The position numbers and the translations under genes are program-made. From contig WGMN01000016.1 in assembly GCA_016125035.1 (NCBI GenBank), positions 1,554-65,553 on the forward strand: a stretch of 64,000 bases of DNA, given 5' to 3'. Below are positions 1 to 64,000 of this stretch, piece after piece. Under the pieces are notes generated by a model. That model was not told the origin of the DNA. It did no database searches and saw nothing but the letters and a program-made list of their open reading frames with translations. The stretch comes from Pseudomonadota bacterium. Lineage in GTDB: Bacteria > Pseudomonadota > Alphaproteobacteria > UBA2136 > UBA6156. The first letter of the stretch is position 1; each line of letters begins with the position of its first letter.

Positions 1-1
1 G

Positions 2-271
2 CTGGCCCACGGCGCCCCCGGCCTGCTGCTGGGCGAGGGGGCCGAGGCCCGCCGCAAACTGCTGGAGGCCCTGGCGCAGAATCAATCCATCCCATTGAAC
101 ACACAAGGTTTATTGCCCACCCTGCTGCAATACCTGGCCGACCAGCCGGCCAACCTTGCCACCGCGCAAACCTACGCCAGAATCGCCCAACTCCTTGCCA
201 AACAACAACAAATCAATCTGCCGCAAGCCCTGGTCAATGAGGCCGCCCTGGCCCACCTCCCTAGAACCTAG
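2..271 (+). CDS. 3' end of a gene truncated by the window edge (possibly a HolB-like DNA polymerase III delta-prime C-terminus)
   Basis: The frame is open from position 2 to TAG at 269-271 (...LAHGAPGLLLGEG...EAALAHLPRT*). It ends 12 nt before the tatD start. The HolB guess rests only on weak motif resemblance and common synteny. Confidence 0.3.
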   Translation: MAHGAPGLLLGEGAEARRKLLEALAQNQSIPLNTQGLLPTLLQYLADQPANLATAQTYARIAQLLAKQQQINLPQALVNEAALAHLPRT

Positions 272-283
272 CTCCCAGCCCCC

Positions 284-1072
284 ATGCTCATCGATACCCA
301 CTGCCACCTCCTCCACGCCCGCTACGCAGACGAACCCGCCGTAACGCCCACGCAACTCATTGAAGAGTCAATAAAAAACAATGTACTCCAATGCATCGGC
401 ATCGCCTGCGAACGCGCCGAGTGGCAGCCTTACCAGGCCCTCGCCGCCGCCCACCCCGCGCAGGTTTTCCTCGCCGTGGGCATCCATCCGCAAAGCGCCG
501 GGGAAGGGGGCCAAACCACGGAAGAAGAACTGCTTTCCCTCGCGCAAAACCCGCAGGTGGTCGCCTTCGGCGAAACCGGCCTCGACTATCATTTTGAGGA
601 CAACGCCCCCAAACCCGCGCAACAAACCAGCTTCCACACCCACCTGGAAGTTGCCCAAAAGGCTGGGCTTCCGGCCGTCATCCACACCCGCGACGCCGAG
701 GCCGACACCCTCGCCATCCTCGCCGAGCACCCCCACGCGCGCTTCGTCCTGCACAGCTTTACCGGCAGCCGCGCGCTGGCGGAAAAAGCCGTAGAGCAGG
801 GGGGCTACATCAGCTTTTCCGGCATTCTCACCTTTAAAAAATCCACAGAACTGCGCCAAATCGCAAGCATTCTCCCGCGCGAAAAAGTGCTGGTGGAAAC
901 CGACGCCCCCTACCTGGCGCCCGAGCCCGTGCGCGGCCGCCGCTGCACTCCCGCCATGGTGGCGCACACGGCGGCGGTGCTGGCGCAGGTGTGGCAGTGC
1001 AGCACCGCCGAGGCCGCCCAAATCACCAGCGCCAACGCGCGCGCGCTGTTCACGCGCCTCGCCGCCGCCTAA
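284..1072 (+). CDS. tatD: TatD family metal-dependent hydrolase/DNase
   Basis: 262 aa. Carries the TatD motifs MLIDTHCHL, GETGLDY, VIHTRDA, HSFTG and ETDAPYL. Confidence 0.9.
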   Translation: MLIDTHCHLLHARYADEPAVTPTQLIEESIKNNVLQCIGIACERAEWQPYQALAAAHPAQVFLAVGIHPQSAGEGGQTTEEELLSLAQNPQVVAFGETGLDYHFEDNAPKPAQQTSFHTHLEVAQKAGLPAVIHTRDAEADTLAILAEHPHARFVLHSFTGSRALAEKAVEQGGYISFSGILTFKKSTELRQIASILPREKVLVETDAPYLAPEPVRGRRCTPAMVAHTAAVLAQVWQCSTAEAAQITSANARALFTRLAAA

Positions 1073-1082
1073 ACTGGCCGCC

Positions 1083-2252
1083 ATGGCCAATAAGCAGAAT
1101 TCCTCCGGCAATAAAAAACCCGGTTTTTTCAAGTCGATGACCGGCGCGCTCGACGACGTCATCAACGAGATCAAAGCCGACGTCCAATCCATGACCCCGC
1201 CGGACGCCGGCAAGGAAGACCCGCGCCTGGCGCGCGAAAAGGCGGAAGAAGCCGCGCGCATCGCCGCCCTGGTCAACCAGTCCTCCATGGGCCTGGCGGT
1301 GGGTGGCGCCGAGGACGAGCCCTACAGCGAGCCGCCGCCGGAAGAAGATGACCGCCCCCAGCCGGCCAAACCCAAGGCCCTGGGCCTGCCCAGCGGCAAC
1401 CTCTGGCAGGCGCTCAAAAATCCCGAGCTCACCACCCGCTTCCACGCCGATATCGCCTTCCACGCCCTCACCACCGGAGACCTCAAGCAATATTACGAAG
1501 CCGTCGCCAGCGAAAGTAAAGCCCCGTTCACGCTCGGCCTGCTGGCCATCAATCTGTCCCCGCTCACGGCGGAAGAACTGGCCGATCCGGCCTACCAGCC
1601 AGATAGCTTCTCCTATCTCATGTCGCGCGTGGTGCAAGACGAACCCCGCGTTTTCGGCGCCATCGGCGCAGGGCCGCGCCACCTGTGGGACGATCTCGAC
1701 GTGATGGACGACTACTTCACAAACTTCCTCAACAACAACGCCAAGGTTATCGCGCTGGGCCCCGTTGGGCTCGACGAACCCTTCGCCCCCTACAGCATTG
1801 CCCAGCAGCAGGCCCAGCTGGCCCGCCAGCTCGAGATCGCGGCCGATTTCTCGCTCCCGGTCATTCTCACCAACCGCAACAGCCACGCCAAGCTGGCTGA
1901 AATTCTCGCTGCCTCTTCCAACCTACCGCCACTGGTCTACTACCCGCCGCTGGTGGCCGAGGCCGACCTCAACCTGGTCAAGCAGTTCAACATGTACGCC
2001 GTGCTGCGGCCAGAGATCACCGCCCCCGATTTCGCCGGCAGCCCCTATTACCAGGCTATTCCAGCCAACCGCCTGCTCATGGCGTCGGGTAGCGCGCTGG
2101 TGGCGCCGCATGGCTTCGCCGGGCATTTCAACCAACCCAAGTACATGGCCACCACTCTGGAAGCCGCGGCCAAAATGCTCTCCCGCAAACCGGCAGAACT
2201 CCAAGCCCAAACCAACCGCAACCTCACCACCCTCTTCCCGCAGATCTCGTAA
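1083..2252 (+). CDS. TatD-like paralog with a disordered N-terminal extension and degenerate metal-binding motifs
   Basis: 389 aa. The C-terminal ~240 aa align with the TatD fold, but the motifs are altered: ALGPVGLDE replaces GE.GLD, VILTNRNSH replaces IIH.R, and ASGSALVAP replaces ETDAPYL. The N-terminal ~150 aa are low-complexity (K/E/P/A-rich). Confidence 0.7.
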   Translation: MANKQNSSGNKKPGFFKSMTGALDDVINEIKADVQSMTPPDAGKEDPRLAREKAEEAARIAALVNQSSMGLAVGGAEDEPYSEPPPEEDDRPQPAKPKALGLPSGNLWQALKNPELTTRFHADIAFHALTTGDLKQYYEAVASESKAPFTLGLLAINLSPLTAEELADPAYQPDSFSYLMSRVVQDEPRVFGAIGAGPRHLWDDLDVMDDYFTNFLNNNAKVIALGPVGLDEPFAPYSIAQQQAQLARQLEIAADFSLPVILTNRNSHAKLAEILAASSNLPPLVYYPPLVAEADLNLVKQFNMYAVLRPEITAPDFAGSPYYQAIPANRLLMASGSALVAPHGFAGHFNQPKYMATTLEAAAKMLSRKPAELQAQTNRNLTTLFPQIS

Positions 2253-2259
2253 GCACAGC

Positions 2260-2703
2260 ATGCCGCTGCCCTGGCAAATCTTCACCGTACTGGCCGCCGC
2301 GGGCCTTTCCATGGGGGCGTTCGGCTACCGCGTCGGCGGCACCAGTGGAGACCTCCTGCTGTTCATCATCTTCATGTCCGTGGGCAACCTTGCGGGCCAT
2401 CTCATGTCCATGCCGGTGGTGGTGGGGAAGGGGGGCTGGGCGCGCCTGCAGCTCAATCCGCTCGCCATACGCATGGCCCTGGGGCTCGGCACCGTCTACA
2501 CGGTCAATGAGCTTCTGGTCATGCTGGCCTACAAAAACGGCGCGGAAATGTCGGTGTTCTCGCCCGTCGGCACGGTCAGCGGGCTTATGCTTTCCGTGCT
2601 CATGGGGGTGTTCATGTTCAAAGAGCATCTCTCCCGCCGCCACATCGCCGGCCTCGCCCTCGCGCTCTCCGGCATCATCTGCATCAGTGCCGCCTCATGG
2701 TAA
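2260..2703 (+). CDS. small EamA/DMT-type multi-pass membrane protein (first of an overlapping pair)
   Basis: Internal ATG at 2260 within ORF 1765..2703 (MPLPWQIFTVLAAAGLS...). Contains 4-5 hydrophobic helices. Its stop overlaps the next start (ATGGTAA at 2697-2703). Confidence 0.6.
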   Translation: MPLPWQIFTVLAAAGLSMGAFGYRVGGTSGDLLLFIIFMSVGNLAGHLMSMPVVVGKGGWARLQLNPLAIRMALGLGTVYTVNELLVMLAYKNGAEMSVFSPVGTVSGLMLSVLMGVFMFKEHLSRRHIAGLALALSGIICISAASW

Positions 2704-3206
2704 ATTTCCTCACCACCCAACCCTGGCCGGTGTACCTGGTGCTGTTCATCTTTTGCGCGCGGCTTGGCGCACTCACCCTCAAGCTGCTGCCGCCGCACAT
2801 CAACCCGTCGGTGTTTTCCTTCCTCACCACGGCGGTCAGCCTGGCGCTCTACCTCGTCGGCTGGCTGGCCGCGGGCAGGGGGGCGGAACCCTTCACCTCC
2901 TTCCTGTTCAACCCGCTCGGCTGGCTGGCACTGGCCACCGGTTTTTGCATGGCACTTTATGATGTCTCCAGCATCCTCATGTACCGGGCAGGTGCCCCGT
3001 TTGGCCCCAGTTACGCCCTTATCCGCGTTTTCACCATCCTCAGCGCCACCGCCTTCGGCCTTTTCCTCTTCGCCGAGGGCATGCCCCCGCTCAAAATCGC
3101 CGGTATCGCCCTGTGCCTGGCCGGCATCTTCCTGCTGGTATCCCCCGCCAAACCGCAAAAACCCGCCAAAACCCGCCGCCCCAAAGCCCAAGGGCAGGGG
3201 GCTTGA
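2697..3206 (+). CDS. small EamA/DMT-type multi-pass membrane protein (second of the pair)
   Basis: 169 aa, about 5 hydrophobic helices and a basic C-terminal tail. Overlaps the previous gene by 7 nt, so the two are probably translationally coupled (an ArnE/ArnF-like arrangement). Confidence 0.6.
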   Translation: MVNFLTTQPWPVYLVLFIFCARLGALTLKLLPPHINPSVFSFLTTAVSLALYLVGWLAAGRGAEPFTSFLFNPLGWLALATGFCMALYDVSSILMYRAGAPFGPSYALIRVFTILSATAFGLFLFAEGMPPLKIAGIALCLAGIFLLVSPAKPQKPAKTRRPKAQGQGA

Positions 3207-3280
3207 CCCCCCGCCCAACCCCCTGTAAACACGTATACATATAAAGCATTTCCATCACAGGCCAACCGGAGGACTCCGCC

Positions 3281-3982
3281 ATGCCTGATACCCAAGCCCC
3301 CACGCTTGAAAACGTCGACATCTCGCGCGAATCCAGCTGGTGGCGCCTGCAATCCATCGCGCTGGAACTTGCCCGCCGGCCATACCTGGCCGACCGGAAA
3401 CTCACCGCCAAGCACCTTCTGCCGCTGCGGCCAGAGTTGCAGGAGACGGTGCCGCCGCAGGCGGAGCTCAAGTGTGTCGGCACCACCAAGGCCGAAGAGC
3501 CCCCTGGTCGCCTCGAGGTCAACTGGTACAGCAGTGAAGGGCTCAAGGAGGTCCGCTGGATCAGCCGCGAAACCGGCAAGCCTTACTTCACGGCCACCTG
3601 GCTCAAAGGCAATCGCACGCACAGCCGCTGGCTCTTGCGCTACACCGGCCTGCCCACGCTGGAGCACAACGCCTACGTCACGGTCTGCGCCTACATGTCA
3701 TCTGTCGTCCCGCCGATGGATGCCGCCGTGGCCCATCTGATGCTGGCAGTGCGCAAAACCACCCAAAAGGGGCGGCAAGCCAGGGTCAAACGCTGGGTGG
3801 ATGCCATCGCCGCCAGCGATGCCGATCCCATCGAGGTCCTGCTCACCTTGCACCAGAAGTTCCCGGCCTACCTCAACAGGGCGGTGAACGAAACGGGCAC
3901 CGTCACGCAGCAAATCCTGCGCGACGGCCTGCTGGAATTGCGCACCATCATGCGCAAGCATCAGGCTCAAGCCGCAACCTAG
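3281..3982 (+). CDS. hypothetical protein
   Basis: 233-aa ORF with a GGAGG Shine-Dalgarno 7 nt upstream. An AT-rich GTATAC-containing promoter-like stretch lies at 3225-3245. No family recognised. Confidence 0.5.
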   Translation: MPDTQAPTLENVDISRESSWWRLQSIALELARRPYLADRKLTAKHLLPLRPELQETVPPQAELKCVGTTKAEEPPGRLEVNWYSSEGLKEVRWISRETGKPYFTATWLKGNRTHSRWLLRYTGLPTLEHNAYVTVCAYMSSVVPPMDAAVAHLMLAVRKTTQKGRQARVKRWVDAIAASDADPIEVLLTLHQKFPAYLNRAVNETGTVTQQILRDGLLELRTIMRKHQAQAAT

Positions 3983-4299
3983 GCCTGACCAGCCAACAAC
4001 CAGGCCCGGGGGCAACCCCGGGCTTAACTCATTCCAAAGCCCCAACCGGCCAATGAACCTTCATAAGGGGAGTCCCGCCAAACCCATTCCCAGCCCGTTC
4101 TGCGCAGAGCTTTATTTAACATAATATAAATTATACGAACTAACGCGAGGGCAAAATCGGCAACCCGCCGCCATTCCCCGGCATGCCCCTTTTACGGGGT
4201 TGAAAGTTTTTCCACATGCGTTCCCCCCTTAACCCTTGTCGTTTTTTTATCCGTCCGCGCGCATCGTCGGTGCCATCACCAACAAAAGGATGACAGATC

Positions 4300-4692
4300 A
4301 TGAAGACCACTTTCGCAATTCCCGCACTGGCGCTTTTTGCCGCCGCTGCGGCACTTCCCGCCTATGCGGCCGATGTCTCCGCGCACACCAGCGCCCAGGT
4401 CGGCAGCATGGCCGGCACCAATACCGGCATGGAAGGCAAAGTCTACTCCGGCACCTCCACTCCCTCCGAGGCCAGCCTGCACACCATGCTGCCCGCCGGC
4501 ACACATAGCTATACCTACTACTCCACTTCCCGCGTCTATTACGCGCCAGATACCCAAACCTACTACTACCCCGCGGCGGGCAACGTGTGGGTCACCGGCA
4601 CCGTGGCGCCCGAAGGGGTTAAGCTCGGCAACGGCACCAACGTGCAGCTGCAAGGCCTCGGCGCCACCAACGAGAACACCATCAGCAAATAA
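4300..4692 (+). CDS. secreted hypothetical protein
   Basis: 130 aa with signal peptide MKTTFAIPALALFAAAAALPAYA. Rich in Thr/Tyr/Gly. Followed by a strong terminator. Confidence 0.6.
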   Translation: MKTTFAIPALALFAAAAALPAYAADVSAHTSAQVGSMAGTNTGMEGKVYSGTSTPSEASLHTMLPAGTHSYTYYSTSRVYYAPDTQTYYYPAAGNVWVTGTVAPEGVKLGNGTNVQLQGLGATNENTISK

Positions 4693-4715
4693 CGCGGGCC
4701 TTCCATTCCCAAAGC

Positions 4716-4742
4716 AAAACGCCGGCTGCAAGCCGGCGTTTT
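4716..4742. terminator. bidirectional rho-independent terminator
   Basis: aaaacgccggc-tgcaa-gccggcgtttt. An A-tract and a T-tract flank an 11-bp stem between convergent genes. Confidence 0.7.
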
Positions 4743-4758
4743 GCTACCGAATCAACAA

Positions 4759-4962
4759 CTACTTCCGGCGCCCGTGATCAGGGCTGTCCGGAGTAACGTG
4801 AACGGGCTTCCACGTATGCCCGCTCTCGCTCGTCGGCGGCAACCGCCTGCCGTCCGAAACGGTCACATAGTTATCGATTTTCCCGCCGCGCGGGCCGATC
4901 TCCTGGTAGATGCCGCCGCGGTTGCCGACTTCACTGCCAGGGTTCTTGGGGGTGTTCGCCAT
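4759..4962 (-). CDS. YjzC-like small protein
   Basis: Internal ATG at 4962 with an AAGGGAG Shine-Dalgarno. MANTPKNPGSEVGNRGGIYQEIGPRGGKIDNYVTVSDGRRLPPTSESGHTWKPV resembles the YjzC family pattern (G.Y.EIG..G...V...G.R.P.T....W), recalled from memory. Confidence 0.5.
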   Translation of the reverse strand: MANTPKNPGSEVGNRGGIYQEIGPRGGKIDNYVTVSDGRRLPPTSESGHTWKPVHVTPDSPDHGRRK

Positions 4963-5299
4963 GTTAAGCGCTCCCTTTGTTTTCACATTCCGCCACACAC
5001 CCATGACCAAAATTTGGGTGGGACGGGTTGTCATCTGGCAAAGGGCTGCTAAATTGCAGGGGCAGAGAATTCAACTGCACTGTAAGTTAGAGCCTGGTCT
5101 CTTTCTTAAAGCCGAATGCCATCCGTTGCTGCGGGTGGCATTCTCCTTTAGGGAAGCTTCACCATTGCCTTCACCATAGGCCCCTCATCCCCTCAGGCAA
5201 GATGTTGTAAGGCGCTGAGGTTGCCGATAAACAGCTGATAAAACGCCCGCCAGCGCCCCGTTTTTAAGCAGTTATCCACACCCATGTGTGTCTTTTGTG

Positions 5300-7195
5300 T
5301 CACTTAACCTTCCCCTGCCACCAACACGCCATGCAAAGCGCCAGCACGGTATAAGCCCCATCCACCTTGCCCTCACGCGTGCGCCGCCAAAAATCTTGCA
5401 CCGCCTGCGCATCAAACCACTCCGCCTGGCCGCCCATCAACGTGTCTTCCACCAGCGCACGCCCATCCCCCACCAGCCAGCTCCTAATCGGCGCGCCAAA
5501 CCCGCTTTTGCTGCGGGTTAAAACCCGTTCCGGCAAGCGCTCTTTCTGGCTTTCCTTAAACATCGCTTTGGCGTCAAAGCCGCGCATCTTCACTGCCGGG
5601 TCCACGTCCGCCATCCACGCCAGCAGCCTGCGGTCGGTAAAGGGCACGCGCACCTCCACACCCGCCGCCATGCTGGCTTTGTCGCCGTAGTTCAGGTTGT
5701 GGTCGGGCAAAAAGCCGAACAATTCAGCATAAAGCAAACGGTTCACCAAATCCTGCCCCGCGCTTTCCTCCGCCGCCAGGTCCAGGTCGGTGTGCCAGCC
5801 GGCAGCCACCTGGGCGCGCAAATCCGGGTGCAGCAATTCCCATGCATCGGGCTGGCTGTTGGTCATAAAGGCCTCGCGCAAAAAGCGCTCTTCGCTTACC
5901 CCCAAAAGCCTGGCCAGCCGCCCTGCCCGGCGCTGTTTTGCCCCTTGCGGCAACATCTTCGCCGCGCCTTGCAGCATGGCCGCCGCCGGGTGCCGCAAAG
6001 CGCCCAGCCGCTGCCGCAGCCGTGCGGTCACATGGCGCCGGTAGCCGCTCATCACGTCATCACCGCCGGTGCCGCTCATCAGCAACTTCAAGCCGTCGCT
6101 GCGCGCGGCACGCGCAATGTCTTCCACAAACAGCGGTGCGGGGTCGGCGGTAGGCTCGTCCAGCAACTCCGCCAATCCCGGCAACCTCCCCAACACCCCT
6201 GCCGCATCCACCCGCACTTCGCTTAACATAATATCATAACGCTCCGCAACTTCGCGTGCATAATCAATATCTTCTCCAAATCCCTCGCTGGCCATCCCCG
6301 CCCCGGCAAAGCTGATGCAATACGCCCCCGCCACATCCACGCCACTCGCCGCCATGCTGGCCACAATCGCCGAACTATCCACCCCGCCGGAAAGGAACGC
6401 CCCCACCGGCACGTCGCTCACACACTGCTCTTTCACCACCGCGTCAAACACGTCGCGCAAGCCTTCGGCAGTTTTGCTGCCATCATAAGCCGGCCCTTCG
6501 CTGGTCAAGGGCGCCTGCGGCGGCGCATACCAGCGCCCACCTTCCAGCTTCACTCCCCCCTTCCCGGCCCTGGCGCGCAGCCAATGGCCCGGCCGCAGCT
6601 TCTTCACGCCGCGCACCATGGTGCGCTCGCTGGGCGTCCACAAAAAGGTCAGGTATTCGGCCAGGCCGTGGGCATCCACTCCGCGCTCCAGCCCCTCCAC
6701 GCCGGCCAGAGCCTTCAGCTCGCTGGCAAAAACCAGGCCTTTTTCGCTATTCGCATAATAAAACGGCTTAATGCCCGCATGGTCGCGCGCACAAAAAAGC
6801 TCGCCCTTCTCGCGGTCCCATATCGCAAAGGCGAACATCCCCTCCAACTTGTCCATCATGCCTTCGCCATACAGGTCGTAAAGTGGGGCCAGCACGGCGG
6901 TGTCGCTGTGTTCGTTAAAGGCGTAGCCCTGCGCGCGCAGCACCGGCACCAGGCTCTGGTAGTTATAGATCTCACCGTTAAAGGTCACCACATAACGCCC
7001 ATCCACCGCCTGCATCGGCTGGCTGGCGGCGTTGCTCAAATCAATAATGGAGAGCCTGCGGTGCGCTAAGCCCACGCCCGCCTTGGCGTCTTTCCATACA
7101 CCATAACCATCGGGCCCGCGGTGGGCCAGACGCTCGCAAAAATCCTCCAGCAGCGCGGGTTTAAAGCCGCCTAAAAATCCGGCGATGCCGCACAC
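5300..7195 (-). CDS. asnB: asparagine synthase (glutamine-hydrolysing)
   Basis: 631 aa. N-terminal MCGIAGF Ntn-amidotransferase nucleophile (GTG start) and an SGGVDSS PP-loop. Confidence 0.9.
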   Translation of the reverse strand: MCGIAGFLGGFKPALLEDFCERLAHRGPDGYGVWKDAKAGVGLAHRRLSIIDLSNAASQPMQAVDGRYVVTFNGEIYNYQSLVPVLRAQGYAFNEHSDTAVLAPLYDLYGEGMMDKLEGMFAFAIWDREKGELFCARDHAGIKPFYYANSEKGLVFASELKALAGVEGLERGVDAHGLAEYLTFLWTPSERTMVRGVKKLRPGHWLRARAGKGGVKLEGGRWYAPPQAPLTSEGPAYDGSKTAEGLRDVFDAVVKEQCVSDVPVGAFLSGGVDSSAIVASMAASGVDVAGAYCISFAGAGMASEGFGEDIDYAREVAERYDIMLSEVRVDAAGVLGRLPGLAELLDEPTADPAPLFVEDIARAARSDGLKLLMSGTGGDDVMSGYRRHVTARLRQRLGALRHPAAAMLQGAAKMLPQGAKQRRAGRLARLLGVSEERFLREAFMTNSQPDAWELLHPDLRAQVAAGWHTDLDLAAEESAGQDLVNRLLYAELFGFLPDHNLNYGDKASMAAGVEVRVPFTDRRLLAWMADVDPAVKMRGFDAKAMFKESQKERLPERVLTRSKSGFGAPIRSWLVGDGRALVEDTLMGGQAEWFDAQAVQDFWRRTREGKVDGAYTVLALCMACWWQGKVK

Positions 7196-7198
7196 GGG

Positions 7199-7351
7199 TT
7201 ACTCGCCGCCCTCGGGCGCGGGCTCATGGGCGTTAATGCGGTGCAGCCTCTCGCCGCCTTGCTTCAGGTCGTTGCCGAAGCCTTCCAGCGTGTGCCCGCC
7301 GCCCAGCAGAACAATGCCGCCCAAGATCACAATAATAATCACTGCCGCCAT
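7199..7351 (-). CDS. small hydrophobic protein (50 aa), below the ORF-track cutoff
   Basis: ATG at 7351 preceded by GGGGAGA. Sequence MAAVIIIVILGGIVLLGGGHTLEGFGNDLKQGGERLHRINAHEPAPEGGE*. Lies directly upstream of asnB and next to the entericidin-like gene. Confidence 0.4.
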   Translation of the reverse strand: MAAVIIIVILGGIVLLGGGHTLEGFGNDLKQGGERLHRINAHEPAPEGGE

Positions 7352-7379
7352 GGTGGTTCTCCCCCGATTTTATTGGTTG

Positions 7380-7505
7380 TTAAAACGTGCGGTCCATCGC
7401 TTCGCCGGTGTTTTCAATATCCTTGCCCACGCCCTTCACGGTTTCGCAGGCAGCCAGGCTTACGCCGGCAATCGCCAAAGCCATCAGCACCATCACAACA
7501 CGCAT
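7380..7505 (-). CDS. entericidin A/B family lipoprotein
   Basis: Internal ATG at 7505 with an AAGGGA Shine-Dalgarno. MRVVMVLMALAIAGVSLAAC lipobox followed by ETVKGVGKDIENTGEAM, which matches the Ecn pattern C.T..G.G.DI...G.A. Confidence 0.7.
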   Translation of the reverse strand: MRVVMVLMALAIAGVSLAACETVKGVGKDIENTGEAMDRTF

Positions 7506-7570
7506 CGTTTTTCCCTTTGTTTCAATTTCACCCACTCTACAACCTCCCACCTGCAACCTACAACCTTCTC

Positions 7571-9748
7571 CTAAACCTTCACAGGCTTCCCGGCCGAGAT
7601 ACTCTCCTCCGCCCACAACACCACACGAGAAGAGTCGCACAGCTCACCAACCCCCGGTATCCCCTGGCTACCTTGCTCCGCGTTCCCCGTTCCTCCCAGG
7701 GCGCAACCTTGCAACCACGCCGCAATGGCGGGCGCATGGCCTTTTTCCTGCCCGCCGAACATGCCTTTTTTGTAAAGGGTGCTCTTGCGGCCACCTTCGC
7801 TCCACACCGTGCTCATGTAGTTGTCCATCACGCCTGTGGCGCCGCCGCCGAACACTTCCACCCGCTCCTTGGCAAAACCGCTGTCCCCCTCGCTGGAATA
7901 AAACACCGTGCCCACGCTGCCGTCGGCAAAACGCAACGTCACCACATAGTCGTCCTGCCCTGCCCCTTGCACCGCATTTACACTCTCCAACCTGGTCCCT
8001 CGCCCCTCGCCCCCAGCCCCTATCAACCACATGCACACATCGGTAAAGTGGCACACCTCGCCCAGCAAACGGCCGCCGCCCTCATTGCTGTGCTGCCAGC
8101 CGCCATCATCCAGCCGCCCGGCATTCACCCGCACCAACACCTGCTTGGGCCCGCTCACCTTGGCCAGCCTGGCCTTTAACGGCAGCAGGGCTGGCGAGAA
8201 CCGCCGGTTAAACCCCACCATCAGCACGCGGCCGCTCTTTTCCGCCGCACTTTGCACCGCATCAATGTCCTTCAAGCTCAGCGCCAGCGGCTTTTCCACC
8301 CACACGTTCTTGTCGGCCTTCAATGCCGCCAACACCTGCGCCGCGTGGGCGTTATGGCGGGTCATCACCATCACACCATGGGTGTTGTCGTCGCTCAGCA
8401 CCTTCTGCATGTCGCTGGCCGCCCACGCCGCGCCGTATTTCTCCGCCACATGGCCGGCGGTCAAACCGCCCTTGCTCACCACGCCGCGCAACACCCAGCC
8501 GCTAATCCCCTGCATCGCGGGCAACACCACACTCCGCGCAAACCCGCCAACCCCCACCATGCTCACGCCCACGCGGCCCCGCATCTTCACCGGCTTGGCC
8601 TGGCTACCTGGTTCCTGGTTCCTGGTTCCCTCTTCCTTATAACCCAGCACCACGCCCAAACACGGCTTTCCGGCGGCGATCAGCTCATAGCCCTTCAAAG
8701 CCTGGTCCAGGCCAAACTCATGCGTGGTCAGCAGGCCAACCTTCAGCTTGCCCACGGCCATCAGCCGCACCACTTCGCCCAGGTTTTCGCGTTCGGTCCA
8801 CGGCACAAACCCCACCGGATAAGCCTCGCCGCGCGCCTCAAACGCCGGGTCGTAACGCCCCGGGCCGTAGCTGCGGCTCACGCGCACGGTCAGCTCTTTT
8901 TTCATGTAACTGGCGTAGGGGAAGCGCGTGCCCACCTTGCCCACCAAGATCACCTTGGCCCTGTCGCGCGCCCACTCGGCGGCCTGCTCGATCGGGCCGT
9001 CGCTGTCGGTGGCGGCACAGATCAATATCGCGTCAAAGCCGCGCCCGTCTGTAAAGGTGCGCCAACCTTCCTCCAGGGCCTTGGGCGATGTCGCCCACGC
9101 CGCTCCGCCCTGCTTGGCCAGCATGCAACGCTCGGTGTTGGGGTCCACCCCGGCCACGCGCGCCCCTGCCGCCGCTGCTAATTGGGCCACCAACTGGCCC
9201 ACCAATCCCAAACCCACCACCAGCACGCGGTCGCCCAGCTGCACACCGGCGTTGCGCACACCATGCAGGGCAATGGCGCCCAGGGTGGCGTAGCAACCTT
9301 CGGCAAAGGGCACCGCATCGGGCAACTTCACCACCAGGTTCTTCGGCACGGCGTTAAATTCCGCATGATTGGCCAACCCTGCCCCGGCCACCGCCACGCG
9401 GTCACCCACCGCAAATTCGCTGGCCAGATCATTGCCCACCTTCACCACCACGCCTGCGGCCGAGTACCCCAGCGGCATCGGCTCTTCTAACCGGCTGAAC
9501 ACGCTTTTTAACGTATCCGCCACCCCGTCCCTGCGCATCTTGGCCACCACCTTGCGCACCAAATCCGGCCGCTCCTTGGCCTTGCCCGCCAAACTCTTGC
9601 CGGCAAAATCCATCATCATCCGCTCGGTACCGGCGCTAATCAAACTGGCCCGCGTCGCCACCAAAACCTCACCCCGCCCGCAGCCCGGCGCGGGCACGTC
9701 GCGCAGCTCCACCTTCCCGCTCTTCAAATTCTGCACCACTTGCCGCAT
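7571..9748 (-). CDS. bi-domain oxidoreductase (zinc-type alcohol dehydrogenase/MDR domain fused to a Gfo/Idh/MocA domain)
   Basis: N-terminal MDR fold (GVDPN Rossmann region). C-terminal GFO_IDH_MocA (VGVGGFARSVVLPA...). Start placed at MRQVVQNLKSGKVEL. The ORF extends to 9811. Confidence 0.85.
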   Translation of the reverse strand: MRQVVQNLKSGKVELRDVPAPGCGRGEVLVATRASLISAGTERMMMDFAGKSLAGKAKERPDLVRKVVAKMRRDGVADTLKSVFSRLEEPMPLGYSAAGVVVKVGNDLASEFAVGDRVAVAGAGLANHAEFNAVPKNLVVKLPDAVPFAEGCYATLGAIALHGVRNAGVQLGDRVLVVGLGLVGQLVAQLAAAAGARVAGVDPNTERCMLAKQGGAAWATSPKALEEGWRTFTDGRGFDAILICAATDSDGPIEQAAEWARDRAKVILVGKVGTRFPYASYMKKELTVRVSRSYGPGRYDPAFEARGEAYPVGFVPWTERENLGEVVRLMAVGKLKVGLLTTHEFGLDQALKGYELIAAGKPCLGVVLGYKEEGTRNQEPGSQAKPVKMRGRVGVSMVGVGGFARSVVLPAMQGISGWVLRGVVSKGGLTAGHVAEKYGAAWAASDMQKVLSDDNTHGVMVMTRHNAHAAQVLAALKADKNVWVEKPLALSLKDIDAVQSAAEKSGRVLMVGFNRRFSPALLPLKARLAKVSGPKQVLVRVNAGRLDDGGWQHSNEGGGRLLGEVCHFTDVCMWLIGAGGEGRGTRLESVNAVQGAGQDDYVVTLRFADGSVGTVFYSSEGDSGFAKERVEVFGGGATGVMDNYMSTVWSEGGRKSTLYKKGMFGGQEKGHAPAIAAWLQGCALGGTGNAEQGSQGIPGVGELCDSSRVVLWAEESISAGKPVKV
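8607..8630. repeat. heptamer tandem repeat CCTGGTT x3 (coding sense GGAACCA), in frame in the oxidoreductase interdomain linker
   Basis: cctggttcctggttcctggttccc encodes EEGTRNQEPGS between the two domains. Confidence 0.9.
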
Positions 9749-9829
9749 GTTCGCGTTCTTTCTATTTTCAATAACCCGCGCACCATACAGCAAAGCCCCC
9801 GGCGGCAGCAACCGCCGGGGGCTTACTCG

Positions 9830-10111
9830 TCAATTTGTTGGCGTTTGGGCAGTTTCTTCCTGCGCCAGCAGCCAGCGCCCGGCCATCTCGTCCACCGCCA
9901 ACATTGCAAGGTTGACGAGGGGAGAACCCGGGGCGGGGTCTCGCCTTATCGCGGTTCCCATGCCAATCTGCACGCAATAGCGTAAAGGTGCGGTGGGATG
10001 CCGTTTGTGATACGCCAAGGTGTGGCGGGTAATTTCTTCGATCATTTCCTCGAGCTGCCTATCCGCGTCCGCTACCGGCGCGGTTGAAACCTGAGTGCGT
10101 TGCTGTAACAC
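9830..10111 (-). CDS. hypothetical protein
   Basis: GTG at 10111 lies 6 nt after an AAGGAG Shine-Dalgarno, giving 93 aa. No family recognised. The ORF track extends to 10171. Confidence 0.4.
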   Translation of the reverse strand: MLQQRTQVSTAPVADADRQLEEMIEEITRHTLAYHKRHPTAPLRYCVQIGMGTAIRRDPAPGSPLVNLAMLAVDEMAGRWLLAQEETAQTPTN

Positions 10112-10174
10112 GAGTGTCTCCTTGAAAATCCGCAGTAAGCGCAATTTACCAGCCACGGCCAGTGTACACAACAG

Positions 10175-10873
10175 CTAAGTTGCCCGCTTCCGCGCCCGCT
10201 TGCGCAAATCATTCGGGCTCAACGCCCAAGGCCGCAGCAAAACGGTCTGGCTTGGCATAATCCACAAATCACGGCGGGTGTTGGCGGTCACACCGCACCT
10301 GTCCAGGCGCAGATGAGACATGCTCTCGCTGTCGGTCAATTTAATGGTGGAAGGCGTCACCCGGTGGATCAACGTGAAGTGGTTGAAGGCCTTCTGAATT
10401 CCTAAAATAGCCACCTGCCCGCCTTCATTCACCTCTTCGCGCAGTTTCTTGATGTAAGTATCCACGCGCCACGCTGGCCCATTGGCCGGTTTCCTGAATT
10501 CCTTGTGGCGCACTTCCAGCCGCAACTTGGCGGGCACGGCGCGGTTGGCCAGGGCAATCAGGTCCAGCAGCTCATGGTAAGTCAGGCCATCAAACACTGC
10601 CAGCGGCGCGGCTTTGGCCATGCGCTTGAACAACCGTGCCGCGCGCTCATGGGTAAAATCATCCCCCCACAGCAGCCGGTAGGCATTGATCACCGCATAT
10701 ATCCCGCAAAGCCCGTCCAACTCACCCTGCGTAAAAGGCTCAATCCCCGGCGCCACCCAGGCCGCGGCCTTACCCTTCTTGCCCCGCCCCAGCTTGCTTC
10801 CCCGCAACCCCGCGACCCCGCGACCCCGCGACCCCTTTTCCCCCTTGTAAGGTATTGCCTTTAGTTTCACCAT
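10175..10873 (-). CDS. hypothetical protein, possibly a papain-like Cys/His peptidase fold
   Basis: Start at MVKLKAIPYKG, 1 nt after the upstream stop. GELDGLCGIYAVINAY (candidate nucleophile Cys) and AFNHFTLIH (candidate His). The family call is weak. Confidence 0.45.
   Translation of the reverse strand: MVKLKAIPYKGEKGSRGRGVAGLRGSKLGRGKKGKAAAWVAPGIEPFTQGELDGLCGIYAVINAYRLLWGDDFTHERAARLFKRMAKAAPLAVFDGLTYHELLDLIALANRAVPAKLRLEVRHKEFRKPANGPAWRVDTYIKKLREEVNEGGQVAILGIQKAFNHFTLIHRVTPSTIKLTDSESMSHLRLDRCGVTANTRRDLWIMPSQTVLLRPWALSPNDLRKRARKRAT
10800..10835. repeat. octamer tandem repeat CCCCGCGA x4.5 (coding sense TCGCGGGG), in frame
   Basis: ccccgcaaccccgcgaccccgcgaccccgcgacccc encodes KGSRGRGVAGLRGSK near the N-terminus of the 10175..10873 protein. 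Confidence 0.9.
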
Positions 10874-10874
10874 T

Positions 10875-12143
10875 TCACGCCTGAACCTCTTGTGAAACAG
10901 TGGAACTAACATCCCCGCGCCTGCGGAAAACCCCACAGCTGTCCACCACCGCCTTGCCCGCAAGCGCCCCCTCCGGCAGCTCCTTAAACACCTTGTGCCC
11001 GGTCAGCGCCACCACCACATCAGCTTCCTTAATCGCTTTATCAAGCTTGGTTAAAGGTTTGTCCCAGCTCTCAATATGCGGCTCAACGATCATCAGCTCC
11101 AAGCCCTCATCACCGGCCAATTCTTCCACCACCGCAATGCTCGGAGACTCCCGCAAATAATCGACATCAGGCTTATAAGCCAACCCCAAACACGCCACCT
11201 TCACCCGAGACCCTGAGACCCTGAGACCCTGAGACCCTCTTACCCGTTTCACGCTTTCACGCACCTTCCCCGCCACAAACGCCGGTTTGCTGTCATTCAC
11301 CTCGCGCGCAGCCTTCATAAAAGGCGTCACCTTCGGCGCGGCGTGGATGATAAACCACGGGTCCACCGCAATGCAGTGCCCGCCCACCCCCGGCCCGGGG
11401 TTGAAGATGTTCACCCGCGGGTGGCGGTTGGCCAGCGCAATCACGTCCCAGGCATCCATGCCCAGCTGGTCGCACACCAGGCTCAGCTCGTTGGCAAAGG
11501 CGATCTGCGCGTCGCGGCTGGCATTTTCCACCAGCTTCACCAGCTCGGCCACACGGGCCTGGGTGGGTATCACCGCGCCTTTGCAGAAGGTCTTGTAAAG
11601 CTCCACCCCACGGGCGGTGGCGGCCTCGGTCAGCCCCCCCACCAGGCGGTCGTTGTGCACCATCTCGTGCAGCGTGTTGCCGGGTATCGCCCGCTCGGGG
11701 CAGAAAACATACGCCACCATGCCCACCAAGTCCGGGCGCAGCTTCTCAATAACATCCCGCACATTGGCCTCTGTGGCCCCCACCGGGCTGGTGCTTTCCA
11801 TGATCACCAACTCGCCGCCCTTCAGCACCGGGGCAATGGCTTTGGCCCCCGCTTCCACAAAGCTCATGTCGGCCTTGTGGGTGGTGTGGTCAACGGGCGT
11901 GGGCAGGCTCAAAATAAAGGCCTCGGCGGCCTCGGGCTTAGCCACCGCGCGCAAACGCCCGCTCTTGTGGGCTTCGGCCACAATTTCCGGCACACCGGGC
12001 TCGGCAAAGTGGCATTTTCCGGCGTTTACGGCGTCCACCGCCTTGGGGTTGATATCCACCCCCACCACCTCATGCCCGGCACGCGCCAACACGGCCGCCA
12101 TCGGCAGCCCCATATAACCCAGCCCGATCACGGAAATCCGCAT
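10875..12143 (-). CDS. nucleotide-sugar dehydrogenase (UDP-N-acetyl-D-mannosamine dehydrogenase WecC/Cap5O-like)
   Basis: Start at MRISVIGLGYMGLPMA with a GGAGGAGG Shine-Dalgarno. Contains CPERAIPG and GPGVGGHCIAVDPWF motifs. The ORF extends to 12521, but the upstream part is not protein-like. Confidence 0.85.
   Translation of the reverse strand: MRISVIGLGYMGLPMAAVLARAGHEVVGVDINPKAVDAVNAGKCHFAEPGVPEIVAEAHKSGRLRAVAKPEAAEAFILSLPTPVDHTTHKADMSFVEAGAKAIAPVLKGGELVIMESTSPVGATEANVRDVIEKLRPDLVGMVAYVFCPERAIPGNTLHEMVHNDRLVGGLTEAATARGVELYKTFCKGAVIPTQARVAELVKLVENASRDAQIAFANELSLVCDQLGMDAWDVIALANRHPRVNIFNPGPGVGGHCIAVDPWFIIHAAPKVTPFMKAAREVNDSKPAFVAGKVRESVKRVRGSQGLRVSGSRVKVACLGLAYKPDVDYLRESPSIAVVEELAGDEGLELMIVEPHIESWDKPLTKLDKAIKEADVVVALTGHKVFKELPEGALAGKAVVDSCGVFRRRGDVSSTVSQEVQA
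11204..11238. repeat. octamer tandem repeat CCTGAGAC x4 (coding sense GTCTCAGG), in frame
   Basis: cccgagaccctgagaccctgagaccctgagaccct encodes VRGSQGLRVSGSRV just before the C-terminal-domain strand KVACLGLAYK. Confidence 0.9.
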
Positions 12144-12345
12144 GAACCTATGCCTCCTCCCCTTTGAGAATGCCCCAGACCCTAACGTCCCCCACCCCCT
12201 ATGGCAAGCCGCAAAATCAACATTTTTTCCACCCCAAAAACGCCATTTCAATAACTTAAGCCTGTGCCACCCCCCTTCACGGCTTGCCCCTCCCCCTTCA
12301 TCGTTGTATGCAAAGTGCAGAGATACCTCACACCGGAGCACGCCC

Positions 12346-12750
12346 ATGCCCAGCAAAAAGCCCGTTTCCAATACGTTCTCTGTCCGCGGCAGCAGTATCA
12401 ACCCTCTCCACGTCCTGGAAATCACCGGGGTGGAAGCCAACGGGGTCCCCTTGGTGACCTTTTCCTGGAAGATCGTCTTCCTCGGCGGCACCACCAAAGT
12501 GGTGGAGAGCACGCTAAACATCCCGGATAACGTCTATAAGAAGATGGATCTCCAAAGCTACGAGGGGCTCAAAAAGAAGGATACTTTTCTCGGCAGCCCC
12601 AAGGCAACGGCCAAGCTTGTTAAAGCCGCCAAACGGTGGGTCGATGACCACCCAGCGGCGCAAAAAGCCCTGGCCGAGCGCGAGAAAGCCGTCGAGGCCT
12701 GGCAAAAGGCCCTCGCCGCGGCCATCACGCTGCAAATCGCCGCGGCATGA
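12346..12750 (+). CDS. hypothetical protein
   Basis: ATG at 12346 with GGAG upstream, 134 aa, with a helical Ala/Lys-rich C-terminus. Followed by a terminator. Confidence 0.5.
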   Translation: MPSKKPVSNTFSVRGSSINPLHVLEITGVEANGVPLVTFSWKIVFLGGTTKVVESTLNIPDNVYKKMDLQSYEGLKKKDTFLGSPKATAKLVKAAKRWVDDHPAAQKALAEREKAVEAWQKALAAAITLQIAAA

Positions 12751-12810
12751 CGGAAGGTCATCAACAAGGCCAAGCCCGCCAACACCTAAGTGCCAGGCGC
12801 GACAAAACGA

Positions 12811-12839
12811 GGAAAACCCGGCCATTAGCCGGGTTTTCC
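12811..12839. terminator. bidirectional intrinsic terminator
   Basis: ggaaaacccggc-catta-gccgggttttcc between convergent genes. Confidence 0.7.
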
Positions 12840-12890
12840 GTTCTTCTCGCTCTAGGGAAAGGGCCACCCACCGGTGTCCCTTTCTCCACC

Positions 12891-13427
12891 TTATCTGGCC
12901 GTCGCCGGGAAGAGGCACAACCGTATGCCTTCATCTGCGCGGGGGACCATCTGCTCTTTCCAACGGGCGATCATTTTCTTCCGCTGGCGCTCACCCCAGA
13001 CTTCGAAGTCCGTTTTTTCAGACTCCATCAAGGGGTAGTATGCCTCCATCAACTGGTGGGTGCGGTCCCTCCACGCCTGCCAACTGGGTTTGTTCCTCCA
13101 CGCCGCCCACAACCCCGGATACTTGTTCGCCCCCTGGCTGAAGGAATGGTCGAGATACGCCTGATAGGCGTCACTCAACGTCGGCGACAGAGGGCAGGTG
13201 AGTTCAACCTCGCACCGAGCCTCGCGGATGAAGGGACGCAAACGCCTCCATTTCAGCAATGGCTTTTGGCCAACCTGGAAGGCGGCAGAAAAATGCCAGC
13301 TCCCGTCTTTTTGCAGCGTTTTTGTTATCCCTAGGGGATAAATCGCCACGATAGCTTGGATATCGATCTTGCCCTTCTCTAAAGTCAGCCCTTCGGCATC
13401 CGTAAAGGTGGGGGTCTGTTCAGTCAT
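12891..13427 (-). CDS. hypothetical protein
   Basis: 178-aa ORF with Shine-Dalgarno GGGAGGG. Upstream promoter-like TTTACA-18-TATACA at about 13470-13500. Confidence 0.5.
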   Translation of the reverse strand: MTEQTPTFTDAEGLTLEKGKIDIQAIVAIYPLGITKTLQKDGSWHFSAAFQVGQKPLLKWRRLRPFIREARCEVELTCPLSPTLSDAYQAYLDHSFSQGANKYPGLWAAWRNKPSWQAWRDRTHQLMEAYYPLMESEKTDFEVWGERQRKKMIARWKEQMVPRADEGIRLCLFPATAR

Positions 13428-13516
13428 AGGGCCCTCCCAGGTCTAAAATCAGCCCTTACGGGCCAGGTGTCGCATTTCGTAATCTGTATACACCGAAACC
13501 TCCCAACCTGTAAACC

Positions 13517-14185
13517 CTACTCCCCCCGCAAAGCCTTAATCCGCGCCCCCATCTCCCCATAATCGCCCTTAAAAAGCGCCGTCCCCGCCACCAGCACATT
13601 GGCCCCGGCGGCCACTGCCCCCGCTGCGGTTTCGGCATTCACCCCACCATCTGCCACCAGCGGCAAGTCCGGCCCCACCATGGCACGCACCCCCTTCACC
13701 TTCTCCAGCATGCTGGGCAAAAACGCCTGCCCGCCGCGCCCTGCCTCCACGGTCATCACCAGCACCTGGTCCACCAGGCCTTTAAAGGGCTCAAAACGGC
13801 CCAGGGTTTCGCCCACGTTCAGCGCCAAACCGGCCACCACGCCGGCCTCACGCAGCAGCTCCAGCCGCCCCTTGGGGTTGCGGCTGGCACTGGGGTGGAA
13901 GGTAATGCGGTCCGAGCCCGCGCGGATGTACTCCTCCATCTGCACCCCCGGCTCCTCCACCATCAGATGCACATCCAGCGGTATTTTTACGCGCTTTTTC
14001 AAGGCTTTCACCATCTCGCTGCCAAAAGTTATCTTCGGCACAAAACGCCCATCCATAATATCAACGTGGATCCAGTCCGCCCCGCTGGCCTCCGCCGCCA
14101 CGGCCGCCGCCACGCAGGCTTCAATATCCCCCGCGCTGGCATCCCACACCGCCAGAATACTCGCCGCCACCAAAGGTCTACCCAT
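13517..14185 (-). CDS. rpe: ribulose-phosphate 3-epimerase
   Basis: 222 aa. Motifs HVDIMDGRFVPKITFG, DVHLMV and VMTVEAGRGGQ. Confidence 0.9.
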   Translation of the reverse strand: MGRPLVAASILAVWDASAGDIEACVAAAVAAEASGADWIHVDIMDGRFVPKITFGSEMVKALKKRVKIPLDVHLMVEEPGVQMEEYIRAGSDRITFHPSASRNPKGRLELLREAGVVAGLALNVGETLGRFEPFKGLVDQVLVMTVEAGRGGQAFLPSMLEKVKGVRAMVGPDLPLVADGGVNAETAAGAVAAGANVLVAGTALFKGDYGEMGARIKALRGE

Positions 14186-14338
14186 CGCAAAAATCCTTCA
14201 TTCCGGCCACTTTACCCAGCAAAAGCCCCCCCGTCACCTTCAAATTTCTCATTCTCCGCCCCCAACCTTAATGACCCCCTTGCCAAAACGCCGGGTCACC
14301 CCATATTTCCTCCAACCCAACTCCCACGGAGACATCGC

Positions 14339-14713
14339 ATGACCAACCTTCCCGAAATCCCGGAACGCGCACTCGTCCGTTCGCCTGAAGGGGAACCTTA
14401 CCTCGACCACCTTACCCTCACGGGCTGTGGCCCGGCCCAATATCTGGCGCGCCTCCTGCATTATGGAGGCGACTCATGGCGCAACCAGGGTTATCCGAAT
14501 TTGGCTTTTGATGCCGAATTTGGTCCCCCCTTGCGTGTAGCGATTCTCCAGTACAAAGGTGAGAAGCGTTTTGCCCAGCCCATCAACGGCGCTGATGATC
14601 CGGCACTCCTCAACCTGCACGATTACCACCCGGTCACTATTCACCGGGATGATCGCGAGGAGTTCCGTAAACGCTATCAAGCCTTCGTTATGAAGCGTCG
14701 GCGCGGCAGTTAG
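14339..14713 (+). CDS. hypothetical protein
   Basis: ATG at 14339 with GGAG upstream, 124 aa. Followed by a terminator. Confidence 0.5.
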   Translation: MTNLPEIPERALVRSPEGEPYLDHLTLTGCGPAQYLARLLHYGGDSWRNQGYPNLAFDAEFGPPLRVAILQYKGEKRFAQPINGADDPALLNLHDYHPVTIHRDDREEFRKRYQAFVMKRRRGS

Positions 14714-14736
14714 CTGAACGACGGTAAAAGCAAGAG

Positions 14737-14765
14737 AAACGGCGGGCCTCCAAGCCCGCCGTTTT
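14737..14765. terminator. bidirectional intrinsic terminator
   Basis: aaacggcgggc-ctccaa-gcccgccgtttt between convergent genes. Confidence 0.7.
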
Positions 14766-14778
14766 CGTGTTCTACCCC

Positions 14779-16722
14779 CTACTCCCAACATAACTCATCC
14801 ACCCGCTGCCACACCCGCCCGCACGCCACTCCGTGCACCTGCCACCGGCCACCCACCTTCACCGCCCAGGCAAACCTCCTGCCCTTCAACTCCTCCGGCA
14901 AACGCTCCTGCCAGTCACCCCCCTTCTCGGCCCCCTCCCCCACCACGCGCCACCCTGTCCCCCGCAACAAAAACCGCGCATTTCCGGCATTTTGCGCCCA
15001 TACCACACGGTAGAAGTCTCCCCCCTTCCCTGGCCCCTGTTCCCTCTCCACCCCCACCTTCCCCCCATCCAGCAAAGCCATCTCCACTTCCGGCTGCATC
15101 CGCCCCGCGCCCCACGCCAGCGCCGCCGTGGCCGCCACTCCCACGCCCACCAGCGCCCACCTGCGCAGCAACACCGCCGCCAACACCCCCAAGCTCAACA
15201 CCAGCACCACCGGCCACCAGCGTGCGTCCACCGCAAAACCGCCCTGCCACCCGGCCAGCAGCAGCGCCCAGGCGTTCACCAGCCCCACCACCTGGCCCAT
15301 GGCCCACAGCGCCGGGCCCTGCCAGCCCAGTGGCCACAACGCCAGGGCAGCCATGCCTATATAGGTGGCCAGCGCGGTCAACGGCACCGCGGGCAGGTTG
15401 GCCAGCACCCCCACCGCGCTCAACTGGCCAAAGGTCACCAGCACCAGCGGCGCGGTGGCCGCCCCGGCCACCACACTGCTTAGCAGCAGCCCGCGCAACC
15501 AGCCCCAAAAGCCCTCGGGCCTGCTCTCGGTTATCCCCCAGCCGATCAACGCCAGCACCGCCACCACACTCAGCTGAAAGCCCGCACTGGTCACCAGCGC
15601 CGGGCTGGCCAGCACAATCACCATCACCGCCAACCCCCAGGCGCGCAATCCATGCCGTATGCGGCCGCCAATTGCCGCCAGCAGCAGCAATCCCAGCATC
15701 AAAAAGGCGCGCACAACGCCCACCGTCGCACCGCTCAGCAGCGTATAGCCGCCGGCGGCAAGCAATCCCGCCAAGGCCGCCCAGGCCTTGATGTTCCACC
15801 GCAGCGCCGCCCCCGGCACCCAGGCCAACAGCAATCTTATCAACAGGTAAACCCCACCCCCCACCACACTCAGGTGCATGCCGCTAATCGCCAGCAAGTG
15901 GCTCAACCCCGCCGCCCGGTAAGCAGTTGTAATTTCATCAGGAATTGCCCGTTTATCGCCCACCAGCAACGCCGCCGGCACCCCCTGCCCGTAGCCCTCC
16001 GCCCCCGCCGCCACCTTGGCCCTAACCCCTTCAACCCACAGCCAAAATTGCCCCACCCCCTGGGTTTTCTCCAGCCCCGGCGGCGGGGCGGTCTTCTCCA
16101 CCTTGCCCCGCGCGTAGCCGTAAACCACTTTGTTATTCAGGTACTTCCACAACCTGTAATCGCGCATCCCCGGCGCCCGCGGCCCTTCCGGCCGCATCAG
16201 CAACACTGGCGCCGCCACCGCCTCCCCCACCTCTAAGTCCTTCACCTGGCTGGAATAAACCCCGATCCGCGCCTCGCCGATCCCCCCACTCCCCGGCAGC
16301 TGATAAAACCGCACCGGCGCCAAAACCAGCATACTCCGCAAGGGGTTATCTGCTTTCTGTTGCACCTCCACCACGTTTCCCGCCACCCAGTGGGCCTTCC
16401 AGCTGGCGGCCTCCCAGCTAAAGGTGGTTTGTGCCCGCTCCACCTGCATTCCGGCCAGTGCAAAGGCCAGCCCAAAAGCCACCACAAAACCACCAAAAAT
16501 GCGCAACCAAGCAGCAACCAGCAGCCCTACCCCCACCCCTATGATGCCAAATTGCCACAAAACCTCATTTGGCCAGCTGAAATAGAGTATACTTCCCGCC
16601 GCGCAACCCAAGGCCACGGCCAAAATCCGCCGGTCCCGCCACAGCGCTTGATAAAGCAGGTCCAAGTGGTTAGGTTGCACGCCTTGAAGATAACAGGACC
16701 CAACGCCTAATGTCAGCCACAA
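14779..16722 (-). CDS. comEC: ComEC/Rec2 family competence membrane protein (no C-terminal metallo-beta-lactamase domain)
   Basis: Polytopic membrane protein with the LLAISGMHLSVVGG motif. The annotated start overlaps the divergent gltX start, so the true start is probably internal (for example GTG at 16680). Confidence 0.8.
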   Translation of the reverse strand: MWLTLGVGSCYLQGVQPNHLDLLYQALWRDRRILAVALGCAAGSILYFSWPNEVLWQFGIIGVGVGLLVAAWLRIFGGFVVAFGLAFALAGMQVERAQTTFSWEAASWKAHWVAGNVVEVQQKADNPLRSMLVLAPVRFYQLPGSGGIGEARIGVYSSQVKDLEVGEAVAAPVLLMRPEGPRAPGMRDYRLWKYLNNKVVYGYARGKVEKTAPPPGLEKTQGVGQFWLWVEGVRAKVAAGAEGYGQGVPAALLVGDKRAIPDEITTAYRAAGLSHLLAISGMHLSVVGGGVYLLIRLLLAWVPGAALRWNIKAWAALAGLLAAGGYTLLSGATVGVVRAFLMLGLLLLAAIGGRIRHGLRAWGLAVMVIVLASPALVTSAGFQLSVVAVLALIGWGITESRPEGFWGWLRGLLLSSVVAGAATAPLVLVTFGQLSAVGVLANLPAVPLTALATYIGMAALALWPLGWQGPALWAMGQVVGLVNAWALLLAGWQGGFAVDARWWPVVLVLSLGVLAAVLLRRWALVGVGVAATAALAWGAGRMQPEVEMALLDGGKVGVEREQGPGKGGDFYRVVWAQNAGNARFLLRGTGWRVVGEGAEKGGDWQERLPEELKGRRFAWAVKVGGRWQVHGVACGRVWQRVDELCWE

Positions 16723-18026
16723 CCGCTATAAAAGTGCGGTTTCCCCCCTCGCCAACTGGCAAGATGCACCTGGGAAACGCCCGCACGGCGCTGTTCAACT
16801 GGCTGTTTGCCCGCCATGCCGGTGGTCAATTCCTGCTGCGTATCGAGGATACCGATAAGGAACGCTCCACGCCGGAGAACATTACCTTCATCCATGACGC
16901 GCTGAAGTGGCTGGGCCTTGGCTATGATAACGAGCCCTTCCTGCAAAGCACCCGCCAGTCCCTGCATGTCGAGGCCGCCACCCGCCTGGTGGAACAGGAA
17001 CTCGCCTATAAAGACACCGAGGGCGTCACCCGCTTCAAAGTGCCCGCCGGCGCCACCACCTGGGCCGACCTCGTCCAGGGCGAAATTACTATTGAAAACA
17101 AACAGGTGGAAGACTTCGCCCTGCTGCGCTCCGACGGCTCTCCCACCTACCACCTCGGCGTGGTGATGGACGACATCTTCCAGGGCATCACCCACGTCAT
17201 CCGCGGCGACGACCACATCAACAACACGCCTAAGCAAATCATGCTCTACGCCGCACTGGGCGAGCCGGTGCCCGCCTTCGGCCACCTGCCGCTCATCCTG
17301 GGGCCAGACGGCGAGAAGCTCTCCAAGCGCCACGGCGCCGTCTCCATCCAAGATCTCCGCGCCGAGGGCTACCTGCCCCAGGCCATCTTCAACTTCATGC
17401 TGCGCCTGGGCTGGGGCCACGGCGACCAAGAACTCTTCACGGTTGAAGAAGCCACCGCCGCCTTCGATATCTCCAACGTCTCCAAGGGCCCTGCCCGCTT
17501 CGATGCCGCCAAGCTCAAATGGTACAACCAGCACTACCTCAAAACCCTGCCTTTTGGCCAAATCCTGCCGCACCTGGTGCCTTTCCTGCCCGACGGCGCG
17601 CAAACCCATAAGGCCGACCTGGAGCGCCTCGAGGCCCTGTGGCCAGATCTCACCGCCCGCGCGCAAACCCTGCCGGAAATCGTCACCGCCGCCACCGCCT
17701 TCATTACCGACCCCACCCGCGCCTATACGGCCGAGCACACCGCCATCCTGCTGGAAGGCCACGACGCCCTCCACCACCTTTACGACGCCCTCTCTTCCCT
17801 GCCGGAATGGCAGGAAGAAGCGCTCAAAGCCGCCATCCACCACCAGGTAGAGCACATGGGCGGCAACTTCAAAGCCGTCGGCCGCCCGCTGCGCGTGGCG
17901 CTCACCGCCGCCACCGGCGGGCCCGACCTTGCCCGCATCATGGCGGTTCTCGGCCAGTCAGAGGTTCTGCGCCGCCTCAAGGTTTCCCTCCACCACATCC
18001 ATGAAAACGGCGGCCACCACCACTAA
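16710..18026 (+). CDS. gltX: glutamate--tRNA ligase
   Basis: Class I motifs PSPTGKMHLGNARTA (HIGH-like) and KLSKRHG (KMSKS). 438 aa. Confidence 0.92.
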   Translation: MSATTAIKVRFPPSPTGKMHLGNARTALFNWLFARHAGGQFLLRIEDTDKERSTPENITFIHDALKWLGLGYDNEPFLQSTRQSLHVEAATRLVEQELAYKDTEGVTRFKVPAGATTWADLVQGEITIENKQVEDFALLRSDGSPTYHLGVVMDDIFQGITHVIRGDDHINNTPKQIMLYAALGEPVPAFGHLPLILGPDGEKLSKRHGAVSIQDLRAEGYLPQAIFNFMLRLGWGHGDQELFTVEEATAAFDISNVSKGPARFDAAKLKWYNQHYLKTLPFGQILPHLVPFLPDGAQTHKADLERLEALWPDLTARAQTLPEIVTAATAFITDPTRAYTAEHTAILLEGHDALHHLYDALSSLPEWQEEALKAAIHHQVEHMGGNFKAVGRPLRVALTAATGGPDLARIMAVLGQSEVLRRLKVSLHHIHENGGHHH

Positions 18027-18162
18027 TCATGGTCTTTGCCCTTCCCCGGTGGTGCAGCGCCAGCCCAAAAGGGCCTCGCCGCAACGCTTTCCCTCAGCAC
18101 TTGTACACAGTTTTAGTGTATGTAAATCAGTAAGATAAACGAAAAAGGCTTGTAAAACACCT

Positions 18163-19092
18163 TTGCGCCCCTATCTCACCCCCATGAATCCGCTTACCCG
18201 CGTCGTCTCCGCCCTGGTGGCCCTGTTCCTCACCACCTCCTGGGCCCATATCACCACCACCTCTGCCGCCACGCCAGACGTGCTGGGCTATACCGGCGTC
18301 GTCGGCGCCAAAGCCAAGGGCCTGCCGCTCTCCTGCGGCGGCAAATATAACCCCGAGGCCCCGGTGGCCTTTCATGCCACCCTGCCCTGCGGCAGCAAAA
18401 TCACCCTGCTTAACCCGCAAACCGGCGCCCAGGTCATCCTGCCGGTGGTCAACAACAACGTCATGTTCACGGCGGAGGACGGCCGGGTGGCCGATATCTC
18501 CCCCGCCGCTGCGCGCCAACTGGGGCTCGACGACCAGGCAGACGAAGCCGCCCAGGTGGTGCTGCGCCAGGGCGCCAGCGTCATGGCCATTGCCCCCGCG
18601 CAGGCCCTGCCCGCTCCGGCCGCCCGCAAGCTCAACCAGCGCGATTTCAAAACCCTCACCAACACCCTGCTGGGCGAGTGCGCCTCCTGCGGCCAGCTCG
18701 GCATGGTGGCGGTGGCGCAGATCATCCAAAACCGGCTGGATTCCGCCTTCGGTGGCGCTTCTTCCATCCACGCCGTGGTGCACCAGCCCAAGCAATTCAG
18801 CTACCTGCAACTCAACCCCAGCCTCAAGGGCATGGCCGGCGCCCGGCCAGAGGCCGAGCACACCGCGCGCCTGTTCATGCAGGGCCGCCTGTCGGGAGAA
18901 GCTCTGGCCGTGCAGTACCGCGTCGGGCCCAACGCCATGTTTTATTACGCTTTTAACATCATGAAGACGCCCAAATGGGGTCGCAGCGCCAAACTGCAAA
19001 TGGTGGTGATGCCGCAAAAGCTTGAAAATGAGCTCGGCCACCGCTTCTACGCCCACCGCCTGGCCGCAAATACCCAAATCGCCAGCCGCTAA
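18163..19092 (+). CDS. secreted RlpA-like double-psi beta-barrel domain fused to a SleB-type cell wall hydrolase domain
   Basis: Signal peptide. CGGKYNPEAPVAFHATLPCGSKITLLNPQTG...ADISPAAARQLG is RlpA/DPBB-like. LLGECASCGQLGMVAVAQIIQNRL...VVHQPKQFSY is Hydrolase_2/SleB-like. Confidence 0.7.
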   Translation: MRPYLTPMNPLTRVVSALVALFLTTSWAHITTTSAATPDVLGYTGVVGAKAKGLPLSCGGKYNPEAPVAFHATLPCGSKITLLNPQTGAQVILPVVNNNVMFTAEDGRVADISPAAARQLGLDDQADEAAQVVLRQGASVMAIAPAQALPAPAARKLNQRDFKTLTNTLLGECASCGQLGMVAVAQIIQNRLDSAFGGASSIHAVVHQPKQFSYLQLNPSLKGMAGARPEAEHTARLFMQGRLSGEALAVQYRVGPNAMFYYAFNIMKTPKWGRSAKLQMVVMPQKLENELGHRFYAHRLAANTQIASR

Positions 19093-19207
19093 CCACCTCC
19101 GGGCTTGAAAAAAGCCCCTCCCGCGCCTATCTATAACCCCAACAAGGGCCCCTCGCCCTTAGTGCCACATTTGTGTTTTGTAACCCGCGTACCTTGGGAG
19201 TAACCCT

Positions 19208-20011
19208 ATGCGTATCTTGCGTAAAATCTTCTTCGGCCCGGAACTCGCCTATGAGGTCCGGAAAGTTGACAAGGGCAATGTGCTGCATTGCAAAAAGCCC
19301 TCCAAAGCTTTGCGTACGAGCCTCCACCTTGCAAGTCACTTGGCCATCGCCGTCATTGTCGGCTTGCCGATTATGATGGGTTTTCTGCAAATCCGTGCCA
19401 AGGCCATCCAAAGTCGGGCGGATGAAGCTCGTGCGACAGAACTCGCGCACCAGCAGCAAATCGCCAAGGATAGCTACTGCCTTGCGCGGACGCTGTACTT
19501 CGAGGCTTCCAGCAAGCCTCACAGTGAAGGCGACCTCACCGACATGTTGGCCATCGGCCAAGATATCGTTGAACGTGTGGCCTCCAACGCCTACGCCGAA
19601 ACTGTTTGCGGTGTGGTGAATGAGGTTCGCACTAGCAAAGTGACGGGGGAGGACGTGGCCATGTACAGCTACACCTTCGACCGCCGCGGCACACCGCAAG
19701 GCCATAAATGGGTAAAGGCCCAAATCGTGGCCAAATACCTGTTGAAAGACTGGCAGACGAACGGTCGCAACTTCCAGTACTACCCGGAAGTTCGTCGTCT
19801 GGCGTCTCACTCTGTCAACTACCACGCGGAAGGCGTTCGCCCTTACTGGGCCAAGGCCGACGTAGACAACTGCCGTCTCTTGCCGCTTGGCAAGATCGGC
19901 GCGCACTACCACTATGCCAACTTCCGTGAAGTGGATAAAGCCGGCTACGAAGCCTGTCGTGTCCGCCGCTATGCGACTTACAGCCGTAGCCAGCACGTCG
20001 CTGGCCGCTGA
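19208..20011 (+). CDS. membrane-anchored SleB-family cell wall hydrolase
   Basis: N-terminal transmembrane helix. CLARTLYFEASSKPHSEGDLTDMLAIGQDIVERV...VCGVVNE matches the Hydrolase_2 pattern. Confidence 0.7.
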   Translation: MRILRKIFFGPELAYEVRKVDKGNVLHCKKPSKALRTSLHLASHLAIAVIVGLPIMMGFLQIRAKAIQSRADEARATELAHQQQIAKDSYCLARTLYFEASSKPHSEGDLTDMLAIGQDIVERVASNAYAETVCGVVNEVRTSKVTGEDVAMYSYTFDRRGTPQGHKWVKAQIVAKYLLKDWQTNGRNFQYYPEVRRLASHSVNYHAEGVRPYWAKADVDNCRLLPLGKIGAHYHYANFREVDKAGYEACRVRRYATYSRSQHVAGR

Positions 20012-20051
20012 TTGAATCCGGGAAAGACAGAAGTCTCCCCCGAACCTCGAC

Positions 20052-20090
20052 AAACAAAACAACCACCCAGAAGGGTGGTTGTTTTGTTTT
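20052..20090. terminator. bidirectional intrinsic terminator
   Basis: aaacaaaacaaccaccc-agaa-gggtggttgttttgtttt, a 17-bp stem between convergent genes. Confidence 0.8.
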
Positions 20091-20097
20091 CCAAGCC

Positions 20098-21411
20098 CTA
20101 CCGTTTCGGCAAAGGCACCACATCACGCCGCACCGGCCCGGTATAAAGTTGCCGCGGCCGGCCGATTTTCTGTTCCGGCTCGCCGATCATCTCCATCCAG
20201 TGCGCAATCCACCCGGTGGTGCGGGCCAGCGCAAACAGGCAGGTGAACATCGGCGTGGGGATGCCGATGGCCCGCAAGATGATGCCAGAGTAAAAATCCA
20301 CGTTGGGGTAAAGCTTGCGCTCAATAAAGTACGGGTCGCTCAGCGCCACTTCTTCCAGCCGCAACGCCACATCCAGCGCCGGGTCGCTTACATTCAGCTC
20401 CTTCAACACGTCGTGGCAGGTCTCGCGCATAATCTTGGCGCGCGGGTCAAAGTTCTTATAAACGCGGTGACCAAAGCCCATCAGTTTGGTGTCGCTCAAC
20501 TTGTCTTTTACTTTGTCGATGAACGCCGGCACGTTCTTCTCGTTCTTAATCTCCTGCAACATCTTCAGCACTGCCTCGTTGGCGCCGCCGTGCAACGGCC
20601 CCCACAGGGTGGCCACACCTGCGGCAATGCACGCAAACGGGTTGGCGCCGCTGCTGCCTGCCAGGCGCACGGTGCTGGTGCTGGCGTTCTGCTCGTGGTC
20701 GGCATGCAGGGTAAAGATGCGGTCCATCGCCTGTTCAACAATGGGGTTCACCTCATAGTCCTTGGTGGGCACGGCAAACATCATGCGCAAAAAGTTCCCC
20801 GCGTAACTCAGGTTGTTATCCGGGTACATAAACGGCTGGCCCATGCTGTACTTGTGCGCCATCGCCACCAGAGTCGGCATCTTGGCAATCAGGCGGTAGG
20901 CGGTCACCTCGCGGTGGCGGGGGTTATGGATGTCGGTGCTGTCGTGATAAAAACTCGCCAACGCCCCGGTCACCCCGCACAAAATGCTCATCGGGTGCGC
21001 GTCTGGCCTAAAGCCGTGGTAAAAGGTGGCCACCTGCTCATGCACCATGGTGTGGTCCATCACGGTGTCTTCAAACTCTTCCAGCTGGGCGCGGTTGGGC
21101 AGCTCGCCAAACAACAGCAGATAGCACACTTCCAGGTAGCTGCTCTTTTCCGCCAACTGCTCGATCGGGTAGCCGCGATAAAGCAACTCGCCCTTGTCGC
21201 CATCAATGTAGGTAATGCCGCTCTGGCACGCGGCGGTGCTCATAAAGCCCGGGTCATAGGTAAATTTTCCGGTGTTCTTGTAAAGGGCGCGCACGTCCAG
21301 CACATCAGGGCCCACGGTGCCGTGCAAAACCGGCAGCGTCACGCTCATGTCATTGCCAGAACCCTTATTGTCCCCTGCCCCGCCATTCTTCAACTTAACC
21401 ACATTCGCCAT
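20098..21411 (-). CDS. gltA: citrate synthase
   Basis: 437 aa. Motifs [18 protein letters not shown] and ARTTGW. Confidence 0.95.
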
Positions 21412-21447
21412 AATCCAGGGGCCTTTCTTATCTTCTTGTGTTGGGCC

Positions 21448-21477
21448 ATCCTACGCTGCACTGCACAATATGGTCAA
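21448..21477 (-). promoter_or_regulatory. candidate sigma70-type promoter of gltA
   Basis: On the minus strand, TTGACC-18 nt-TAGGAT in the only AT-richer stretch upstream of gltA. Confidence 0.3.
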
Positions 21478-21529
21478 CTGTTGCCAAACCCTGCTGCTCA
21501 AGTTATCTCTTTTGCTCTGCATTATGCGA

Positions 21530-21979
21530 AACACCCCTCCCACCGGAGGACTCCTTTGTTGATAAGCCCAGCCAGGTACTTGCCCTGCGCAAGGCCTCCC
21601 AGGCAACAACACCCTTCCGGTGGTGCCCTCGGCATCAGGACGTCGGCGGCGGGCCTCCAACCCCGCCGCCTGTGAAGAGCCCTCCCTTGGAAAGCACCGC
21701 CCATAAGCGGCTGCGGAAAGGGAAGCGGATCTCCTGAAAGGCGCGGCGCCAATGCCGCACCTTACCCTTCTGCAGAAGGGCTGTGCGAGGGCGAAGGCCC
21801 GCGTGATGAAGGACGTAGTACGCTGCGAAAAGCCGTGGGGAGCCACGAACACGCATTGATCCACGGATATCCGATGGGAAAACCTAACCGAGAGACGCAA
21901 TCCTAAGGTTCGTCCCAGGTGCGCTATCTTCCAATCGGTTACCGGCCGGCCTGCGGGCCTGCCGGAAGCACGGGCCTGC
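21530..21979. other. about 450 nt of GC-rich non-coding, hairpin-dense sequence (candidate structured RNA, identity unknown)
   Basis: No protein-like ORF; the six-frame ORFs here are Arg/Pro/Gly-rich shadows. Perfect hairpins at 21645-21670 and a 16-nt palindrome at 21765-21780. Confidence 0.3.
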
Positions 21980-22009
21980 AACGGCGCCACCCCACGCGGT
22001 GGCGCCGTT
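21980..22009 (-). terminator. hairpin directly downstream of the dnaE stop (no U-tract)
   Basis: aacggcgccacc-ccacgc-ggtggcgccgtt, 8 nt from the dnaE stop codon. Confidence 0.4.
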
Positions 22010-22016
22010 CGCGCGT

Positions 22017-25000
22017 TTAGCGCACTCCCACCCCACTCAGCCCGCGCAAATTTGCCAGCATGCTGGCACTTACCCCCAACGTGCCGGGCAGCTTCACCAC
22101 CGCCTCGCCCTGGCCGCTTGCCACAATCAACTTCACCCGCGTGGCACCTTTACCCGCGCCGTCCAACAACCCCTTCACCTGGCCCATCACTTTCGGGTCG
22201 GCCACGGTAATCACCAGTTCGCGGCGCTCGCCCAGCACCTCTTCCAGCAACCGCGCGCCGTCGGCACTTATGCGCAAGCGCTCGCCGTCCTGGCTCACCT
22301 TCACCGTCACCACCAGCGGCTGCCCGCCCTCCAGCAAGCGCTGGCAGGCGGCGTATGTCTCGGGGAAGAACGCCACCTCCCCCTGCCCGGTGGCATCGCT
22401 CATGGTCACAATGCCCATGCGGTTGCCGGTCTTGGTCTTCACTTCCCTTATGCCGTGCACAATCCCCGCCACGCGGCAACTGCCGCCGCCGCCCGCGGCA
22501 AAATCGGCAATGTCGTGCCAGCCCTTCAGGCTCGCCAGCCGCGCTAGTTCGTCGGCAAAGGCACTCATCGGGTGCGCGCTTAAATAAAAGCCCACCGCCT
22601 CTGCCTCGTGCTGCAAACGGGTCAGATAATTCCACGCCTCTCCCGCCACACACGCCGCCTGATAAGGCGCCGCATCCACACTCACATCCCCGCCGCCGAA
22701 CAAACTCCCCTGCCCGCTTTCCCGCGCCTCGGCACTGTCTCCACCATAAGCCAGCAACGTGTCCATGTTCGCCCACAACCAGTCCCGCCGAGGCTCCAAA
22801 CTGTCAAACACACCACCCTTAATAAGCACTTCCAATTGCCGCCTGTTCAAGGCGCTGGGCGCCACCCGCGCCATCACCTCCCACACACTCTTAAACGGCC
22901 CGTTCTTTCTCCGCTCCTCCACCAACACCCGCATCGCCTCCTCTCCGGCCCCCTTCAAAGCCGCCAAAGCATGCCGCACAGCCTCTCCCCCCTGCGACCC
23001 CGCGACCCCGCTACCCCGCAACCTTTCCACCGCAAACATCACCTCACTCGCATTCACATCCGGCGGAAGCAGCGCAATGCCCATCTTCCCCAGTTCCACC
23101 TTGTAGCGCAGCAGCTTGTCGTGGTTGCCGCGGTCATAGGTCATGGTGGCGGCCATAAACTCATGCGGGTAGTGCGCCTTTAAATAGGCTGTCTGATAAC
23201 TGATCAGCGCATAGGCCATGCTGTGCGCCTTGTTAAAACCATACCCCGCAAAGGTCTCCATCAACCCGAAGATGCGCGTGGAGGTCTCCTCATCCACACC
23301 ATGGTGCTCCTTGGCACCTGCCACAAACTTGGCCTTCTCCTTGGCCATTTCTTCGGGCAGCTTTTTCCCCATCGCGCGGCGCAGCATGTCGGCACCACCC
23401 AGGGTGTAACCACCCATCACGCGCGCCATCTGCATCACCTGCTCCTGATAAACTGCGATGCCAAAGGTCACCTTCAAGGTCTCCTCCAGCAGCGGGTGGG
23501 GGTACTGCGCCTCCTCCTGCCCCAACCGCACACGCAGGTACTGCGGGATAAGGTCCATCGGTCCCGGCCGGTAAAGGGCAATCAGCGCGCTCAACGCTTC
23601 CATATCGTCGGCGCGCATCTTCTTGGTCAGCTCGGTCATGCCCGCGCCTTCAATCTGGAAAACCCCGGTGGTCGCGCCTTCCTTCAGCATCTCAAAGGTG
23701 GCTTTGTCCTTCAAATCGACGTGCATGATGTCAAACCCGGGCTGCTTGGTCTCCCTCACCATCACCTCCGCGGCGCGGATAACACTCAGCGTCTTCAACC
23801 CCAAAAAGTCGAATTTCACCAGCCCCGCATACTCCACGTCTTTCATGGAAAACTGCGTCACCGGCATGTGGCTCCGCGGGTCCACAAACAACCCGCACAC
23901 TTCGGCAATCGGCCGGTCGGTAATAATCACTCCCGCCGCGTGCGTGCTGGCATGGCGGTAGCACCCTTCCAGTTGCAAGGCGGTGTCTACCAGGCGCTTC
24001 ACATCTTCTTCGTTGTCGTAGCGCTCGCGCAGACGCTCGTCGTTTTCAAACACTTCGGCAATCGGCGGCGGGTTGGCGCCGTCGGGTATCAGCGCCGCCA
24101 CCTGCCCCACAAAACCGTAGGGCAAACCCAGCACACGCCCCACATCGCGCAAACACGCCCGCGCTTTTAATGTCCCAAAGGTTATAATGTGCGCCACCCG
24201 GTCATGGCCGAACCGCTCACGCGTATAGGCGATCACCTCATCCCGCCTGTCTTGGCAAAAGTCCACGTCAAAGTCGGGCAGGCTCACCCGCTCCGGGTTC
24301 AAGAAGCGCTCAAAATAAAGCTCCCAGCGCAACGGGTCCAGGTCGGTGATCTCCAAACTCCACGCCACCAAACTTCCCGCCCCACTTCCGCGCCCCGGCC
24401 CCACCGGTATGCCATTACGCTTCGCCCAGCGGATAAAGTCCGAGGTGATAAGGAAATACCCCGGGAAGCCCATCTTGATAATCACATCCAGCTCATAAGC
24501 CAGCTGCTTCTCATAATTCTCCTTCGCCGCCGCCTTGGCTTCCTCGCCATCACACCGTGGATAAACATATTCCTCCAACCGCCGCACCAACCCCGCCTGC
24601 GCCTCGCGGCGGATAACCTCTTCCACCGGCGTATCACCGTCAAACTCCCACTTGGGCATAAACATCTGCTTCACCTTCACCTCGGGGATGAGGTAGGCGC
24701 AGCGCAACGCAACCTGCACGGTGTTGGCGCAGGCTTCGGGCAGGTCGGCAAAGGCCGCCAGCATGTCCTTCTCGCTGCGCAGACAATGGTTCGCGCTAAA
24801 CCTCCTGCGCGCCGGATCATCCATGGTGGTGCTGTCTCCAATGCCCACCAGCACTTCAAAGGCTTCGCGGTCGGCGGGCTTTAAAAAGCGCACGTCATTG
24901 GTGGCCACCAGCGGCAATTTTTTCTCCGCCGCAAAGGCGCGCAGCACACGCTCCATCTCTCTTTCGCGCAGGGCCATCTCGGCAAAGCCGTCTTCTTCCT

Positions 25001-25550
25001 GCCCGCGATAATGCCGCTCCAGCTGCACATAAAACCTGTCGCCAAAAGCCGCCAGCAAGGGCGCCATGTAGGCCTCCAGCCGCCCCTCCTTCACCCCCAG
25101 CGCACTCAACCCCCGCCCGTAGGCACCACTTAGCGCAATCAACCCCGCACTCAATTCAACCACACGGCCCAATTCCACGCCCGCATCCCCTGCGGTCAAC
25201 TTGCGCTCCTGGCTCTCGCTCACCAGCCGCGCCAAATTCTTCCACCCCACCTCGCTCTGCACCAGCAAAGTCAAAAATCCCACCGGAGCCCGGGCCGCAG
25301 GCCCGTCCCCGAATCCCGAATCCCGAATTCCGACCACCGGTAACTCACACCCCAAAACCGGCTGCACCTTGTTGGCGGGCAACGCCTTGCTCACCTCCAC
25401 CGCGCCAAACAAATTCCCCAAATCGCAAACACCTGCCGCCGCCCACCCCTGCTCGCCCAGCTTCTTGCCCAGCTTTTTAACCGGCACCATGCCTTCCAAC
25501 AGGCTAAAACTGCTCTTGCACGTTAAGTGAATAAACCCCGGCATCCCCAT
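22017..25550 (-). CDS. dnaE: DNA polymerase III alpha subunit
   Basis: 1177 aa with an N-terminal PHP domain (FIHLTCKSSFSLLEG), polymerase core and OB fold. Carries two in-frame repeat insertions. Confidence 0.95.
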   Translation of the reverse strand: MGMPGFIHLTCKSSFSLLEGMVPVKKLGKKLGEQGWAAAGVCDLGNLFGAVEVSKALPANKVQPVLGCELPVVGIRDSGFGDGPAARAPVGFLTLLVQSEVGWKNLARLVSESQERKLTAGDAGVELGRVVELSAGLIALSGAYGRGLSALGVKEGRLEAYMAPLLAAFGDRFYVQLERHYRGQEEDGFAEMALREREMERVLRAFAAEKKLPLVATNDVRFLKPADREAFEVLVGIGDSTTMDDPARRRFSANHCLRSEKDMLAAFADLPEACANTVQVALRCAYLIPEVKVKQMFMPKWEFDGDTPVEEVIRREAQAGLVRRLEEYVYPRCDGEEAKAAAKENYEKQLAYELDVIIKMGFPGYFLITSDFIRWAKRNGIPVGPGRGSGAGSLVAWSLEITDLDPLRWELYFERFLNPERVSLPDFDVDFCQDRRDEVIAYTRERFGHDRVAHIITFGTLKARACLRDVGRVLGLPYGFVGQVAALIPDGANPPPIAEVFENDERLRERYDNEEDVKRLVDTALQLEGCYRHASTHAAGVIITDRPIAEVCGLFVDPRSHMPVTQFSMKDVEYAGLVKFDFLGLKTLSVIRAAEVMVRETKQPGFDIMHVDLKDKATFEMLKEGATTGVFQIEGAGMTELTKKMRADDMEALSALIALYRPGPMDLIPQYLRVRLGQEEAQYPHPLLEETLKVTFGIAVYQEQVMQMARVMGGYTLGGADMLRRAMGKKLPEEMAKEKAKFVAGAKEHHGVDEETSTRIFGLMETFAGYGFNKAHSMAYALISYQTAYLKAHYPHEFMAATMTYDRGNHDKLLRYKVELGKMGIALLPPDVNASEVMFAVERLRGSGVAGSQGGEAVRHALAALKGAGEEAMRVLVEERRKNGPFKSVWEVMARVAPSALNRRQLEVLIKGGVFDSLEPRRDWLWANMDTLLAYGGDSAEARESGQGSLFGGGDVSVDAAPYQAACVAGEAWNYLTRLQHEAEAVGFYLSAHPMSAFADELARLASLKGWHDIADFAAGGGGSCRVAGIVHGIREVKTKTGNRMGIVTMSDATGQGEVAFFPETYAACQRLLEGGQPLVVTVKVSQDGERLRISADGARLLEEVLGERRELVITVADPKVMGQVKGLLDGAGKGATRVKLIVASGQGEAVVKLPGTLGVSASMLANLRGLSGVGVR
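22990..23023. repeat. octamer tandem repeat CCCCGCGA-type x4 (coding sense TCGCGGGG), in frame in dnaE
   Basis: ccctgcgaccccgcgaccccgctaccccgcaacc encodes RLRGSGVAGSQGGE. Confidence 0.9.
25308..25333. repeat. heptamer tandem repeat CCCGAAT x3 (coding sense ATTCGGG), in frame in dnaE
   Basis: cccgaatcccgaatcccgaattccga encodes VGIRDSGFGDGP in the N-terminal region. Confidence 0.9.
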
Positions 25551-25647
25551 CCCTCCACTCTAACCGCAAACCCCCACCCCACCAAGCCGGAAACACCTTG
25601 CTCTAAGCCTTTTATTTACCTTTGCTCACCGGTGTGTTAAATCACGA

Positions 25648-26007
25648 CCGTCAGGTCCAGATGCATCAGAACGAGGGATAGCATCGTTTCAAAGGATGGG
25701 CGGCTGCGCCACACAGGGCAAAGAGCCCTCGGTACAAAAGCCCATTGATATTCTTGCGGTATGGCCCGCCTTCTCCTGAGCGTGCTGCGCACACGTTCTA
25801 TCGAGGGAGGCCTTTCTCACCGCAGGAAAGAACACACCGCCCGCCACAGCAATGTGGTCGCGGCCCTAAAAAGGGCGGGACGGCACTTGTGTTCTACGCG
25901 TCGGGCAGTCCCCGTCGTGATAACCGCTCAAACAGTGCCAGCCGGCATCGAAGGGGTATTTCCGGGTCGCTCCCGGGGACGTCATCGATGCCGGCCCCTC
26001 ATTTTTT
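25648..26007 (+). ncRNA. candidate stand-alone structured RNA of about 360 nt (identity unknown)
   Basis: Promoter-like TTTACC-16-TTAAAT at 25615-25642. Ends in a long branched hairpin (25941-25995) plus TTTTTT (26002-26007) on the plus strand. There is no credible ORF, and the T-run overlaps the lolD stop. Confidence 0.35.
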
Positions 26008-26713
26008 AAACCAGCCGCCCTTCTTCCATCCGCAAAATCACATCGCAGCGCTCCGCCAACGCCACATTGTGCGTCACAATCAGCGCACTCAGCCCTTCAT
26101 TGCGCACCAGACCAAACAGCAAATCCACCACACTTTCTGCGGTGTGCGGGTCCAAATTCCCCGTCGGCTCATCCGCCAGCAACAACTTCGGCCAGTTCAT
26201 CAACGCGCGCGCCAACGCCACCCGCTGCTGCTCGCCACCGCTCATCTGATGGGGGTAATGCTCCACCCGCTTGCCCAGCCCCACCGCCTTCAAAAGCTCC
26301 TCCGCGCGCAGCTTCAACGCCCTGCGCTCTCCCTTGCCGCCGATCAACGCCGGCATCATCACATTCTCTCGCGCATCAAACTCGCGCAGCAGGTGATGGT
26401 ATTGATAAACAAACCCGAAGTGCGCATTGCGTATGGCTGAAATTTCCGCATCACTGCGCCCGGCCGCCGCCACGCCCATCACCTTCACCTGGCCTTTGTC
26501 CGGGGCGTCCAGCAACCCCGCCACATGCAGCAGGGTGCTCTTGCCAGAACCACTTGGCCCCACAATCGCCACGGTCTGCCCCGCACGCACACTCAAATCC
26601 ACCCCATGCAAAACATCCACCTTGGCCGCCCCATCACCATACCAGAGCTGCACCCCCTCCAACTCCAACACGGCTTGGCCTGAACCCGTCCCCATTCCTT
26701 TTCTCTTACCCAC
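26006..26713 (-). CDS. lolD: lipoprotein-releasing ABC transporter ATP-binding protein
   Basis: Walker [10 protein letters not shown], signature [15 protein letters not shown] and Walker [13 protein letters not shown]. Lies adjacent to the LolC/E permease. Confidence 0.9.
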
Positions 26714-27077
26714 GTGCGTTCTCCCGCCGTTTCATTAAAGCCTGAATCATTTTTGCAATTTCCCGATATTCTTCCGCCCAGCTCTCATACTTTTTTCGCG
26801 GCCAGTATTCCAGGTCTACCCCAAACTCAAGCCATACCTGCATTTCCTCGCATGAGCCCAGCGATAACCCCAAAAAGCGACGTTCTTCAACCTTGCTGGC
26901 GTTTTTACTCAGGCCCTCGGCAAGGTTAGAGCACACACTTTTGCTGGCTCTGCGCATCTGGTCGGCCACTCCGGCATATTGCTCAATCTGCGGCAGCTTA
27001 AGCGACACTTTATGCAGCCCCAGCGCCATGCGGTAGGCACGGCGGTAAACATCCAACTGCCTGTAACTTACAAACAT
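26706..27077 (-). CDS. four-helix-bundle protein (23S rRNA intervening-sequence protein / Avd-like family)
   Basis: 123 aa. YRQLDVYRRAYRMALGLHKVSLKLP...EQYAGVADQMRRASKSVCSNLAEGLSK is the family signature. Inserted between lolC/E and lolD, overlapping the lolD start by 8 nt. Confidence 0.8.
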   Translation of the reverse strand: MFVSYRQLDVYRRAYRMALGLHKVSLKLPQIEQYAGVADQMRRASKSVCSNLAEGLSKNASKVEERRFLGLSLGSCEEMQVWLEFGVDLEYWPRKKYESWAEEYREIAKMIQALMKRRENARG

Positions 27078-27100
27078 GGCACCACCCGGGGGTTAACCCA

Positions 27101-27129
27101 CCCTGAGAGCCTGAGACCCTGAGACCCTG
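27101..27129. repeat. octamer tandem repeat CCTGAGA(C/G) x3.5, intergenic
   Basis: ccctgagagcctgagaccctgagaccctg abuts the lolC/E stop (27130) and lies 23 nt upstream of the four-helix-bundle gene start. Confidence 0.9.
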
Positions 27130-28392
27130 TCATCCTCTCCTCAACAGCTCCACCGGGTTAAACAAACTCGCCCTCCACGCCGGATAAAGGCTCGCCAGCA
27201 CCGTCAGCACCAACGCCATGCCCACCACCATGCCCATGTCGGTGGCGTTCAGGCGGCCCGGCAACTCACTCAAAAAGTAAACATCCTTGGGGAACAGATC
27301 CACCCCGGTCAGCGCCTTCACAAACGCCACGATCTTATCCATCCGCCACACAATCAACATACCCAACCCCACGCCGCCGGCCACACCAATACCGCCCAGC
27401 AACAAACCGTTGAACAGGAAAATATTCCGCACCTGCGCCTTGGTGGCGCCCATGGTGCGCAAAATGGCAATGTCGCTGGTCTTGTCGTTCACCAGCATCA
27501 TCTGGCCGGTAATGATGTTAAACGCCGCCACCACCACAATCAGCGAGAGGATGATAAACATCGTCACCCGCTCCACCTGCAACGCGCGGAAGAACTCGGC
27601 ATTGGTCACCGTCCACGGCACAAAGCGCACATCCACCGGGCTTTCGGCAAAGCGCATGGCCACCTGCATAATCTGCGGCGTCAGCGCCTCAATTTTCTGC
27701 GGGTCGTCCAGGCGCACTTCCACCGCGTCCACCGCATGGCCACGGTGCAAAAACTGCTGGATGTCCCCCATCCGCCCCAGCACCAAGCCGTTGTCGTAGG
27801 TTACCATGCCCACGTCAAAGGTGCCGGCCACGCCAAAGCTGCCGATGCGCGGCACAAAGCCCATCACCGTGCGCGCCCCCTCGGGCGAGATCAGCGTCAC
27901 CCCACCCCCCGGCAAAGCCCCCACCATCGCCGCCAGCCCGCCGCCCACCACCAGCTCTCCTTGCGGAATCACCAACGGCCGGCCCGCATCTGATTTCTGA
28001 TTTCTGATTTCTGATTTCTCAAACACTTCCGGCAAAGCATCCCCCCCCACACCACGCACATAAGCGCCGCTGGCACTGCCGTTGGCACTTACCATCACCT
28101 GGCCGCTCACATAGGGCACGGCATCCACCACGCCGGGTATCTTCTTCAACTCGCCGGCCAGCACTTCCGCGTCTTTGTCCACCAACCCGGCAATTTCCAG
28201 GGTGCCATGGCCACTCACCCCCAAAATGCGCCCCATCAACTCCTGGCGGAAGCCGCTCATCACCGCCAAAACCACAATCAGCGCCGCCACCCCCAGCAAA
28301 ATGCCCAGCACGCTGAAAACCGTCACCACGCGCGTAAACCCGCGCCTGCTGCCCAAATACCTCCCCACCACCAACGGCACAAATCCTGTCAT
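27130..28392 (-). CDS. lipoprotein-releasing ABC transporter permease, LolC/E family
   Basis: 420 aa with MacB/FtsX-type topology: transmembrane helix 1, a large periplasmic domain, and three C-terminal transmembrane helices. In an operon with lolD. Confidence 0.9.
   Translation of the reverse strand: MTGFVPLVVGRYLGSRRGFTRVVTVFSVLGILLGVAALIVVLAVMSGFRQELMGRILGVSGHGTLEIAGLVDKDAEVLAGELKKIPGVVDAVPYVSGQVMVSANGSASGAYVRGVGGDALPEVFEKSEIRNQKSDAGRPLVIPQGELVVGGGLAAMVGALPGGGVTLISPEGARTVMGFVPRIGSFGVAGTFDVGMVTYDNGLVLGRMGDIQQFLHRGHAVDAVEVRLDDPQKIEALTPQIMQVAMRFAESPVDVRFVPWTVTNAEFFRALQVERVTMFIILSLIVVVAAFNIITGQMMLVNDKTSDIAILRTMGATKAQVRNIFLFNGLLLGGIGVAGGVGLGMLIVWRMDKIVAFVKALTGVDLFPKDVYFLSELPGRLNATDMGMVVGMALVLTVLASLYPAWRASLFNPVELLRRG
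27990..28019. repeat. heptamer tandem repeat CTGATTT x4 (coding sense AAATCAG), in frame in the lolC/E periplasmic domain
   Basis: ctgatttctgatttctgatttctgatttct encodes EKSEIRNQKSD. Confidence 0.9.
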
Positions 28393-28412
28393 GGCAACCT
28401 TGCTACCACACC

Positions 28413-28445
28413 CTTGCCACCCGCCTCAATGTATACTATTAAAAA
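28413..28445 (+). promoter_or_regulatory. conserved upstream element, copy A (CTTGCC...GCCTCAATGTATACTATTAAA)
   Basis: Near-identical blocks occur at 39429 and 40109, with a related one at 29425. TTGCCA-17-TATTAA could act as a promoter. 80 nt upstream of the 28524 CDS. Confidence 0.4.
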
Positions 28446-28523
28446 GATAAGAAAATCCGGCCAAGCCACCCGTAACCCAAGGGATGCCCGGCCACCATCC
28501 CGCTTCCCACGTATGAGGCTTTC

Positions 28524-28880
28524 ATGCCGAAGAAACCGAAACGCGCCCCCCGGGCGCGCACCTACCAGGGCTACACCCTGCCCGTGGAAGAAAAACTCGA
28601 AGGTTTTGCCCGTGCCGCCATCGATCTGGCCTTGAAGAACACCTCCAAGGGCAGGCGCAAGCCTATCTCTCCTCAGTTCACCTCATGGTACCACGTGGAG
28701 GTCGACAAGCCGAAAGACGATCTGCTGGTCGTGCGCTACGGCAACTTCACGCGCATGGCCCACATCGGCGAGCCTGTCATGTACGTGCTGCTGCACAAGC
28801 AAAAGGCCCATGTCTTCAGCCTGTCTGGTGCCGGCTTGCCCGACCACCAGCCGCGTAAAGAGCTGCTCGAGATGACCTGA
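28524..28880 (+). CDS. hypothetical protein
   Basis: 118 aa with a basic N-terminus and Shine-Dalgarno GAGG. First gene of a three-gene orphan module. Confidence 0.5.
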   Translation: MPKKPKRAPRARTYQGYTLPVEEKLEGFARAAIDLALKNTSKGRRKPISPQFTSWYHVEVDKPKDDLLVVRYGNFTRMAHIGEPVMYVLLHKQKAHVFSLSGAGLPDHQPRKELLEMT

Positions 28881-28898
28881 ACCAACGGAGTCCCCACA

Positions 28899-29357
28899 AT
28901 GACCATCTCCAAAGGCGACCCGGTCATCGTGGTGGATGTCCGGGCCTTTTCCTCCAACCACTACCGCGAGTTCTTCGCCCAAACGGTCAAAGGCCGCATC
29001 GGCCTGGTCACGGAGGTCCTTCCCGCCACGGAAGATACCGGGCGCCTCCTCTGGCGCCAGGTCAAAAAGCTCGTCGGCCTGCACGCACCTGCCCCGCCCC
29101 CGCGGGCGCTGGTGCGCTGGAAGCTCCAGGGCGAGCACGGAGAGGTCGAGAACTACGCCGCCAACCTGCCGGTCACGGCGGTAGAACGGCGCTTCCCACC
29201 CGGCACAACCATCATCGGTCCCTGCGGCTACGGCGCCGAAGTGGCGGAAGACTGCGGCGCCCCGGTGATCATCATCGAGCACTACAACGGCGACCGCGAA
29301 CCCCTCAGGCGCAGCCTGGTGGGCCAGGTCATCAGCGTGCCGGACATCCCGGCCTAA
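28899..29357 (+). CDS. hypothetical protein
   Basis: 152 aa, 18 nt after the previous stop. No family recognised. Confidence 0.5.
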   Translation: MTISKGDPVIVVDVRAFSSNHYREFFAQTVKGRIGLVTEVLPATEDTGRLLWRQVKKLVGLHAPAPPPRALVRWKLQGEHGEVENYAANLPVTAVERRFPPGTTIIGPCGYGAEVAEDCGAPVIIIEHYNGDREPLRRSLVGQVISVPDIPA

Positions 29358-29424
29358 AACGGCCCCAACCGGCGGAGAGCACCAGCTCCCCGCCGGTGCG
29401 CCATTTTTCCCATAAAATAAGGGC

Positions 29425-29461
29425 CTTGCCCCTTGCGGCCACCAACTTTGTATACTATTTT
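29425..29461 (+). promoter_or_regulatory. conserved upstream element, copy D (diverged)
   Basis: cttgccccttgcggccaccaactttgtatactatttt. Shares the CTTGCC and TGTATACTATT blocks with copies A-C. Confidence 0.3.
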
Positions 29462-29504
29462 ATCCCCAAGCCTCATTCCCCCGTGTTTAGAAAGGAATTG
29501 CCCC

Positions 29505-30209
29505 ATGGCAATCGAACAAACTGCCGTTTGTGCGGTCTGGGGCAACGAATGCTCCAAACTCGCACTGGATTTCGCCATCCAGCTGTTGACGGAATTCGCC
29601 AAGCTGGCGGTCATCGCCACCATCGTTGGCATCGTGCTGCGCTTCACCAGTTGGCGCAACCTGGTCAAGGGGCGTGATAACAAAAACGTCTCCTTCTCCG
29701 TCAACTTCATCAACAAAAAAGGCGTGCTGTGCCTGCGCCCCATCGGCAAGCAGGTCTCCATCGATGAACTGTTCCCGGATATCCTGGTTGCTAACGAGTT
29801 CCGCAAGGCCGTCAAACGCAACGCGGAAACCCCGGGCAATCCCATCATGGAGTACTCCTCCATAGACTACGAGCGGGCCATCAACAGCACGCTGCAAAGC
29901 TGGATCTCCGACGACTTCAGCAAGGAGTTCCTGGCCGAGGCGGCGGGCCACGATGCCAAGAATGAGGAGTTCGTGTTCATGGCCACCTATGAGCGCACCA
30001 ACACGCCGCTGCAAAAGGTCCGTGTCATCATCACGCACATGCCGATGATCATGAACCGGGTCGACCCCGACAAGGTCACCTACGAAAAGCCGCATCAGCG
30101 CCACCGCCTCTCAACGGTGGAGCAGATCGGCACCCGCTACCGCTTCCTTAAACCGGAGGTCCAGCGTCTCTACTGGGTGGAACTGCCGTTCCGCGTCTTG
30201 CAATCGTAG
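29505..30209 (+). CDS. hypothetical membrane-anchored protein
   Basis: ATG at 29505 with AAAGGA upstream, 234 aa. One transmembrane helix (FAKLAVIATIVGIVLRF). Confidence 0.5.
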   Translation: MAIEQTAVCAVWGNECSKLALDFAIQLLTEFAKLAVIATIVGIVLRFTSWRNLVKGRDNKNVSFSVNFINKKGVLCLRPIGKQVSIDELFPDILVANEFRKAVKRNAETPGNPIMEYSSIDYERAINSTLQSWISDDFSKEFLAEAAGHDAKNEEFVFMATYERTNTPLQKVRVIITHMPMIMNRVDPDKVTYEKPHQRHRLSTVEQIGTRYRFLKPEVQRLYWVELPFRVLQS

Positions 30210-30215
30210 CTTCGG

Positions 30216-31472
30216 CTAAAACGGCCAAGCACCGGCGAGAAGAACACTCTTCTCGCCGGTTGCGCGTTTCTTCCACTCAATCTTGCCTTCCGCCGCGCTC
30301 TTGGGCCCCACCACCGCCTGCCACGGCAACCCCAGCAGATCCATCTGGGCAAACTTCTCGCCCGCGCTGGCCTCACTGTCATCATAAAGCACCTCCACCC
30401 CGGCCTTTTGCAGGGCGGCGTAGGCTTCGTCGGCGGCCTTTTTGCAGGCTTCGTCGCCGGGGCGCAGGCACATCAGCCCCACCTTGTAGGGGGCAATCTC
30501 TTCGGGCCACACCAGGCCGTGCTCGTCGCTCAACACTTCTGCAACCGTGCCCATCAGGCGGCTCGGCCCCAAGCCATAACAGCCCATCACCGGCACCTTG
30601 CGGCTGCCGTCCTTGTCGGTGTACTCAAAGTCAAAGGCGCCGCTGTACTTGGTGCCCAGCTTAAAAATGTTTCCCACCTCAATGGCCTTGGCGGTCTCCA
30701 GCTTCTTCTCATCACCGGGCTGGTAGTTCGGCAAAATGCTCGCCAACGCTTCCGGGTCGTCGATAATCTCCTTGTTGATCGCCACCCGCCCTTTGCCGGG
30801 CACAATGTAAATCAGGTCCTCGCCACTGTCGGTCACGGTCTGGAACTCATGGCTGTACTTGCTGAACGTCCCGCCGCTGGCATAGGTCAAATAGGTTACG
30901 TCACCCAGCCCGCAACGGCGGTACACGTTCACGTAGGCCTCAATGCTGCGCTCATAAAAGGCGTCCAAATCGTCCTGGCTGGTGTGGAAGCTGTACATGT
31001 CCTTCATGCGGAATTCCCTGCCCCGCAGCAACCCGCTCTTGGCGCGCGCCTCGTTGCGGAATTTGGTCTGTATCTGGTACACCGCCTTGGGGAAGTCCTT
31101 GTAACTTTGCAGCACGGTCATGCCCAGAGGGGTCACCACTTCCTCGTGGGTGGCGCCCAGGGCCAGGTCGCGGTCTCCGGCACCTTTCAGCTTAAACAGC
31201 ACGTCCAACCCGTCCCAGCGGCCGGTGGCCAGCCAGTTTTCCTTGGGGTGCAGGGCGGGCAGCAGCAACTCCTGGCCGCCCATGGCGTCCATCTCTTCGC
31301 AGATGATGCGCTCAATCTTCTGCAACACGCGGTAACCAAGCGGCAGGTAGCTGTAAACCCCGGCCATCAACTGGTTCACATACCCGCCCTTGGTCAGCAA
31401 CTGGGCATTCTTGCTCACCTCATCCTTGCTGATGTCGCGGGTGGTCTTCAAAAACAACTGGCTCAGTCGCAT
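30216..31472 (-). CDS. proS: proline--tRNA ligase (short form without an editing insertion)
   Basis: 418 aa. MRLSQLFLKTTRD..., class II motifs (FRNEARAKSGLLRGREF, GCYGLGPSR) and a C-terminal anticodon-binding domain. Confidence 0.9.
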   Translation of the reverse strand: MRLSQLFLKTTRDISKDEVSKNAQLLTKGGYVNQLMAGVYSYLPLGYRVLQKIERIICEEMDAMGGQELLLPALHPKENWLATGRWDGLDVLFKLKGAGDRDLALGATHEEVVTPLGMTVLQSYKDFPKAVYQIQTKFRNEARAKSGLLRGREFRMKDMYSFHTSQDDLDAFYERSIEAYVNVYRRCGLGDVTYLTYASGGTFSKYSHEFQTVTDSGEDLIYIVPGKGRVAINKEIIDDPEALASILPNYQPGDEKKLETAKAIEVGNIFKLGTKYSGAFDFEYTDKDGSRKVPVMGCYGLGPSRLMGTVAEVLSDEHGLVWPEEIAPYKVGLMCLRPGDEACKKAADEAYAALQKAGVEVLYDDSEASAGEKFAQMDLLGLPWQAVVGPKSAAEGKIEWKKRATGEKSVLLAGAWPF

Positions 31473-31644
31473 CGGGGGCTCCTTGTAAAATCAGCCGCCA
31501 CCATGCCGCCAAACCACCGCAAAATCAAGGCCAACCCTTTACACCCACCCCCCTCGTGTTAGAATAACCCCGTTCCAATCCGGAACATCTCCAACCTCTT
31601 AGCGCCAAAGGACGCACCCTCCCAATGGGGATCTCGTAAAGGCG

Positions 31645-32163
31645 ATGCGGCAAACCGCCACAATGTTTGCCACCAACCGCCACTTAGACCTTGAGCCCTT
31701 CGATGAGTCGAAGGTGCTCGCGGTCTCGGTGACCACCGCCGTCGACGCCCTTCTCGGTGCCAAACACCTGGAAGCGGTTTTCACCGGCGATACCGAAACC
31801 AACCTGGCGTGTACGCTGGCCCGTTCCGCGGCCAAGCCATCACGGGAGGATCTGCTGGCCCTGTGCAAACGCTTCCGCGAGGAAGCCCTGCTCAAGCCGG
31901 TGGTCAAGGTCGAAGTGCAGCTTCTCGACGTCTACCGCGAGAAACGGCACTGGAACCTCACCCTCCGCAAGGTGGAATGCGCCGCCCGCAGCCCGGCTTT
32001 CGCCGAGATGCGCACGGCGGCTGAAGAACGCGGTTTTACCACCGCCTTCAACGGCCAGCACTTCCACAATGCCCATGGTCACCTGCGTGTGAACCTCAGC
32101 TTCCTCTTCCACCGCAGGGAAAAGGGCGCGGGCCGCACCTACACAGAGGTCATGAACCCATGA
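31645..32163 (+). CDS. hypothetical protein
   Basis: 172-aa ORF. Upstream promoter-like TTTACA-16-TAGAAT at about 31540-31568. Followed by a terminator. Confidence 0.5.
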   Translation: MRQTATMFATNRHLDLEPFDESKVLAVSVTTAVDALLGAKHLEAVFTGDTETNLACTLARSAAKPSREDLLALCKRFREEALLKPVVKVEVQLLDVYREKRHWNLTLRKVECAARSPAFAEMRTAAEERGFTTAFNGQHFHNAHGHLRVNLSFLFHRREKGAGRTYTEVMNP

Positions 32164-32175
32164 TTGCGATTACCA

Positions 32176-32221
32176 GCTGAAGGCTGTCGGGTTCCCCCCC
32201 GGCGGCCTTCAGCCATTTTTT
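32176..32221 (+). terminator. intrinsic terminator
   Basis: gctgaaggc...gccttcagc stem followed by TTTTTT. Confidence 0.65.
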
Positions 32222-32253
32222 CCCAACGATCCCAGCTATCAACTCTAAAGAAG

Positions 32254-32290
32254 TGGTGACGCCTCCCAGACTCGAACTGGGGACACGCGG
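32254..32290 (-). pseudogene. displaced 3' half of tRNA-Met(CAT), 36/37 identical to the intact gene
   Basis: tggtgacgcctcccagactcgaactggggacacgcgg runs from the 3' anticodon-stem strand through the T-arm to CCA. No matching 5' acceptor strand is present. Flanked by an inverted copy of the anticodon arm. Confidence 0.75.
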
Positions 32291-32368
32291 CCAAAGTCAT
32301 ACAAGCCCGATTCCGCTGCGGCGGAATCATAATCAGCACTAATGAGAAGCAAAGCGGCTAAAAAACCC

Positions 32369-32445
32369 TGGTGGCGCCTCCCAGACTCGAACTGGGGACA
32401 CGCGGATTATGATTCCGCTGCTCTAACCAACTGAGCTAAGGCGCC
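32369..32445 (-). tRNA. tRNA-Met (anticodon CAT; a lysidine-modified tRNA-Ile2 cannot be excluded)
   Basis: Reverse complement GGCGCCTTAGCTCAGTTGGTTAGAGCAGCGGAATCATAATCCGCGTGTCCCCAGTTCGAGTCTGGGAGGCGCCACCA folds into a 7/4/5/5 cloverleaf. CCA is encoded. Confidence 0.9.
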
Positions 32446-32883
32446 ACGCGGGCCGCAACCTAGTGGTCGCGCACCCAACTGTCAACCGGTTGGGGCATTT
32501 TTGCGCCTCGTTCCTACGCGCACAGCCCGCTCCCCTCCAACCTGCCACCTACCGCCTGCAACCTTTCTTCCCGCTTTCTTCCCTATCGAATTTTTATACG
32601 CCCCCCGCTACGCTCTGCCTCAGATATCAGCCGTTCCTGCTGGGGGGCAAGGGGCGGCTGGTTTCCACACTGGCCGCGGGTTTTACCCCGGCAACAATAA
32701 CAACAACCGTTGGTTATTCTGGCGCGCCATCTAGGCGCGCGTTCATTTTTTTACAATCTTTCCCATTGCAAAACCGCCAAGGCCGGCCATCTTGCGCGGG
32801 TAAGTCGTTCACCCCGTGTTTAAACAGGTGAAAGAACCACCGCACCCGTTTTCTCCCCTACCCTGGAATAAAGAGGATACAAC

Positions 32884-33141
32884 ATGACGACCCACATCGG
32901 CCTGGGCATGGCCATTGTCGGCGGCCTGGCTCTGGCTGTCAGCATGGCAGCCTGTCCCCGGCACGGCACCGCCGCCAACGCGCTCCCCGCCACTCCCACC
33001 ATCCCGGTGGCTGTCGGCTGGCTGGGGCCTCCCGGCCTGCCGCTGTGCGGCGCGGTAAAAGCGCGCCCTTGCCTGGTCAAGGCCCGGCGGCCCGACCCCT
33101 CCGGCAACCCCCAATACCGGGTGCGTCGGGCCCCGCGCTAA
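32884..33141 (+). CDS. small putative lipoprotein
   Basis: 85 aa with AAGAGGA Shine-Dalgarno. Lipobox-like LAVSMAAC. Confidence 0.45.
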   Translation: MTTHIGLGMAIVGGLALAVSMAACPRHGTAANALPATPTIPVAVGWLGPPGLPLCGAVKARPCLVKARRPDPSGNPQYRVRRAPR

Positions 33142-33166
33142 AGGCCGCCCCTGCCCTGCGCTCCGC

Positions 33167-33198
33167 AAAGCCGCCCGGCCTCAAAACCGGGCGGCTTT
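33167..33198 (+). terminator. hairpin/terminator, first of two related copies
   Basis: aaagccgcccgg-cctcaaaa-ccgggcggcttt. Confidence 0.55.
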
Positions 33199-33236
33199 GC
33201 CGTATCTGCCCTTGCAAAACCGCCCCCCAGCCCCAC

Positions 33237-33264
33237 AACACCGCCCGGTTTTCCGGGCGGTGTT
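33237..33264 (+). terminator. hairpin/terminator, second related copy
   Basis: aacaccgcccgg-tttt-ccgggcggtgtt followed by ggcatttt. It has the same CCGCCCGG/CCGGGCGG core as the first copy. Confidence 0.55.
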
Positions 33265-33389
33265 GGCATTTTCCGCTTGCAAAACCTCTCCGCCCGCCCC
33301 ATCTCCCAACCACGATTTATCACCCGCCCCAAAAACGGGGCATCGCCCCGTTTCACCCTCCGGCACTCCCGGAGAGAAAGGAGAGCCCC

Positions 33390-33800
33390 ATGGCTCGCCA
33401 AACCATCCTCGCCGCCCTGCTCGCCATTATTTTGGCGCTGGGCTTGCCCCCCCCGGTCACTGCTCACGCCAACTCCTCCACAGTCACCTGGGCCGGCCCC
33501 ACCGGGAAGGCCCAGCGCCTTAATGCCACGCAAGTCACGTGGCTGCTGGCCGACCCCATGTGGGCCCGCCTGCAAAGCTTTGCGGCGTCGCTGCCGGACA
33601 GCGACGAGAAGTCCGCCGCCCTCGACTTCCTCAGCGACACCAAGCGTGCCGTTGCCCAGGGGCGGACGGACACCGCGCAAGCGGCCTTCGTCTGGGTCAT
33701 GCGCATCCTCCCCAGCATAACGCCGGAGGATAAGATTCGCCCGCTCGTCGATATGCTCAATGAGATGAGCGACAAACTCAAAGACCGCTACGGCAAGTAG
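33390..33800 (+). CDS. secreted hypothetical protein
   Basis: ATG at 33390 with AAAGGAGAG Shine-Dalgarno. Signal peptide MARQTILAALLAIILALGLPPPVTAHA. 136 aa. Confidence 0.55.
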   Translation: MARQTILAALLAIILALGLPPPVTAHANSSTVTWAGPTGKAQRLNATQVTWLLADPMWARLQSFAASLPDSDEKSAALDFLSDTKRAVAQGRTDTAQAAFVWVMRILPSITPEDKIRPLVDMLNEMSDKLKDRYGK

Positions 33801-33914
33801 CCCCGCCCCCCTGGCCCGCAAGGCCGGGGGGGCGCGGTTTTCCAGGGCACACTTTCAGCCCTCCCCCCTCCACCCCCGCTTGACGCCCTGCGCCCCAACC
33901 GCCATCCTTCCCCC

Positions 33915-34322
33915 ATGCAACGCCCGCTCCTCACCGCTTCCCTTGCCGCCACCGCCGTGGCCCTTGGCGCCGTCTTCGCCACCCTCACGCTCGCCCAGCA
34001 GGGGGGCGGCTGCGTGGCCGGCGGTGGCTGGTGGGGGTGCACGGGGCCGTTGCAACCGGCCAGCCCCATGCAAACCCAGGCCGCCTGCAACGCCCCGCAA
34101 TGGCAAAGCCTGCAAGGCTCCGGGGGCTATGCCCCGCAGCTGGAATCCGCCCGCCAATCCGCCTGCCGGGGCGATATGCCCACCGCGCAAACCAGCCTCA
34201 CCCAGGCGCTGCCCGCGCTGCTCGGCAACAGTGCCGACGCCCAACAGGTCGCCGCCCTGGCCGACCAGGTCAACACCCTCTTCAGCCTGCTCGCCATCCA
34301 CGGCCAGCAGGCCCGCCCGTAA
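33915..34322 (+). CDS. secreted hypothetical protein
   Basis: 135 aa with signal peptide MQRPLLTASLAATAVALGAVFATLTLAQQ. Cys-containing mature part. Confidence 0.5.
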   Translation: MQRPLLTASLAATAVALGAVFATLTLAQQGGGCVAGGGWWGCTGPLQPASPMQTQAACNAPQWQSLQGSGGYAPQLESARQSACRGDMPTAQTSLTQALPALLGNSADAQQVAALADQVNTLFSLLAIHGQQARP

Positions 34323-34371
34323 GGCTCCCGCCGGGCCCTTCCACCTACGCAATCATCTTGCCGCTTTTTCC

Positions 34372-34405
34372 TTGCCAAAAAAGCCCCGCTCTTGCATAAA
34401 TGCAA
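34372..34405 (+). promoter_or_regulatory. candidate promoter with an overlapping perfect palindrome (putative operator) for the HTH-RbcL-like operon
   Basis: TTGCCA (34372-77), 18 nt, ATAAAT (34396-401). Palindrome TTGCATAAATGCAA at 34392-34405. The ATG at 34408 is 7 nt after the -10 box and has no Shine-Dalgarno, which suggests a leaderless mRNA. Confidence 0.45.
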
Positions 34406-34407
34406 AC

Positions 34408-36018
34408 ATGGATACCAACCTCGCTTCACGGCTGAAAACTCTTATCCAGCAACGCGGTCTCACCGCGGCTGGCCTTGCGCGCCAGGCCGGGCTCTCGGTG
34501 GCCAGCCTCTCGCGCATCCTTTCTGGCCAAACCAACCCGTCTTTTCAAAGCGTCAGCCGCATCGCCGCGGCCCTGGGCGTGGGGCTGGAGAGCCTCTCCC
34601 CCGCCCCCACCCAGGCCACTGCCCCTCTGGCCGAGAACACCGTCCGCGCCGTCTATACGCTTGAAAACACCGACCATTCCACGCAAGAAGCCGGCCAGCT
34701 CATGCTCCAGGCCGCCCTGGGCAGCTGGAGCCACAGCTGGATGCACCCCTACGTCGCCGAAGGCATAGAAGCCCCCACCCTCGCCTCGGCCAGCCAAAGC
34801 GGCAGCCACCGCCAACAGGTGCAACTGGCCTTCCCCCACCAATTGGTAGAGGGCGGCAGCGTCGCCAGCCTGCTCAGCGTGGTCACCAGCGCGCTCTCGG
34901 GCACCGGCGCGCGGCTGCTGGATGTCACCGTCCCGCCCACCCTCATCCGCACCTTCTCCGGCCCGGCCTTCGGGCTGCGCGGCCTGCGCGATACCTTCAA
35001 CAAACACGGCCGCCCGCTGCTGGCCTGCACCATCCGCCCCATGCACGGGCTCTCTCCCCGGCTTTACGGCCGCGCGGCGTTCGAGGCCCTCATCGGCGGG
35101 GTGGATATCACCGTCGATCCCGCCCTGCTGCACTCCATCCCCTCCAACCCGTGGCGAGAACGCTTCCGCTTCGTGGCGGAAGCCGCCGCCGCCGCCTCGC
35201 GTGAAACCAATGAGTTTAAAACCCACGCCGTCAACATCACCGCCCCCACCATGGAAGACATGCTGGAACGCGCCACCTGGGCCAAAGAGCTGGAATTGGC
35301 GATGGTGATGGTCGACACCGCCGCCATCGGCTGGTCGGCGGTGCAAAGCTTGGGGGCATTCTGCGCCAAAAATGAGCTCATCCTGTGCGCGCTCGGCACC
35401 CGCAGCCTCAACGGCTCCATGCTGTCCGAGCAACTCCAGGCCAAGCTCCTGCGCATCTGCGGGGCCGATGCCGTCTCCACCGGCTCGCCGCTGCGCGGCA
35501 ACGTCTCCAACCGCCGCTACGTCACCGGGGTGCTCTCGGCGCTGCGCGATGATTCCCTCCCCGCCCAGCCAGAGGCCGGGCACCACCTGCCCCAACCTTT
35601 CGAGGGCCTCACCGCCGCTATCCCGGCGGTGGGCGGCGGCCACAACCCGTGGCAATTCCCCCGGCTGATCGACGCCATTGGCGATAACGCCCTCATCCAG
35701 TGCGGCGGCGCGGTCATGAGCCACCCCTGGGGCGGCCAGGCCGGGGCCACCGCCTGCCGCACGGCTATCGAGGCCCTGGTCCAGGCCCGCGGCGAGGGCC
35801 ACAACCTCAACGTGGAAGGCCGCTCCATCCTGCTCAAGGCCGCCAAATACAGCCCCGACCTCAAACAGGCGCTCGATACCTTCCAGGAAGGCTCGTTCCT
35901 GTTCGGCGTGGTGCACACCCTCTCCCGCCCCACGGAAGGCTCGATCCTGCCGGGAACCAACAACCCCAGCCCAACAATAACCCCCTTCCGCCGCCCGGAG
36001 CCGACCAATGAAGACTAG
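34408..36018 (+). CDS. XRE-family helix-turn-helix domain fused to a RuBisCO large-subunit-like protein (form-I-like, catalytic residues replaced)
   Basis: 536 aa. N-terminus MDTNLASRLKTLIQQRGLTAAGLARQAGLSVASLSRILSGQTNPSFQSVSRIAAALGV is an XRE HTH. The rest aligns with RbcL across both domains (KHGRPLLACTIRPMHGLSPRLYGRAAFEALIGGVDITVDPA; HPWGGQAGATACRTAIEALVQARGEGHNL). The ORF-track extension to 33880 is rejected. Confidence 0.85.
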   Translation: MDTNLASRLKTLIQQRGLTAAGLARQAGLSVASLSRILSGQTNPSFQSVSRIAAALGVGLESLSPAPTQATAPLAENTVRAVYTLENTDHSTQEAGQLMLQAALGSWSHSWMHPYVAEGIEAPTLASASQSGSHRQQVQLAFPHQLVEGGSVASLLSVVTSALSGTGARLLDVTVPPTLIRTFSGPAFGLRGLRDTFNKHGRPLLACTIRPMHGLSPRLYGRAAFEALIGGVDITVDPALLHSIPSNPWRERFRFVAEAAAAASRETNEFKTHAVNITAPTMEDMLERATWAKELELAMVMVDTAAIGWSAVQSLGAFCAKNELILCALGTRSLNGSMLSEQLQAKLLRICGADAVSTGSPLRGNVSNRRYVTGVLSALRDDSLPAQPEAGHHLPQPFEGLTAAIPAVGGGHNPWQFPRLIDAIGDNALIQCGGAVMSHPWGGQAGATACRTAIEALVQARGEGHNLNVEGRSILLKAAKYSPDLKQALDTFQEGSFLFGVVHTLSRPTEGSILPGTNNPSPTITPFRRPEPTNED

Positions 36019-36502
36019 CGCCGATATACTGCAATTGGCCATGGAGCAAGCCGTCCAGGCCGCCGCACAAGCCGAGTACCCCTTCGGCGCGGCCATCGTC
36101 AAAGAGGGCCGTATAATCTGTGCAGAAGGTTCCGGAGCGGCAGAAAATGAGCCCGACCCCACCGCACATTCCGAGGTCAACGCCATCCGTAAAGCCGCCA
36201 AAATCCTCGGCACCGCCAACCTTTCAGGCTGCACACTGGTCTCCTCGTGCGAACCCTGTCATCTGTGCTTTGGCGCCATGTATTACGCCGGTATCCGAAC
36301 GCTGGTAACCGCAAGCTCGATTAAACAGATGGAAACCATCGGCTGGAAATGGCCGGAAAAAGACTTGGCCACCCACCCGGAAACCTACAAAACCGTAAAC
36401 ATCGCCCTCACCGAAGGACTGTTGCACAATGAGGTGATGGCCATGTACCGCCAGCATCCCCAGGCACGAATCACGAATAACGAATCACGAGTTACGATAT
36501 GA
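36008..36502 (+). CDS. CMP/dCMP-type (CDA fold) zinc deaminase, TadA/guanine-deaminase-like
   Basis: 164 aa with HSEVNAI (H.E) and CEPCHLC (PC..C) zinc motifs. Its start overlaps the upstream stop by 11 nt. Confidence 0.85.
   Translation: MKTSADILQLAMEQAVQAAAQAEYPFGAAIVKEGRIICAEGSGAAENEPDPTAHSEVNAIRKAAKILGTANLSGCTLVSSCEPCHLCFGAMYYAGIRTLVTASSIKQMETIGWKWPEKDLATHPETYKTVNIALTEGLLHNEVMAMYRQHPQARITNNESRVTI
36465..36499. repeat. heptamer tandem repeat CACGAAT-type x5, at the deaminase C-terminus next to the rbcS-like start
   Basis: cacgaatcacgaataacgaatcacgagttacgata encodes ARITNNESRVTI* and ends at the ATGA overlap with the next gene. Confidence 0.85.
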
Positions 36503-36837
36503 GATTTGAAACCTTCGCCTTCCTCCCCCCGCTCTCCCCCCAACAGGTGGAGGCGCAGGCCAACCATATCCTCACCCAGGGCCACCTCCCCACCATCGAG
36601 TTCGCCGAGAACCCCAGCAGTGCCGATTTCTACTGGCGCTCATGGCCCATCCAACCGGGGCGCATCAACAGCCTCACCGGCAAGCCGGAACCCCTCACCG
36701 CCGCCCACCTCACCAACCAGCTGGAAGCCTGCGCCCGCCGCCACCCCTACGCCTTCATCCGCCTGTCGGCCTATGATCCCAAAACCCGCCAAACCACCCT
36801 CTCCTTCATCACCAAAACCCCGCAGGAAGGCCAGTAG
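36499..36837 (+). CDS. RuBisCO small-subunit (RbcS/CbbS) homolog
   Basis: 112 aa. RFETFAFLPPLSPQQVEAQANHILTQGHLPTIEF...FYWRSW...HPYAFIRLSAYDPKTRQTTLSFI parallels cyanobacterial RbcS [34 protein letters not shown]...FYWTMW...[20 protein letters not shown]. ATGA overlap with the deaminase gene. Confidence 0.85.
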   Translation: MRFETFAFLPPLSPQQVEAQANHILTQGHLPTIEFAENPSSADFYWRSWPIQPGRINSLTGKPEPLTAAHLTNQLEACARRHPYAFIRLSAYDPKTRQTTLSFITKTPQEGQ

Positions 36838-37002
36838 GCAGAGCCGTTAGCTGGTAGGTAAAGAGCAAACCGCCAACGGGGCGGCTCCGCATCCCTCGGC
36901 CCTGCGCTGCACCTACCTGACTCCACCCCCAACCCCTCGCGCAGGGTCGGGGGTCCAGGGGGCCCGCACGAGCGGATGGAAAGAACGCCGTGCCTTGCGG
37001 CC

Positions 37003-37043
37003 AGCCTGCCCCAAAATGTTCTTCACATTTTGGCCGGCAGGCT
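37003..37043. repeat. long imperfect inverted repeat (16-bp stem, 2-nt bulge, 7-nt loop)
   Basis: agcctgccccaaaatg-ttcttca-cattttggccggcaggct, in the 350-nt spacer after the rbcS-like gene. Confidence 0.6.
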
Positions 37044-37106
37044 CCGACCAGGCACCACCCGCCATAGCAACCCGCCAGCCCGGTAAATCAAAACGCCCAA
37101 AAACGC

Positions 37107-37137
37107 AAAAAAGGCGGCCCCACCGGGCCGCCCTTTT
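37107..37137. terminator. bidirectional intrinsic terminator
   Basis: aaaaaaggcggccc-cacc-gggccgccctttt between convergent transcription units. Confidence 0.7.
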
Positions 37138-37190
37138 CGTTCTCGCCACTCGCCCCTACCCCACCATGTGCCTGCAAATCAAGACGTGCC

Positions 37191-37940
37191 CTACCGCCCC
37201 ACCGCCTGCAAAACCGCCAATAACTCGGCGCGGCGCCTTTTGTTCTCCCACCAGAACAAATGCCCCCCACCCGGCACAATCACCAATCTGGCCTTCAGGT
37301 AGCGCCTTAGCGCACGTGCCTCCCATGGCCAGCACAGGCGGTCCTTTTCCCCTTCAATGATGATCGTCTTCGCCGGGTGCTTCCACGCCCATTTCCATTG
37401 CATCACCCCGCGCCTCAGGTCGTTAAGGTGCGCCCAGCGCTCGGGGCGTTGATCTTTAAGCGTCTGGGCATAGCCCAGCAGCTCTTCCAGTGTGTGCTTA
37501 TCCATGCCTTTTTCACAAAACATCAGCCGCAACGGCCGCCGCCAAACCCATGGGCGAATGGCATAATTCCCCCCTGCCCATAGCGCACTTGCCAGCATGG
37601 CATGCCCCTGGCCGCAGGGCGCGCACAGCAGGGCTCTAGCACCAAACTCTCCCGCCAAACGGTAGGCTATCCCGGCACCAAGCGAGTGCCCCATCACCAC
37701 CTGCGGTTCCAATGTCTGCTCACGCAAATGCTTGGCGGCATGGCCGCATATCCTGCCCAACCCCATCCACCAGGGCGCGTGGCGCCAATCCAGCACGGCC
37801 ACCCGCCATTGTTGCTGCAGGTCGGGTAACAAGTTGTCCCAAAAGCGCGCGGTGCACCCCATGCCGTAAACCAGCAGCAACAGCGGCTTGCCCTCGTCTC
37901 CGTGCAGCTCCAGCCGCACCCAGGGCGTGCGGCCGGCCAT
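37191..37940 (-). CDS. alpha/beta-fold hydrolase
   Basis: 249 aa with nucleophile elbow GHSLGAG. Starts 1 nt after the glmM stop. Confidence 0.8.
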   Translation of the reverse strand: MAGRTPWVRLELHGDEGKPLLLLVYGMGCTARFWDNLLPDLQQQWRVAVLDWRHAPWWMGLGRICGHAAKHLREQTLEPQVVMGHSLGAGIAYRLAGEFGARALLCAPCGQGHAMLASALWAGGNYAIRPWVWRRPLRLMFCEKGMDKHTLEELLGYAQTLKDQRPERWAHLNDLRRGVMQWKWAWKHPAKTIIIEGEKDRLCWPWEARALRRYLKARLVIVPGGGHLFWWENKRRRAELLAVLQAVGR

Positions 37941-37941
37941 G

Positions 37942-39324
37942 CTAAGCTTCGGCCGCCGCCAAAACCGCCCCCTTCAAAGCTTCCACCTCAGCCAGCATGG
38001 CGGCCTCCTCTTTGGCCTCCACCATCACGCGAATAAGCGCCTCCGTGCCGCTCTTCCTCACCAGCACCCGCCCGTCGCCGCCCAGCCGCTTTTCACTGGC
38101 TTTAATGGCGCCCTGCAAGCCTTCGCTCTCCATCACCGCCGCGGCATCACTTCCGGCGGGCAGCTTAATGTTCTCCAACTTCTGCGGCCAGGGGGCAAAC
38201 AGCTGGCGCAAACTGCTCGCTTCGCCCTGCACCTCCTGCAAATAGGCCATCACCTGCAAGGCCGCCAAAATACCGTCGCCGGTGGTGGCATAATCGCGGA
38301 AAATAAGGTGCCCGCTCTGCTCCCCGCCCAAATTATAGCCGCCTTCACGCATGGCTTTTTCAACATGATGGTCGCCCACCGGGGTGCGCACCAACTTCAA
38401 CCCCATCTCGTCCAAAAAGCCTTCCAACCCCATGTTGCTCATCACGGTGGCCACCACACCGCCTCCCTTCAGCGCGCCGTGGGTCTTCAAATGCCGCGCC
38501 ATGGCGGCCAGAATGCAATCGCCGTCCACCACCTCGCCTTTTTCATCCGTCACAATCAGGCGGTCGGCATCACCATCCAGCGCCACCCCCAAATCGGCAC
38601 CGTGGGCCACCACCGCCTTGCCCAGGGTCTCCGGGCTGGTGGCCCCCACGCCACGGTTGATGTTAAACCCATCCGGGTCGGTGCCCATGCGTATCACCTG
38701 CGCCCCCAGCTCCCAAAAAATGCGCGGGGCGATCTTATAGGCGGCACCATGCGCGCAATCCACCACCACCTTCAGGCCTTTCAGGCTCAACCCGGCGGGC
38801 ACACTGGTCTTCACAAACTCAATGTAGCGGCCCACCGCGTCTTCCACCCGCAAGGCCTTGCCAATGTGGTCGGCCTCCGCCAGGGGGATGCGCTCGGGGT
38901 GCTCCAGCAGCTCCTCAATGGCCTCCACAAACCCCCCGTTCAACTTCACCCCATCGGGGGTGAACATTTTAATGCCGTTGTCGGCATAGGGGTTGTGGCT
39001 GGCGGTGATCATCACCCCCAAATCGGCACGCAAACTGCGCGTCAGCATCGCCACCGCCGGGGTGGGCAACGGCCCCAGCAACAGGCAGGTAAAGCCCACG
39101 CTGGTCAACCCGGCCTGCAGGGCGCTCTCAATCATATAACCACTCAGGCGCGTATCCTTGCCAATAACCACCGTCGGCTTGCCGCCATGGCGGTAATGTG
39201 CGGTCTTCTTGGCCACCACATGCCCGGCCGCCTGGCCGATGCGCACCACCATTTCGGGCCGCAAAACCTCGCCATTGGCCACGCCCCTAATGCCGTCGGT
39301 GCCGAAATACTTGCCAGAAGCCAT
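37942..39324 (-). CDS. glmM: phosphoglucosamine mutase
   Basis: Start at MASGKYFGTDGIRG with a GGGGAG Shine-Dalgarno. Active-site motif ITASHNPYADNGIK. The ORF extends to 39381. Confidence 0.92.
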   Translation of the reverse strand: MASGKYFGTDGIRGVANGEVLRPEMVVRIGQAAGHVVAKKTAHYRHGGKPTVVIGKDTRLSGYMIESALQAGLTSVGFTCLLLGPLPTPAVAMLTRSLRADLGVMITASHNPYADNGIKMFTPDGVKLNGGFVEAIEELLEHPERIPLAEADHIGKALRVEDAVGRYIEFVKTSVPAGLSLKGLKVVVDCAHGAAYKIAPRIFWELGAQVIRMGTDPDGFNINRGVGATSPETLGKAVVAHGADLGVALDGDADRLIVTDEKGEVVDGDCILAAMARHLKTHGALKGGGVVATVMSNMGLEGFLDEMGLKLVRTPVGDHHVEKAMREGGYNLGGEQSGHLIFRDYATTGDGILAALQVMAYLQEVQGEASSLRQLFAPWPQKLENIKLPAGSDAAAVMESEGLQGAIKASEKRLGGDGRVLVRKSGTEALIRVMVEAKEEAAMLAEVEALKGAVLAAAEA

Positions 39325-39428
39325 CAAAATCTCCCCATCAAACCCCGGCACCTTAGCAGAAAAGCCGCCTCCGGCCACCAAACCGGCGCCATTTTCCCGC
39401 CCAACCTTGCGTCAGCGCCGCCACCTCC

Positions 39429-39456
39429 CTTGCCACGCTCAATGTATACTGTTATG
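39429..39456 (+). promoter_or_regulatory. conserved upstream element, copy B
   Basis: cttgccacgctcaatgtatactgttatg, 52 nt upstream of the 39508 CDS. Confidence 0.4.
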
Positions 39457-39507
39457 TAGGGCCATCCTCAACCACAGGGAGCCCCCGCGAAAGCGGGCCG
39501 AACCATC

Positions 39508-39765
39508 ATGAAGAACCTTCCCGCGGGCGTTTGCACCATCAGCCCCAGCAAAGGCCGCATCATCAGCGGTGTCTTCGAGGTCTACAAGGCCACGGGCAAC
39601 TTCGGCGAAGACGTCGCCCTCGCCGCCAAATCACTGCTCGATGAAACCCGCAAGGCCTACAAAAGCCAAACGCTCGACGGCACCATCAAACTCTACGGCT
39701 TCACCTTCCGCCTGTTGGACGACGGCCGGATGATCTACATCCAGGCCACCGCGGTGGAGGTCTAA
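39508..39765 (+). CDS. hypothetical protein
   Basis: 85-aa ORF, first of a tightly spaced pair (3-nt gap). Confidence 0.5.
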   Translation: MKNLPAGVCTISPSKGRIISGVFEVYKATGNFGEDVALAAKSLLDETRKAYKSQTLDGTIKLYGFTFRLLDDGRMIYIQATAVEV

Positions 39766-39768
39766 GCC

Positions 39769-39984
39769 ATGCTGCTCCCCGCAAACGTCTTCACCACCTC
39801 CCACCCGGAAATCTCCGTGGGCCAGACGCTCGCCATCACCTGCACCCTTCCGGCGGACATGCCTGGCGACAGCGCCGCCCGCATCGCCTACGCCGCCGAA
39901 AAGCTGCTGGAAGACGCGCACCACTACCTCAAGCCCACCCGCCGCGGCGAAACCTTGCGCATCTACGGTGCCAGCTTTCAGTAG
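39769..39984 (+). CDS. hypothetical protein
   Basis: 71-aa ORF, 3 nt after the previous stop. Confidence 0.45.
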   Translation: MLLPANVFTTSHPEISVGQTLAITCTLPADMPGDSAARIAYAAEKLLEDAHHYLKPTRRGETLRIYGASFQ

Positions 39985-40064
39985 CTGGATAAAAACCGGG
40001 TCCTCGCCATCGGCACCGCCATCCTCGCCAGCGACTAAGCCCCCGGCGCGTCGCCCCGCACCAA

Positions 40065-40105
40065 AAACCCCCGCCGCAGCCCTAAAAAAGCCGCGGCGGG
40101 GGTTT
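40065..40105 (+). terminator. intrinsic terminator
   Basis: aaacccccgccgc...gcggcgggggttt. Confidence 0.6.
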
Positions 40106-40108
40106 CCG

Positions 40109-40136
40109 CTTGCCCGCCTCAATGTATACTATTAAA
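40109..40136 (+). promoter_or_regulatory. conserved upstream element, copy C
   Basis: cttgcccgcctcaatgtatactattaaa, 21/21 identical to copy A over gcctcaatgtatactattaaa. 48 nt upstream of the 40184 CDS. Confidence 0.4.
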
Positions 40137-40183
40137 CCTTGGCACCTTCAAACAGGGAGGGCCCAACCTCGGGCCGCCACACC

Positions 40184-40438
40184 ATGTTCCTTCCCAAAGT
40201 CTACGCGGCCTCACCGCCGCCGAATCTCCAGCGCGTGGGTACCCTCGTCGAGTTCATCATCTGCAAGGGCACCGAGGTCCTGCGGCTCCTGGACGTCACC
40301 ACCCAGGCCTTTCGCGAGTTTGCCAAAGACGCCACCGGCATCGATGAACTCTACGACTTCCGCTACGAACTCCAGCCCTACCGCAACGAGCTGGACATCC
40401 TCAAAGTCTCCGCCTGTGTGGTGCAGGCGCAAAAATAA
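40184..40438 (+). CDS. hypothetical protein
   Basis: ATG at 40184, 84 aa. The ORF track begins at a TTG at 40139, and the start is uncertain. Confidence 0.45.
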   Translation: MFLPKVYAASPPPNLQRVGTLVEFIICKGTEVLRLLDVTTQAFREFAKDATGIDELYDFRYELQPYRNELDILKVSACVVQAQK

Positions 40439-40464
40439 GGCCTCTTTCTCAGGGGCAAAGCCAA

Positions 40465-40490
40465 AACGCCGCGGCCAAAGCCGCGGCGTT
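40465..40490. terminator. bidirectional intrinsic terminator
   Basis: aacgccgcgg-ccaaag-ccgcggcgtt between convergent genes. Confidence 0.6.
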
Positions 40491-40702
40491 CGCCTTTTCG
40501 CCGTCACAGGCGGCCTAGCGCCGCCCGCCCTTAATGCCGTCCCGCACCCACGCTTTTTCACGTTCCATTACGGTAATGATGTGCGGCGGCGGCTGGCTTT
40601 CGTCAAACACCACCGTCACCGGGCGGTGTCCGGTAATCCGCACCGCGGCATGCCGCGGCTTCATCTCGCAAGTCCCGAAAAAAGGGCCCGCAGGCCCCTT
40701 CC

Positions 40703-42751
40703 CTAACCCTTCGCCTTGCGCAACCCCAACCGCCGCCTCGTTCCTCGTTCCTCGTTCCTCGTTCCCTCTTCCTTGGCCACCACCTGCTTGCGTCCCACCC
40801 GGTCGCGCCGCACCACAACTTTCCCCGCCAGCAGGTCCTTAATCTGCTCCACATCCAGCGTCTCATGCTCCAGCAACCCCTTGGCCAGCTTGTCCAGCTC
40901 CTTGCCGTGCTTCTTCAAAATCGCCTTGCAGCGCTCAAAGTTGCGCTCCACCAATAGCTTCACTTCGTCATCCACCTTGGCCGCCATCTCCTCGCTGATC
41001 TGGCTCTTGCTGGTAATATCCCGCCCCAAAAATACTTGGCTCTCCTTCTCGCCGTAGTTAATCGGCCCCAGCTTGCTCATCCCCCACTGCATCACCATGC
41101 GCCGCGCCAGCTCGGTGGCGCGCTCAATGTCGTTGCTGGCGCCGGTGGTCTGCTGGCCGTTCAAAAACAGCTCTTCTGCCAACCGCCCGCCAAACAGCAT
41201 GGCGATCTGATTCTCCAGGTACTCCTTGCTGTAAGTGAATTTATCCTCGCTCGGCAAACTCATCGTCACACCCAGCGCCCGCCCACGGGGGATGATCGTC
41301 ACCTTGTGCAGCGGGTCCTTCTCCCCGGCCAGATAAAGGCTCGCAATCGCGTGCCCGGCCTCATGGTAGGCGGTGGTTTTCTTCTGCGCTTCGGTCATCA
41401 CCGTGCTGCGGCGCTCTGCGCCCATCATCACCTTGTCCTTGGCCATTTCAAAGTCGGCCATGTCCACCAGGCGCTTGTTAAAGCGCGCCGCCATCAGCGC
41501 CGCTTCGTTCACCAGGTTGGCCAGGTCGGCGCCGCTAAAGCCGGGCGTCCCGCGCGCGATAACACTCACATCCACATCACCGGAAACCGGTATTTTCTGG
41601 ATATGCACCGCCAAAATTTGCTCACGCCCCTTAATGTCGGGCAGCGGCACGGTCACCTGGCGGTCAAAGCGGCCGGGGCGCAGCAGCGCCGGGTCCAGCA
41701 CATCCGGCCGGTTGGTGGCGGCGATGATGATCACCCCCTCACTGGCATCAAACCCGTCCATTTCCACCAGCATGGCGTTCAGGGTCTGCTCACGCTCGTC
41801 GTTGCCGCCGCCAAGCCCGGCGCCACGGTGGCGGCCCACCGCGTCAATCTCATCAATAAAGATGATACACGGCGCATGCTTCTTGCCTGTCTCAAAAAGG
41901 TCGCGCACCCGCGCCGCGCCCACACCCACAAACATCTCCACAAAGTCACTGCCGGAAATGGAGAAGAACGGCACCCCCGCCTCACCCGCCACCGCCTTGG
42001 CCAGCAGCGTTTTGCCGGTTCCGGGGCTGCCCACCAGCAGCACACCCTTGGGCACGCGCCCGCCCAAGCGCTGGAATTTATTCGGGTCCTTCAAAAACTC
42101 CACCACTTCCTGCAATTCCTGCTTGGCCTCATCCACCCCGGCCACGTCATCAAAGCCAATCTTCACCTTGGCTTCACCCTGCATCTGCACCCGCGCCTTG
42201 CCAAAGCCGAACGGCCCGCCCGCGCCACCACCTCCTGCCCGCCCCTGCATCTGGCGCATAAAGTAGATCCATATGCCAATGAACAGCAGCCACGGCGCCC
42301 ACCCCACCAAAATCTGCAACAAGGGGCTCATTTCCGCCGGTTTCACCACCTGGATATCCACCCCCTTGGCGCGCAATTCCGCCACCAGGTCCGGGTCATT
42401 GGGCGCCAACGCCTTCACTTTGGCCTCCAACGGCTCTTTGGCTTCTTCGCTGCCCTTGGCGCGGGCAATCGCCTGTTCCAGCACGCTCAAGGTGCCTTCG
42501 GGCTTGGCCTCAACCTCCGGTTGCGGGGTTTCTTCAACCTTTTCATGCTGTTGCATCACTCCCACCAGAGTATCACCATCCATTTCCACCCGCGCAAACT
42601 GCCCGGCCTCCACCCGGCCCAAAAATTCCGAATAAGAAATTTCCGGCACTTTTTCCACCTTGCCCCCGGTCTGGTACAAGCTCACGCCGGTCAACACCGC
42701 AATAAAGATCATCGCCCAGATCAGGCCCTGCTTGAGCATCCCGTTACCCAT
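40703..42751 (-). CDS. ftsH: ATP-dependent zinc metalloprotease FtsH
   Basis: 682 aa. Walker A GSPGTGKT, second region of homology, zinc motif HEAGHA. The C-terminal tail carries a repeat insertion. Confidence 0.95.
40736..40766. repeat. heptamer tandem repeat CCTCGTT x4 (coding sense GGAACGA), in frame in the ftsH C-terminal tail
   Basis: cctcgttcctcgttcctcgttcctcgttccc encodes [13 protein letters not shown]. Confidence 0.9.
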
Positions 42752-43043
42752 GAAATATCAATACCTTACGTGTAGTTACCATCCTTCCCCCACCCTACCA
42801 CCGCCAAGCCGCCCCCCGCAAGGAAAACCGCCACCAACCCGCTCTCCCTTCCCACCTCCACTTGCCCATTCCCCTCCCCCGTCAGCCCCTTGTAAACCCC
42901 GCATCCACCCCCCATCTCATAATGAAGTAAGCCCCATCCGGGGCCCGGCTTTCTGTAAACTGGAAGCGGGCCTCACCTCCCGCTTCTCCCGTAAACCCGG
43001 CGCGGCCGCACTCACGCGGCCACCAACAGCCTAGGAGGCTTTC

Positions 43044-43349
43044 ATGCGTCGCATCTCTCTCGCCCTCGTCGCCTTCGTGTTCGCTGCCCTCATCAACGGC
43101 GGCACTCCGGCCAAGGCCGAGTGCATCCAGAAGTTGTTCACTGATCGTAACGGCAACGTCGTCGGCACCGGCAAGGTCAAATGCCGGGTCTACCCCGGCT
43201 ACGCGGCCCCCGCCCCGACCCCGCTGCCGCCGATGGGCGGCTACGGCGCTTACGGCTACGGCTATCAGCCGCACCACGACAACGACGCCGCCGCTTTCGG
43301 CGGCTTCGCCCTGGGCCTGATGCTCGGCGCCGCCGCTGCCGGCCACTAA
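43044..43349 (+). CDS. small secreted Gly/Tyr-rich protein with a C-terminal glycine-zipper segment
   Basis: 101 aa with AGGAGG Shine-Dalgarno and signal peptide MRRISLALVAFVFAALINGGTPAKA. Contains GGYGAYGYGY and GGFALGLMLGAAAAG. Confidence 0.6.
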   Translation: MRRISLALVAFVFAALINGGTPAKAECIQKLFTDRNGNVVGTGKVKCRVYPGYAAPAPTPLPPMGGYGAYGYGYQPHHDNDAAAFGGFALGLMLGAAAAGH

Positions 43350-43514
43350 CCGCACGATCCCCCCCGGGGGGAACCAATGTCCCGCTCCGGCGGGACATTG
43401 TGTTTTTCCACCCTTGCCAAACCCCATTTCCCGGCATAGTGTACACACAATCCTACCCGCCACCAGAAGCGGGATCCCCCCATATCGTTTAAGCGCCCAT
43501 CATAAGGAGACACC

Positions 43515-44132
43515 GTGATGCGCTGGATTATCAACTGTGCCCTCATCGGCGGGTTGCTGCTCAATGCCGCCACCCTTGGCCCCCTGGCTTACGGTGTCGC
43601 CATGCTGGTCGTCAGCATTGCCGACGCCCAGGCGCAGGAATCGCCGGACGAGCCGATGCTCCAGGTGTGGAGCCAAAGCCAACGGGCCTGGGTGCTCATC
43701 CCGCTCAGCCAGTTTCTGGCCCTGCGCGAGCAACCCCGGTCCACCGGAGAAGACCCGCCGCCCTTCTTCTATGGCGACGCTTCCTACGGCTACGGCTATA
43801 CCGAAGAGCCGGAGGTCTATCCCTACCAGGAGGGTCCAACTCCGTTCTTCTACGGCAACCAGGGCTACCGCCCCAACGGCCGTGCTCGCGGCGGGCGGCC
43901 GCCCTTCAACAACGGCGCGGCGGCCGCTCCACCTCCACAGGTGCAGCAACCGGGCGGGCAGGGAGGCGGCAACCGGCGGCACAACCGCCCGGCGCTCCAG
44001 CCTCCCACCGGGCAAGACCGCTGGGGCCAACAGGTGTGGACCCCCCGCCCACCAACCCATAACGGCGGCGGCGGCTCCCGCCCCCCCGCCCGCAACAATG
44101 GCGGCGGCGGTGGGCGCCACCACCACCACTAA
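43515..44132 (+). CDS. low-complexity Pro/Gly/Tyr-rich membrane or secreted protein ending in RHHHH
   Basis: 205 aa with AAGGAG Shine-Dalgarno and a hydrophobic N-terminus. Contains a YGYGY motif and a natural C-terminal His4. Confidence 0.5.
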   Translation: MMRWIINCALIGGLLLNAATLGPLAYGVAMLVVSIADAQAQESPDEPMLQVWSQSQRAWVLIPLSQFLALREQPRSTGEDPPPFFYGDASYGYGYTEEPEVYPYQEGPTPFFYGNQGYRPNGRARGGRPPFNNGAAAAPPPQVQQPGGQGGGNRRHNRPALQPPTGQDRWGQQVWTPRPPTHNGGGGSRPPARNNGGGGGRHHHH

Positions 44133-44185
44133 GCACAAGCGGCCATTCCCTCTCGGGGCAATGGCCGCTTCGCTGTTGGGGCGGC

Positions 44186-45181
44186 TTACTCCTCCTCCGC
44201 GCGCAAACTGGCCTTATCCCAGATAAACTTCACCCCGCCCAGCGTCGCCACCCCTTTGTCATGGCCCCTCACCCGCTCCAGCAGCGCCAACCTCTTGCCG
44301 GTGCGCGGCACCATCTTGCCGTCCTCCTCGGCATCCCCCAACCACAACACCCGCTCCAATACCCGCAACGCCACTTCTTCCGGCGCGGCCAGCAACGCCG
44401 CCCGGTCAACCGCCAACCTGGCAAGGCCGCGCTGCACATGCTCACTCCAAAAGTCATTGGCGGTGGCATTCAACGCCTTGTTGGCCCGGCTCAAGGCACC
44501 AATGCTCGCCGCCACCGCCTCTTCCTCGATCCCCGCCTGGGCCAGCGCCGGCAACAACTTGCGCACCCGCGCCCGCTGGTTCTCACCCGCCGCATCATGC
44601 GGGTCATCCAGCCAGGGTTGGCGCAATGTCTTCAAATACGCCCGCAACTGCTCCCTCCCCACCCCCAGCAGCGGCCGCCAGATGCACTTGCCCGGCACAC
44701 CGTACATCGGCCTAAAGCCCATCCCCGCCAACCCCGCAACCCCACTGCCCTTGCCCAGCCGCATCAGCAAACTCTCCATCATATCCGTGCGGGTGTGCGC
44801 CATCATCACCCCTTGCAACCCCCGCGCCGCCACTTCGCCCATTAACCACTCCCGCCGCCCCAACCGCGCCTTGGCCTCGGCGTTGGTTTTGGGCTTGCCC
44901 TGCCCCTGCCCCACCACCAGCTCCACCTTCAACTTCTTGCACAACGCCACCACAAAGGCCTCGGCCTCATCACCCCACTTGCTCCATTTGTGGTTGTAGT
45001 GGCCCACCACAATGCGTTTGCCGTAACCCTCCGCCACCAGCAATTTCAGCAGCGCCACGCTGTCGCCGCCACCACTCACGCCCACCAGCCAACGCTTTTT
45101 ACCCGCAAACCCGGCCTTCAGCGCCGCCCTTGCCTCTTTTTGCCAATCCTTGCCCACCTGCTGCCCCTTTGTGGCCTTCAT
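44186..45181 (-). CDS. tilS: tRNA(Ile)-lysidine synthase
   Basis: 331 aa with PP-loop VGVSGGGDSVALL. Lies at the conserved position between cpoB and ftsH. Confidence 0.8.
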   Translation of the reverse strand: MKATKGQQVGKDWQKEARAALKAGFAGKKRWLVGVSGGGDSVALLKLLVAEGYGKRIVVGHYNHKWSKWGDEAEAFVVALCKKLKVELVVGQGQGKPKTNAEAKARLGRREWLMGEVAARGLQGVMMAHTRTDMMESLLMRLGKGSGVAGLAGMGFRPMYGVPGKCIWRPLLGVGREQLRAYLKTLRQPWLDDPHDAAGENQRARVRKLLPALAQAGIEEEAVAASIGALSRANKALNATANDFWSEHVQRGLARLAVDRAALLAAPEEVALRVLERVLWLGDAEEDGKMVPRTGKRLALLERVRGHDKGVATLGGVKFIWDKASLRAEEE

Positions 45182-45220
45182 TTGTGCATATTCGCCGCTA
45201 TCCGCAGCGTTTCGCCGCCT

Positions 45221-46111
45221 TTAGCCGGCCTTTTTCGCCAGCGCCATCTTGTCCTTGGCGCGCGTGGCCTCCTGGCTCTTGGGGTAGTCGCGTACCAGCT
45301 TTTCCCACGCGGCCTTGGCCAGCTCAGGCTTCTTCAACTGCTCCAGCGCCACCCCCATTTTAAACAGGTTTCCCGGCGCTTTCGCCCCCTGCGGAAAAGC
45401 CTGCAACCCGTTCCTAAAGCTCACCACCGCCCCGGCCGGATTGTTCTGCACCAGCTGCGTCTCACCCAGCCAATACCAGGCGTTATCCGCCAATTTGTCC
45501 TTCGGGTAGCGCTTAAGGAATTCACTCAACCACGCCTCCGCATTGGTGTAATCGGTGGCGGTTAAATAGGCATAGGCTTTGTTGTAAAGGTCGGTGGCCT
45601 TCAACCCGGCAGGAACAGGCTCAGCGGTTTTTTTTTCAGCCGGCGCCGTGGCCTCGCCACTTCCGGCACTCAGCGTCACATCCTTGGGCCCGGCGGCGGG
45701 GCTGGCTGCGGCCACCGGCGGCGCGGGCTGTTCTTGCAACTTGGTCACCTTGGCTTCCAGATCGCTCAGCCGAAGGTCCATGTCCTTGGTGTAATCGTCA
45801 AATCTCTTGGCCAGCTTCTCAATGGCAAACTGCATGCGCTCATTGGCGCCGTTGCCCTGGCTCATCTCACGTTCCAGCTCGGCCATGCGGTTTTCCATAT
45901 CCGCCACCGCGTAGGGGCTGGCACTGGTGGTGGCGCCGGTATTCAAGCTGCTGCGGCCTTCCACGGCACGCAGACGTGTCTCCAGCGATTCCAGCCGCTT
46001 GGTTAAACTGGCTGCATCAACGCTAACCGCCTGCGCCCATCCGGCGGTTGAAGCAAAGGTGCCAAGCACACTCACTCCAACCAGCACAAACAGGTGCAGG
46101 CGGTTTAGCAT
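45221..46111 (-). CDS. cpoB: Tol-Pal system protein CpoB/YbgF
   Basis: Signal peptide, coiled-coil region and C-terminal TPR-like repeats (YNKAYAYL...AWYWLGETQ...). Directly downstream of pal. Confidence 0.8.
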   Translation of the reverse strand: MLNRLHLFVLVGVSVLGTFASTAGWAQAVSVDAASLTKRLESLETRLRAVEGRSSLNTGATTSASPYAVADMENRMAELEREMSQGNGANERMQFAIEKLAKRFDDYTKDMDLRLSDLEAKVTKLQEQPAPPVAAASPAAGPKDVTLSAGSGEATAPAEKKTAEPVPAGLKATDLYNKAYAYLTATDYTNAEAWLSEFLKRYPKDKLADNAWYWLGETQLVQNNPAGAVVSFRNGLQAFPQGAKAPGNLFKMGVALEQLKKPELAKAAWEKLVRDYPKSQEATRAKDKMALAKKAG

Positions 46112-46124
46112 CGTCTCGTGTTAA

Positions 46125-46652
46125 CTATTGCAGAACGATAACGCCGCGGCGGTTCTTCGCCCAGGCAGCTTCGTCGTGCCCATCAACAGCCGGGCGTTCC
46201 TTGCCGTAGCTGATGGTGGTGATGTTGGCCGGGTTCATGCCCAGGCCCACCAGGTACTTCTTCACCGCAACGGCGCGACGGTCGCCCAGCGCCAGGTTGT
46301 ATTCGCGGGTACCACGTTCATCGCAGTGGCCTTCAATGGTCACGCCGGCAACGTTGTTTTCCTTGGCCCAGCTCGAGAACTTGCTCAAGGTGCCTTCGGC
46401 GTCGCTGCGGATGGCGGCACTGTCGTAGTCAAAGTAGACAATGTTAAAGCCACCGGCCACAAACTGTTGTTGGAACTGGTCCTTCACGCCACCAGCGTTG
46501 GGGCTGCCGGCCATGCCTTTGCCGTACGCGCCTTCGCCGTACTTGCTCTTGCTCATAACAGGGGCCACATCCAGGTCGGGGCTCTTCAGGCACGAGCAAG
46601 CGCTCAGCGCCGCCACAACGGCCAGAAGACCAGCTTTCATCGGGAGCTTCAT
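46125..46652 (-). CDS. pal: peptidoglycan-associated lipoprotein Pal (OmpA-like domain)
   Basis: Lipobox LSACS. OmpA_C motifs FDYDSAAIR, EGHCDERGTREYNLALGDRRA, NRRGVI. Confidence 0.9.
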   Translation of the reverse strand: MKLPMKAGLLAVVAALSACSCLKSPDLDVAPVMSKSKYGEGAYGKGMAGSPNAGGVKDQFQQQFVAGGFNIVYFDYDSAAIRSDAEGTLSKFSSWAKENNVAGVTIEGHCDERGTREYNLALGDRRAVAVKKYLVGLGMNPANITTISYGKERPAVDGHDEAAWAKNRRGVIVLQ

Positions 46653-46813
46653 CGGTATTATCCTTTTCGTTTTAATTCGTTTGCCAAAGGTGATTGGTCA
46701 GCCGCAGTACTCCTGCAAGCGCCTAAACCTTAGCATTCCCCTCAAGTGCCGCAACTGAAATCATATCGTATGCATAACTTTGCCGCACCATCACGGTAAC
46801 TTATAAATCCCCT

Positions 46814-46854
46814 GTTGCGGCGCCGCAACCAAAAAGGGGGCTTGCCCCCCTTTT
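46814..46854 (-). terminator. twin hairpins terminating icd
   Basis: 16-nt perfect palindrome gttgcggcgccgcaac, plus aaaaagggggc-ttg-cccccctttt with a T-run on the minus strand. Confidence 0.65.
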
Positions 46855-46936
46855 CTCCTTACAATCACCTTACACGGCAAAAACCCTCTATACTCTGGTT
46901 ATACCCGGGCTCTTTTCCTTAAGGGTTTCTTAACAC

Positions 46937-48376
46937 TTATTTGCCGCTAAAACCGGGCACATGGTCAAAGGTGTAAAGGTTCTCCACCATCACCCATTCC
47001 AACCCCAGCGCTTCCAGGTTGTGCAGCACATTCCTTATGTCGGCCACCGCCACATCGCCTTCACCCCCCATAAAGCGGCAGGCCCACAGGTCGGTCACCG
47101 GCGCCACTTCCGGCTTAACGGGATAAATCTGCATGCCCCTGCTGCTCACCATCTTCAGCGGCAGGCGGGCGGTGCCGCACTGCTCCACACGGGCGCCCAG
47201 GCCTTCCACTTCGCCGTCAAAGTCCACAAACACATCCACCCCGGTCAAACGCTTCACGCGCACACTCTGCGTGGTGTCCTCCGGGCGCGGCAACACCACC
47301 GGCCTGCCATTGCCTTTTTCAAAGGGCTTCAATTTGCTCGGCACCTTGCCCAGGTTGGCGGCCACCGCCTCGCCAAACTGGCTGGTAGAGAGCGCGCTCT
47401 TCTTATCCTTGGCAATGTCACCTGTGTGCTGCCCGGCCTCCAGGGTGTAAAGCAAGGCGTTGCCCAACTTGGCCGCCGCCTCGCTCTGCCCAATGTGGTA
47501 AAGCATCAGCACCGCGGCATTAATCAACCCGCTGGGGTTGGCAATGCCCTTGCCTGCAATGTCCGGCGCACTGCCGTGCACCGCCTCAAACATGGCGCAA
47601 CCGTGGCCGATGTTCATGCTCCCCGCCAGCCCCACGCTGCCGCTCACCTGGCTGGCAATATCGCTCACAATGTCGCCGTAAAGGTTCTCTGTCACCACCA
47701 CGTCAAAGCGCTCGGGGGTGTCGGCAATGCGCGCCATGCCAATGTCCACGATCAAGCTGTCGGCGGTAATGTCGGGGTACTCCTTGGCGATCAGGTCAAA
47801 CACCTGGTGGAACAACCCGTCGGTGATCTTCATAATGTTGTCCTTCACCAGGCAGGTCACCTTTTTGCGGCCGTTGGTGCGGGCATACTCAAAGGCGTAA
47901 CGCACGATCAACTCCACCCCGGTGCGTGAAATCAACTTCAACCCATGGCAGGTGTCGCGCGTCTGACGGTACTCAATGCCCGCATAAAGGCTCTCTTCGT
48001 TCTCGCGCACGATCACCATATCCACACCCTGGTGCTTGCTGCTCACAAACCCGTCGTAGGTGCGCACCGGGCGCACGTTGGCAAACTGGCCAAAGGCCTT
48101 GCGCATGGTCACGTTCACGCTGCGGTAACCGCCACCCTGCGGGGTGGTGATAGGCGCCTTCAAAAACAACTTGCTCTTGCGGATGCTCTCCCACGCATGG
48201 GGCTCAATCCCGTCCATGATGCCGCGCTTGAAAACATCCTCCCCCACCTCCACAAAGTCGTACTCCAACCGGGCCCCCACGGCCTCCAGCAACTTCAGCG
48301 TCACCTCCATAATTTCGGGGCCGATGCCATTCCCCCGCGCCACCGTCACCAAAGTCTTCGCCGCATTCGTCGCCAT
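46937..48376 (-). CDS. icd: isocitrate dehydrogenase (isocitrate/isopropylmalate dehydrogenase family, long ~480-aa form)
   Basis: 479 aa. Motifs GNGIGPEI, VRENEESLYAG, NLYGDIVSD, GSAPDIAGKGIANP, plus a C-terminal extension. Confidence 0.85.
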   Translation of the reverse strand: MATNAAKTLVTVARGNGIGPEIMEVTLKLLEAVGARLEYDFVEVGEDVFKRGIMDGIEPHAWESIRKSKLFLKAPITTPQGGGYRSVNVTMRKAFGQFANVRPVRTYDGFVSSKHQGVDMVIVRENEESLYAGIEYRQTRDTCHGLKLISRTGVELIVRYAFEYARTNGRKKVTCLVKDNIMKITDGLFHQVFDLIAKEYPDITADSLIVDIGMARIADTPERFDVVVTENLYGDIVSDIASQVSGSVGLAGSMNIGHGCAMFEAVHGSAPDIAGKGIANPSGLINAAVLMLYHIGQSEAAAKLGNALLYTLEAGQHTGDIAKDKKSALSTSQFGEAVAANLGKVPSKLKPFEKGNGRPVVLPRPEDTTQSVRVKRLTGVDVFVDFDGEVEGLGARVEQCGTARLPLKMVSSRGMQIYPVKPEVAPVTDLWACRFMGGEGDVAVADIRNVLHNLEALGLEWVMVENLYTFDHVPGFSGK

Positions 48377-48551
48377 GTTTCAAAACCTCAAACCTGTTTT
48401 TAATCTTGTTATTTCTCACCATAGCAAATCCCCCGCGCCCGCGCGCGCAAATCATAAACCCTGCAAACCTTTTATATTCCCCGCGTGTCGCCGCCCCCAC
48501 AAACACAAACAAGGGCGAGAGGAATCATCCCCCCGCCCCGCAACGCCAAAG

Positions 48552-48953
48552 TCAGTCTTCAAGCTTCAGCAATTGAATGCCCACCAGGTTAGAGTCCGTC
48601 CTTCCGTAAGGCTTAAAACCAAGCGGCGTGGCGCGGATGTAAAACCCGTCGCACAGAGGCCGGAACAAAAAGAGATCGTAACTCACGCTGACAATCCCCA
48701 ACGTCGCCGGTTCATGGGTAAGGAAGTAAAAGAAGCCCTCCCCTTTCCGAGGCTGTGGGTCTACCTCCTTGCGGCTCACCACCTGCACGCCAAGTTCCAA
48801 CAGGTAGCTTCCAAAGGCGGGGATGAGCTCTCGCTCAACCCATTCCCCCATCAAGGTGCTGAAGTATTCCTTCACCAGCTCCTCGCTCACCGGAAACGCG
48901 GGCAAGTTGCTGGTGAACGTAACCGTAATCTTCTCTTTAAGCTCGGCCATCAC
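48552..48953 (-). CDS. hypothetical protein
   Basis: 133 aa with GGGAGG Shine-Dalgarno. Upstream TTGCCG-17-TATACA promoter-like sequence at about 49000-49035. Confidence 0.5.
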   Translation of the reverse strand: MMAELKEKITVTFTSNLPAFPVSEELVKEYFSTLMGEWVERELIPAFGSYLLELGVQVVSRKEVDPQPRKGEGFFYFLTHEPATLGIVSVSYDLFLFRPLCDGFYIRATPLGFKPYGRTDSNLVGIQLLKLED

Positions 48954-49039
48954 GGCCTCCCTCGTTCGCCGGTCATACCGGCCCCAAAACGCAATTATTC
49001 CGCCACATGTATACCCTTCCGAACACCTTCCGGCAAGCC

Positions 49040-50338
49040 CTAAAGGCCGCTCCTCCCATCCTCCACCGGCCCACTCCCCTCCGGCCCCACCAGCGGCTCC
49101 GCCCTGGGCACAAACTTCAGCTGCGGCAACGGCTGGCCACGCTGGTACCAGGCCGAGTTCGGGTCGTAATTCCCCTGCGGCGTGTCGCTGTCTTCATTGG
49201 CAAAGGGGTCCACCCGCACCGGCTGGCCGTTGCCGGGCACGGTGGCGTCCTGGCCGCCCTGCACCGCCGGCGTGGGCACCGGCGCCACACCGGGGGCGGG
49301 CTGCACCGGCTGGGCCTGCAAGGTCTCGCGGGCTTTCTCCAGCTTCTGGCCTTCCTCGCCCTGGACCTGGGTCTTGGCGCGTTTTTCCACGTCGCGGGTC
49401 AACGCTTCGGCCTTGTTGTAGGCATCAAAGTTGCTCGGCGCCATGCTCTTGCCCCGCGTGGCGTCTTCTCCTTCGGGGATCAAACTCTGGCTCACCACCG
49501 GCAGCGGCACGATCGGCTTGATGCTCTCCGGCGCGGGCGCGGTGTTCAACTCGGCCGGCAAAGCCTTGCGCAACACATTGTCTTCCACCGGCCCGGCGGG
49601 CGCGCTGGGCGGCACGGCCAGGCCTTCGCCGCCAACCCGCGCGGGCACGGCACCGGGCGGCGGCAACACCACCGGGGCGCTGTTGGTCACGGGGGTCCAC
49701 TTGGTTTCCGGGCTGGGGGCCATAATCGGTTTGTAGGCTTCTTCCTCCAGCAAGCCTGCGCCGCTCGGCACCGGCGCGGGCAGGTCTTTTTGCTCGCTCA
49801 CCGCCATGCCCTTCACCCCCACCAGCGTGCGGCCGTTGCCGGTCACGTCCAGCTCGCGCATCGCGTACTGGCCCTTGTCGCTCAAACTCACTTTCACATC
49901 CACCGCGCTGCCTCCCCAGCGGCGGGCGCCGTCATCCCAAAAGGCCTGCAACACCTGGCCGGAAATACTCGCCGGTACAAAGCGGCTCACCACAAAGGTC
50001 AAAAACTGCTGGGCGATCATCGCCTCGCCCGCATTGGGGTTCACACTGGGCTTCCAGTCGCGGTACATCAACTTCACTTCGCCCACACCATCTGCCATGC
50101 CATCGGGCTTGTTCAAAAACAGGCTCACAGTGGCAAAGGTTCCGCCCTTGCACAAAAAGTCGTAACGCCCGCCGGCAAAGGTGCCGCCCACGCTGATCCA
50201 CTTGCACGGCAACTGCTTGCTCACTGCCAGTTGCTCGGCCTGATAGGTGGTGAAGGGGATAACCCCGCCCTGCGCCAAAGCCGCCCCCGGCACAGCCAGT
50301 GCCAGGCACAAAAGGGGCAAACCGCGGGTAAGCTTCAT
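49040..50338 (-). CDS. secreted hypothetical protein with a Pro-rich C-terminal half
   Basis: 432 aa with signal peptide MKLTRGLPLLCLALAVPGAALAQG. Confidence 0.55.
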   Translation of the reverse strand: MKLTRGLPLLCLALAVPGAALAQGGVIPFTTYQAEQLAVSKQLPCKWISVGGTFAGGRYDFLCKGGTFATVSLFLNKPDGMADGVGEVKLMYRDWKPSVNPNAGEAMIAQQFLTFVVSRFVPASISGQVLQAFWDDGARRWGGSAVDVKVSLSDKGQYAMRELDVTGNGRTLVGVKGMAVSEQKDLPAPVPSGAGLLEEEAYKPIMAPSPETKWTPVTNSAPVVLPPPGAVPARVGGEGLAVPPSAPAGPVEDNVLRKALPAELNTAPAPESIKPIVPLPVVSQSLIPEGEDATRGKSMAPSNFDAYNKAEALTRDVEKRAKTQVQGEEGQKLEKARETLQAQPVQPAPGVAPVPTPAVQGGQDATVPGNGQPVRVDPFANEDSDTPQGNYDPNSAWYQRGQPLPQLKFVPRAEPLVGPEGSGPVEDGRSGL

Positions 50339-50356
50339 CGCCGCCCAGCTTACGGC

Positions 50357-50380
50357 AAAAGGGGGGCCAAAGCCCCCTTC
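50357..50380 (-). terminator. intrinsic terminator of alaS
   Basis: On the minus strand: aagggggc-tttg-gcccccctttt. Confidence 0.65.
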
Positions 50381-50435
50381 CGCGCAGCCTTTGCGTCACA
50401 CCCTGTTGCGGCTCGGCAGCAACCCTGCCTACCCT

Positions 50436-53096
50436 CTAGGCAATCGCCCCGCGCCCGGCCGCCAACCCCGCCGCCAGCTTGCCAGCCACACCACCGCCCA
50501 TCGCCAGCTCCGGCTTGCCGCCCCCGCGGCCGTCCATGGCACCACACGCGGCCTTCACAATGTCCCCGGCAGAGATCTTGCCGCTCACATCCTTGGTCAC
50601 CCCGGCCACAATGCTCGCCTTGCCATCCAGCTCACTGCCCAGCAAAACCACTCCGCTGCCCAGCTTGCCTTTCAGGTCCTCCACCGCCAGGCGCAACGCC
50701 TCGCCGTCGGCTCCCTTCACCTCGGCCACCACAAACTTGTAGCCCTTGCCGTCTTCGGCCTTGCCCAGCAGCGCGGCCACATCCACATTGCCGCCGGCCG
50801 CCGCTTTTTGCCCACCCTTGGCCGCCTTCTGCAAGGCCTCCACCCGTTCCACCACATCGGCAGGCTTGGCCTTCAACAGCCCGGCCACGGTCTTCACCAC
50901 AGTGGCATCAGCATTAAAGCTTGCCAGAGCCGCGCTGTGCGTCACCGCTTCAATGCGCCGTATCCCGGCCGCCACGCTGCTCTCCCCCACAATGCGCAGC
51001 AAGCCTATCTCTCCGGTCATGCCCACGTGCGTGCCTCCGCACAGGTCGGCGGTAATCAGTTCCACGCTGTCCGGGTTACCCATGTAAACCACGCGCACCT
51101 CGTCACCGTATTTTTCGCCAAACTGCGCCGTCGCCCCGCTCTTCACCGCTTCATCCTTGGCCAATATCCTCGTCACCACCGGCAGGTTCATCCAAATCCG
51201 CGCATTCACCCAGGCTTCCACCTTGGCCAGCTCTTCAGGCGTCACCGCCTTGGGGTGGCTGATGTCAAACCGCGTACCGGCATCATCCTGGCGGCTGCCG
51301 CGCTGTACCACATGGTTCCCCAAAATCTCACGCAACCCGGCAAACAGCAGGTGCGTGCCGCTGTGGTTGCGGGCAATGGCATCACGCCGCGCATCATCCA
51401 CCGCCAGCTCGGCATTTACGCCAACCTTCACGGTTCCTTTCTCCACCACACCATGGTGCACCCACACGCCGTCCAAAACCTTTTGCGTATCGTCCACCTC
51501 AAAGCTCCAACCTTCACCAGAGATACTCCCGGTATCCCCCACCTGTCCGCCGCTTTCGGCATAAAAGGGGCTCTGGCTGGTCACCACACGGCCTTTTTCT
51601 CCGGCCTTAAGGCTGTCCACCATCTTCAAGGCACTGCCCTCACCTGCCACCAGCGCACCTACCACCGCTTCGGCGTGGGTCACCTTGTAGCCCAAAAATT
51701 CGGTCTTCCCCACCTTCTCCTGCACGTCGTACCACACGTCGCTCAGCCCCTTGTCGCCGCTGCCCTTAAAGGCCGCGCGCGCGCGCTGCTTCTGCTCTTC
51801 CATGGCACTCTGGAAGCCCGCGTCGTTCACGCCAATCCCGCGCACCCGCAACGCATCCTGCGTCAGATCAAGGGGGAAGCCATAGGTGTCATAAAGCTTA
51901 AACGCCACCTCGCCTTCCAGCATGTCGCCACTCTTCATGCCTTTGGTTTCGCTTTCCAGCAGGCTCAACCCCTGCTTCAGCGTGCGGCCAAAACGCTCTT
52001 CTTCCATTTTAATCACATCCGTGGCCATCGCCGCGCCGCGCTGCAACTCGGGGTAGGCTTCGCCCATCACACCCACCAGTGTCGGCACCAGGGTGTTGAT
52101 GAACGGCTTGTCGCACCCCAGCAAATAGCCATGACGCATCGCCCGGCGCATAATCCGCCGCAGCACATAACCACGCCCTTCGTTGCTGGGCATCACGCCG
52201 TCCACCATCAAAAATGTCATCGCGCGCAAATGGTCGGCCACCACGCGCAGGCTGGCATCGCTGCCCTGGTCGCTGCCGTATTTAGCCCCGGTGGCATGGC
52301 TCGCCGCGCCAATAATGGTCTGGAACACATCGGTGTCATAGTTACTGTAAACCCCTTGCACCGCGGTCATCACCCGCTCCAGCCCGGCGCCTGTGTCAAT
52401 GTTCTTGGCCTTCAAGGGCACCTTGCTGCCGTCCGGCTGCAGGTCAAACTGGGTGAACACGTGGTTCCAAATTTCCATCCAGCGGTCGCCGTCTTCCTCA
52501 GGCGTGCCCGGTCGGCCGCCCGCCACCTTTTTGCCGCTGGGGTCCAGGTCGTAGAAGATCTCACTGCACGGTCCGCACGGGCCGGTGTCGCCCATGGTCC
52601 AAAAGTTGTCGCTGCTGGCAATGCGGATGATATCCTTCTCCGCCATCCCAATGCTCTTCCAAATTTTCACCGCCTCATCGTCATCGTGGTACACGGTCAC
52701 GCACATCCGCGCCGGGTCCAGGCCCAGGGTCTTGGTCACCCATTCCCAGCCCCACTCCAGGCTCTGCTGCTTAAAATAGTCACCAAAGGAAAAGTTCCCC
52801 AGCATCTCAAAAAAGGTGTGGTGCCGCGCGGTGTACCCCACATTCTCCAAATCGTTGTGCTTGCCTCCGGCACGCACGCAACGCTGCACACTCACCGCAC
52901 GCTTCAGCCGCGTGTCCACGCCGGTGAAGTTGTTCTTAAACTGCACCATCCCGCTGTTGGTGAACATCAAGGTCGGGTCATTGTCCGGCACCAAACTGCT
53001 GCTCGGCACCACCACGTGGCCCTTGCTGGCGTAATGCTCCAAAAAGCTCCGCCGGATCTCCGCCCCCGTCATCATCGTCTTAGCCATCACCATCAA
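50436..53096 (-). CDS. alaS: alanine--tRNA ligase
   Basis: 886 aa. N-terminal class II core (FTNSGMVQFK), editing-domain motifs HSGTHLL and CGGTHV, and a C-terminal DHHA1-type domain. Confidence 0.95.
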   Translation of the reverse strand: MMVMAKTMMTGAEIRRSFLEHYASKGHVVVPSSSLVPDNDPTLMFTNSGMVQFKNNFTGVDTRLKRAVSVQRCVRAGGKHNDLENVGYTARHHTFFEMLGNFSFGDYFKQQSLEWGWEWVTKTLGLDPARMCVTVYHDDDEAVKIWKSIGMAEKDIIRIASSDNFWTMGDTGPCGPCSEIFYDLDPSGKKVAGGRPGTPEEDGDRWMEIWNHVFTQFDLQPDGSKVPLKAKNIDTGAGLERVMTAVQGVYSNYDTDVFQTIIGAASHATGAKYGSDQGSDASLRVVADHLRAMTFLMVDGVMPSNEGRGYVLRRIMRRAMRHGYLLGCDKPFINTLVPTLVGVMGEAYPELQRGAAMATDVIKMEEERFGRTLKQGLSLLESETKGMKSGDMLEGEVAFKLYDTYGFPLDLTQDALRVRGIGVNDAGFQSAMEEQKQRARAAFKGSGDKGLSDVWYDVQEKVGKTEFLGYKVTHAEAVVGALVAGEGSALKMVDSLKAGEKGRVVTSQSPFYAESGGQVGDTGSISGEGWSFEVDDTQKVLDGVWVHHGVVEKGTVKVGVNAELAVDDARRDAIARNHSGTHLLFAGLREILGNHVVQRGSRQDDAGTRFDISHPKAVTPEELAKVEAWVNARIWMNLPVVTRILAKDEAVKSGATAQFGEKYGDEVRVVYMGNPDSVELITADLCGGTHVGMTGEIGLLRIVGESSVAAGIRRIEAVTHSAALASFNADATVVKTVAGLLKAKPADVVERVEALQKAAKGGQKAAAGGNVDVAALLGKAEDGKGYKFVVAEVKGADGEALRLAVEDLKGKLGSGVVLLGSELDGKASIVAGVTKDVSGKISAGDIVKAACGAMDGRGGGKPELAMGGGVAGKLAAGLAAGRGAIA

Positions 53097-53388
53097 TCCT
53101 TTTTTCTATAACCTGAAACCTCTTACCTGCCACCCCGCCCCCGGCTCTTTCTTTACCACCAGCAGAGGGGAAAAACCATGAAATGCCGCTCAAGCGGCAG
53201 CCGTAGCGCACATAGCTCGGGCGTTCATCATGCGGGCACTCTAACGCGGCGCAGGCTTGGTGGCAACGGCAAATCGGCCTATCCCGCCCTCCCACAGATC
53301 ACCCCCTTAAAGGGTTGCCATCTTCTCCCCACGCCCCTATACCCTACTCTCAACACCCAATGACACCCAACCCGAAAGGATTGACGTC

Positions 53389-53556
53389 ATGAACCAACCA
53401 CTCGCGTTTCGCCAACCCAAGCCGCCCAAGCCGGCACCATCATCCGGCAATGGCTCCAACCATCGTGGCCCTTCTTGCCAACAGGAAGAGCCCGATGAGA
53501 CGCTTCCCCGCTCCAGCGAACCCTGGCCGGGCGAACCTGTCCCCGCCCGCTGCTAG
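53389..53556 (+). CDS. possible small Pro-rich ORF (55 aa), below the ORF-track cutoff
   Basis: ATG at 53389 with AAAGGA upstream. Sequence MNQPLAFRQPKPPKPAPSSGNG...PVPARC*. A terminator hairpin lies 22 nt downstream. Coding status is uncertain. Confidence 0.25.
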   Translation: MNQPLAFRQPKPPKPAPSSGNGSNHRGPSCQQEEPDETLPRSSEPWPGEPVPARC

Positions 53557-53577
53557 CCGGGCCCACGGTTTCAAAAG

Positions 53578-53602
53578 ACGGGCGGCCCCAGGCCGCCCGT
53601 TT
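53578..53602 (+). terminator. intrinsic terminator-like hairpin
   Basis: acgggcggcc-cca-ggccgcccgt followed by tt. Confidence 0.5.
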
Positions 53603-53708
53603 GCGCATTCCTGCCGCCGCCGCAGCAGCGTTTCGCCGTTTTTTGCCACTTCATCGCAGCCTCTCCGCCGCTTTCTGCCGCCTGGCGGCAAGTCGCATCA
53701 TTGATACA

Positions 53709-54206
53709 TCAACGCGTTGGCAAGCCCTGCTGCAGCGCTTTTTCCAGCGTGGCCCGCGTCTTTTCCAGGTACATCGTGCAGTAGTCCGCTTCATCCAGCC
53801 GCGCCACTGCCTCGGCCCGGCTGGCAATTCCGGTCCCCGGCAGGTCAAAGCCTTTCCCATCGTGCAAGTTGTTCAAAAGCGTAATCTTTTTGCGGTTATA
53901 TTCCTGCACCAGCCCCCAACTGAAGATCTTCCTGTCCACCATCCCCAACGCCTCGGCCGGGCTCATCGCACACTTGGCCTCGGGCATGCAGCCCGTCGCC
54001 TCGCCGGTCTCCAGCCGCCCTTTGTTCTGCGTAAGCTTAGACATTTCAGCCACATAACCAGGCTCCTTCGCATCCGCACTTATCGCCACCCCGCCCTTCA
54101 GCCAGCACCGCGCCTCGCCAAAACCCCAATTCACCCACGCCGGTTCAACCAGGTAGGTGTAGGCCGCACCTCCCGCAATCACCAGCAGCCCCACACTTTT
54201 AAACAC
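53709..54206 (-). CDS. hypothetical membrane-anchored protein
   Basis: 165 aa with an N-terminal transmembrane helix. Starts 2 nt after the glycosyltransferase stop. Confidence 0.5.
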   Translation of the reverse strand: MFKSVGLLVIAGGAAYTYLVEPAWVNWGFGEARCWLKGGVAISADAKEPGYVAEMSKLTQNKGRLETGEATGCMPEAKCAMSPAEALGMVDRKIFSWGLVQEYNRKKITLLNNLHDGKGFDLPGTGIASRAEAVARLDEADYCTMYLEKTRATLEKALQQGLPTR

Positions 54207-54208
54207 CG

Positions 54209-55255
54209 CTACAGCCCCCGCGCCTTCATCACTTTTGTGTAAAACTCCAGTATCTTATCGCGTGCCTTGTCCAGCGTGAAGGCGCTCATGTCATACTCCA
54301 CCCTGTGTCGCCCCTTGGCAAATTCGTCACGCAAAGCGCTGGTCATTCCGGCCAGTTTGCCCTTCTCCACCCAGCGCACCGGGTGCCCCTGCAAATACTC
54401 GCTGGGCCCCTCGCTGCGGCTGCAGATCAGCGGCAAACCGGCATCCATCGCCTCCAAAATACTCAACCCGAAGGGCTCATACCGCGCAGCACTCACATAC
54501 ACATCAAACCCGGCGTAATAAGGCCCAATTTCCGCCACATTCCCCGCCAGCACAATCCGCCGGTCACCCTCACACAGTGCCTCCAAATCCTTGCGCTGGT
54601 CTCCTTCTCCGGCAATCACCAGCCGCACATCCTCGCCCTTGTTAAAAGCCTGGCGGAACGCCCGCACCAACACATCCATACCCTTGTTGGAATGCAACCG
54701 CCCCACACTGCCAAACACCACGGTTTCCTTGCCGCAATCCAGCTTCTTGCGTAGCGCCTTGCCATCTGCCTTGGTGCCAATTTCCGGCAGCCAGTTCCAC
54801 ACCACCCGCATCATGCCGCGGTAGGCGTGCGGCACTTCCTTCCTCTGCCACCCGGCAATGCAGATCAACCCATCGCTCCCCATCATCTCCTTGTCTTTCC
54901 AGCGCAAATGCAGCGTCACCACCCATGGCAGCTTCAGCTTTTTGGCCACCCGGCCGACGCGCACATTGGCCCGCCCCAAATGGGTGTGAACCATCTGCGG
55001 CACAAACCCGCGCATAAACTTCTCGATAACCCACTGTTCCATAAAGCCCGGAACCCACCACGGCACACACAAAACCTCCGCCGGCGCCGCCTCTGCCCGC
55101 CACCTGGCCACCCTCGTTCCTCGTTCCTGGTTCCTCGTTCCTTTTATTACCACCCGCACATCCATCCCCGCCCGCGCCTGCGCCCGCGCCAAACTGGCGC
55201 AATAGCGCTCACTGCCAAAAAAAGCCTTACTCAGGTGGGCGTGGAGAACTTTCAT
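54209..55255 (-). CDS. glycosyltransferase, GT4 (GT-B fold) family
   Basis: Start at MKVLHAHLSK. C-terminal EPFGLSILEAMDAGLPLI motif. The ORF extends to 55345. Confidence 0.8.
   Translation of the reverse strand: MKVLHAHLSKAFFGSERYCASLARAQARAGMDVRVVIKGTRNQERGTRVARWRAEAAPAEVLCVPWWVPGFMEQWVIEKFMRGFVPQMVHTHLGRANVRVGRVAKKLKLPWVVTLHLRWKDKEMMGSDGLICIAGWQRKEVPHAYRGMMRVVWNWLPEIGTKADGKALRKKLDCGKETVVFGSVGRLHSNKGMDVLVRAFRQAFNKGEDVRLVIAGEGDQRKDLEALCEGDRRIVLAGNVAEIGPYYAGFDVYVSAARYEPFGLSILEAMDAGLPLICSRSEGPSEYLQGHPVRWVEKGKLAGMTSALRDEFAKGRHRVEYDMSAFTLDKARDKILEFYTKVMKARGL
55112..55142. repeat. heptamer tandem repeat CCTCGTT/CCTGGTT x4, in frame in the glycosyltransferase
   Basis: cctcgttcctcgttcctggttcctcgttcct encodes KGTRNQERGTRV. 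Confidence 0.9.
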
Positions 55256-55262
55256 ACCGGGG

Positions 55263-56390
55263 CTAAACTTGCCCCACCCGCCGCTTTTCCACAAGCTCCG
55301 CATAATACCTATCCGCATGGAAGCTGCTGCGCACCAGCGCCCCACTCGCCACCATAAGGAATCCCTTCAGCTTCGCCTGCTCCTCATAATAGGTAAACAC
55401 CTCCGGCTCCACATATTCCATCACCGGGTAGTGCTGCAAACTCGGCCGCAGATATTGCCCGATGGTCAAAAAGTCCACCCCCGCCGCGCGCAAGTCATCC
55501 ATCACCTGCAACACTTCGTCTTGGGTTTCGCCCAACCCCACCATCAGCCCACTCTTGGTGAACATCGGCGCGCCCAGCTCCGCCGCCTGCTCCTTCACCC
55601 GTTGCAACAGCCGCAGGCTGCCAAAGTACCTCGCGCCCGGCCGCACGGTGCGGTAAAGCCTCGGCACCGTCTCCAAATTATGGTTGTAAACATCCGGCCG
55701 CGCGGCCACCACCGCATCAATGCACTCCTCGCGGCGGCGGAAGTCCGGCGTCAAGATCTCCACCGTCGTCCCCGGCGCCTTGTCCCTTATAGCCGCAATG
55801 CACGCCGCCCAGTGCCCCGTCCCGCTATCAGGCAAATCATCACGGTCCACACTGGTGATAACCATGTGCTTCAGCCCCAGCTCCGCCGCCATCTGCGCCA
55901 GGCTCTCCGGCTCATGCGGGTTCACCTCGTTGGGCTTGCCGGTCTTGATGTTGCAGAACGCACACCCCCGCGTGCAGGTATCGCCCAGGATCATCACCGT
56001 CAGGTGCCCACTCGCCCAGCAATCCCCAATGTTCGGGCAAGCCGCCTCCTCGCACACCGTGTGCAGTTTCTTCTCCCGCACCCGCTCCACCAGCTCAAAA
56101 TATTTGGGGCTTGTCGGCGCCTTCACCCGCAGCCACTCCGGCTTGCCGCTCATGTGCTTAATGCCGCCCTCAACCTCTTCCGCGCGCCCACCACCGCCGC
56201 GCAAGCCGCTAATGCGCTTCCCCTCCAGCTCCTTCAATTTCTCCTCGCGATACAAACTGAAGGCCTTCTTCGGCGCATCCGGCACCGCCTCATACCCCAG
56301 CTCCGCCACCCCATCGGTGGGGATGCCTTCACGCTCCAGCTCAGCCCGCACCGCCTGGCGGTCATCACTCAACGTAATCTGTACCTTCAA
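55263..56390 (-). CDS. lipA: lipoyl synthase (with an N-terminal extension of about 50-80 aa if the long start is used)
   Basis: Radical-SAM motifs [13 protein letters not shown] and CTRGCAFC. The canonical [10 protein letters not shown] begins at residue 83. An alternative start is M80 (56153). Confidence 0.9.
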
Positions 56391-56393
56391 AAT

Positions 56394-56759
56394 TTAGCCC
56401 CGCCTTTTTTCAAGCAACCCAAAGATCATCTGGCAAACCCTGGAATATTCCTCACGTAATTCCACCACTGTCTCTTTTTCAAGATATTCCAGTTTTTCCA
56501 TAAATGACAGCCAAACCCTGGTCTCTTCCGCGCTTCCCAACGCTATCGAGAGGAATTTACGCTCATCCGCCAGGCTCATATGCTTGCTTAAACCTTCGGC
56601 CAGATTTGCGCATATCCCCTTGCTGCTGCGACGTATCTGGTCGGCCAAGCCACCATACTGCTCAACCTTTGGAAGTGGTTCGGCAAGCTTATGCACACGT
56701 AAGGCCAGACTAAAAGCCAACTTATAAACATCCAGGTCTTCATAGCTTTTAATTGTCAT
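56394..56759 (-). CDS. four-helix-bundle protein (23S rRNA intervening-sequence protein / Avd-like family), second copy
   Basis: 121 aa. YEDLDVYKLAFSLALRVHKLAEPLP...EQYGGLADQIRRSSKGICANLAEGLSK. About 45% identical to the 26706..27077 product by eye. Inserted between lpdA and lipA. Confidence 0.8.
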   Translation of the reverse strand: MTIKSYEDLDVYKLAFSLALRVHKLAEPLPKVEQYGGLADQIRRSSKGICANLAEGLSKHMSLADERKFLSIALGSAEETRVWLSFMEKLEYLEKETVVELREEYSRVCQMIFGLLEKRRG

Positions 56760-56769
56760 CCCGCCCCCC

Positions 56770-56804
56770 CGAACACCGATAACCGATTACCGAACACCGC
56801 TTAC
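56770..56804. repeat. degenerate heptamer tandem repeat CGAACAC/CGATAAC/CGATTAC x5, intergenic
   Basis: cgaacaccgataaccgattaccgaacaccgcttac overlaps the lpdA stop and ends 10 nt upstream of the four-helix-bundle start. Confidence 0.8.
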
Positions 56805-58192
56805 CCATTCAACGCCTTCCCATCCGCAGCCAAAGCTGCCTCGCCCATCATCTCACTCAGCGTCGGGTGCGGCAAACAAACCGTTTGCAAGTCCTGCTCC
56901 ACCGCCTCCATATGCCGTCCCAGAACGAACGTGCTGATCATCTCAGTCGCCTCCGCCCCAATCATATGCGCCCCCAGCAATTCACCGGTCCTGGCATCAA
57001 ACACCACCTTCACCATCCCGTTCGGCTCACCCAGTGCAATCGCCTTGCCGTTGGCCTGGTAGCTGTATCTTCCCACCTTCACCTCATGGCCTTTGGCCTT
57101 CGCGGCAGCCTCGGTCAACCCGGTGCTGGCCACCTGCGGCGTGCAGTAGGTGCAGCCGGGGATGTTATCATAACGCATGGCATGTGGCTCATGGTTGCCC
57201 TTGCCCGCCGCAAACGCCATGTGCTCGGCGGCGATCACCCCCTCGTGGCTGGCCACGTGCGCCAGCCACGGCGCGCCGATCACATCGCCAATGGCATAAA
57301 CATTCGGGCAGGCCGTGCGGTACATCTTGTCCACCTTCACCATGCCTTTTTCCGGGAACACCTTCAGCCCCTCCAGCCCCAAACCCTCAACATTCCCACT
57401 CACCCCAATGGCCAAAATCGCCCGGGAAAAAGAACGCTTCTTCCCATCAATAACCACCGTCACCTGAGACCCTGAGACCCTGAGATCCTGACATCCTTTC
57501 CCCACCACAATCTCAATCCCAAACCCCTCCAGCTCCTTCTTGAGCAGCTTGGAAATCTCCTCATCCTCCGCCGGAACAATCCGCTCCTGCGCCTCCACCA
57601 GCGTCACCTTGCAGCCCAGCGCGTTATAAAAGCTCGCAAACTCCACCCCAATGGCACCGCCGCCAATCACCAGCAAATCCTTCGGTAAAGCCTTCGGCAC
57701 CATCGCCTCCCTGGCGGTCCAGATGTACTCCCCATCCGCCTCCAGCACACCCTTGATCTGCTTGGCACGCGCCCCCGTGGCCACCACCGCATACTTAAAC
57801 GCCACGCGCTTGCCACCCACCTCCAATTCCGTATCGCTCACAAACTTGGCGGTGCCTCGCACCACTTCCACCTTATTCTTCTTCATCAAAAATTCCACGC
57901 CTTTGCTCAGCTTGCCCGCCACCTCACGGCTGCGCTCGATCACCCGCGCAAAATCGATCTTGGTGATCTTCGCCTCAAAGCCAAAATCCGCCGCATGCTC
58001 AATGGTGCGCTTCACCTCACCCGCCTTCAGCAGCGCCTTGGTGGGGATGCACCCCCAGTTCAAGCAAACGCCCCCCAGCGCATCCTTCTCCACCACCGCC
58101 ACCTTAAACCCCAGCTGCGCCGCGCGGATGGCACAAACATACCCCCCCGGGCCGGCACCCACCACCACCACATCAAACGTCATATCAGCCAT
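56801..58192 (-). CDS. lpdA: dihydrolipoyl dehydrogenase (E3)
   Basis: Start at MADMTFDVVVVGAGPGGY with a GGAGAA Shine-Dalgarno. Redox-active CLNWGCIPTK and C-terminal HPTLSE. Confidence 0.92.
   Translation of the reverse strand: MADMTFDVVVVGAGPGGYVCAIRAAQLGFKVAVVEKDALGGVCLNWGCIPTKALLKAGEVKRTIEHAADFGFEAKITKIDFARVIERSREVAGKLSKGVEFLMKKNKVEVVRGTAKFVSDTELEVGGKRVAFKYAVVATGARAKQIKGVLEADGEYIWTAREAMVPKALPKDLLVIGGGAIGVEFASFYNALGCKVTLVEAQERIVPAEDEEISKLLKKELEGFGIEIVVGKGCQDLRVSGSQVTVVIDGKKRSFSRAILAIGVSGNVEGLGLEGLKVFPEKGMVKVDKMYRTACPNVYAIGDVIGAPWLAHVASHEGVIAAEHMAFAAGKGNHEPHAMRYDNIPGCTYCTPQVASTGLTEAAAKAKGHEVKVGRYSYQANGKAIALGEPNGMVKVVFDARTGELLGAHMIGAEATEMISTFVLGRHMEAVEQDLQTVCLPHPTLSEMMGEAALAADGKALNG
57463..57496. 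repeat. octamer tandem repeat CCTGAGAC-type x4, in frame in lpdA
   Basis: cctgagaccctgagaccctgagatcctgacatcc encodes CQDLRVSGSQVT. Confidence 0.9.
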
Positions 58193-58682
58193 TGTTTTTT
58201 CTCCATTCCAGATAAACCTTGATTGCATCCGCAAAGCCAAAAGAGAGCAGGTAGGGGAACTCTTCCACCAGCTTCTTCACGTCTTCTACTTTTTTAAACT
58301 CGATAACATTCATTTCCTGCTTATCAAAAGCAGGGATCACATCGCTATATCCTCTAAAAATCACCACACGGCCATAATCCCCATGCATTTCAAACATGGC
58401 TTCCAGCGGCACATCAAGCCCAAGCTCTTCTTTCAACTCACGCGCCGCACAGGTTGCATAATCTTCACCAGAGCTCACATGCCCGGCACATGCCGTATCC
58501 AGCAGGTTGGGGCGGATCCTCCTCCCCGCCGCACGCTGCCCCACCAGCAGTTCACCTTTGCTGTTAAAAATCCACACCTGCGCATACTTCAGCATTTTTC
58601 CTTGCCGTATGGCTTCCATACGCTCCAGAACTTCCCCCGTCCTGGCGCCTGTAGCGTCGATAATATCCACCATCTCATCCAT
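58185..58682 (-). CDS. NUDIX hydrolase
   Basis: 165 aa with Nudix box GHVSSGEDYATCAARELKEELGL. Its stop overlaps the lpdA start by 8 nt. Confidence 0.8.
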   Translation of the reverse strand: MDEMVDIIDATGARTGEVLERMEAIRQGKMLKYAQVWIFNSKGELLVGQRAAGRRIRPNLLDTACAGHVSSGEDYATCAARELKEELGLDVPLEAMFEMHGDYGRVVIFRGYSDVIPAFDKQEMNVIEFKKVEDVKKLVEEFPYLLSFGFADAIKVYLEWRKNNG

Positions 58683-58687
58683 AGCGT

Positions 58688-59935
58688 TTACCCCACCATG
58701 CTTTTCGGTTGTTCCAAATACCCCACAATCGCGCCCAAAAGTTCCGCCCCCAGTGCCCCATCAATCACCCGATGGTCCACACTCAACGTCAACTTCATCA
58801 TGCCATCCCGCCCCGTCGCGCCCACCGCCAGAATCGCCGCCTGCGGAGGATTGATAATCGCAGAAAATTCCTCAATCCCATACATCCCCAAATTGGAAAT
58901 GCTAAAGCTCCCGCCCTCATACTGCGCAGGCTTCAGCTTGCCCGCGCGCGCATCCGCCGCCAGCTGCTTCACCTCGCCACTGATCTCCCCCAACCCCTTG
59001 GCATCGGCGTTGAACACGATCGGCGTCACCAACCCGCCCTCAATTGCCACCGCCACGCTAATGTCCACGTTACCGTAAGTGGTCACCTCGCCACCCTCTC
59101 CCCAACTGGCGTTGGCCATGGGGAAGTCCCGCAGCGCCAACCCGCACGCCTTCACAATAAAATCATTCACCGTCAGCTTCTGCCCACTCGCCGCCAGCAT
59201 CTCGTTCAGCTCAGCCCGCGCATCCATCAAACGCCGCATATCGGCACTGCGCGTCAAATAGAAATGCGGCACCGTCTGCTTGCTCTGCAACAACCGCGCG
59301 GCGATCGCCCTGCGCATCGGCGCCACCTTCTCCACCCGGTCACTCCCCCGCACCGCGCCAGAACCCGCCAGCAACGCCATCAGCGGATGCCCCCCACCCC
59401 CGCCACTGCGCTTCACATCCGCCGCCACCACGCGCCCCTGCGGCCCGCTGCCGCGCACCAGCGCCAAATTCACCCCACTGTCCGCCGCCAAACGCTTCGC
59501 CAAGGGGGAAGCCTTCACCCGCCCACTCCCCACCACCGGTCTGATTTCTGATTTCTGATTTCTGATTTCTTTTTTCACCGGCACCACCACAGGCGCAACC
59601 GTCACCACCGGCGCCGCCTTCGGCTCCTCTTTCTTCACCTCAACCTTCTTCTCCGCCACCTTGCCCTTGGGCTTGTAATCCGCAGCCACCTTCTCATCCT
59701 TGCCGCGCAACACCGCAATAGGCGCACCCACCGGCAAGTCCGCCCCCGGCTGGCCGATGATCATATGCAAAATCCCATCATCAGAAGCCTCAACTTCCAT
59801 CGTCGCCTTATCCGTCTCCACCTCCGCGATCACATCGCCAGCACTAATCTTATCGCCCTCTTTCCTGGTCCACTTGGCCAAACGCCCCTCGGTCATGGTG
59901 GGGCTAAGCTGCGGCATCAACACATCAATCGGCAT
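58688..59935 (-). CDS. pdhC: pyruvate dehydrogenase complex dihydrolipoyllysine-residue acetyltransferase (E2)
   Basis: Lipoyl domain (VETDKATMEVE), E3-binding domain (SPLAKRLA) and catalytic domain (SVDHRVIDGA). Confidence 0.9.
   Translation of the reverse strand: MPIDVLMPQLSPTMTEGRLAKWTRKEGDKISAGDVIAEVETDKATMEVEASDDGILHMIIGQPGADLPVGAPIAVLRGKDEKVAADYKPKGKVAEKKVEVKKEEPKAAPVVTVAPVVVPVKKEIRNQKSEIRPVVGSGRVKASPLAKRLAADSGVNLALVRGSGPQGRVVAADVKRSGGGGGHPLMALLAGSGAVRGSDRVEKVAPMRRAIAARLLQSKQTVPHFYLTRSADMRRLMDARAELNEMLAASGQKLTVNDFIVKACGLALRDFPMANASWGEGGEVTTYGNVDISVAVAIEGGLVTPIVFNADAKGLGEISGEVKQLAADARAGKLKPAQYEGGSFSISNLGMYGIEEFSAIINPPQAAILAVGATGRDGMMKLTLSVDHRVIDGALGAELLGAIVGYLEQPKSMVG
59541..59570. repeat. 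heptamer tandem repeat CTGATTT x4 (coding sense AAATCAG), in frame in the pdhC interdomain linker
   Basis: ctgatttctgatttctgatttctgatttct encodes KKEIRNQKSEIRP between the lipoyl and E3-binding domains. Confidence 0.9.
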
Positions 59936-59947
59936 TATCGTTTCTCC

Positions 59948-60583
59948 TTAAATCCATTTTAACGCGTTAAGTTTATCGTAGACCAGTCCCGTCATCTGCT
60001 CATACCCCTTGGCATTCCAGTGTAGATCATGCGATCTCCACTCATCCCGGGCAAAGCTTTCCGGCACTGGCAAAAATTCAACTCCCACACCACCACATGT
60101 GCGTTCAATCAGCGCCACATGCTCCACAAAATCCTCATGCAGCGGCCCGTTACCATCCACATCCACAAAGTCACGCTCCAAAAAAGCTCCGGGCGTCACC
60201 AAAACTTTCGGGCATATGTTCTTGGCGTTTTTTAACACGATCGGCCAAAAACGCTCCCGGTGATAAAGCGGCAAATGCGGGTTAAACCCATCTGCCTCCT
60301 TAAAGCGCGTAATGTCATTCACGCAGCAACCGATGATCAGCACATCCGGCCGCCGCGCCAACACCTCCCCCAGGCGCAGGTCGATATCGCGGATAGTATC
60401 CCCGGCAATTCCCAAATTATAAACATGGCGCTCTTCCATGCCCCAACTATGGTAGTCGGCGGCATACTGCGGGTGCGTGTCAGGCAGCAAACGCTGACGC
60501 AAACGGCCCACCCAGCCCTCCATGCCCTGCATATCGCCCTCGCCTTCCACCAAGCTGTCCCCCAGGCACACCAACGTCTTCAT
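59948..60583 (-). CDS. SGNH/GDSL-family hydrolase
   Basis: Start at MKTLVCLGDSLVEG (GDS block I). ATGA overlap with the upstream NUDIX stop. Confidence 0.75.
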   Translation of the reverse strand: MKTLVCLGDSLVEGEGDMQGMEGWVGRLRQRLLPDTHPQYAADYHSWGMEERHVYNLGIAGDTIRDIDLRLGEVLARRPDVLIIGCCVNDITRFKEADGFNPHLPLYHRERFWPIVLKNAKNICPKVLVTPGAFLERDFVDVDGNGPLHEDFVEHVALIERTCGGVGVEFLPVPESFARDEWRSHDLHWNAKGYEQMTGLVYDKLNALKWI

Positions 60584-61074
60584 GCCAATTGGAACTCCCC
60601 GCTCGCCAACCACGCCTTGTACATCCCCAACGCAGTGGCCGAATACCCAAACATCCCTTTAAAAGCCGTCACCGCCTCATCCACTTCCACCCATTTAAAC
60701 GCGCTGTGCTCATCATCCCCCAGCGCATCGCTGCCCTTCACCTTCACCATAAATACATGGCTCGGGCTCTGGATCTCATGCCCATTCGGGTACTTCAGCG
60801 TGGTCTTCACCGGGTCGGTAATAACCCCGATCATCCGCACCTCAACCGCCTCCACCCCCAGCTCTTCCTTCACCTCACGCCGCGCGCACCCTTCGGCACT
60901 GTCCCCAAGCTCGTAATAACCCCCCACAATGCTCCATGTCCTGGTGTCCGTGCGCAACCCCATCCACACCTTGCCTTCCTCATTCAGAACCACGGCGGTA
61001 ATCCCCGGCCACACCAAAGGCCCACTGCCCCACTTTTGCCGAACCTTCCACAAATCGCTGCCCACAAACGGCAT
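60580..61074 (-). CDS. NUDIX hydrolase
   Basis: Start at MPFVGSDLWK. Nudix box GGYYELGDSAEGCARREVKEELGV. TAATG overlap with the upstream gene. Confidence 0.75.
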   Translation of the reverse strand: MPFVGSDLWKVRQKWGSGPLVWPGITAVVLNEEGKVWMGLRTDTRTWSIVGGYYELGDSAEGCARREVKEELGVEAVEVRMIGVITDPVKTTLKYPNGHEIQSPSHVFMVKVKGSDALGDDEHSAFKWVEVDEAVTAFKGMFGYSATALGMYKAWLASGEFQLA

Positions 61075-61472
61075 TACACGCTCCTCACTTTCCACAGCAC
61101 CACCGCACCTAGCACCAGTAAAACACCCGCCGCCAGCACAAACCCGCGCGCCAAAAGCGTCCAGCCAACCCAGTCGGTGTTCGGCGCCGCGCGCCATATC
61201 ATCACCGCCCACACCAGCGTAATCAGCGCCAGGCCAATCGCATCCGCCACATTCACCATGGTGCCGAGTATCCCCACCGCCTTGGGCAACCCCCCGCCCA
61301 TCTCAGCCATGCGCTCACGCACACCGCCCAACGCATCAAAGCTCAATTTGTACATGGCAATATAGGCAGCCAGAATCACCGCATAAACCCCCTGCCCATA
61401 AACCCAGAAGGCCACCCACAAAGGCAACTCCCCGCGCCACAATACTCCCACGAGATTCTGCAACGGCTCCAT
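61074..61472 (-). CDS. hypothetical integral membrane protein
   Basis: Start at MEPLQNLVGVLW, 132 aa, about 4 transmembrane helices. TAATG overlap with the pdhB stop. Confidence 0.5.
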   Translation of the reverse strand: MEPLQNLVGVLWRGELPLWVAFWVYGQGVYAVILAAYIAMYKLSFDALGGVRERMAEMGGGLPKAVGILGTMVNVADAIGLALITLVWAVMIWRAAPNTDWVGWTLLARGFVLAAGVLLVLGAVVLWKVRSV

Positions 61473-62452
61473 TAGCGCCCCAAAACCTTCTTCACTTCCC
61501 GCACAATATCCACCACCTGCGGCACACACAAAACCTCCAAGTTGCTGGCATAAGGCAACGGCACCGGCAGCTGGCTCATGCGCACCACCGGCCCATCCAA
61601 TTCATCCCAGCAATTGTCACTAATCACAGCCATCACTTCCGCCCCCACACCTGCCGCCGCCCAAGTCTCTTCCAGCACCACCGCACGATGGGTCTTGCTC
61701 ACACTCTTCACAATCTCCTCCACATCCAGCGGGCGCAAACTGCGCAAATCCAGCACCTCGGCATTAATACCCTCTGCCGCCAGTTTCTCCGCCGCCTCGC
61801 GCGCCTTCACCACCATCATGGAATAACCAATAAGCGTCACATCCGTGCCCGCGCGCACCACCTCGGCCTTGCCAATCGGCAGCACAAAATCATCGCCCTC
61901 CGGCACCTCGGCAGAAAGCCCATAAAGCACCTCATGCTCCAAACACACCACCGGCGCATTGTCCCGAATCGCAGCCTTCAAAAGCCCCTTCGCATCACGC
62001 GCATTGGAAGGCGCGATCACCTTCAATCCCGGAATCCCCATATACCAGTTGGCGTAGTCCTGGCTGTGCTGCGCCGCCACGTGCGCGGCCACGCCGTTCA
62101 ACCCGCGGAACACCATCGGGCAGCTCACCTTGCCGCCACTCATGTAATAGGTCTTGGCCGCGCTGTTGATGATATGGTCGGTCGCCAGCATCGCAAAGTT
62201 CCAGGTCATGTATTCCACAATGGGGCGCAACCCGGCCATCGCAGCGCCCACACCAATGCCGGTGAACCCCAGTTCCGCAATCGGCGTATCCACCACCCGC
62301 TCCGGCCCAAACTCCTGCACCATCCCCTGGCTGCACTTGTAGGCACCTTGGTAATCGGCCACCTCCTCACCCATCAACAGCACGTTCTTGTCGCGCCGCA
62401 TCTCCTCGCTCATCGCATCGCGGATAGCCTCACGGTAAGTCATCATCGCCAT
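61472..62452 (-). CDS. pdhB: pyruvate dehydrogenase E1 component beta subunit
   Basis: 326 aa. MTYREAIRDAM...VVDTPIAELGFTGIGVGAA, typical transketolase-like pyrimidine-binding and C-terminal domains. Confidence 0.93.
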   Translation of the reverse strand: MAMMTYREAIRDAMSEEMRRDKNVLLMGEEVADYQGAYKCSQGMVQEFGPERVVDTPIAELGFTGIGVGAAMAGLRPIVEYMTWNFAMLATDHIINSAAKTYYMSGGKVSCPMVFRGLNGVAAHVAAQHSQDYANWYMGIPGLKVIAPSNARDAKGLLKAAIRDNAPVVCLEHEVLYGLSAEVPEGDDFVLPIGKAEVVRAGTDVTLIGYSMMVVKAREAAEKLAAEGINAEVLDLRSLRPLDVEEIVKSVSKTHRAVVLEETWAAAGVGAEVMAVISDNCWDELDGPVVRMSQLPVPLPYASNLEVLCVPQVVDIVREVKKVLGR

Positions 62453-62464
62453 CGTTAAATCTCC

Positions 62465-63613
62465 TTATTCCGGCACCACATCGGTAAACAATTCGCCCAC
62501 ATCCGTGCGCGGCGCAGTGGTCGCAATCTCCGCCACCTTGTTCACCTCCGCCTTCACTTCGTCGTCGAACTTCTCAAACTCCGCCTCCTTCATCCCCAGC
62601 GCATCCATCATGTATTTCTGCATCCGCGCGATAGGGTCACGCGCCTCGCGCACACAGTCCACATCCTCACGCGTGCGGTACTTCGCCGGGTCGCTCATGC
62701 TGTGCCCACGGTAGCGGTAGGTGTCCATCTCCAGCAGATAAGGCCCCTTCCCCGCACGGCAGTGCTCGGCGGCCCTGCGGCAAGCCTCCACAGAGGCAAA
62801 AAAGTCCATCCCATCCACCTTCTCACCGGGTATGCCGAACGGCTCGCCACGCCGCCACAACTCCCCCGCCGCCGCACGCGGCACGCTGGTGCCCATGCCC
62901 CACTGGTTGTTCTCGATCACAAACACCACCGGCAGCTTCCACAGCGCCGCCATGTTAAAGCTCTCAAACACCTGCCCGGCATTCACCGCACCGTCTCCCA
63001 TAAAGGTGAAGCACACCCGCATTTCCTCCCCACGCGGCGAAGCCGCGCCCGAATCCCGAATCCCGAATCCCGAATCCCGTGCCTGGTACTTCCGCGCAAA
63101 AGCAATCCCCGCGCCCAGCGGCACCTGCGCCGCCACAATCCCATGCCCGCCCCAAAAGCCTTTGCTGGGCTCAAACATGTGCATGGAGCCGCCCTTACCT
63201 TTGCTGATCCCCAACTGCCGCCCGGTCAGCTCGCCCATCACCTGCTCGCCACTCAACCCGCACACCAAACCCAACGCGTGGCAACGGTAGCTGGTAATGT
63301 AATCATCGCCTTCTTTCCCCCCCGCCTTGGCACCCGCCGCCACCGCTTCCTGGCCAATATAAAGGTGGCAGAACCCCGCAATCTCCCCCTGCTGATAAAG
63401 GCTCGCCGCCTTCTCTTCAAAACGCCGCATGTAAAGCATCTGGCGATACCACCCCAGCAAGGCTTTTTTATCCAGGCCCAACACCTCATGGGGCATGTTT
63501 TTGCCTTTCACTACTTTCAAGCCATCGGCGGGGGCTTTCCCCGCACCTGCATCCTGTTCACGCGCGCGCATGGTCTGTCTTATCCTTATTAAGATGCGCG
63601 CATCCTGCCCCAA
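62465..63613 (-). CDS. pdhA: pyruvate dehydrogenase E1 component alpha subunit
   Basis: ThDP motif GDGAVNAGQVFES...NN, and YRYRGHSMSDP. The start is uncertain (an alternative is M15 at 63571). Carries an in-frame repeat insertion. Confidence 0.9.
   Translation of the reverse strand: MGQDARILIRIRQTMRAREQDAGAGKAPADGLKVVKGKNMPHEVLGLDKKALLGWYRQMLYMRRFEEKAASLYQQGEIAGFCHLYIGQEAVAAGAKAGGKEGDDYITSYRCHALGLVCGLSGEQVMGELTGRQLGISKGKGGSMHMFEPSKGFWGGHGIVAAQVPLGAGIAFARKYQARDSGFGIRDSGAASPRGEEMRVCFTFMGDGAVNAGQVFESFNMAALWKLPVVFVIENNQWGMGTSVPRAAAGELWRRGEPFGIPGEKVDGMDFFASVEACRRAAEHCRAGKGPYLLEMDTYRYRGHSMSDPAKYRTREDVDCVREARDPIARMQKYMMDALGMKEAEFEKFDDEVKAEVNKVAEIATTAPRTDVGELFTDVVPE
63048..63079. repeat. heptamer tandem repeat CCCGAAT x4.5 (coding sense ATTCGGG), in frame in pdhA
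   Basis: cccgaatcccgaatcccgaatcccgaatcccg encodes ARDSGFGIRDSG, immediately before the ThDP-binding GDG motif region. Confidence 0.9.
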
Positions 63614-63877
63614 CCACGCGCCGCAACCAACAAAAAAAGTTTGTGCAACGCAGCAAAAACCCGCAGATTTCCAAGCATTTCGTCATACCATGCAACAAAA
63701 AGTTGCGCCGGAGGCTGCAAAAGCGTGGCAATTTTAGCACTAAAGCCCAGCACTCCTCCAAAAGCTGAGCACAACCATACGTTTATCTTCCCTTGCTCAA
63801 CCAACAGGCATCCACCAACATAATGCCGATCTCAGTGCCATTTCGGCCCATTCCCCAGGGGGATAAAGGAGTACCGC

Positions 63878-64000
63878 ATGTCGTGTACCAATGCGCGCCC
63901 GCTTACCCGCAAACAACACCTCGGCCGCATGCGCCAACGCATAGAGGAACGCAGCAGCGCCATCAACGGGCTCGTCACCATCGGCATCAAGCCTATCCCA
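63878..64000 (+). CDS. 5' end of a hypothetical gene truncated by the window edge
   Basis: ATG at 63878 with AAAGGAG upstream. MSCTNARPLTRKQHLGRMRQRIEERSSAINGLV... Confidence 0.3.
   Translation, partial: MSCTNARPLTRKQHLGRMRQRIEERSSAINGLVTIGIKPIP

Follow-up and report, generated by a model that had tools for sequence, protein, structure and literature searches.

The 64,000-nucleotide stretch of alphaproteobacterial DNA analyzed here (the window) carries short tandem tracts of an already known kind: dispersed heptamer/octamer simple-sequence repeats (STRR or 'LSSR5-11'). The tracts are real and enriched, specific to their lineage, shared as families between loci, devoid of seeds at most empty sites, locked to one DNA strand and linked to genes of the PF05635 family. 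We give an even chance to the reading that the solo tracts are orphan arms of a family of PF05635 cassettes, copied into their sites as multi-unit blocks, so that they would derive from, or depend on, cassettes. The cassette association offers a new, testable lead on the origin of dispersed 7/8-nt repeats.

An earlier, sequence-only reading reported at least 14 tandem 7- or 8-mer loci. Tandem Repeats Finder recovered all 14 in place (period 7 or 8, 3.3-5.1 copies, 23-37 nt) and called two additional degenerate tracts (7537-7566 and 7997-8021), giving a total of 16. Within the window, both periods are enriched over shuffled expectation. In a scan for at least three copies with no more than one mismatch, controlled with 100 dinucleotide shuffles, period 7 gave 8 loci versus a shuffle mean of 0.04 (maximum 1) and period 8 gave 5 versus 0.00, while periods 4, 5, 6 and 9-12 showed no excess over the shuffles. 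There is one tandem block of ~30 nt per 4-5 kb, and ~70% of the tracts are translated within housekeeping genes.

Ten tracts are located in frame in Pfam-supported minus-strand genes, and Pfam agrees with the host identities proposed earlier: dnaE (two tracts), ftsH, the E1alpha and E2 genes, lpd, a lolC-like gene, and genes for a UDP-sugar dehydrogenase, a GT4 glycosyltransferase and an ADH/GFO fusion protein. The earlier count of twelve in-frame tracts does not stand. The tract at 36465-36490, whose minus-strand unit is GTGATTC-like, falls in a plus-strand gene (36008-36502) of the cytidine/deoxycytidylate-deaminase family (PF00383), in the stretch for the C-terminal tail; that at 10800-10835 (octamer GGGGTCGC, 4.5 copies, minus strand) is in frame within the N-terminal portion of a putative 262-aa ORF (10175-10963) for which neither a Pfam nor an NCBIfam match was found; those at 27100 and 56769 are placed at or after stop codons. 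Each in-gene tract is read in all three phases, and the peptides GTRNEER, EIRNQKS, DSGFGIR, GLRVSGSQ and RGVAGS had been deduced correctly, as had the location of the tracts in linkers, loops or tails.

The term "inserted", used in the same reading, suits some of these minus-strand tracts and not others. The one at 22990-23023 (octamer GGGGTCGC, 4.2 copies), in a loop of the DnaE HhH domain, is a clean 36-nt insertion (RLRGSGVAGSQG) adding 12 aa relative to relatives. That at 63048-63079 (GGGATTC, 4.6 copies), in an E1alpha loop shortly before the GDG thiamine-diphosphate motif region, adds 12 aa versus clade relatives and 18 aa versus human PDHA1. At 57463-57491, by contrast, octamer GGGTCTCA (3.6 copies) lies in a beta-hairpin loop of the dihydrolipoyl dehydrogenase NAD domain, where it overwrites native sequence with a length change of 0. 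Other net gains versus relatives are smaller. The tract at 11203-11238 (GGGTCTCA, 4.6 copies), in a protein of the UDP-glucose/GDP-mannose dehydrogenase family, at the junction of its central domain with the UDP-binding one, corresponds to an 8-aa gap in L002, the syntenic relative used as the empty-site reference, and a second gap, of 4 aa, is found just upstream. In the LolC-like permease, 6 aa were gained in the periplasmic domain (27989-28019; AAATCAG, 4.4 copies), while a variable loop in the PHP domain of DnaE (25308-25333; GGGATTC, 3.7 copies) and an N-terminal-domain loop of the GT4 glycosyltransferase (55112-55142; GAGGAAC with one unit CAGGAAC, 4.4 copies) are each 3 aa longer. In the ADH_zinc_N + GFO_IDH_MocA fusion, CAGGAAC (8607-8629; 3.3 copies; peptide GTRNQEPG) substitutes interdomain linker sequence, with 1 aa gained versus L002. 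The same gene contains the degenerate GGGGCGA-like heptamer tract (7997-8021; peptide IGAGGEGRG), and 5-34 nt downstream of its stop codon lies the degenerate AGGTTGT-like tract (7537-7566, minus strand; period 7, 4.3 copies, 78% matches). The remaining in-gene tracts occupy the FtsH C-terminal tail past the M41 domain (40736-40772; GAGGAAC, 4.3-5.1 copies) and the E2 linker that joins the lipoyl domain to the E3-binding domain (59540-59570; AAATCAG, 4.4 copies).

Read on the gene (minus) strand, the units form at least six families, each recurring one being present at two or three unlinked loci: GAGGAAC/CAGGAAC (8607, 40736 and 55112), AAATCAG (27989 and 59540), GGGATTC (25308 and 63048, with the variant GTGATTC at 36465), GGGTCTCA (11203, 27100 and 57463) and GGGGTCGC (10800 and 22990); a CGGTGTT-like family is found at 56769. 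The two AAATCAG tracts are identical 31-mers, and a degenerate 5' unit is common to several same-family tracts. The units are otherwise rare words: the GGGTCTCA family has zero further gene-strand copies beyond its three tracts, and AAATCAG occurs 4 times outside tracts versus ~27 naively expected. Orthologous empty sites are not more unit-like than the remainder of the gene (p<0.05 in 1 of 19 comparisons), with weak seed similarity at ADH/GFO (p=0.03) and GT4 (p=0.09). Rare units, seedless empty sites and families at unlinked loci together argue that the blocks were probably imported rather than grown locally, in line with the earlier suggestion that unit recurrence goes beyond local slippage.

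The opposite possibility, that each tract grew in situ by replication slippage from a chance duplication without movement between loci, seems unlikely to us. It supposes that 7-8 nt are favoured by the polymerase and certain units by G-quadruplex or slipped-strand stability. In many bacteria, heptamers are reported to outnumber every other class of long SSR, with polymerase-dependent slippage proposed as the cause (Mrazek 2007, as cited in PMC4679880), copy number differs between Coxiella strains (PMC4990558), and the four-unit preference in Xanthomonas has been tied to G4 formation (PMC4692102). The GGGATTC, GGGTCTCA and GGGGTCGC tracts have at least four G-runs each, and the two weak seeds noted above also fit. 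However, slippage does not predict the recurrence of rare 7/8-mers at two or three unlinked loci in 64 kb, with single copies scarce or absent elsewhere, or the identity of two 31-mers. Furthermore, most empty sites lack a seed, a three-tetrad G4 is impossible for the AAATCAG and GAGGAAC families, and the neighbouring periods (4-6 and 9-12) are not in excess. Slippage also adds length, whereas the lpd tract does not.

In all 16 tracts of the window G exceeds C on the minus strand. This includes the tract at 36465, which is the only one that tells chromosome strand apart from transcription strand. At the clade loci, every tract is on the strand of positive GC skew.

The closest relatives, L001 (78% DnaE identity), L002 and L003, contain zero such tracts in 37.5 kb, which supports the lineage specificity proposed earlier. 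In sister lineages, tracts are missing or different repeat families occupy the same loops: tracts occur in the DnaE HhH loop of four lineages and in the lpd loop of three, and they are of differing families. Unit families persist between lineages, but at differing sites; CAGGAAC-type tracts were found in E2 and lpd of L048, a GGGATTC-type tract in E2 of L047, and GGGTC-type tracts in L045 and L049. Arrays of GGGTCTCA and GGAACSA recur across phyla, which may simply follow from how few 7/8-mers are possible.

The PF05635 protein is S23p, encoded by the ORF of 23S-rRNA intervening sequences (IVS) (PMC4990558). Two minus-strand genes for four-helix-bundle proteins of this family (PF05635/TIGR02436) were identified in the window: IVP-1 (123 aa; 26706-27077), between lolC and lolD, and IVP-2 (121 aa; 56394-56759), between lpd and lipA. 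In L002, lolC and lolD overlap and the cassette is absent, and L047 has only a 23-nt spacer, beginning CGGTTTG, at the lpd-lipA position. On the minus strand, octamer GGGTCTCA (3.8 copies; 27100-27129) begins immediately past the lolC stop, and 22 nt separate its end from the ATG of IVP-1. The degenerate heptamer tract CGGTGTT/CGGTAAT/CGGTTAT (56769-56805, minus strand) overlaps with the stop codon of lpd, and 9 nt lie between its end and the ATG of IVP-2. These positions mark both tracts as 5' arms of cassettes.

A tandem 7-9-mer array is situated just upstream (9-60 nt from the ATG) in 26 of the 27 PF05635/TIGR02436 genes examined from the clade, other phyla and plasmids. In the clade, all 11 genes have a tandem 7/8-mer array, degenerate in some cases, no more than a few tens of nucleotides upstream; the sample comprised the window (two genes), L044, L047, L048, L184, L185 (two genes), L186 and L187, the last of which duplicates the L047 lineage, leaving ~9 independent genes. 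In other phyla the figure was 4/4 (L028 of Bacteroidales, L041 of Ignavibacteriaceae, L060 and L108), at loci chosen for containing arrays. The plasmid genes (Cyanobacteria, Azospirillum and Riemerella) were picked by protein similarity alone, and 11 of 12 distinct ones have an upstream array. Of the 14 plasmid loci retrieved, two (L176 and L181) code for one and the same protein, the sole exception, and among the remaining 12, L173 and L175 were each matched by both queries. Most plasmid loci also carry an inverted downstream array, an arm absent from the window cassettes. The intergenic position of the cassettes differs from lineage to lineage. In the Coxiella burnetii 23S IVS, three tandem GACAGAT heptamers directly precede the S23p ATG, with 2 or 3 copies depending on the strain (PMC4990558). 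Neither this association nor the strict strand lock formed part of the sequence-only reading.

Only two of the 16 window tracts adjoin a PF05635 gene, and GGGTCTCA is the only family represented here by solo tracts as well as by a cassette arm. Loci L184 and L186 bear cassettes with almost zero solo tracts, so cassette presence is insufficient for spread. The order of events could also be the reverse, with cassettes inserting into pre-existing arrays.

In this lineage and in distant phyla, blocks of this kind make up the upstream arm of small cassettes coding for a PF05635/TIGR02436 four-helix-bundle protein, which elsewhere usually possess a complementary downstream arm as well. If the other tracts are orphan arms, they would have been copied to new sites as ready-made multi-unit blocks, with the G-rich strand kept on one and the same chromosome strand, sometimes adding length and sometimes overwriting an equal stretch. 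We hypothesize that a block is copied as a templated patch, either at the replication fork or in break repair, and that the pentameric protein may recognise about one repeat unit per subunit. In a gene-dense genome, selection would retain copies that contain no sense-strand stop, leave the reading frame intact and end up in linkers, loops or tails or immediately behind a stop codon; the peptides that they encode, periodic every 7 or 8 residues, would be by-products. No polymerase, reverse transcriptase, transposase or recombinase that could serve as copying machinery was found in the window.

Alternatively, the tracts might be selected cis-elements, i.e. binding sites or RNA/DNA structures that regulate host-gene translation, mRNA processing or replication, for example operators bound by the pentameric four-helix-bundle protein, or G-quadruplexes. 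The arrays do occupy a translational-operator position before nearly every PF05635 ATG examined, their 3-5 units recall the homopentamer reported for this protein family (Lin 2006, as cited in PMC4990558), and the inverted arms of other taxa would form an RNase III-type stem comparable to that of 23S intervening sequences (PMC4990558). We nevertheless consider this explanation improbable. The in-gene tracts are not conserved among sister lineages, where a given loop has different families or none, the closest relatives function without them, and the hosts have no theme in common, being unrelated housekeeping genes. Such elements would account for the persistence of tracts, but not for the arrival of identical blocks at new sites.

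Typical target-duplication lengths of transposable elements include 7-8 bp, and an element of this type that repeatedly visited the sites could have left tandem duplications on excision. The tracts lie exactly at cassette boundaries, and the native spacer start in L047 (CGGTTTG) resembles the window unit CGGTGTT. This scenario is very unlikely, since a 0.4-kb insertion in dnaE, lpd or ftsH would kill the cell, the units are common to several loci and do not derive from the local target, a match to the ancestral target is missing at most sites, and no transposase was found in the window. An assembly or sequencing artefact has a negligible probability: the source is a metagenome-assembled contig and many PF05635 homologues are on very short contigs, which shows that such regions trouble assemblers, but long reading frames stay open through 10/10 in-gene tracts, and equivalent tracts are present in independent ENA, Logan, NCBI and JGI assemblies and in finished plasmids.

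The cyanobacterial STRR heptamers, reportedly described by Mazel in 1990, were an apt comparison in the sequence-only reading. It did not know the phenomenon in this form, yet the kind has been described, though mostly from intergenic sites, as dispersed heptamer families of 2-6 copies in Xanthomonas and Nostoc (PMC4692102) and in Beggiatoaceae, Cyanobacteria and Bacteroidetes (PMC4679880); STRR, GGGAATC and TAACTGA are known examples. The STRR heptamers and the GGGNATC repeats found in Xanthomonas and Nostoc (Rehm et al. 2015, PMC4692102) resemble the window tracts in their head-to-tail heptamers with one shared unit at many dispersed loci in a genome, a mode of ~four units, G-rich families that can fold into G4, and loci unconserved between related species. 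They are 89-93% intergenic with no strand preference, in contrast to the housekeeping-gene location and strand lock seen here, and roughly six-fold sparser (~1 per 27 kb), and several 7- and 8-nt families coexist in the window. The TAACTGA repeats of marine Beggiatoaceae, Cyanobacteria and Bacteroidetes (MacGregor 2015, PMC4679880) likewise form sets of 2-6 copies (~170 loci), often immediately ahead of a start codon or overlapping an upstream stop codon, with a few in ORF tails and a patchy cross-phylum spread, and their author speculated about a mobile repeat-binding protein. Their unit differs from the window units; it has stops in all frames in the forward orientation and thus cannot sit inside genes, and the paper does not mention a PF05635 link.

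The ORF-bearing IVS of 23S rRNA (S23p of Leptospira, Coxiella, Brucella and Xanthomonas), regarded as selfish elements, encode the same family, PF05635, and have tandem heptamers of strain-variable copy number immediately before the ATG (Warrier et al. 2016, PMC4990558); their stem-forming complementary ends are matched in the plasmid, Ignavibacteria and Azospirillum cassettes. The window cassettes are located between protein-coding genes, not in rRNA, and have the upstream arm only. To our knowledge, IVS elements have not been reported to leave solo arms within coding sequences.

Rickettsia palindromic elements are hairpin-forming palindromes of 100-150 bp that belong to a few long families. 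They too are alphaproteobacterial non-coding repeat DNA translated in frame at permissive surface positions of housekeeping proteins, but apart from this in-frame location the likeness drawn earlier fails structurally, as the window tracts are ~30 nt long, tandem rather than palindromic, and of 7/8-nt periodicity. Phase-variable contingency loci, such as the SSRs of Haemophilus and Neisseria, share a unit that is not a multiple of three, in which a one-unit change shifts the frame. Those loci are surface or restriction-modification genes, usually with many copies of 1-5-nt units, in which switching is tolerated, whereas the window hosts are essential genes in which a frameshift would be lethal. 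PF05635 has been called Avd-like (PMC10053308), and Avd, the accessory protein of diversity-generating retroelements, belongs to a homologous four-helix-bundle fold family. Unlike in Avd systems, no reverse transcriptase, template repeat or variable repeat was seen near the window PF05635 genes; IVP-1 gave a weak match to NF033474 and one homologue a weak match to PF22296, with scores far below the Avd cut-offs.

All 14 tandem tracts listed by the sequence-only reading were recovered at the same coordinates with Tandem Repeats Finder (TRF). They consist of head-to-tail, spacer-free units with a period of 7 or 8 nt (3.3-5.1 copies, 23-37 nt, 73-100% matches), and two weaker tracts were found in addition (7537-7566 and 7997-8021). 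That reading had named a comparison with shuffled sequence as a check. Our own scan of the 64-kb window (at least 3 copies, at most 1 mismatch), with 100 dinucleotide-preserving shuffles as the control, detected 8 period-7 loci (shuffle mean 0.04) and 5 period-8 loci (shuffle mean 0.00), and no surplus over the shuffles at periods 4, 5, 6 and 9-12. Both the existence of the tracts and their restriction to periods 7 and 8 are shown, and the enrichment is large. The window has a G+C content of ~61%. Five families of units, given here for the minus (gene) strand, were distinguished, each common to two or three loci within 64 kb: GAGGAAC/CAGGAAC (3 loci), GGGTCTCA (3 loci), AAATCAG (2 loci), GGGATTC (2 loci, plus a GTGATTC variant) and GGGGTCGC (2 loci). 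A CGGTGTT-like unit forms one degenerate tract. Tract length is ~30 nt regardless of whether the unit has 7 or 8 nt. TRF also reported two imperfect repeats of ~2 copies with a period of 27-28 nt, at 6037-6095 (asparagine synthase gene) and 14856-14923 (ComEC-like gene).

Ten of the 14 tracts lie in frame within Pfam-supported coding sequences, and one more is located in the tail of an opposite-strand gene. The host genes encode DnaE (two tracts, 25308 and 22990, hereafter dnaE-1 and dnaE-2), FtsH (40736, C-terminal tail), E1alpha (63048), E2 (59540, linker between the lipoyl and E3-binding domains), dihydrolipoyl dehydrogenase (lpd, 57463), a LolC-like permease (27989), a GT4 glycosyltransferase (55112), a UDP-glucose/GDP-mannose dehydrogenase family protein (11203, interdomain linker) and an ADH_zinc_N + GFO_IDH_MocA fusion (ADH/GFO; 8607, interdomain linker). 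The encoded peptides are those listed in the sequence-only reading; of the 12 tracts that it had placed in ORFs, these ten are secure, while tracts 36465 and 10800 do lie in ORFs but less securely. The former falls within the final 12 codons of a gene of the deaminase family on the plus strand (36008-36502), and the latter in the N-terminal part of a putative 262-aa ORF (10175-10963, minus strand), for which no match was found in Pfam or NCBIfam. This ORF includes a 'GELDGLCGIYAVINAY' segment, and its syntenic position in L002, a locus of a clade relative, holds a 115-aa gene that is unrelated to it and runs in the opposite direction. Tract 27100 starts at or just after the stop codon of lolC, and tract 56769 is placed likewise with respect to lpd. 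[quoted passage not shown] Coding sequences for core replication, division and central metabolism can be densely colonised by such repeats. Their positions map, in a natural setting, where insertions are tolerated, and the repeats supply periodic peptides peculiar to the lineage.

The DnaE protein of the window is nearest to those of uncultured Alphaproteobacteria (best match 78% identity, clade at 60-71%), whose contigs share synteny and a strong GC skew; the DnaE cluster to which it belongs consists of a single member on one contig. The three closest loci available (L001-L003, 37.5 kb) contain no 7- or 8-mer tracts and therefore serve as empty sites; the tracts are lineage-specific. Alignment of orthologues revealed a clean 36-nt insertion (+12 aa) at dnaE-2, +12 aa in E1alpha relative to the clade (+18 aa relative to human PDHA1), +8 aa at the tract of the UDP-sugar dehydrogenase with 4 aa more just upstream, +6 aa in the LolC-like permease, +3 aa each at dnaE-1 and in GT4, and +1 aa in the ADH/GFO linker. 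The length of lpd is unchanged (463 aa, equal to that of 86%-identical relatives), and its tract overwrites a native hairpin sequence. The tracts had been described as insertions, which is only partly right: this holds for dnaE-2 and E1alpha, and some other events look like patch replacement. An apparent likeness of the 'GSQVTV' peptide of the lpd tract to M. tuberculosis Lpd vanished when close relatives were aligned. In the lpd homologue P0123, the loop matching window position 57463 carries a 5-residue tandem duplication, KVEGLKVEGLK (15 nt), so this loop tolerates ordinary in-frame duplications too.

Within the clade, different families occupy the same permissive places. In the DnaE HhH loop, the window has GGGGTCGC, L044 a GGAACCGA-type octamer, L045 GGGTCACA and L046 AAGAAAC; in the lpd loop, the window has GGGTCTCA, L048 AGGAACC and L049 GGGTCAAA. 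In E2, AAATCAG is found in linker 1 (window), GGAATTC/GGGATTC in linker 2 (L047) and AGGAACC in a loop of the catalytic domain (L048). Families are thus shared across loci and lineages and persist, and their positions turn over. The window contains 13 strict tracts in 64 kb, versus 0-1 solo tract (one not adjoining a cassette, as defined below) in each of L184, L185 and L186 (20 kb each) and none in L002; its lineage looks like the site of a tract burst.

The origin of the tracts was approached through their empty sites. Similarity of the unit to the orthologous empty site in relatives was no higher than to random windows of the same gene (p<0.05 in 1 of 19 comparisons), and weak seed similarity appeared only at ADH/GFO (p=0.03) and GT4 (p=0.09); local seeds were rejected as the source on these grounds. 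Beyond its three tracts, GGGTCTCA in any rotation has no further gene-strand copies, and AAATCAG outside tracts is present in 4 copies versus ~27 naively expected. Tracts of one family are near-identical in content and length, both AAATCAG tracts being the same 31-mer. Rare units, seedless empty sites and near-identical tracts argue for blocks arriving ready-made, and the comparisons show that the tracts do not derive from local sequence. The 'spreading or templated' origin proposed in the sequence-only reading is on these three counts better supported than its rival, independent slippage with preferred units, which the similarities at ADH/GFO and GT4 would favour. Ready-made, strand-locked arrival constrains the mechanism.

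Several candidate vehicles were considered. The 5′ flank GGARAGGATGWCAGG, shared by tracts 27100 and 57463, was considered as part of a mobile unit and is no more than suggestive: in lolC this flank encodes the native C-terminus (RRG-stop), and L044 has it too. Carriage by phages or viruses was set aside, as the 20-mer (GGGTCTCA)2.5 had 0 matches in IMG/VR contigs. No transposase, reverse transcriptase, recombinase or mismatch-repair gene was found among the ~55 window ORFs scanned with Pfam. MITEs and other IS-derived elements are recognized by terminal inverted repeats, a duplicated target site and a cognate transposase; no inverted partner accompanies the solo tracts, and the window ORFs scanned include no transposase.

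All 16 tracts (the 14 and the two degenerate ones) have G>C on the minus strand, and in every clade locus a tract's G-rich strand coincides with the strand of positive skew. The plus strand of the window has a GC skew between -0.17 and -0.35, and oriented relatives one between +0.18 and +0.30. Such unusually strong skew is present clade-wide (window, L001-L003, L044-L049 and L184-L187), including lineages without tracts, and the majority of genes are co-oriented. The reverse complements of GAGGAAC, GGGATTC and GGGGTCGC are stop-free too, yet these units occur in a single orientation, so avoidance of stop codons alone is insufficient to explain the strand bias. The tract at 36465 holds the chromosome-strand orientation within a plus-strand gene; this single informative case suggests that the lock is to the replication strand. 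A second rival explanation regards the tracts as selected binding sites or G-quadruplex elements. Four or more consecutive G3+ runs with short loops, a pattern that may permit G-quadruplex folding, are present in tracts 63048, 25308, 11203, 10800 and 22990, but not in the AAATCAG family, the GAGGAAC family or tract 57463, and the G-quadruplex fails as a general explanation because two main families lack the pattern.

Two tracts stand directly upstream of small genes. IVP-1 (26706-27077, minus strand, 123 aa) lies between lolC and lolD, which overlap in L002, and IVP-2 (56394-56759, minus strand, 121 aa) between lpd and lipA, whose spacer in L047 is just 23 nt. Both products match PF05635 (23S rRNA intervening sequence protein; 96 and 102 bits, Pfam cut-off 33.8) and TIGR02436 (four helix bundle protein; 94 and 98 bits), and IVP-1 has an additional weak match to Avd, a protein of diversity-generating retroelements (DGRs). 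The gap between tract and ORF is 22 nt for IVP-1 and 9 nt for IVP-2. We refer to such a gene with its upstream array, or arm, as a cassette.

A tandem 7-9-mer array was found just 5′ of 26 of the 27 PF05635 genes examined (roughly 24 of 25 independent ones, counts being reduced because L187 duplicates the L047 lineage). The estimated chance that a given 60-nt upstream window holds a tract is ~2% (~26 tracts in ~109 kb). In the clade loci, every PF05635 gene has an upstream array, some of them degenerate (L044, L047, L048, L184, two in L185, L186 and L187). A profile of the clade proteins identified four more genes, in L028 (Bacteroidales), L041 (Ignavibacteriaceae), L060 and L108, loci that had been fetched for their arrays; in 4/4 an array lies 13-60 nt upstream, and in L041 an inverted array is also present downstream. 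A sample unbiased with respect to repeats was obtained by tblastn as plasmid PF05635 genes, with 12 distinct genes in 14 fetched loci (Nostocales, Pseudanabaena, Oscillatoria, Picosynechococcus, Leptolyngbya, Azospirillum and Riemerella). An array of tandem 7-9-mers immediately precedes 11 of these 12 genes, mostly paired with a complementary array on the downstream side. The exception, one protein at two loci (L176 and L181), has an IS element abutting its upstream side and a heptamer array downstream. The tracts and the arms of PF05635 cassettes are alike in kind, and tracts 27100 and 56769 are themselves cassette arms. The window cassettes resemble cassettes of the intervening-sequence (IVS) type in having a ~120-aa ORF and an upstream array. 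They differ in that both lack the complementary downstream arm, the next gene beginning at or overlapping the cassette stop codon, and in being placed between protein genes and not in 23S rRNA; Rfam detected no rRNA in the window.

We know of no function for the PF05635 proteins of 23S rRNA intervening sequences. Our literature search found no paper linking this family to dispersed heptamer repeats. On the Azospirillum lipoferum 4B plasmid AZO_p2 (L170, 14389-14745), an unannotated PF05635 ORF lies between inverted GACGGAT/GACAGAG heptamers, in flanking sequence that may be rRNA-like. These units closely resemble GACAGAT of the Coxiella burnetii 23S IVS. There, the S23p start is immediately preceded by three tandem GACAGAT copies and one degenerate copy, strains differing in whether they have 2 or 3 copies, and the S23p family forms homopentameric toroids (PMC4990558). 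PF05635 genes with repeat arms were also found within CRISPR-Cas operons, in Pseudanabaena pPg_01 (L173), Anabaena sp. 90 pANA02 (L182) and a Picosynechococcus PCC 7003 plasmid (L175); the insertion point is cas6/cas4 in two of them and cas10/cmr3 in one. A cassette stands between lolC and lolD both in L184 (8697-11079, unit CGGGTRT) and in the window (26006-28392, unit GGGTCTCA). The L184 lineage has 67% DnaE identity to the window, and lolC and lolD overlap in the closer L002 and L003, so the two cassettes would reflect either recurrent insertion at one site or an ancient insertion followed by loss. Most close PF05635 homologues (P0241-P0360) are on very short contigs (0.5-2 kb), which suggests that cassettes or their arms break metagenome assemblies; their abundance and context are therefore probably under-sampled.

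We propose that the solo tracts would be orphan arms of a family of PF05635 elements, that templated patch copying, at the fork or in the course of break repair, would bring in the ~30-nt blocks, and that selection in a compact genome would spare only stop-free, frame-preserving copies at tolerant positions. More speculatively, a pentameric PF05635 protein may bind the 4-5 units, one per subunit, with a part in regulation or spread. Against the orphan-arm reading, only 2 of the 16 tracts adjoin a cassette, solo tracts are few in relatives that carry cassettes, and no copying enzyme was found among the ~55 window ORFs searched with Pfam. The association could also arise from cassettes targeting arrays rather than generating them. 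After slippage with preferred units and selected sites come target-duplication footprints and, last, artefact; none of the four covers family sharing, absence of seeds and cassette linkage jointly. The orphan-arm reading can be extended, though we think this unlikely, to a single widespread selfish system of arrays and pentameric PF05635 proteins, in which each paralogue would recognise its own unit, about one per subunit, and arrays would be the cis-acting arms by way of which cassettes and orphan arms reach new sites as copies. If true, it would explain the patchy cross-phylum heptamer repeats (STRR, GGGAATC, TAACTGA), the origin of 23S rRNA intervening sequences and the in-frame tract burst in the window genome, and about one unit per subunit would account for the 4-5 units of 7-9 nt.

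Knowledge of dispersed heptamer repeats goes back to 1990, and they are among the commonest long simple repeats of bacteria; to our knowledge, their origin and patchy distribution are not understood. The tracts are a variant of these already-known heptamer and octamer repeats, and their link to the PF05635 (23S IVS) proteins is unexpected. Through it the repeats are physically connected, in several phyla, with one particular gene family of wide distribution, and an old descriptive puzzle is opened to experiment. The comparison with cyanobacterial STRR drawn in the sequence-only reading was apt: like STRR/LSSR5-11 repeats, which have units of 5-11 nt in arrays of 2-6 copies with a mode near four, the tracts are short (3.3-5.1 copies), spacer-free head-to-tail arrays at unlinked loci sharing one unit. 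Unlike the predominantly intergenic norm, they are mainly coding (10 of 14, plus one in a gene tail). In Xanthomonas and Nostoc, GGGAATC / GGGGAYT repeats occupy ~185 loci with a mode of four units, 89-93% of them intergenic, with frequent inverted pairs, no strand bias and no link to mobile elements (PMC4692102). The TAACTGA repeats of marine Beggiatoaceae, Cyanobacteria and Bacteroidetes (2-6 copies) often lie just before start codons or overlap stop codons, and a few lie in ORF tails; horizontal spread is suspected, and 'no mechanism is evident' (PMC4679880). Compared with the described heptamer families, the window tracts are denser and strand-locked, lie in the coding sequence of essential genes and combine several families of 7 and 8 nt. 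Phase-variable contingency repeats reside in dispensable surface or variable genes; the hosts here are instead genes such as dnaE, ftsH, lolC and those of the pyruvate dehydrogenase complex. Rickettsia palindromic elements are 100-150 bp long, palindromic and hairpin-forming. The earlier likening of the tracts to them holds for the in-frame outcome at permissive sites of conserved proteins, and fails for size (23-37 nt) and structure, the tracts being direct tandem repeats of units that are not self-complementary.

The exact 20-mer (GGGTCTCA)2.5 occurs in 40 stretches of GTDB species representatives from many phyla, often in longer arrays mixed with GGGTCGCA-type variants and, in Vicinamibacteria, in inverted pairs. 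GGAACSA arrays in metagenomes were found, among the matches listed, on contigs of 35-74% G+C. Such recurrence was not taken as evidence of horizontal transfer, as the sequence space of 7- and 8-mers is small. Close inverted GGGTCTCA/GGGTCGCA octamer pairs were located in Vicinamibacteria MAGs (L004, 2230-2399; L018, 1594-1753; L019, 4427-4494; L042, 6117-6180). They are predicted to form long hairpins with no ORF between the arms, like an ORF-less cassette and the inverted pairs of Xanthomonas.

A search for known RNA families revealed a single tRNA-Met (CAT; 32369-32445, minus strand) in the window and nothing else, and a known RNA family was rejected as the identity of the tracts. This tRNA gene marks the boundary between a minus-strand block and a plus-strand block with the RuBisCO-like and deaminase-family genes. 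The former (33880-36018, plus strand) encodes a RuBisCO large-chain catalytic domain in fusion with an HTH_3/HTH_31 DNA-binding domain. The same fusion is present in L002 and L184, where it is followed by a RuBisCO_small gene; the window has the deaminase-family gene (36008-36502, plus strand) instead.

What the first reader, a model, noticed from the sequence alone, without database searches (positions are those of the whole stretch)
36499..36837. RbcS homolog retained next to a non-catalytic large subunit in an apparently non-autotrophic context
The 112-aa protein keeps the RbcS core blocks: RFETF.(F/Y)LPPLS, the helix A region, IEF, FYW..W, and (F/Y)IR...(F/Y)D......(L/V)SFI. It carries an insertion of about 14 aa (IQPGRINSLTGKPEPL) where the loop between the beta strands lies. 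Small subunits are known only as partners of form I large subunits (and as SSU-like domains in carboxysome or activase proteins). Finding one translationally coupled to a catalytically dead large-subunit fusion suggests the L-S interface, rather than catalysis, is under selection.
Basis: partly seen in the sequence, partly recalled or inferred. Interest (0 to 1): 0.6.

Follow-up and report, generated by a model that had tools for sequence, protein, structure and literature searches.

The report
RbcS kept by DNA-binding dead RuBisCO
A genuine RuBisCO small-subunit gene survives in a small-genome, non-autotrophic hot-spring alphaproteobacterium, where its only possible partner is a large subunit that has lost its CO2-fixing residues and gained a DNA-binding domain, so the enzyme's two-subunit body seems to have been reused as a self-regulating gene regulator.

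Summary
The 112-aa ORF at 36499-36837 is a real RuBisCO small subunit (RbcS) homolog. It hits PF00101 at 2e-18, its predicted fold matches RbcS structures (TM 0.73), and it keeps the N-terminal arm motif.

Two details in the finding are wrong:
- Its start overlaps the stop of a CDA-type deaminase gene, not the large-subunit gene.
- Its extra loop is about 9 aa and lies after strand B, not between strands A and B.

The only RuBisCO large subunit in this 1.45-Mb genome is an XRE-HTH fusion (34408-36018). It is derived from form I. The carboxylase residues K175, K177, K201, D203, E204, H294, H327 and K334 are all replaced, and the replacements are conserved across the family.

The pair occurs in 25 of 29 species genomes of one alphaproteobacterial order. 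No phosphoribulokinase was found in any of them. RbcS is under purifying selection (dN/dS 0.03-0.15). In most relatives the two genes are adjacent, so the deaminase is a passenger.

A palindrome, TTSCA-N4-TGSAA, sits upstream of the fusion gene across the family: 9 perfect copies upstream against 0 in 328 kb elsewhere.

Best reading: an RbcS-stabilised, non-carboxylating L/S complex that represses its own promoter. One genus keeps the fusion without RbcS. L-S binding itself could not be tested.

The scan noted this family before in at least three other genomes. I found no paper describing it.

The parts
34339..34352 (.). Upstream operator-like box TTCCACCTACGCAA (9/10 match to TTSCA-N4-TGSAA), 69 nt before the fusion gene start
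   Evidence: Relatives often carry a second box of the same family.
34392..34405 (.). Perfect 14-bp palindrome TTGCATAAATGCAA, ending 2 nt before the ATG of the fusion gene; probable autoregulatory operator
   Evidence: The motif is conserved upstream of the orthologous gene in most of 21 loci, with 9 perfect matches in 2,520 upstream positions and 0 in 328,032 other positions. It is the only perfect match in this genome that is not inside a long ORF.
34408..36018 (+). XRE-HTH::RuBisCO large-subunit fusion, 536 aa. HTH is residues 1-62, linker 63-77, RbcL N-domain plus barrel 78-492, disordered tail 500-536. Carboxylase residues are replaced.
   Evidence: PF01381 at 9e-12, PF00016 at 1.5e-58, NF003252 at 313 bits (below its 438 cut-off). 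Residue table. AF2 model pLDDT 88.4. Best solved relative 7qsw_A at 2.5e-86.
36008..36502 (+). CDA-fold (TadA-like) deaminase, 164 aa. A passenger gene inserted between the large- and small-subunit genes, overlapping both.
   Evidence: PF00383 at 3.8e-20. Not found at this position in any of 21 related loci. The same-genus genome has L and S 9 nt apart. Only one 50%-identical homolog in 28 relatives, and it lies elsewhere in that genome.
36499..36837 (+). RbcS-like small subunit, 112 aa (the finding)
   Evidence: PF00101 at 2e-18. Solved-structure and fold matches. 53 homolog clusters of 111-116 aa. dN/dS 0.03-0.15.
36652..36696 (+). Subclade-specific extra loop of RbcS (residues about 52-66, net +9 aa versus canonical), between strand B and helix B
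   Evidence: Alignments. Model secondary structure. Absent in L028, L029, L031 and L032.
37106..37139 (.). Bidirectional terminator-like hairpin that probably ends the operon and the convergent hydrolase gene
   Evidence: This is a consensus match only.

Best explanation
The 112-aa protein is a true RuBisCO small subunit. It still binds the body of the only large subunit in the cell, the XRE-HTH::RbcL fusion, and holds it in a soluble, form-I-like oligomer (L2S2 up to L8S8).

That complex no longer carboxylates. Its N-terminal HTH domains bind a palindromic operator (TTSCA-N4-TGSAA, often two boxes) over its own promoter, so the operon represses itself. The remodelled but conserved former active-site pocket probably binds an anionic small molecule that modulates DNA binding.

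RbcS is kept because the large-subunit fold inherited a structural dependence on it for solubility and assembly, not because of catalysis.

Shown here:
- homology and fold of both subunits;
- loss of the carboxylase residues;
- purifying selection;
- co-occurrence and adjacency of the two genes;
- the conserved operator;
- the non-autotrophic context.

Inferred: L-S binding, oligomeric state, repression, and the existence and identity of a ligand.
For: RbcS identity:
- Supported.
- The N-terminal arm and strand-B residues are shared with canonical RbcS.

Partner:
- The genome holds a single PF00016 locus.
- The HTH-RbcL and RbcS genes are adjacent in 21 of 21 related loci that hold both.
- RbcS is present in 25 of 29 genomes of the order, and the fusion in nearly the same set.

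Selection:
- dN/dS is 0.03-0.15.

Loss of catalysis, with conserved replacements in 22 of 22 members:
- K175R, D203P and H327S in all members.
- K201 becomes A/C/V/F, E204 becomes T/A/S/V, K177 becomes M/L/I/S.
- T173, D202, R295 and the G380-G381 phosphate-site glycines are retained.
- 45 columns are invariant across 57 fusions.

DNA binding:
- HTH_3 at 9e-12.
- The operator motif is enriched 73-fold at 9/10 or better, and 9 against 0 for perfect matches, upstream of the gene across the family.
- This includes the RbcS-less genus.

Context:
- No PRK above cut-off in 27 of 28 relatives of the order or in the window genome, which range from 0.9 to 1.9 Mb. The exception, G027, has a marginal PF00485 hit of 23.3 bits against a cut-off of 22.

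Published frame:
- In form I, the small subunit is needed for solubility by mechanisms separate from catalysis (PMC11696622).
Against: - No direct test of L-S contact was possible. There was no multimer prediction and no coordinates to map interface residues.
- Genus g8 keeps the fusion (41-43% identity) with no detectable RbcS. Two further g8 genomes lack a clear fusion too. RbcS, and even the whole system, can therefore be dispensed with.
- Only one convincing operator exists in the genome. The regulator's output beyond itself is unknown, so the benefit to the cell is unexplained.
- A strongly conserved pocket is also what a new enzyme activity would look like.
- No RNA data are available.
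Confidence: 0.6

Rival explanations
1. The L/S complex is still an enzyme, with a new non-carboxylase chemistry as in RuBisCO-like proteins. The HTH only adds autoregulation, as in bifunctional enzyme-repressors. RbcS is kept because it supports that catalysis.
For: - The former active site is remodelled in a fixed way rather than decaying (R at 175, D202, P at 203, S at 327, R295, the GGGH and CGG motifs).
- Passenger genes that landed in the operon are small-molecule enzymes: deaminase, NUDIX and VOC/glyoxalase.
Against: - The carbamylated lysine and both metal ligands (K201, D203, E204) are absent in all members. By established knowledge these are needed for the enolisation chemistry shared by RuBisCO and characterised RLPs.
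- Scores to MtnW and OiaX models are far below cut-off: 115, 86 and 67 bits against 409, 514 and 700.
- The passengers differ between genomes and are absent from most, so they do not define a pathway.
Confidence: 0.2
2. RbcS-like does not act as a structural subunit in the canonical position. It is instead a regulatory partner, either a co-repressor or an anti-repressor, that binds the fusion or another target in a new way.
For: - Family-specific invariant residues are absent from canonical RbcS: A79-R80-R81, P83, and the C-terminal TPQEG tail.
- A subclade-specific 9-aa loop is present.
- The fusion exists without RbcS in one genus.
Against: - The part conserved in common with canonical RbcS is the N-terminal arm and strand B. 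From established structures these pack against large subunits.
- Gene order L-S is the canonical one.
Confidence: 0.1
3. The pair is a mobile or conflict module (toxin-antitoxin-like or defence-like, with an XRE-HTH autoregulator and a variable cargo slot) rather than a housekeeping regulator.
For: - An XRE-HTH with a palindromic operator over its own promoter is typical of antitoxins and phage repressors.
- Variable genes sit between the two conserved genes.
- Losses occur in one genus.
Against: - It is single copy, in a conserved chromosomal neighbourhood (proS ... L S ... glmM) across the order.
- Its distribution follows the genome taxonomy.
- The partner tree resolves subclades that follow sequence identity, with no sign of transfer in the sample examined.
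Confidence: 0.05
4. Both genes are decaying relics of a lost Calvin cycle with no present function.
For: Loss of PRK and of the carboxylase residues.
Against: - Intact reading frames of constant length in 25 genomes.
- dN/dS of 0.03-0.15.
- 45 invariant columns in the fusion across sequences down to 40% identity.
- Gain of a conserved HTH and a conserved operator.
Confidence: 0.02

Closest known systems
Form I RuBisCO holoenzyme (RbcL8RbcS8), e.g. cyanobacterial 1rbl/1rsc/2ybv and the reconstructed SSU-bearing ancestor 7qsw
   Same: - Both subunits are homologous over their full length: L at 2.5e-86 to 7qsw_A, S at 1.4e-14 to 7qsw_B.
- The gene order is L then S.
- The RbcS fold and N-terminal arm are present.
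- The fusion groups with form I against all other forms at 100/100.
   Different: - All carboxylase residues are replaced.
- A 6-7-aa deletion follows the R295 equivalent.
- The N-terminal roughly 35 residues are replaced by an HTH plus linker.
- No PRK is present.
- RbcS has family-specific invariants and, in this subclade, a 9-aa loop.
Deep form I clades without small subunit (I', I-alpha, I'', I-delta, I''')
   Same: They are form-I-related large subunits outside the IA-IE crown. The genus-g8 version of the fusion likewise has no RbcS.
   Different: - Those are active carboxylases encoded next to prk and never had a small subunit (bioRxiv 10.64898/2026.05.21.726994).
- Here the small subunit is present in most members and catalysis is lost.
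- None of these clades was in my trees, so the branching order relative to them is untested.
RuBisCO-like proteins (form IV: MtnW/YkrW, OiaX and others)
   Same: Large-subunit fold without carboxylase activity, in non-autotrophs.
   Different: - RLPs have no small subunit and no DNA-binding domain.
- They are enzymes that keep the metal-site residues (established knowledge).
- This family scores far below the RLP models and branches with form I.
XRE-family one-component regulators with a C-terminal sensor domain, and, for architecture, octameric Lrp/AsnC-type regulators
   Same: - N-terminal HTH_3.
- A palindromic operator over the regulator's own promoter, often as two boxes 17-21 bp apart.
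- A large C-terminal domain with a conserved pocket.
- Possibly many HTH domains displayed on one oligomer.
   Different: The sensor or scaffold is a two-subunit RuBisCO body with a separately encoded small subunit. No such regulator is described in the papers I could search.
SSU-like (SSUL) modules of CcmM and cyanobacterial Rubisco activase
   Same: RbcS-derived fold used for a non-catalytic role.
   Different: - SSUL modules are domains of larger proteins and lack the RbcS N-terminal arm (established knowledge).
- This is a stand-alone 112-aa protein with the arm intact.
- It scores 13.9 bits on the CcmM model, whose cut-off is 550.

Membership tests
RuBisCO small subunit (RbcS, PF00101) | Profile match above the curated threshold over the whole domain | tested here: met
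   66.6 bits against a cut-off of 27, model positions 1-97/97. Also 63.7 bits on the genome.
RuBisCO small subunit (RbcS, PF00101) | RbcS fold (two helices packed on a four-stranded sheet) | tested here: met
   AF2 pLDDT 84.9, with elements H14-26, E30-36, E47-49, H68-81, E86-93, E98-106. All top Foldseek hits are RbcS chains, TM 0.68-0.73.
RuBisCO small subunit (RbcS, PF00101) | Conserved N-terminal arm (R-F-E-T-F-x-x-L-P-P) | tested here: met
   These residues are invariant or nearly so in 53 family members and in 52 canonical RbcS.
RuBisCO small subunit (RbcS, PF00101) | Encoded directly downstream of a form I large-subunit gene | tested here: met
   Downstream of HTH-RbcL in 21 of 21 related loci, mostly 9-50 nt apart. 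In this window the two are separated by one passenger gene.
RuBisCO small subunit (RbcS, PF00101) | Binds the large-subunit core to give L8S8 | not testable with these tools
   Structure prediction folds one chain only, and no coordinates were available to map contacts.
RuBisCO small subunit (RbcS, PF00101) | Partner is a carboxylase-competent large subunit in a Calvin-cycle organism | tested here: not met
   The partner lacks K175, K177, K201, D203, E204, H294, H327 and K334. No PRK in the genome, and none above cut-off in 27 of 28 relatives of the order; G027 has a marginal 23.3-bit hit against a cut-off of 22.
Form I RuBisCO large subunit (for the partner) | Groups with form I in a large-subunit tree | tested here: met
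   The clade of fusion family plus green and red form I has 100/100 support against 12 other-form sequences. The position relative to the crown is unresolved: 92/80 for a sister position, and AU p = 0.196 for a grouping with green types.
Form I RuBisCO large subunit (for the partner) | Catalytic residues: carbamate lysine, Mg ligands, and the P1/P2 phosphate sites | tested here: not met
   Only T173, D202, R295 and G380-G381 are retained, plus W66 and G403 in most members.
Form IV RuBisCO-like proteins | Membership of a characterised RLP subfamily (MtnW, OiaX) | tested here: not met
   115 bits against 409, 86 against 514, 67 against 700. Branches with form I.
SSU-like (SSUL) module of CcmM or activase | Domain within a larger scaffold or activase protein | tested here: not met
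   All 53 homolog clusters are 111-116 aa. The CcmM model scores 13.9 bits against a cut-off of 550. Proteins outside 61-196 aa were not searched.
XRE-family autoregulator (for the complex) | HTH_3 DNA-binding domain | tested here: met
   PF01381 at 9.2e-12 and PF13560 at 1.1e-11 on residues 5-61. The domain is present in nearly all full-length family members.
XRE-family autoregulator (for the complex) | Conserved palindromic operator at its own promoter | tested here: met
   Perfect TTSCA-N4-TGSAA occurs 9 times in 2,520 upstream positions and 0 times in 328,032 other positions. At 9/10 or better the counts are 23 against 41.
XRE-family autoregulator (for the complex) | Sequence-specific DNA binding and repression | not testable with these tools
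   Needs gel shift, footprinting or a reporter assay.

The most novel reading that the evidence does not exclude
The entire two-subunit architecture of form I RuBisCO, possibly an L8S8 particle displaying eight HTH domains, has been converted into a metabolite-sensing transcription factor. The small subunit is kept purely because the large-subunit fold is structurally dependent on it. One genus has since escaped that dependence. This would be a natural experiment on the 'entrenchment' of the small subunit after catalysis is removed.
Probability: 0.45. Interest if true: 0.85.

Novelty: new variant of a known kind. Interest (0 to 1): 0.7.

Why it matters
RbcS is known only as a partner of carboxylating form I RuBisCO, or as SSU-like modules of carboxysome and activase proteins. 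Why it is indispensable is an open question. Recent work argues for structural entrenchment (solubility, assembly) that is independent of catalysis.

This family provides three useful cases:
- a lineage where catalysis is gone but RbcS is still under purifying selection;
- a sister genus that has lost RbcS but kept the large subunit;
- a new read-out (DNA binding) for assembly.

That makes the entrenchment idea directly testable with natural sequences. It would also be the first case, as far as I could find, of the RuBisCO fold used as the body of a transcription factor. Finally, it warns that rbcL/rbcS hits in metagenome bins of these bacteria are not evidence of autotrophy.

Tried and rejected
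- **Interface mapping by comparison of subclades.** Comparing RbcS-bearing with RbcS-less fusions gave 29 scattered differences with no clear cluster. Without coordinates this says nothing either way.
- **Regulon search.** There are 6 perfect operator matches in the genome against 2.7 expected, and all but the operon's own lie inside long ORFs. One weak candidate lies in an AT-rich intergenic stretch of contig C12 and was not pursued.
- **Expression.** No RNA holder was listed. The only run holding the DNA is a hot-spring metagenome that may be its source.
- **Phylogenetic position.** Sister to crown form I has 92/80 support, but a grouping with green-type form I is not rejected (AU p = 0.196). 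Deep SSU-less form I clades were not among the sequences I could fetch.
- **dN/dS for distant pairs** failed because dS is saturated.
- **Literature.** Eight full-text searches found nothing on an HTH-RuBisCO fusion or on a small subunit paired with a dead large subunit. Subscription journals are not covered.
- **Rejected readings:** pseudogene or relic (selection data); SSUL module (stand-alone, with the arm present); deaminase as a functional core of the system (absent from all relatives' operons).
Full report
**What is at the coordinates.**
The ORF at 36499-36837 (+) encodes 112 aa.
- It matches the RuBisCO_small profile end to end (PF00101, 2e-18, 66.6 bits, cut-off 27).
- Its 54 sequence matches among solved structures (E up to 0.01) are all RbcS chains, best 1uzh_C at 8e-17 and 7qsw_B at 1.4e-14.
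- An AlphaFold2 model built on 23 homologs (pLDDT 84.9) superposes on RbcS chains. The best match is the small subunit of the reconstructed ancestor of SSU-bearing form I (7qsw_B, TM 0.73, E 1.7e-8).
- In a joint alignment of 53 family members and 52 canonical RbcS taken from fetched loci, the positions conserved in both sets are R2 F3 E4 T5 F6 L9 P10 Q16 Q20 E34 Y45 W46 W49 C78. These are the N-terminal arm, strand B and the helix-B cysteine.

The homology claim is therefore confirmed.

**Corrections to the finding.**
1. The RbcS start codon overlaps (ATGA) the stop of a 164-aa CDA-fold deaminase gene at 36008-36502 (PF00383, 3.8e-20). That gene overlaps the end of the large-subunit gene by 11 nt. 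RbcS is thus chained to the fusion through a third gene, not coupled to it directly.
2. The extra segment is a net 9 residues relative to cyanobacterial and ancestral RbcS. It lies after strand B (YWRSWPI) and before helix B, not in the classical betaA-betaB loop, which here is short as in cyanobacteria.
3. Deeper family members (L028, L029, L031, L032) have the canonical length, so the loop arose inside the family.

**The partner.**
The genome (1.45 Mb, 18 contigs, 90.7% complete) has a single RuBisCO_large locus, the 536-aa protein at 34408-36018.
- It carries an XRE-type HTH (PF01381, 9e-12) followed by a full large-subunit body (PF00016, 1.5e-58). Its best NCBIfam model is the form-I-type NF003252, at 313 bits, below the 438 cut-off.
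- The AF2 model (pLDDT 88.4) gives HTH 1-62, a low-confidence linker 63-77, the RbcL N-domain and barrel 78-492, and a disordered tail.
- The alignment to 7qsw_A starts at about its residue 54. The HTH and linker therefore replace the first roughly 35 residues of a normal large subunit.

I aligned 22 family members with 11 true form I proteins. Using spinach numbering from established knowledge:

| Canonical residue | State in the family |
|---|---|
| K175 | R in all |
| K177 | M/L/I/S |
| K201 | A/C/V/F |
| D203 | P in all |
| E204 | T/A/S/V |
| H294 | M/L/T |
| H327 | S in all |
| K334 | G/E/D |
| E60, N123 | lost |
| T173, D202, R295, G380-G381 | retained |
| W66, G403 | retained in most |

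A 6-7-residue deletion follows the R295 equivalent.
The replacements are fixed rather than random, and 45 columns are invariant across 57 fusions down to 40% identity. Carboxylation is excluded, but the pocket is still constrained.

**Distribution, selection and context.**
- The protein database holds 53 clusters of 111-116-aa RbcS-like proteins (48-83% identity) and about 90 clusters of the fusion (40-71%). The next best hits to the fusion are true form I at 36-40%.
- In the species-level genome set, PF00101 is found in 25 of 29 genomes of the window's order, always in single copy. The four without it belong to one genus, g8.
- The fusion is found in nearly the same genomes.
- Named records are uncultured Alphaproteobacteria from ponds, lakes, groundwater and similar sites. 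The window's own DNA is held by a hot-spring metagenome run.
- The neighbourhood proS ... fusion, RbcS ... glmM recurs, which indicates vertical inheritance.
- Close pairs of RbcS genes give dN/dS of 0.03, 0.06, 0.14 and 0.15.
- PF00485 (PRK) is not found in the window's genome, and not above cut-off in 27 of the 28 other genomes of the order. The one exception is a 23.3-bit hit against a cut-off of 22. A class-level relative with a real form I enzyme has PRK at 5e-39.

The non-autotrophic context holds for the whole clade, within the limits of MAG completeness.

**Operon anatomy: a passenger slot.**
In most related loci RbcS follows the fusion gene within 9-50 nt. This includes the same-genus genome, at 9 nt. 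In four other loci a different small gene sits between them:
- a Glyoxalase/VOC protein (L018, PF00903, 3.8e-8);
- NUDIX hydrolases (L025 and L026, PF00293, about 1e-11);
- a 178-aa membrane ORF (L015).

The window's deaminase has only one 50%-identical homolog among 28 relatives, and it lies elsewhere in that genome. The other matches are 26-42% identical, presumably housekeeping TadA-like deaminases. The deaminase is therefore a recent passenger and not part of the conserved system.

**Evidence that the complex binds DNA.**
I tested its conservation.
- Upstream of the orthologous gene, most of 21 loci carry TT[GC]CA-N4-TG[GC]AA, often twice, 17-21 bp apart. The window has a second 9/10 box at 34339-34352.
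- Perfect matches: 9 in 2,520 upstream positions against 0 in 328,032 other positions of the same loci and the window.
- Matches of 9/10 or better: 23 against 41, a 73-fold enrichment.
- The RbcS-less genus has related CATATATG-centred boxes.
- In the window's genome, only the operon's own site is both perfect and not inside a long ORF.

This is what an autorepressor looks like. It also means I cannot name any target beyond the operon itself.

**Phylogeny.**
In an IQ-TREE analysis (38 sequences, LG+C20 PMSF):
- the fusion family is monophyletic (100/100) on a long stem (1.25);
- it lies inside a clade with green-type and red-type form I (100/100) against 12 other-form sequences;
- it is sister to the green+red crown at 92/80.

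Forcing it together with green-type form I costs 5 log-likelihood units and is not rejected (AU p = 0.196). FastTree runs with 84 and 98 sequences agree on monophyly and on form I affinity. The SSU-less deep form I clades were not available to me, so the order of branching relative to the origin of the small subunit is open. Because both the family and the crown carry homologous small subunits, their common ancestor most simply had one.

**A natural RbcS-less version.**
In genus g8:
- Two genomes (97% and 85% complete) encode a 41-43%-identical fusion with nothing RbcS-like downstream or elsewhere. PF00101 finds nothing at E up to 1 except a 12.7-bit chance-level hit.
- Of the two other g8 genomes (96-97% complete), G022 has no match to the fusion at all. 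G025 has only a weak partial match: E 1.8e-6, 25% identity over residues 79-205.
- The g8-type fusions also lack the C-terminal tail motif (NPSP ... TITPF ... RRP ... acidic end) seen in the window's subclade.

RbcS has therefore been lost at least once, in the one genus where the fusion itself is also being lost.

**How it most likely works.**
*Shown:*
- a bona fide RbcS under purifying selection;
- a single, carboxylase-dead, HTH-tagged, form-I-derived partner;
- canonical L-S gene order;
- a family-wide operator at the promoter;
- no Calvin cycle.

*Inferred:*
- RbcS still caps L2 dimers of the fusion and keeps them soluble and oligomeric.
- HTH pairs from the oligomer bind the one or two operator boxes and repress the operon.
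- The conserved, arginine-rich former active site binds an anionic metabolite that tunes binding.

Published work on reconstructed form I enzymes shows that dependence on the small subunit for solubility is genetically separate from its effect on catalysis, and is layered (PMC11696622). That gives a ready reason for RbcS to persist after catalysis was abandoned. I put this reading at 0.6. The main rival, a new enzyme activity with the HTH as an add-on, is at about 0.2. A non-canonical regulatory role of RbcS is at 0.1.

**Comparison with what is known.**
- The system works like an XRE one-component autoregulator, and perhaps like ring-shaped multi-HTH regulators such as Lrp.
- By descent it is form I RuBisCO.
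- It is not a member of the carboxylating form I enzymes, because the catalytic residues were tested and are not met.
- It is not a characterised RLP subfamily, because the scores are far below cut-off and it branches with form I.
- The small protein is not an SSUL module.
- Database names for these proteins are generic, such as 'RuBisCO large subunit C-terminal-like domain-containing protein' and 'helix-turn-helix domain-containing protein'.
- Eight full-text searches found no description.

**Relation to earlier scan notes.**
After my own analysis was under way, I found that this scan had noted the same family in at least three other genomes. Those follow-up reports reached the same core reading: a dead RuBisCO pair with a DNA-binding domain, a NUDIX passenger, and shared operator boxes. 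These are not independent evidence.

What this report adds:
- the passenger-slot pattern across loci;
- the correct placement and subclade restriction of the RbcS loop;
- dN/dS values;
- the order-wide phyletic profile;
- the RbcS-less genus;
- the unresolved AU test;
- the link to small-subunit entrenchment.

**Limits.**
- L-S binding, oligomeric state, DNA binding and any ligand are untested.
- No RNA data exist.
- Genomes are MAGs of 54-97% completeness, so absences are 'not found'.

Noticed in passing
window 36008-36502; L018:7596-7961; L025:7589-7987; L026:7585-7989; L015:2174-2710: The gap between the fusion gene and RbcS acts as a slot for unrelated small genes in different genomes: a CDA-type deaminase here, and a VOC/glyoxalase, a NUDIX hydrolase (twice) and a membrane ORF elsewhere. 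Most genomes have nothing there.
   Followed up: yes
L099 (G017:C6) 3980-5578; L100 (G028:C16): Genus g8 of the same order keeps a 41-43%-identical HTH-RbcL fusion with CATATATG-type boxes upstream but has no RbcS anywhere. Of the two other g8 genomes, G022 has no match to the fusion and G025 has only a weak partial match (E 1.8e-6, 25% identity).
   Followed up: partly
window 35905-36015 (fusion residues 500-536): The disordered C-terminal tail of the fusion carries a conserved NPSP ... TITPF ... RRP ... acidic-end motif in the window's subclade. The RbcS-less clade ends right after the FLFGV block. The partner of the tail is unknown.
   Followed up: partly
window 36817-36834 (RbcS residues 107-112): The C-terminal TPQEG(Q) of the RbcS-like protein is invariant in the family (P108, E110, G111) and absent from canonical RbcS. 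The same is true of A79-R80-R81 and P83 after the conserved cysteine.
   Followed up: partly
window 36465-36499: The 3' end of the deaminase gene is built from near-repeats of a heptamer (CACGAAT CACGAAT AACGAAT CACGAGT) running into the ATGA overlap with RbcS.
   Followed up: no
genome contig C12:2635 (outside the window): TTGCATAGATGCGA lies in a 39%-GC intergenic stretch, with a second TTGCATCTGCGA nearby. It is the only plausible additional operator-like site found in the genome.
   Followed up: partly
genome contig ends (C2, C3, C6, C12, C15, C16), e.g. C15:12 and C15:65657, outside the window: The same 14-mer, TTGCACAAATACAA, or its reverse complement sits about 11 nt from many contig ends. 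This suggests a repeated element (or an assembly artefact) that breaks the assembly.
   Followed up: no
G027:C148:926-2527 and G027:C3:8303-9901: One relative (93% complete, 4% contamination) shows two copies of the fusion gene at 64% and 56% identity to the window's. This may be a paralog or bin contamination by a related strain.
   Followed up: no
window 37106-37139: A GC-rich hairpin with T-runs on both strands lies between the RbcS operon and the convergent alpha/beta-hydrolase gene (37191-37940, minus strand). It looks like a bidirectional terminator.
   Followed up: partly
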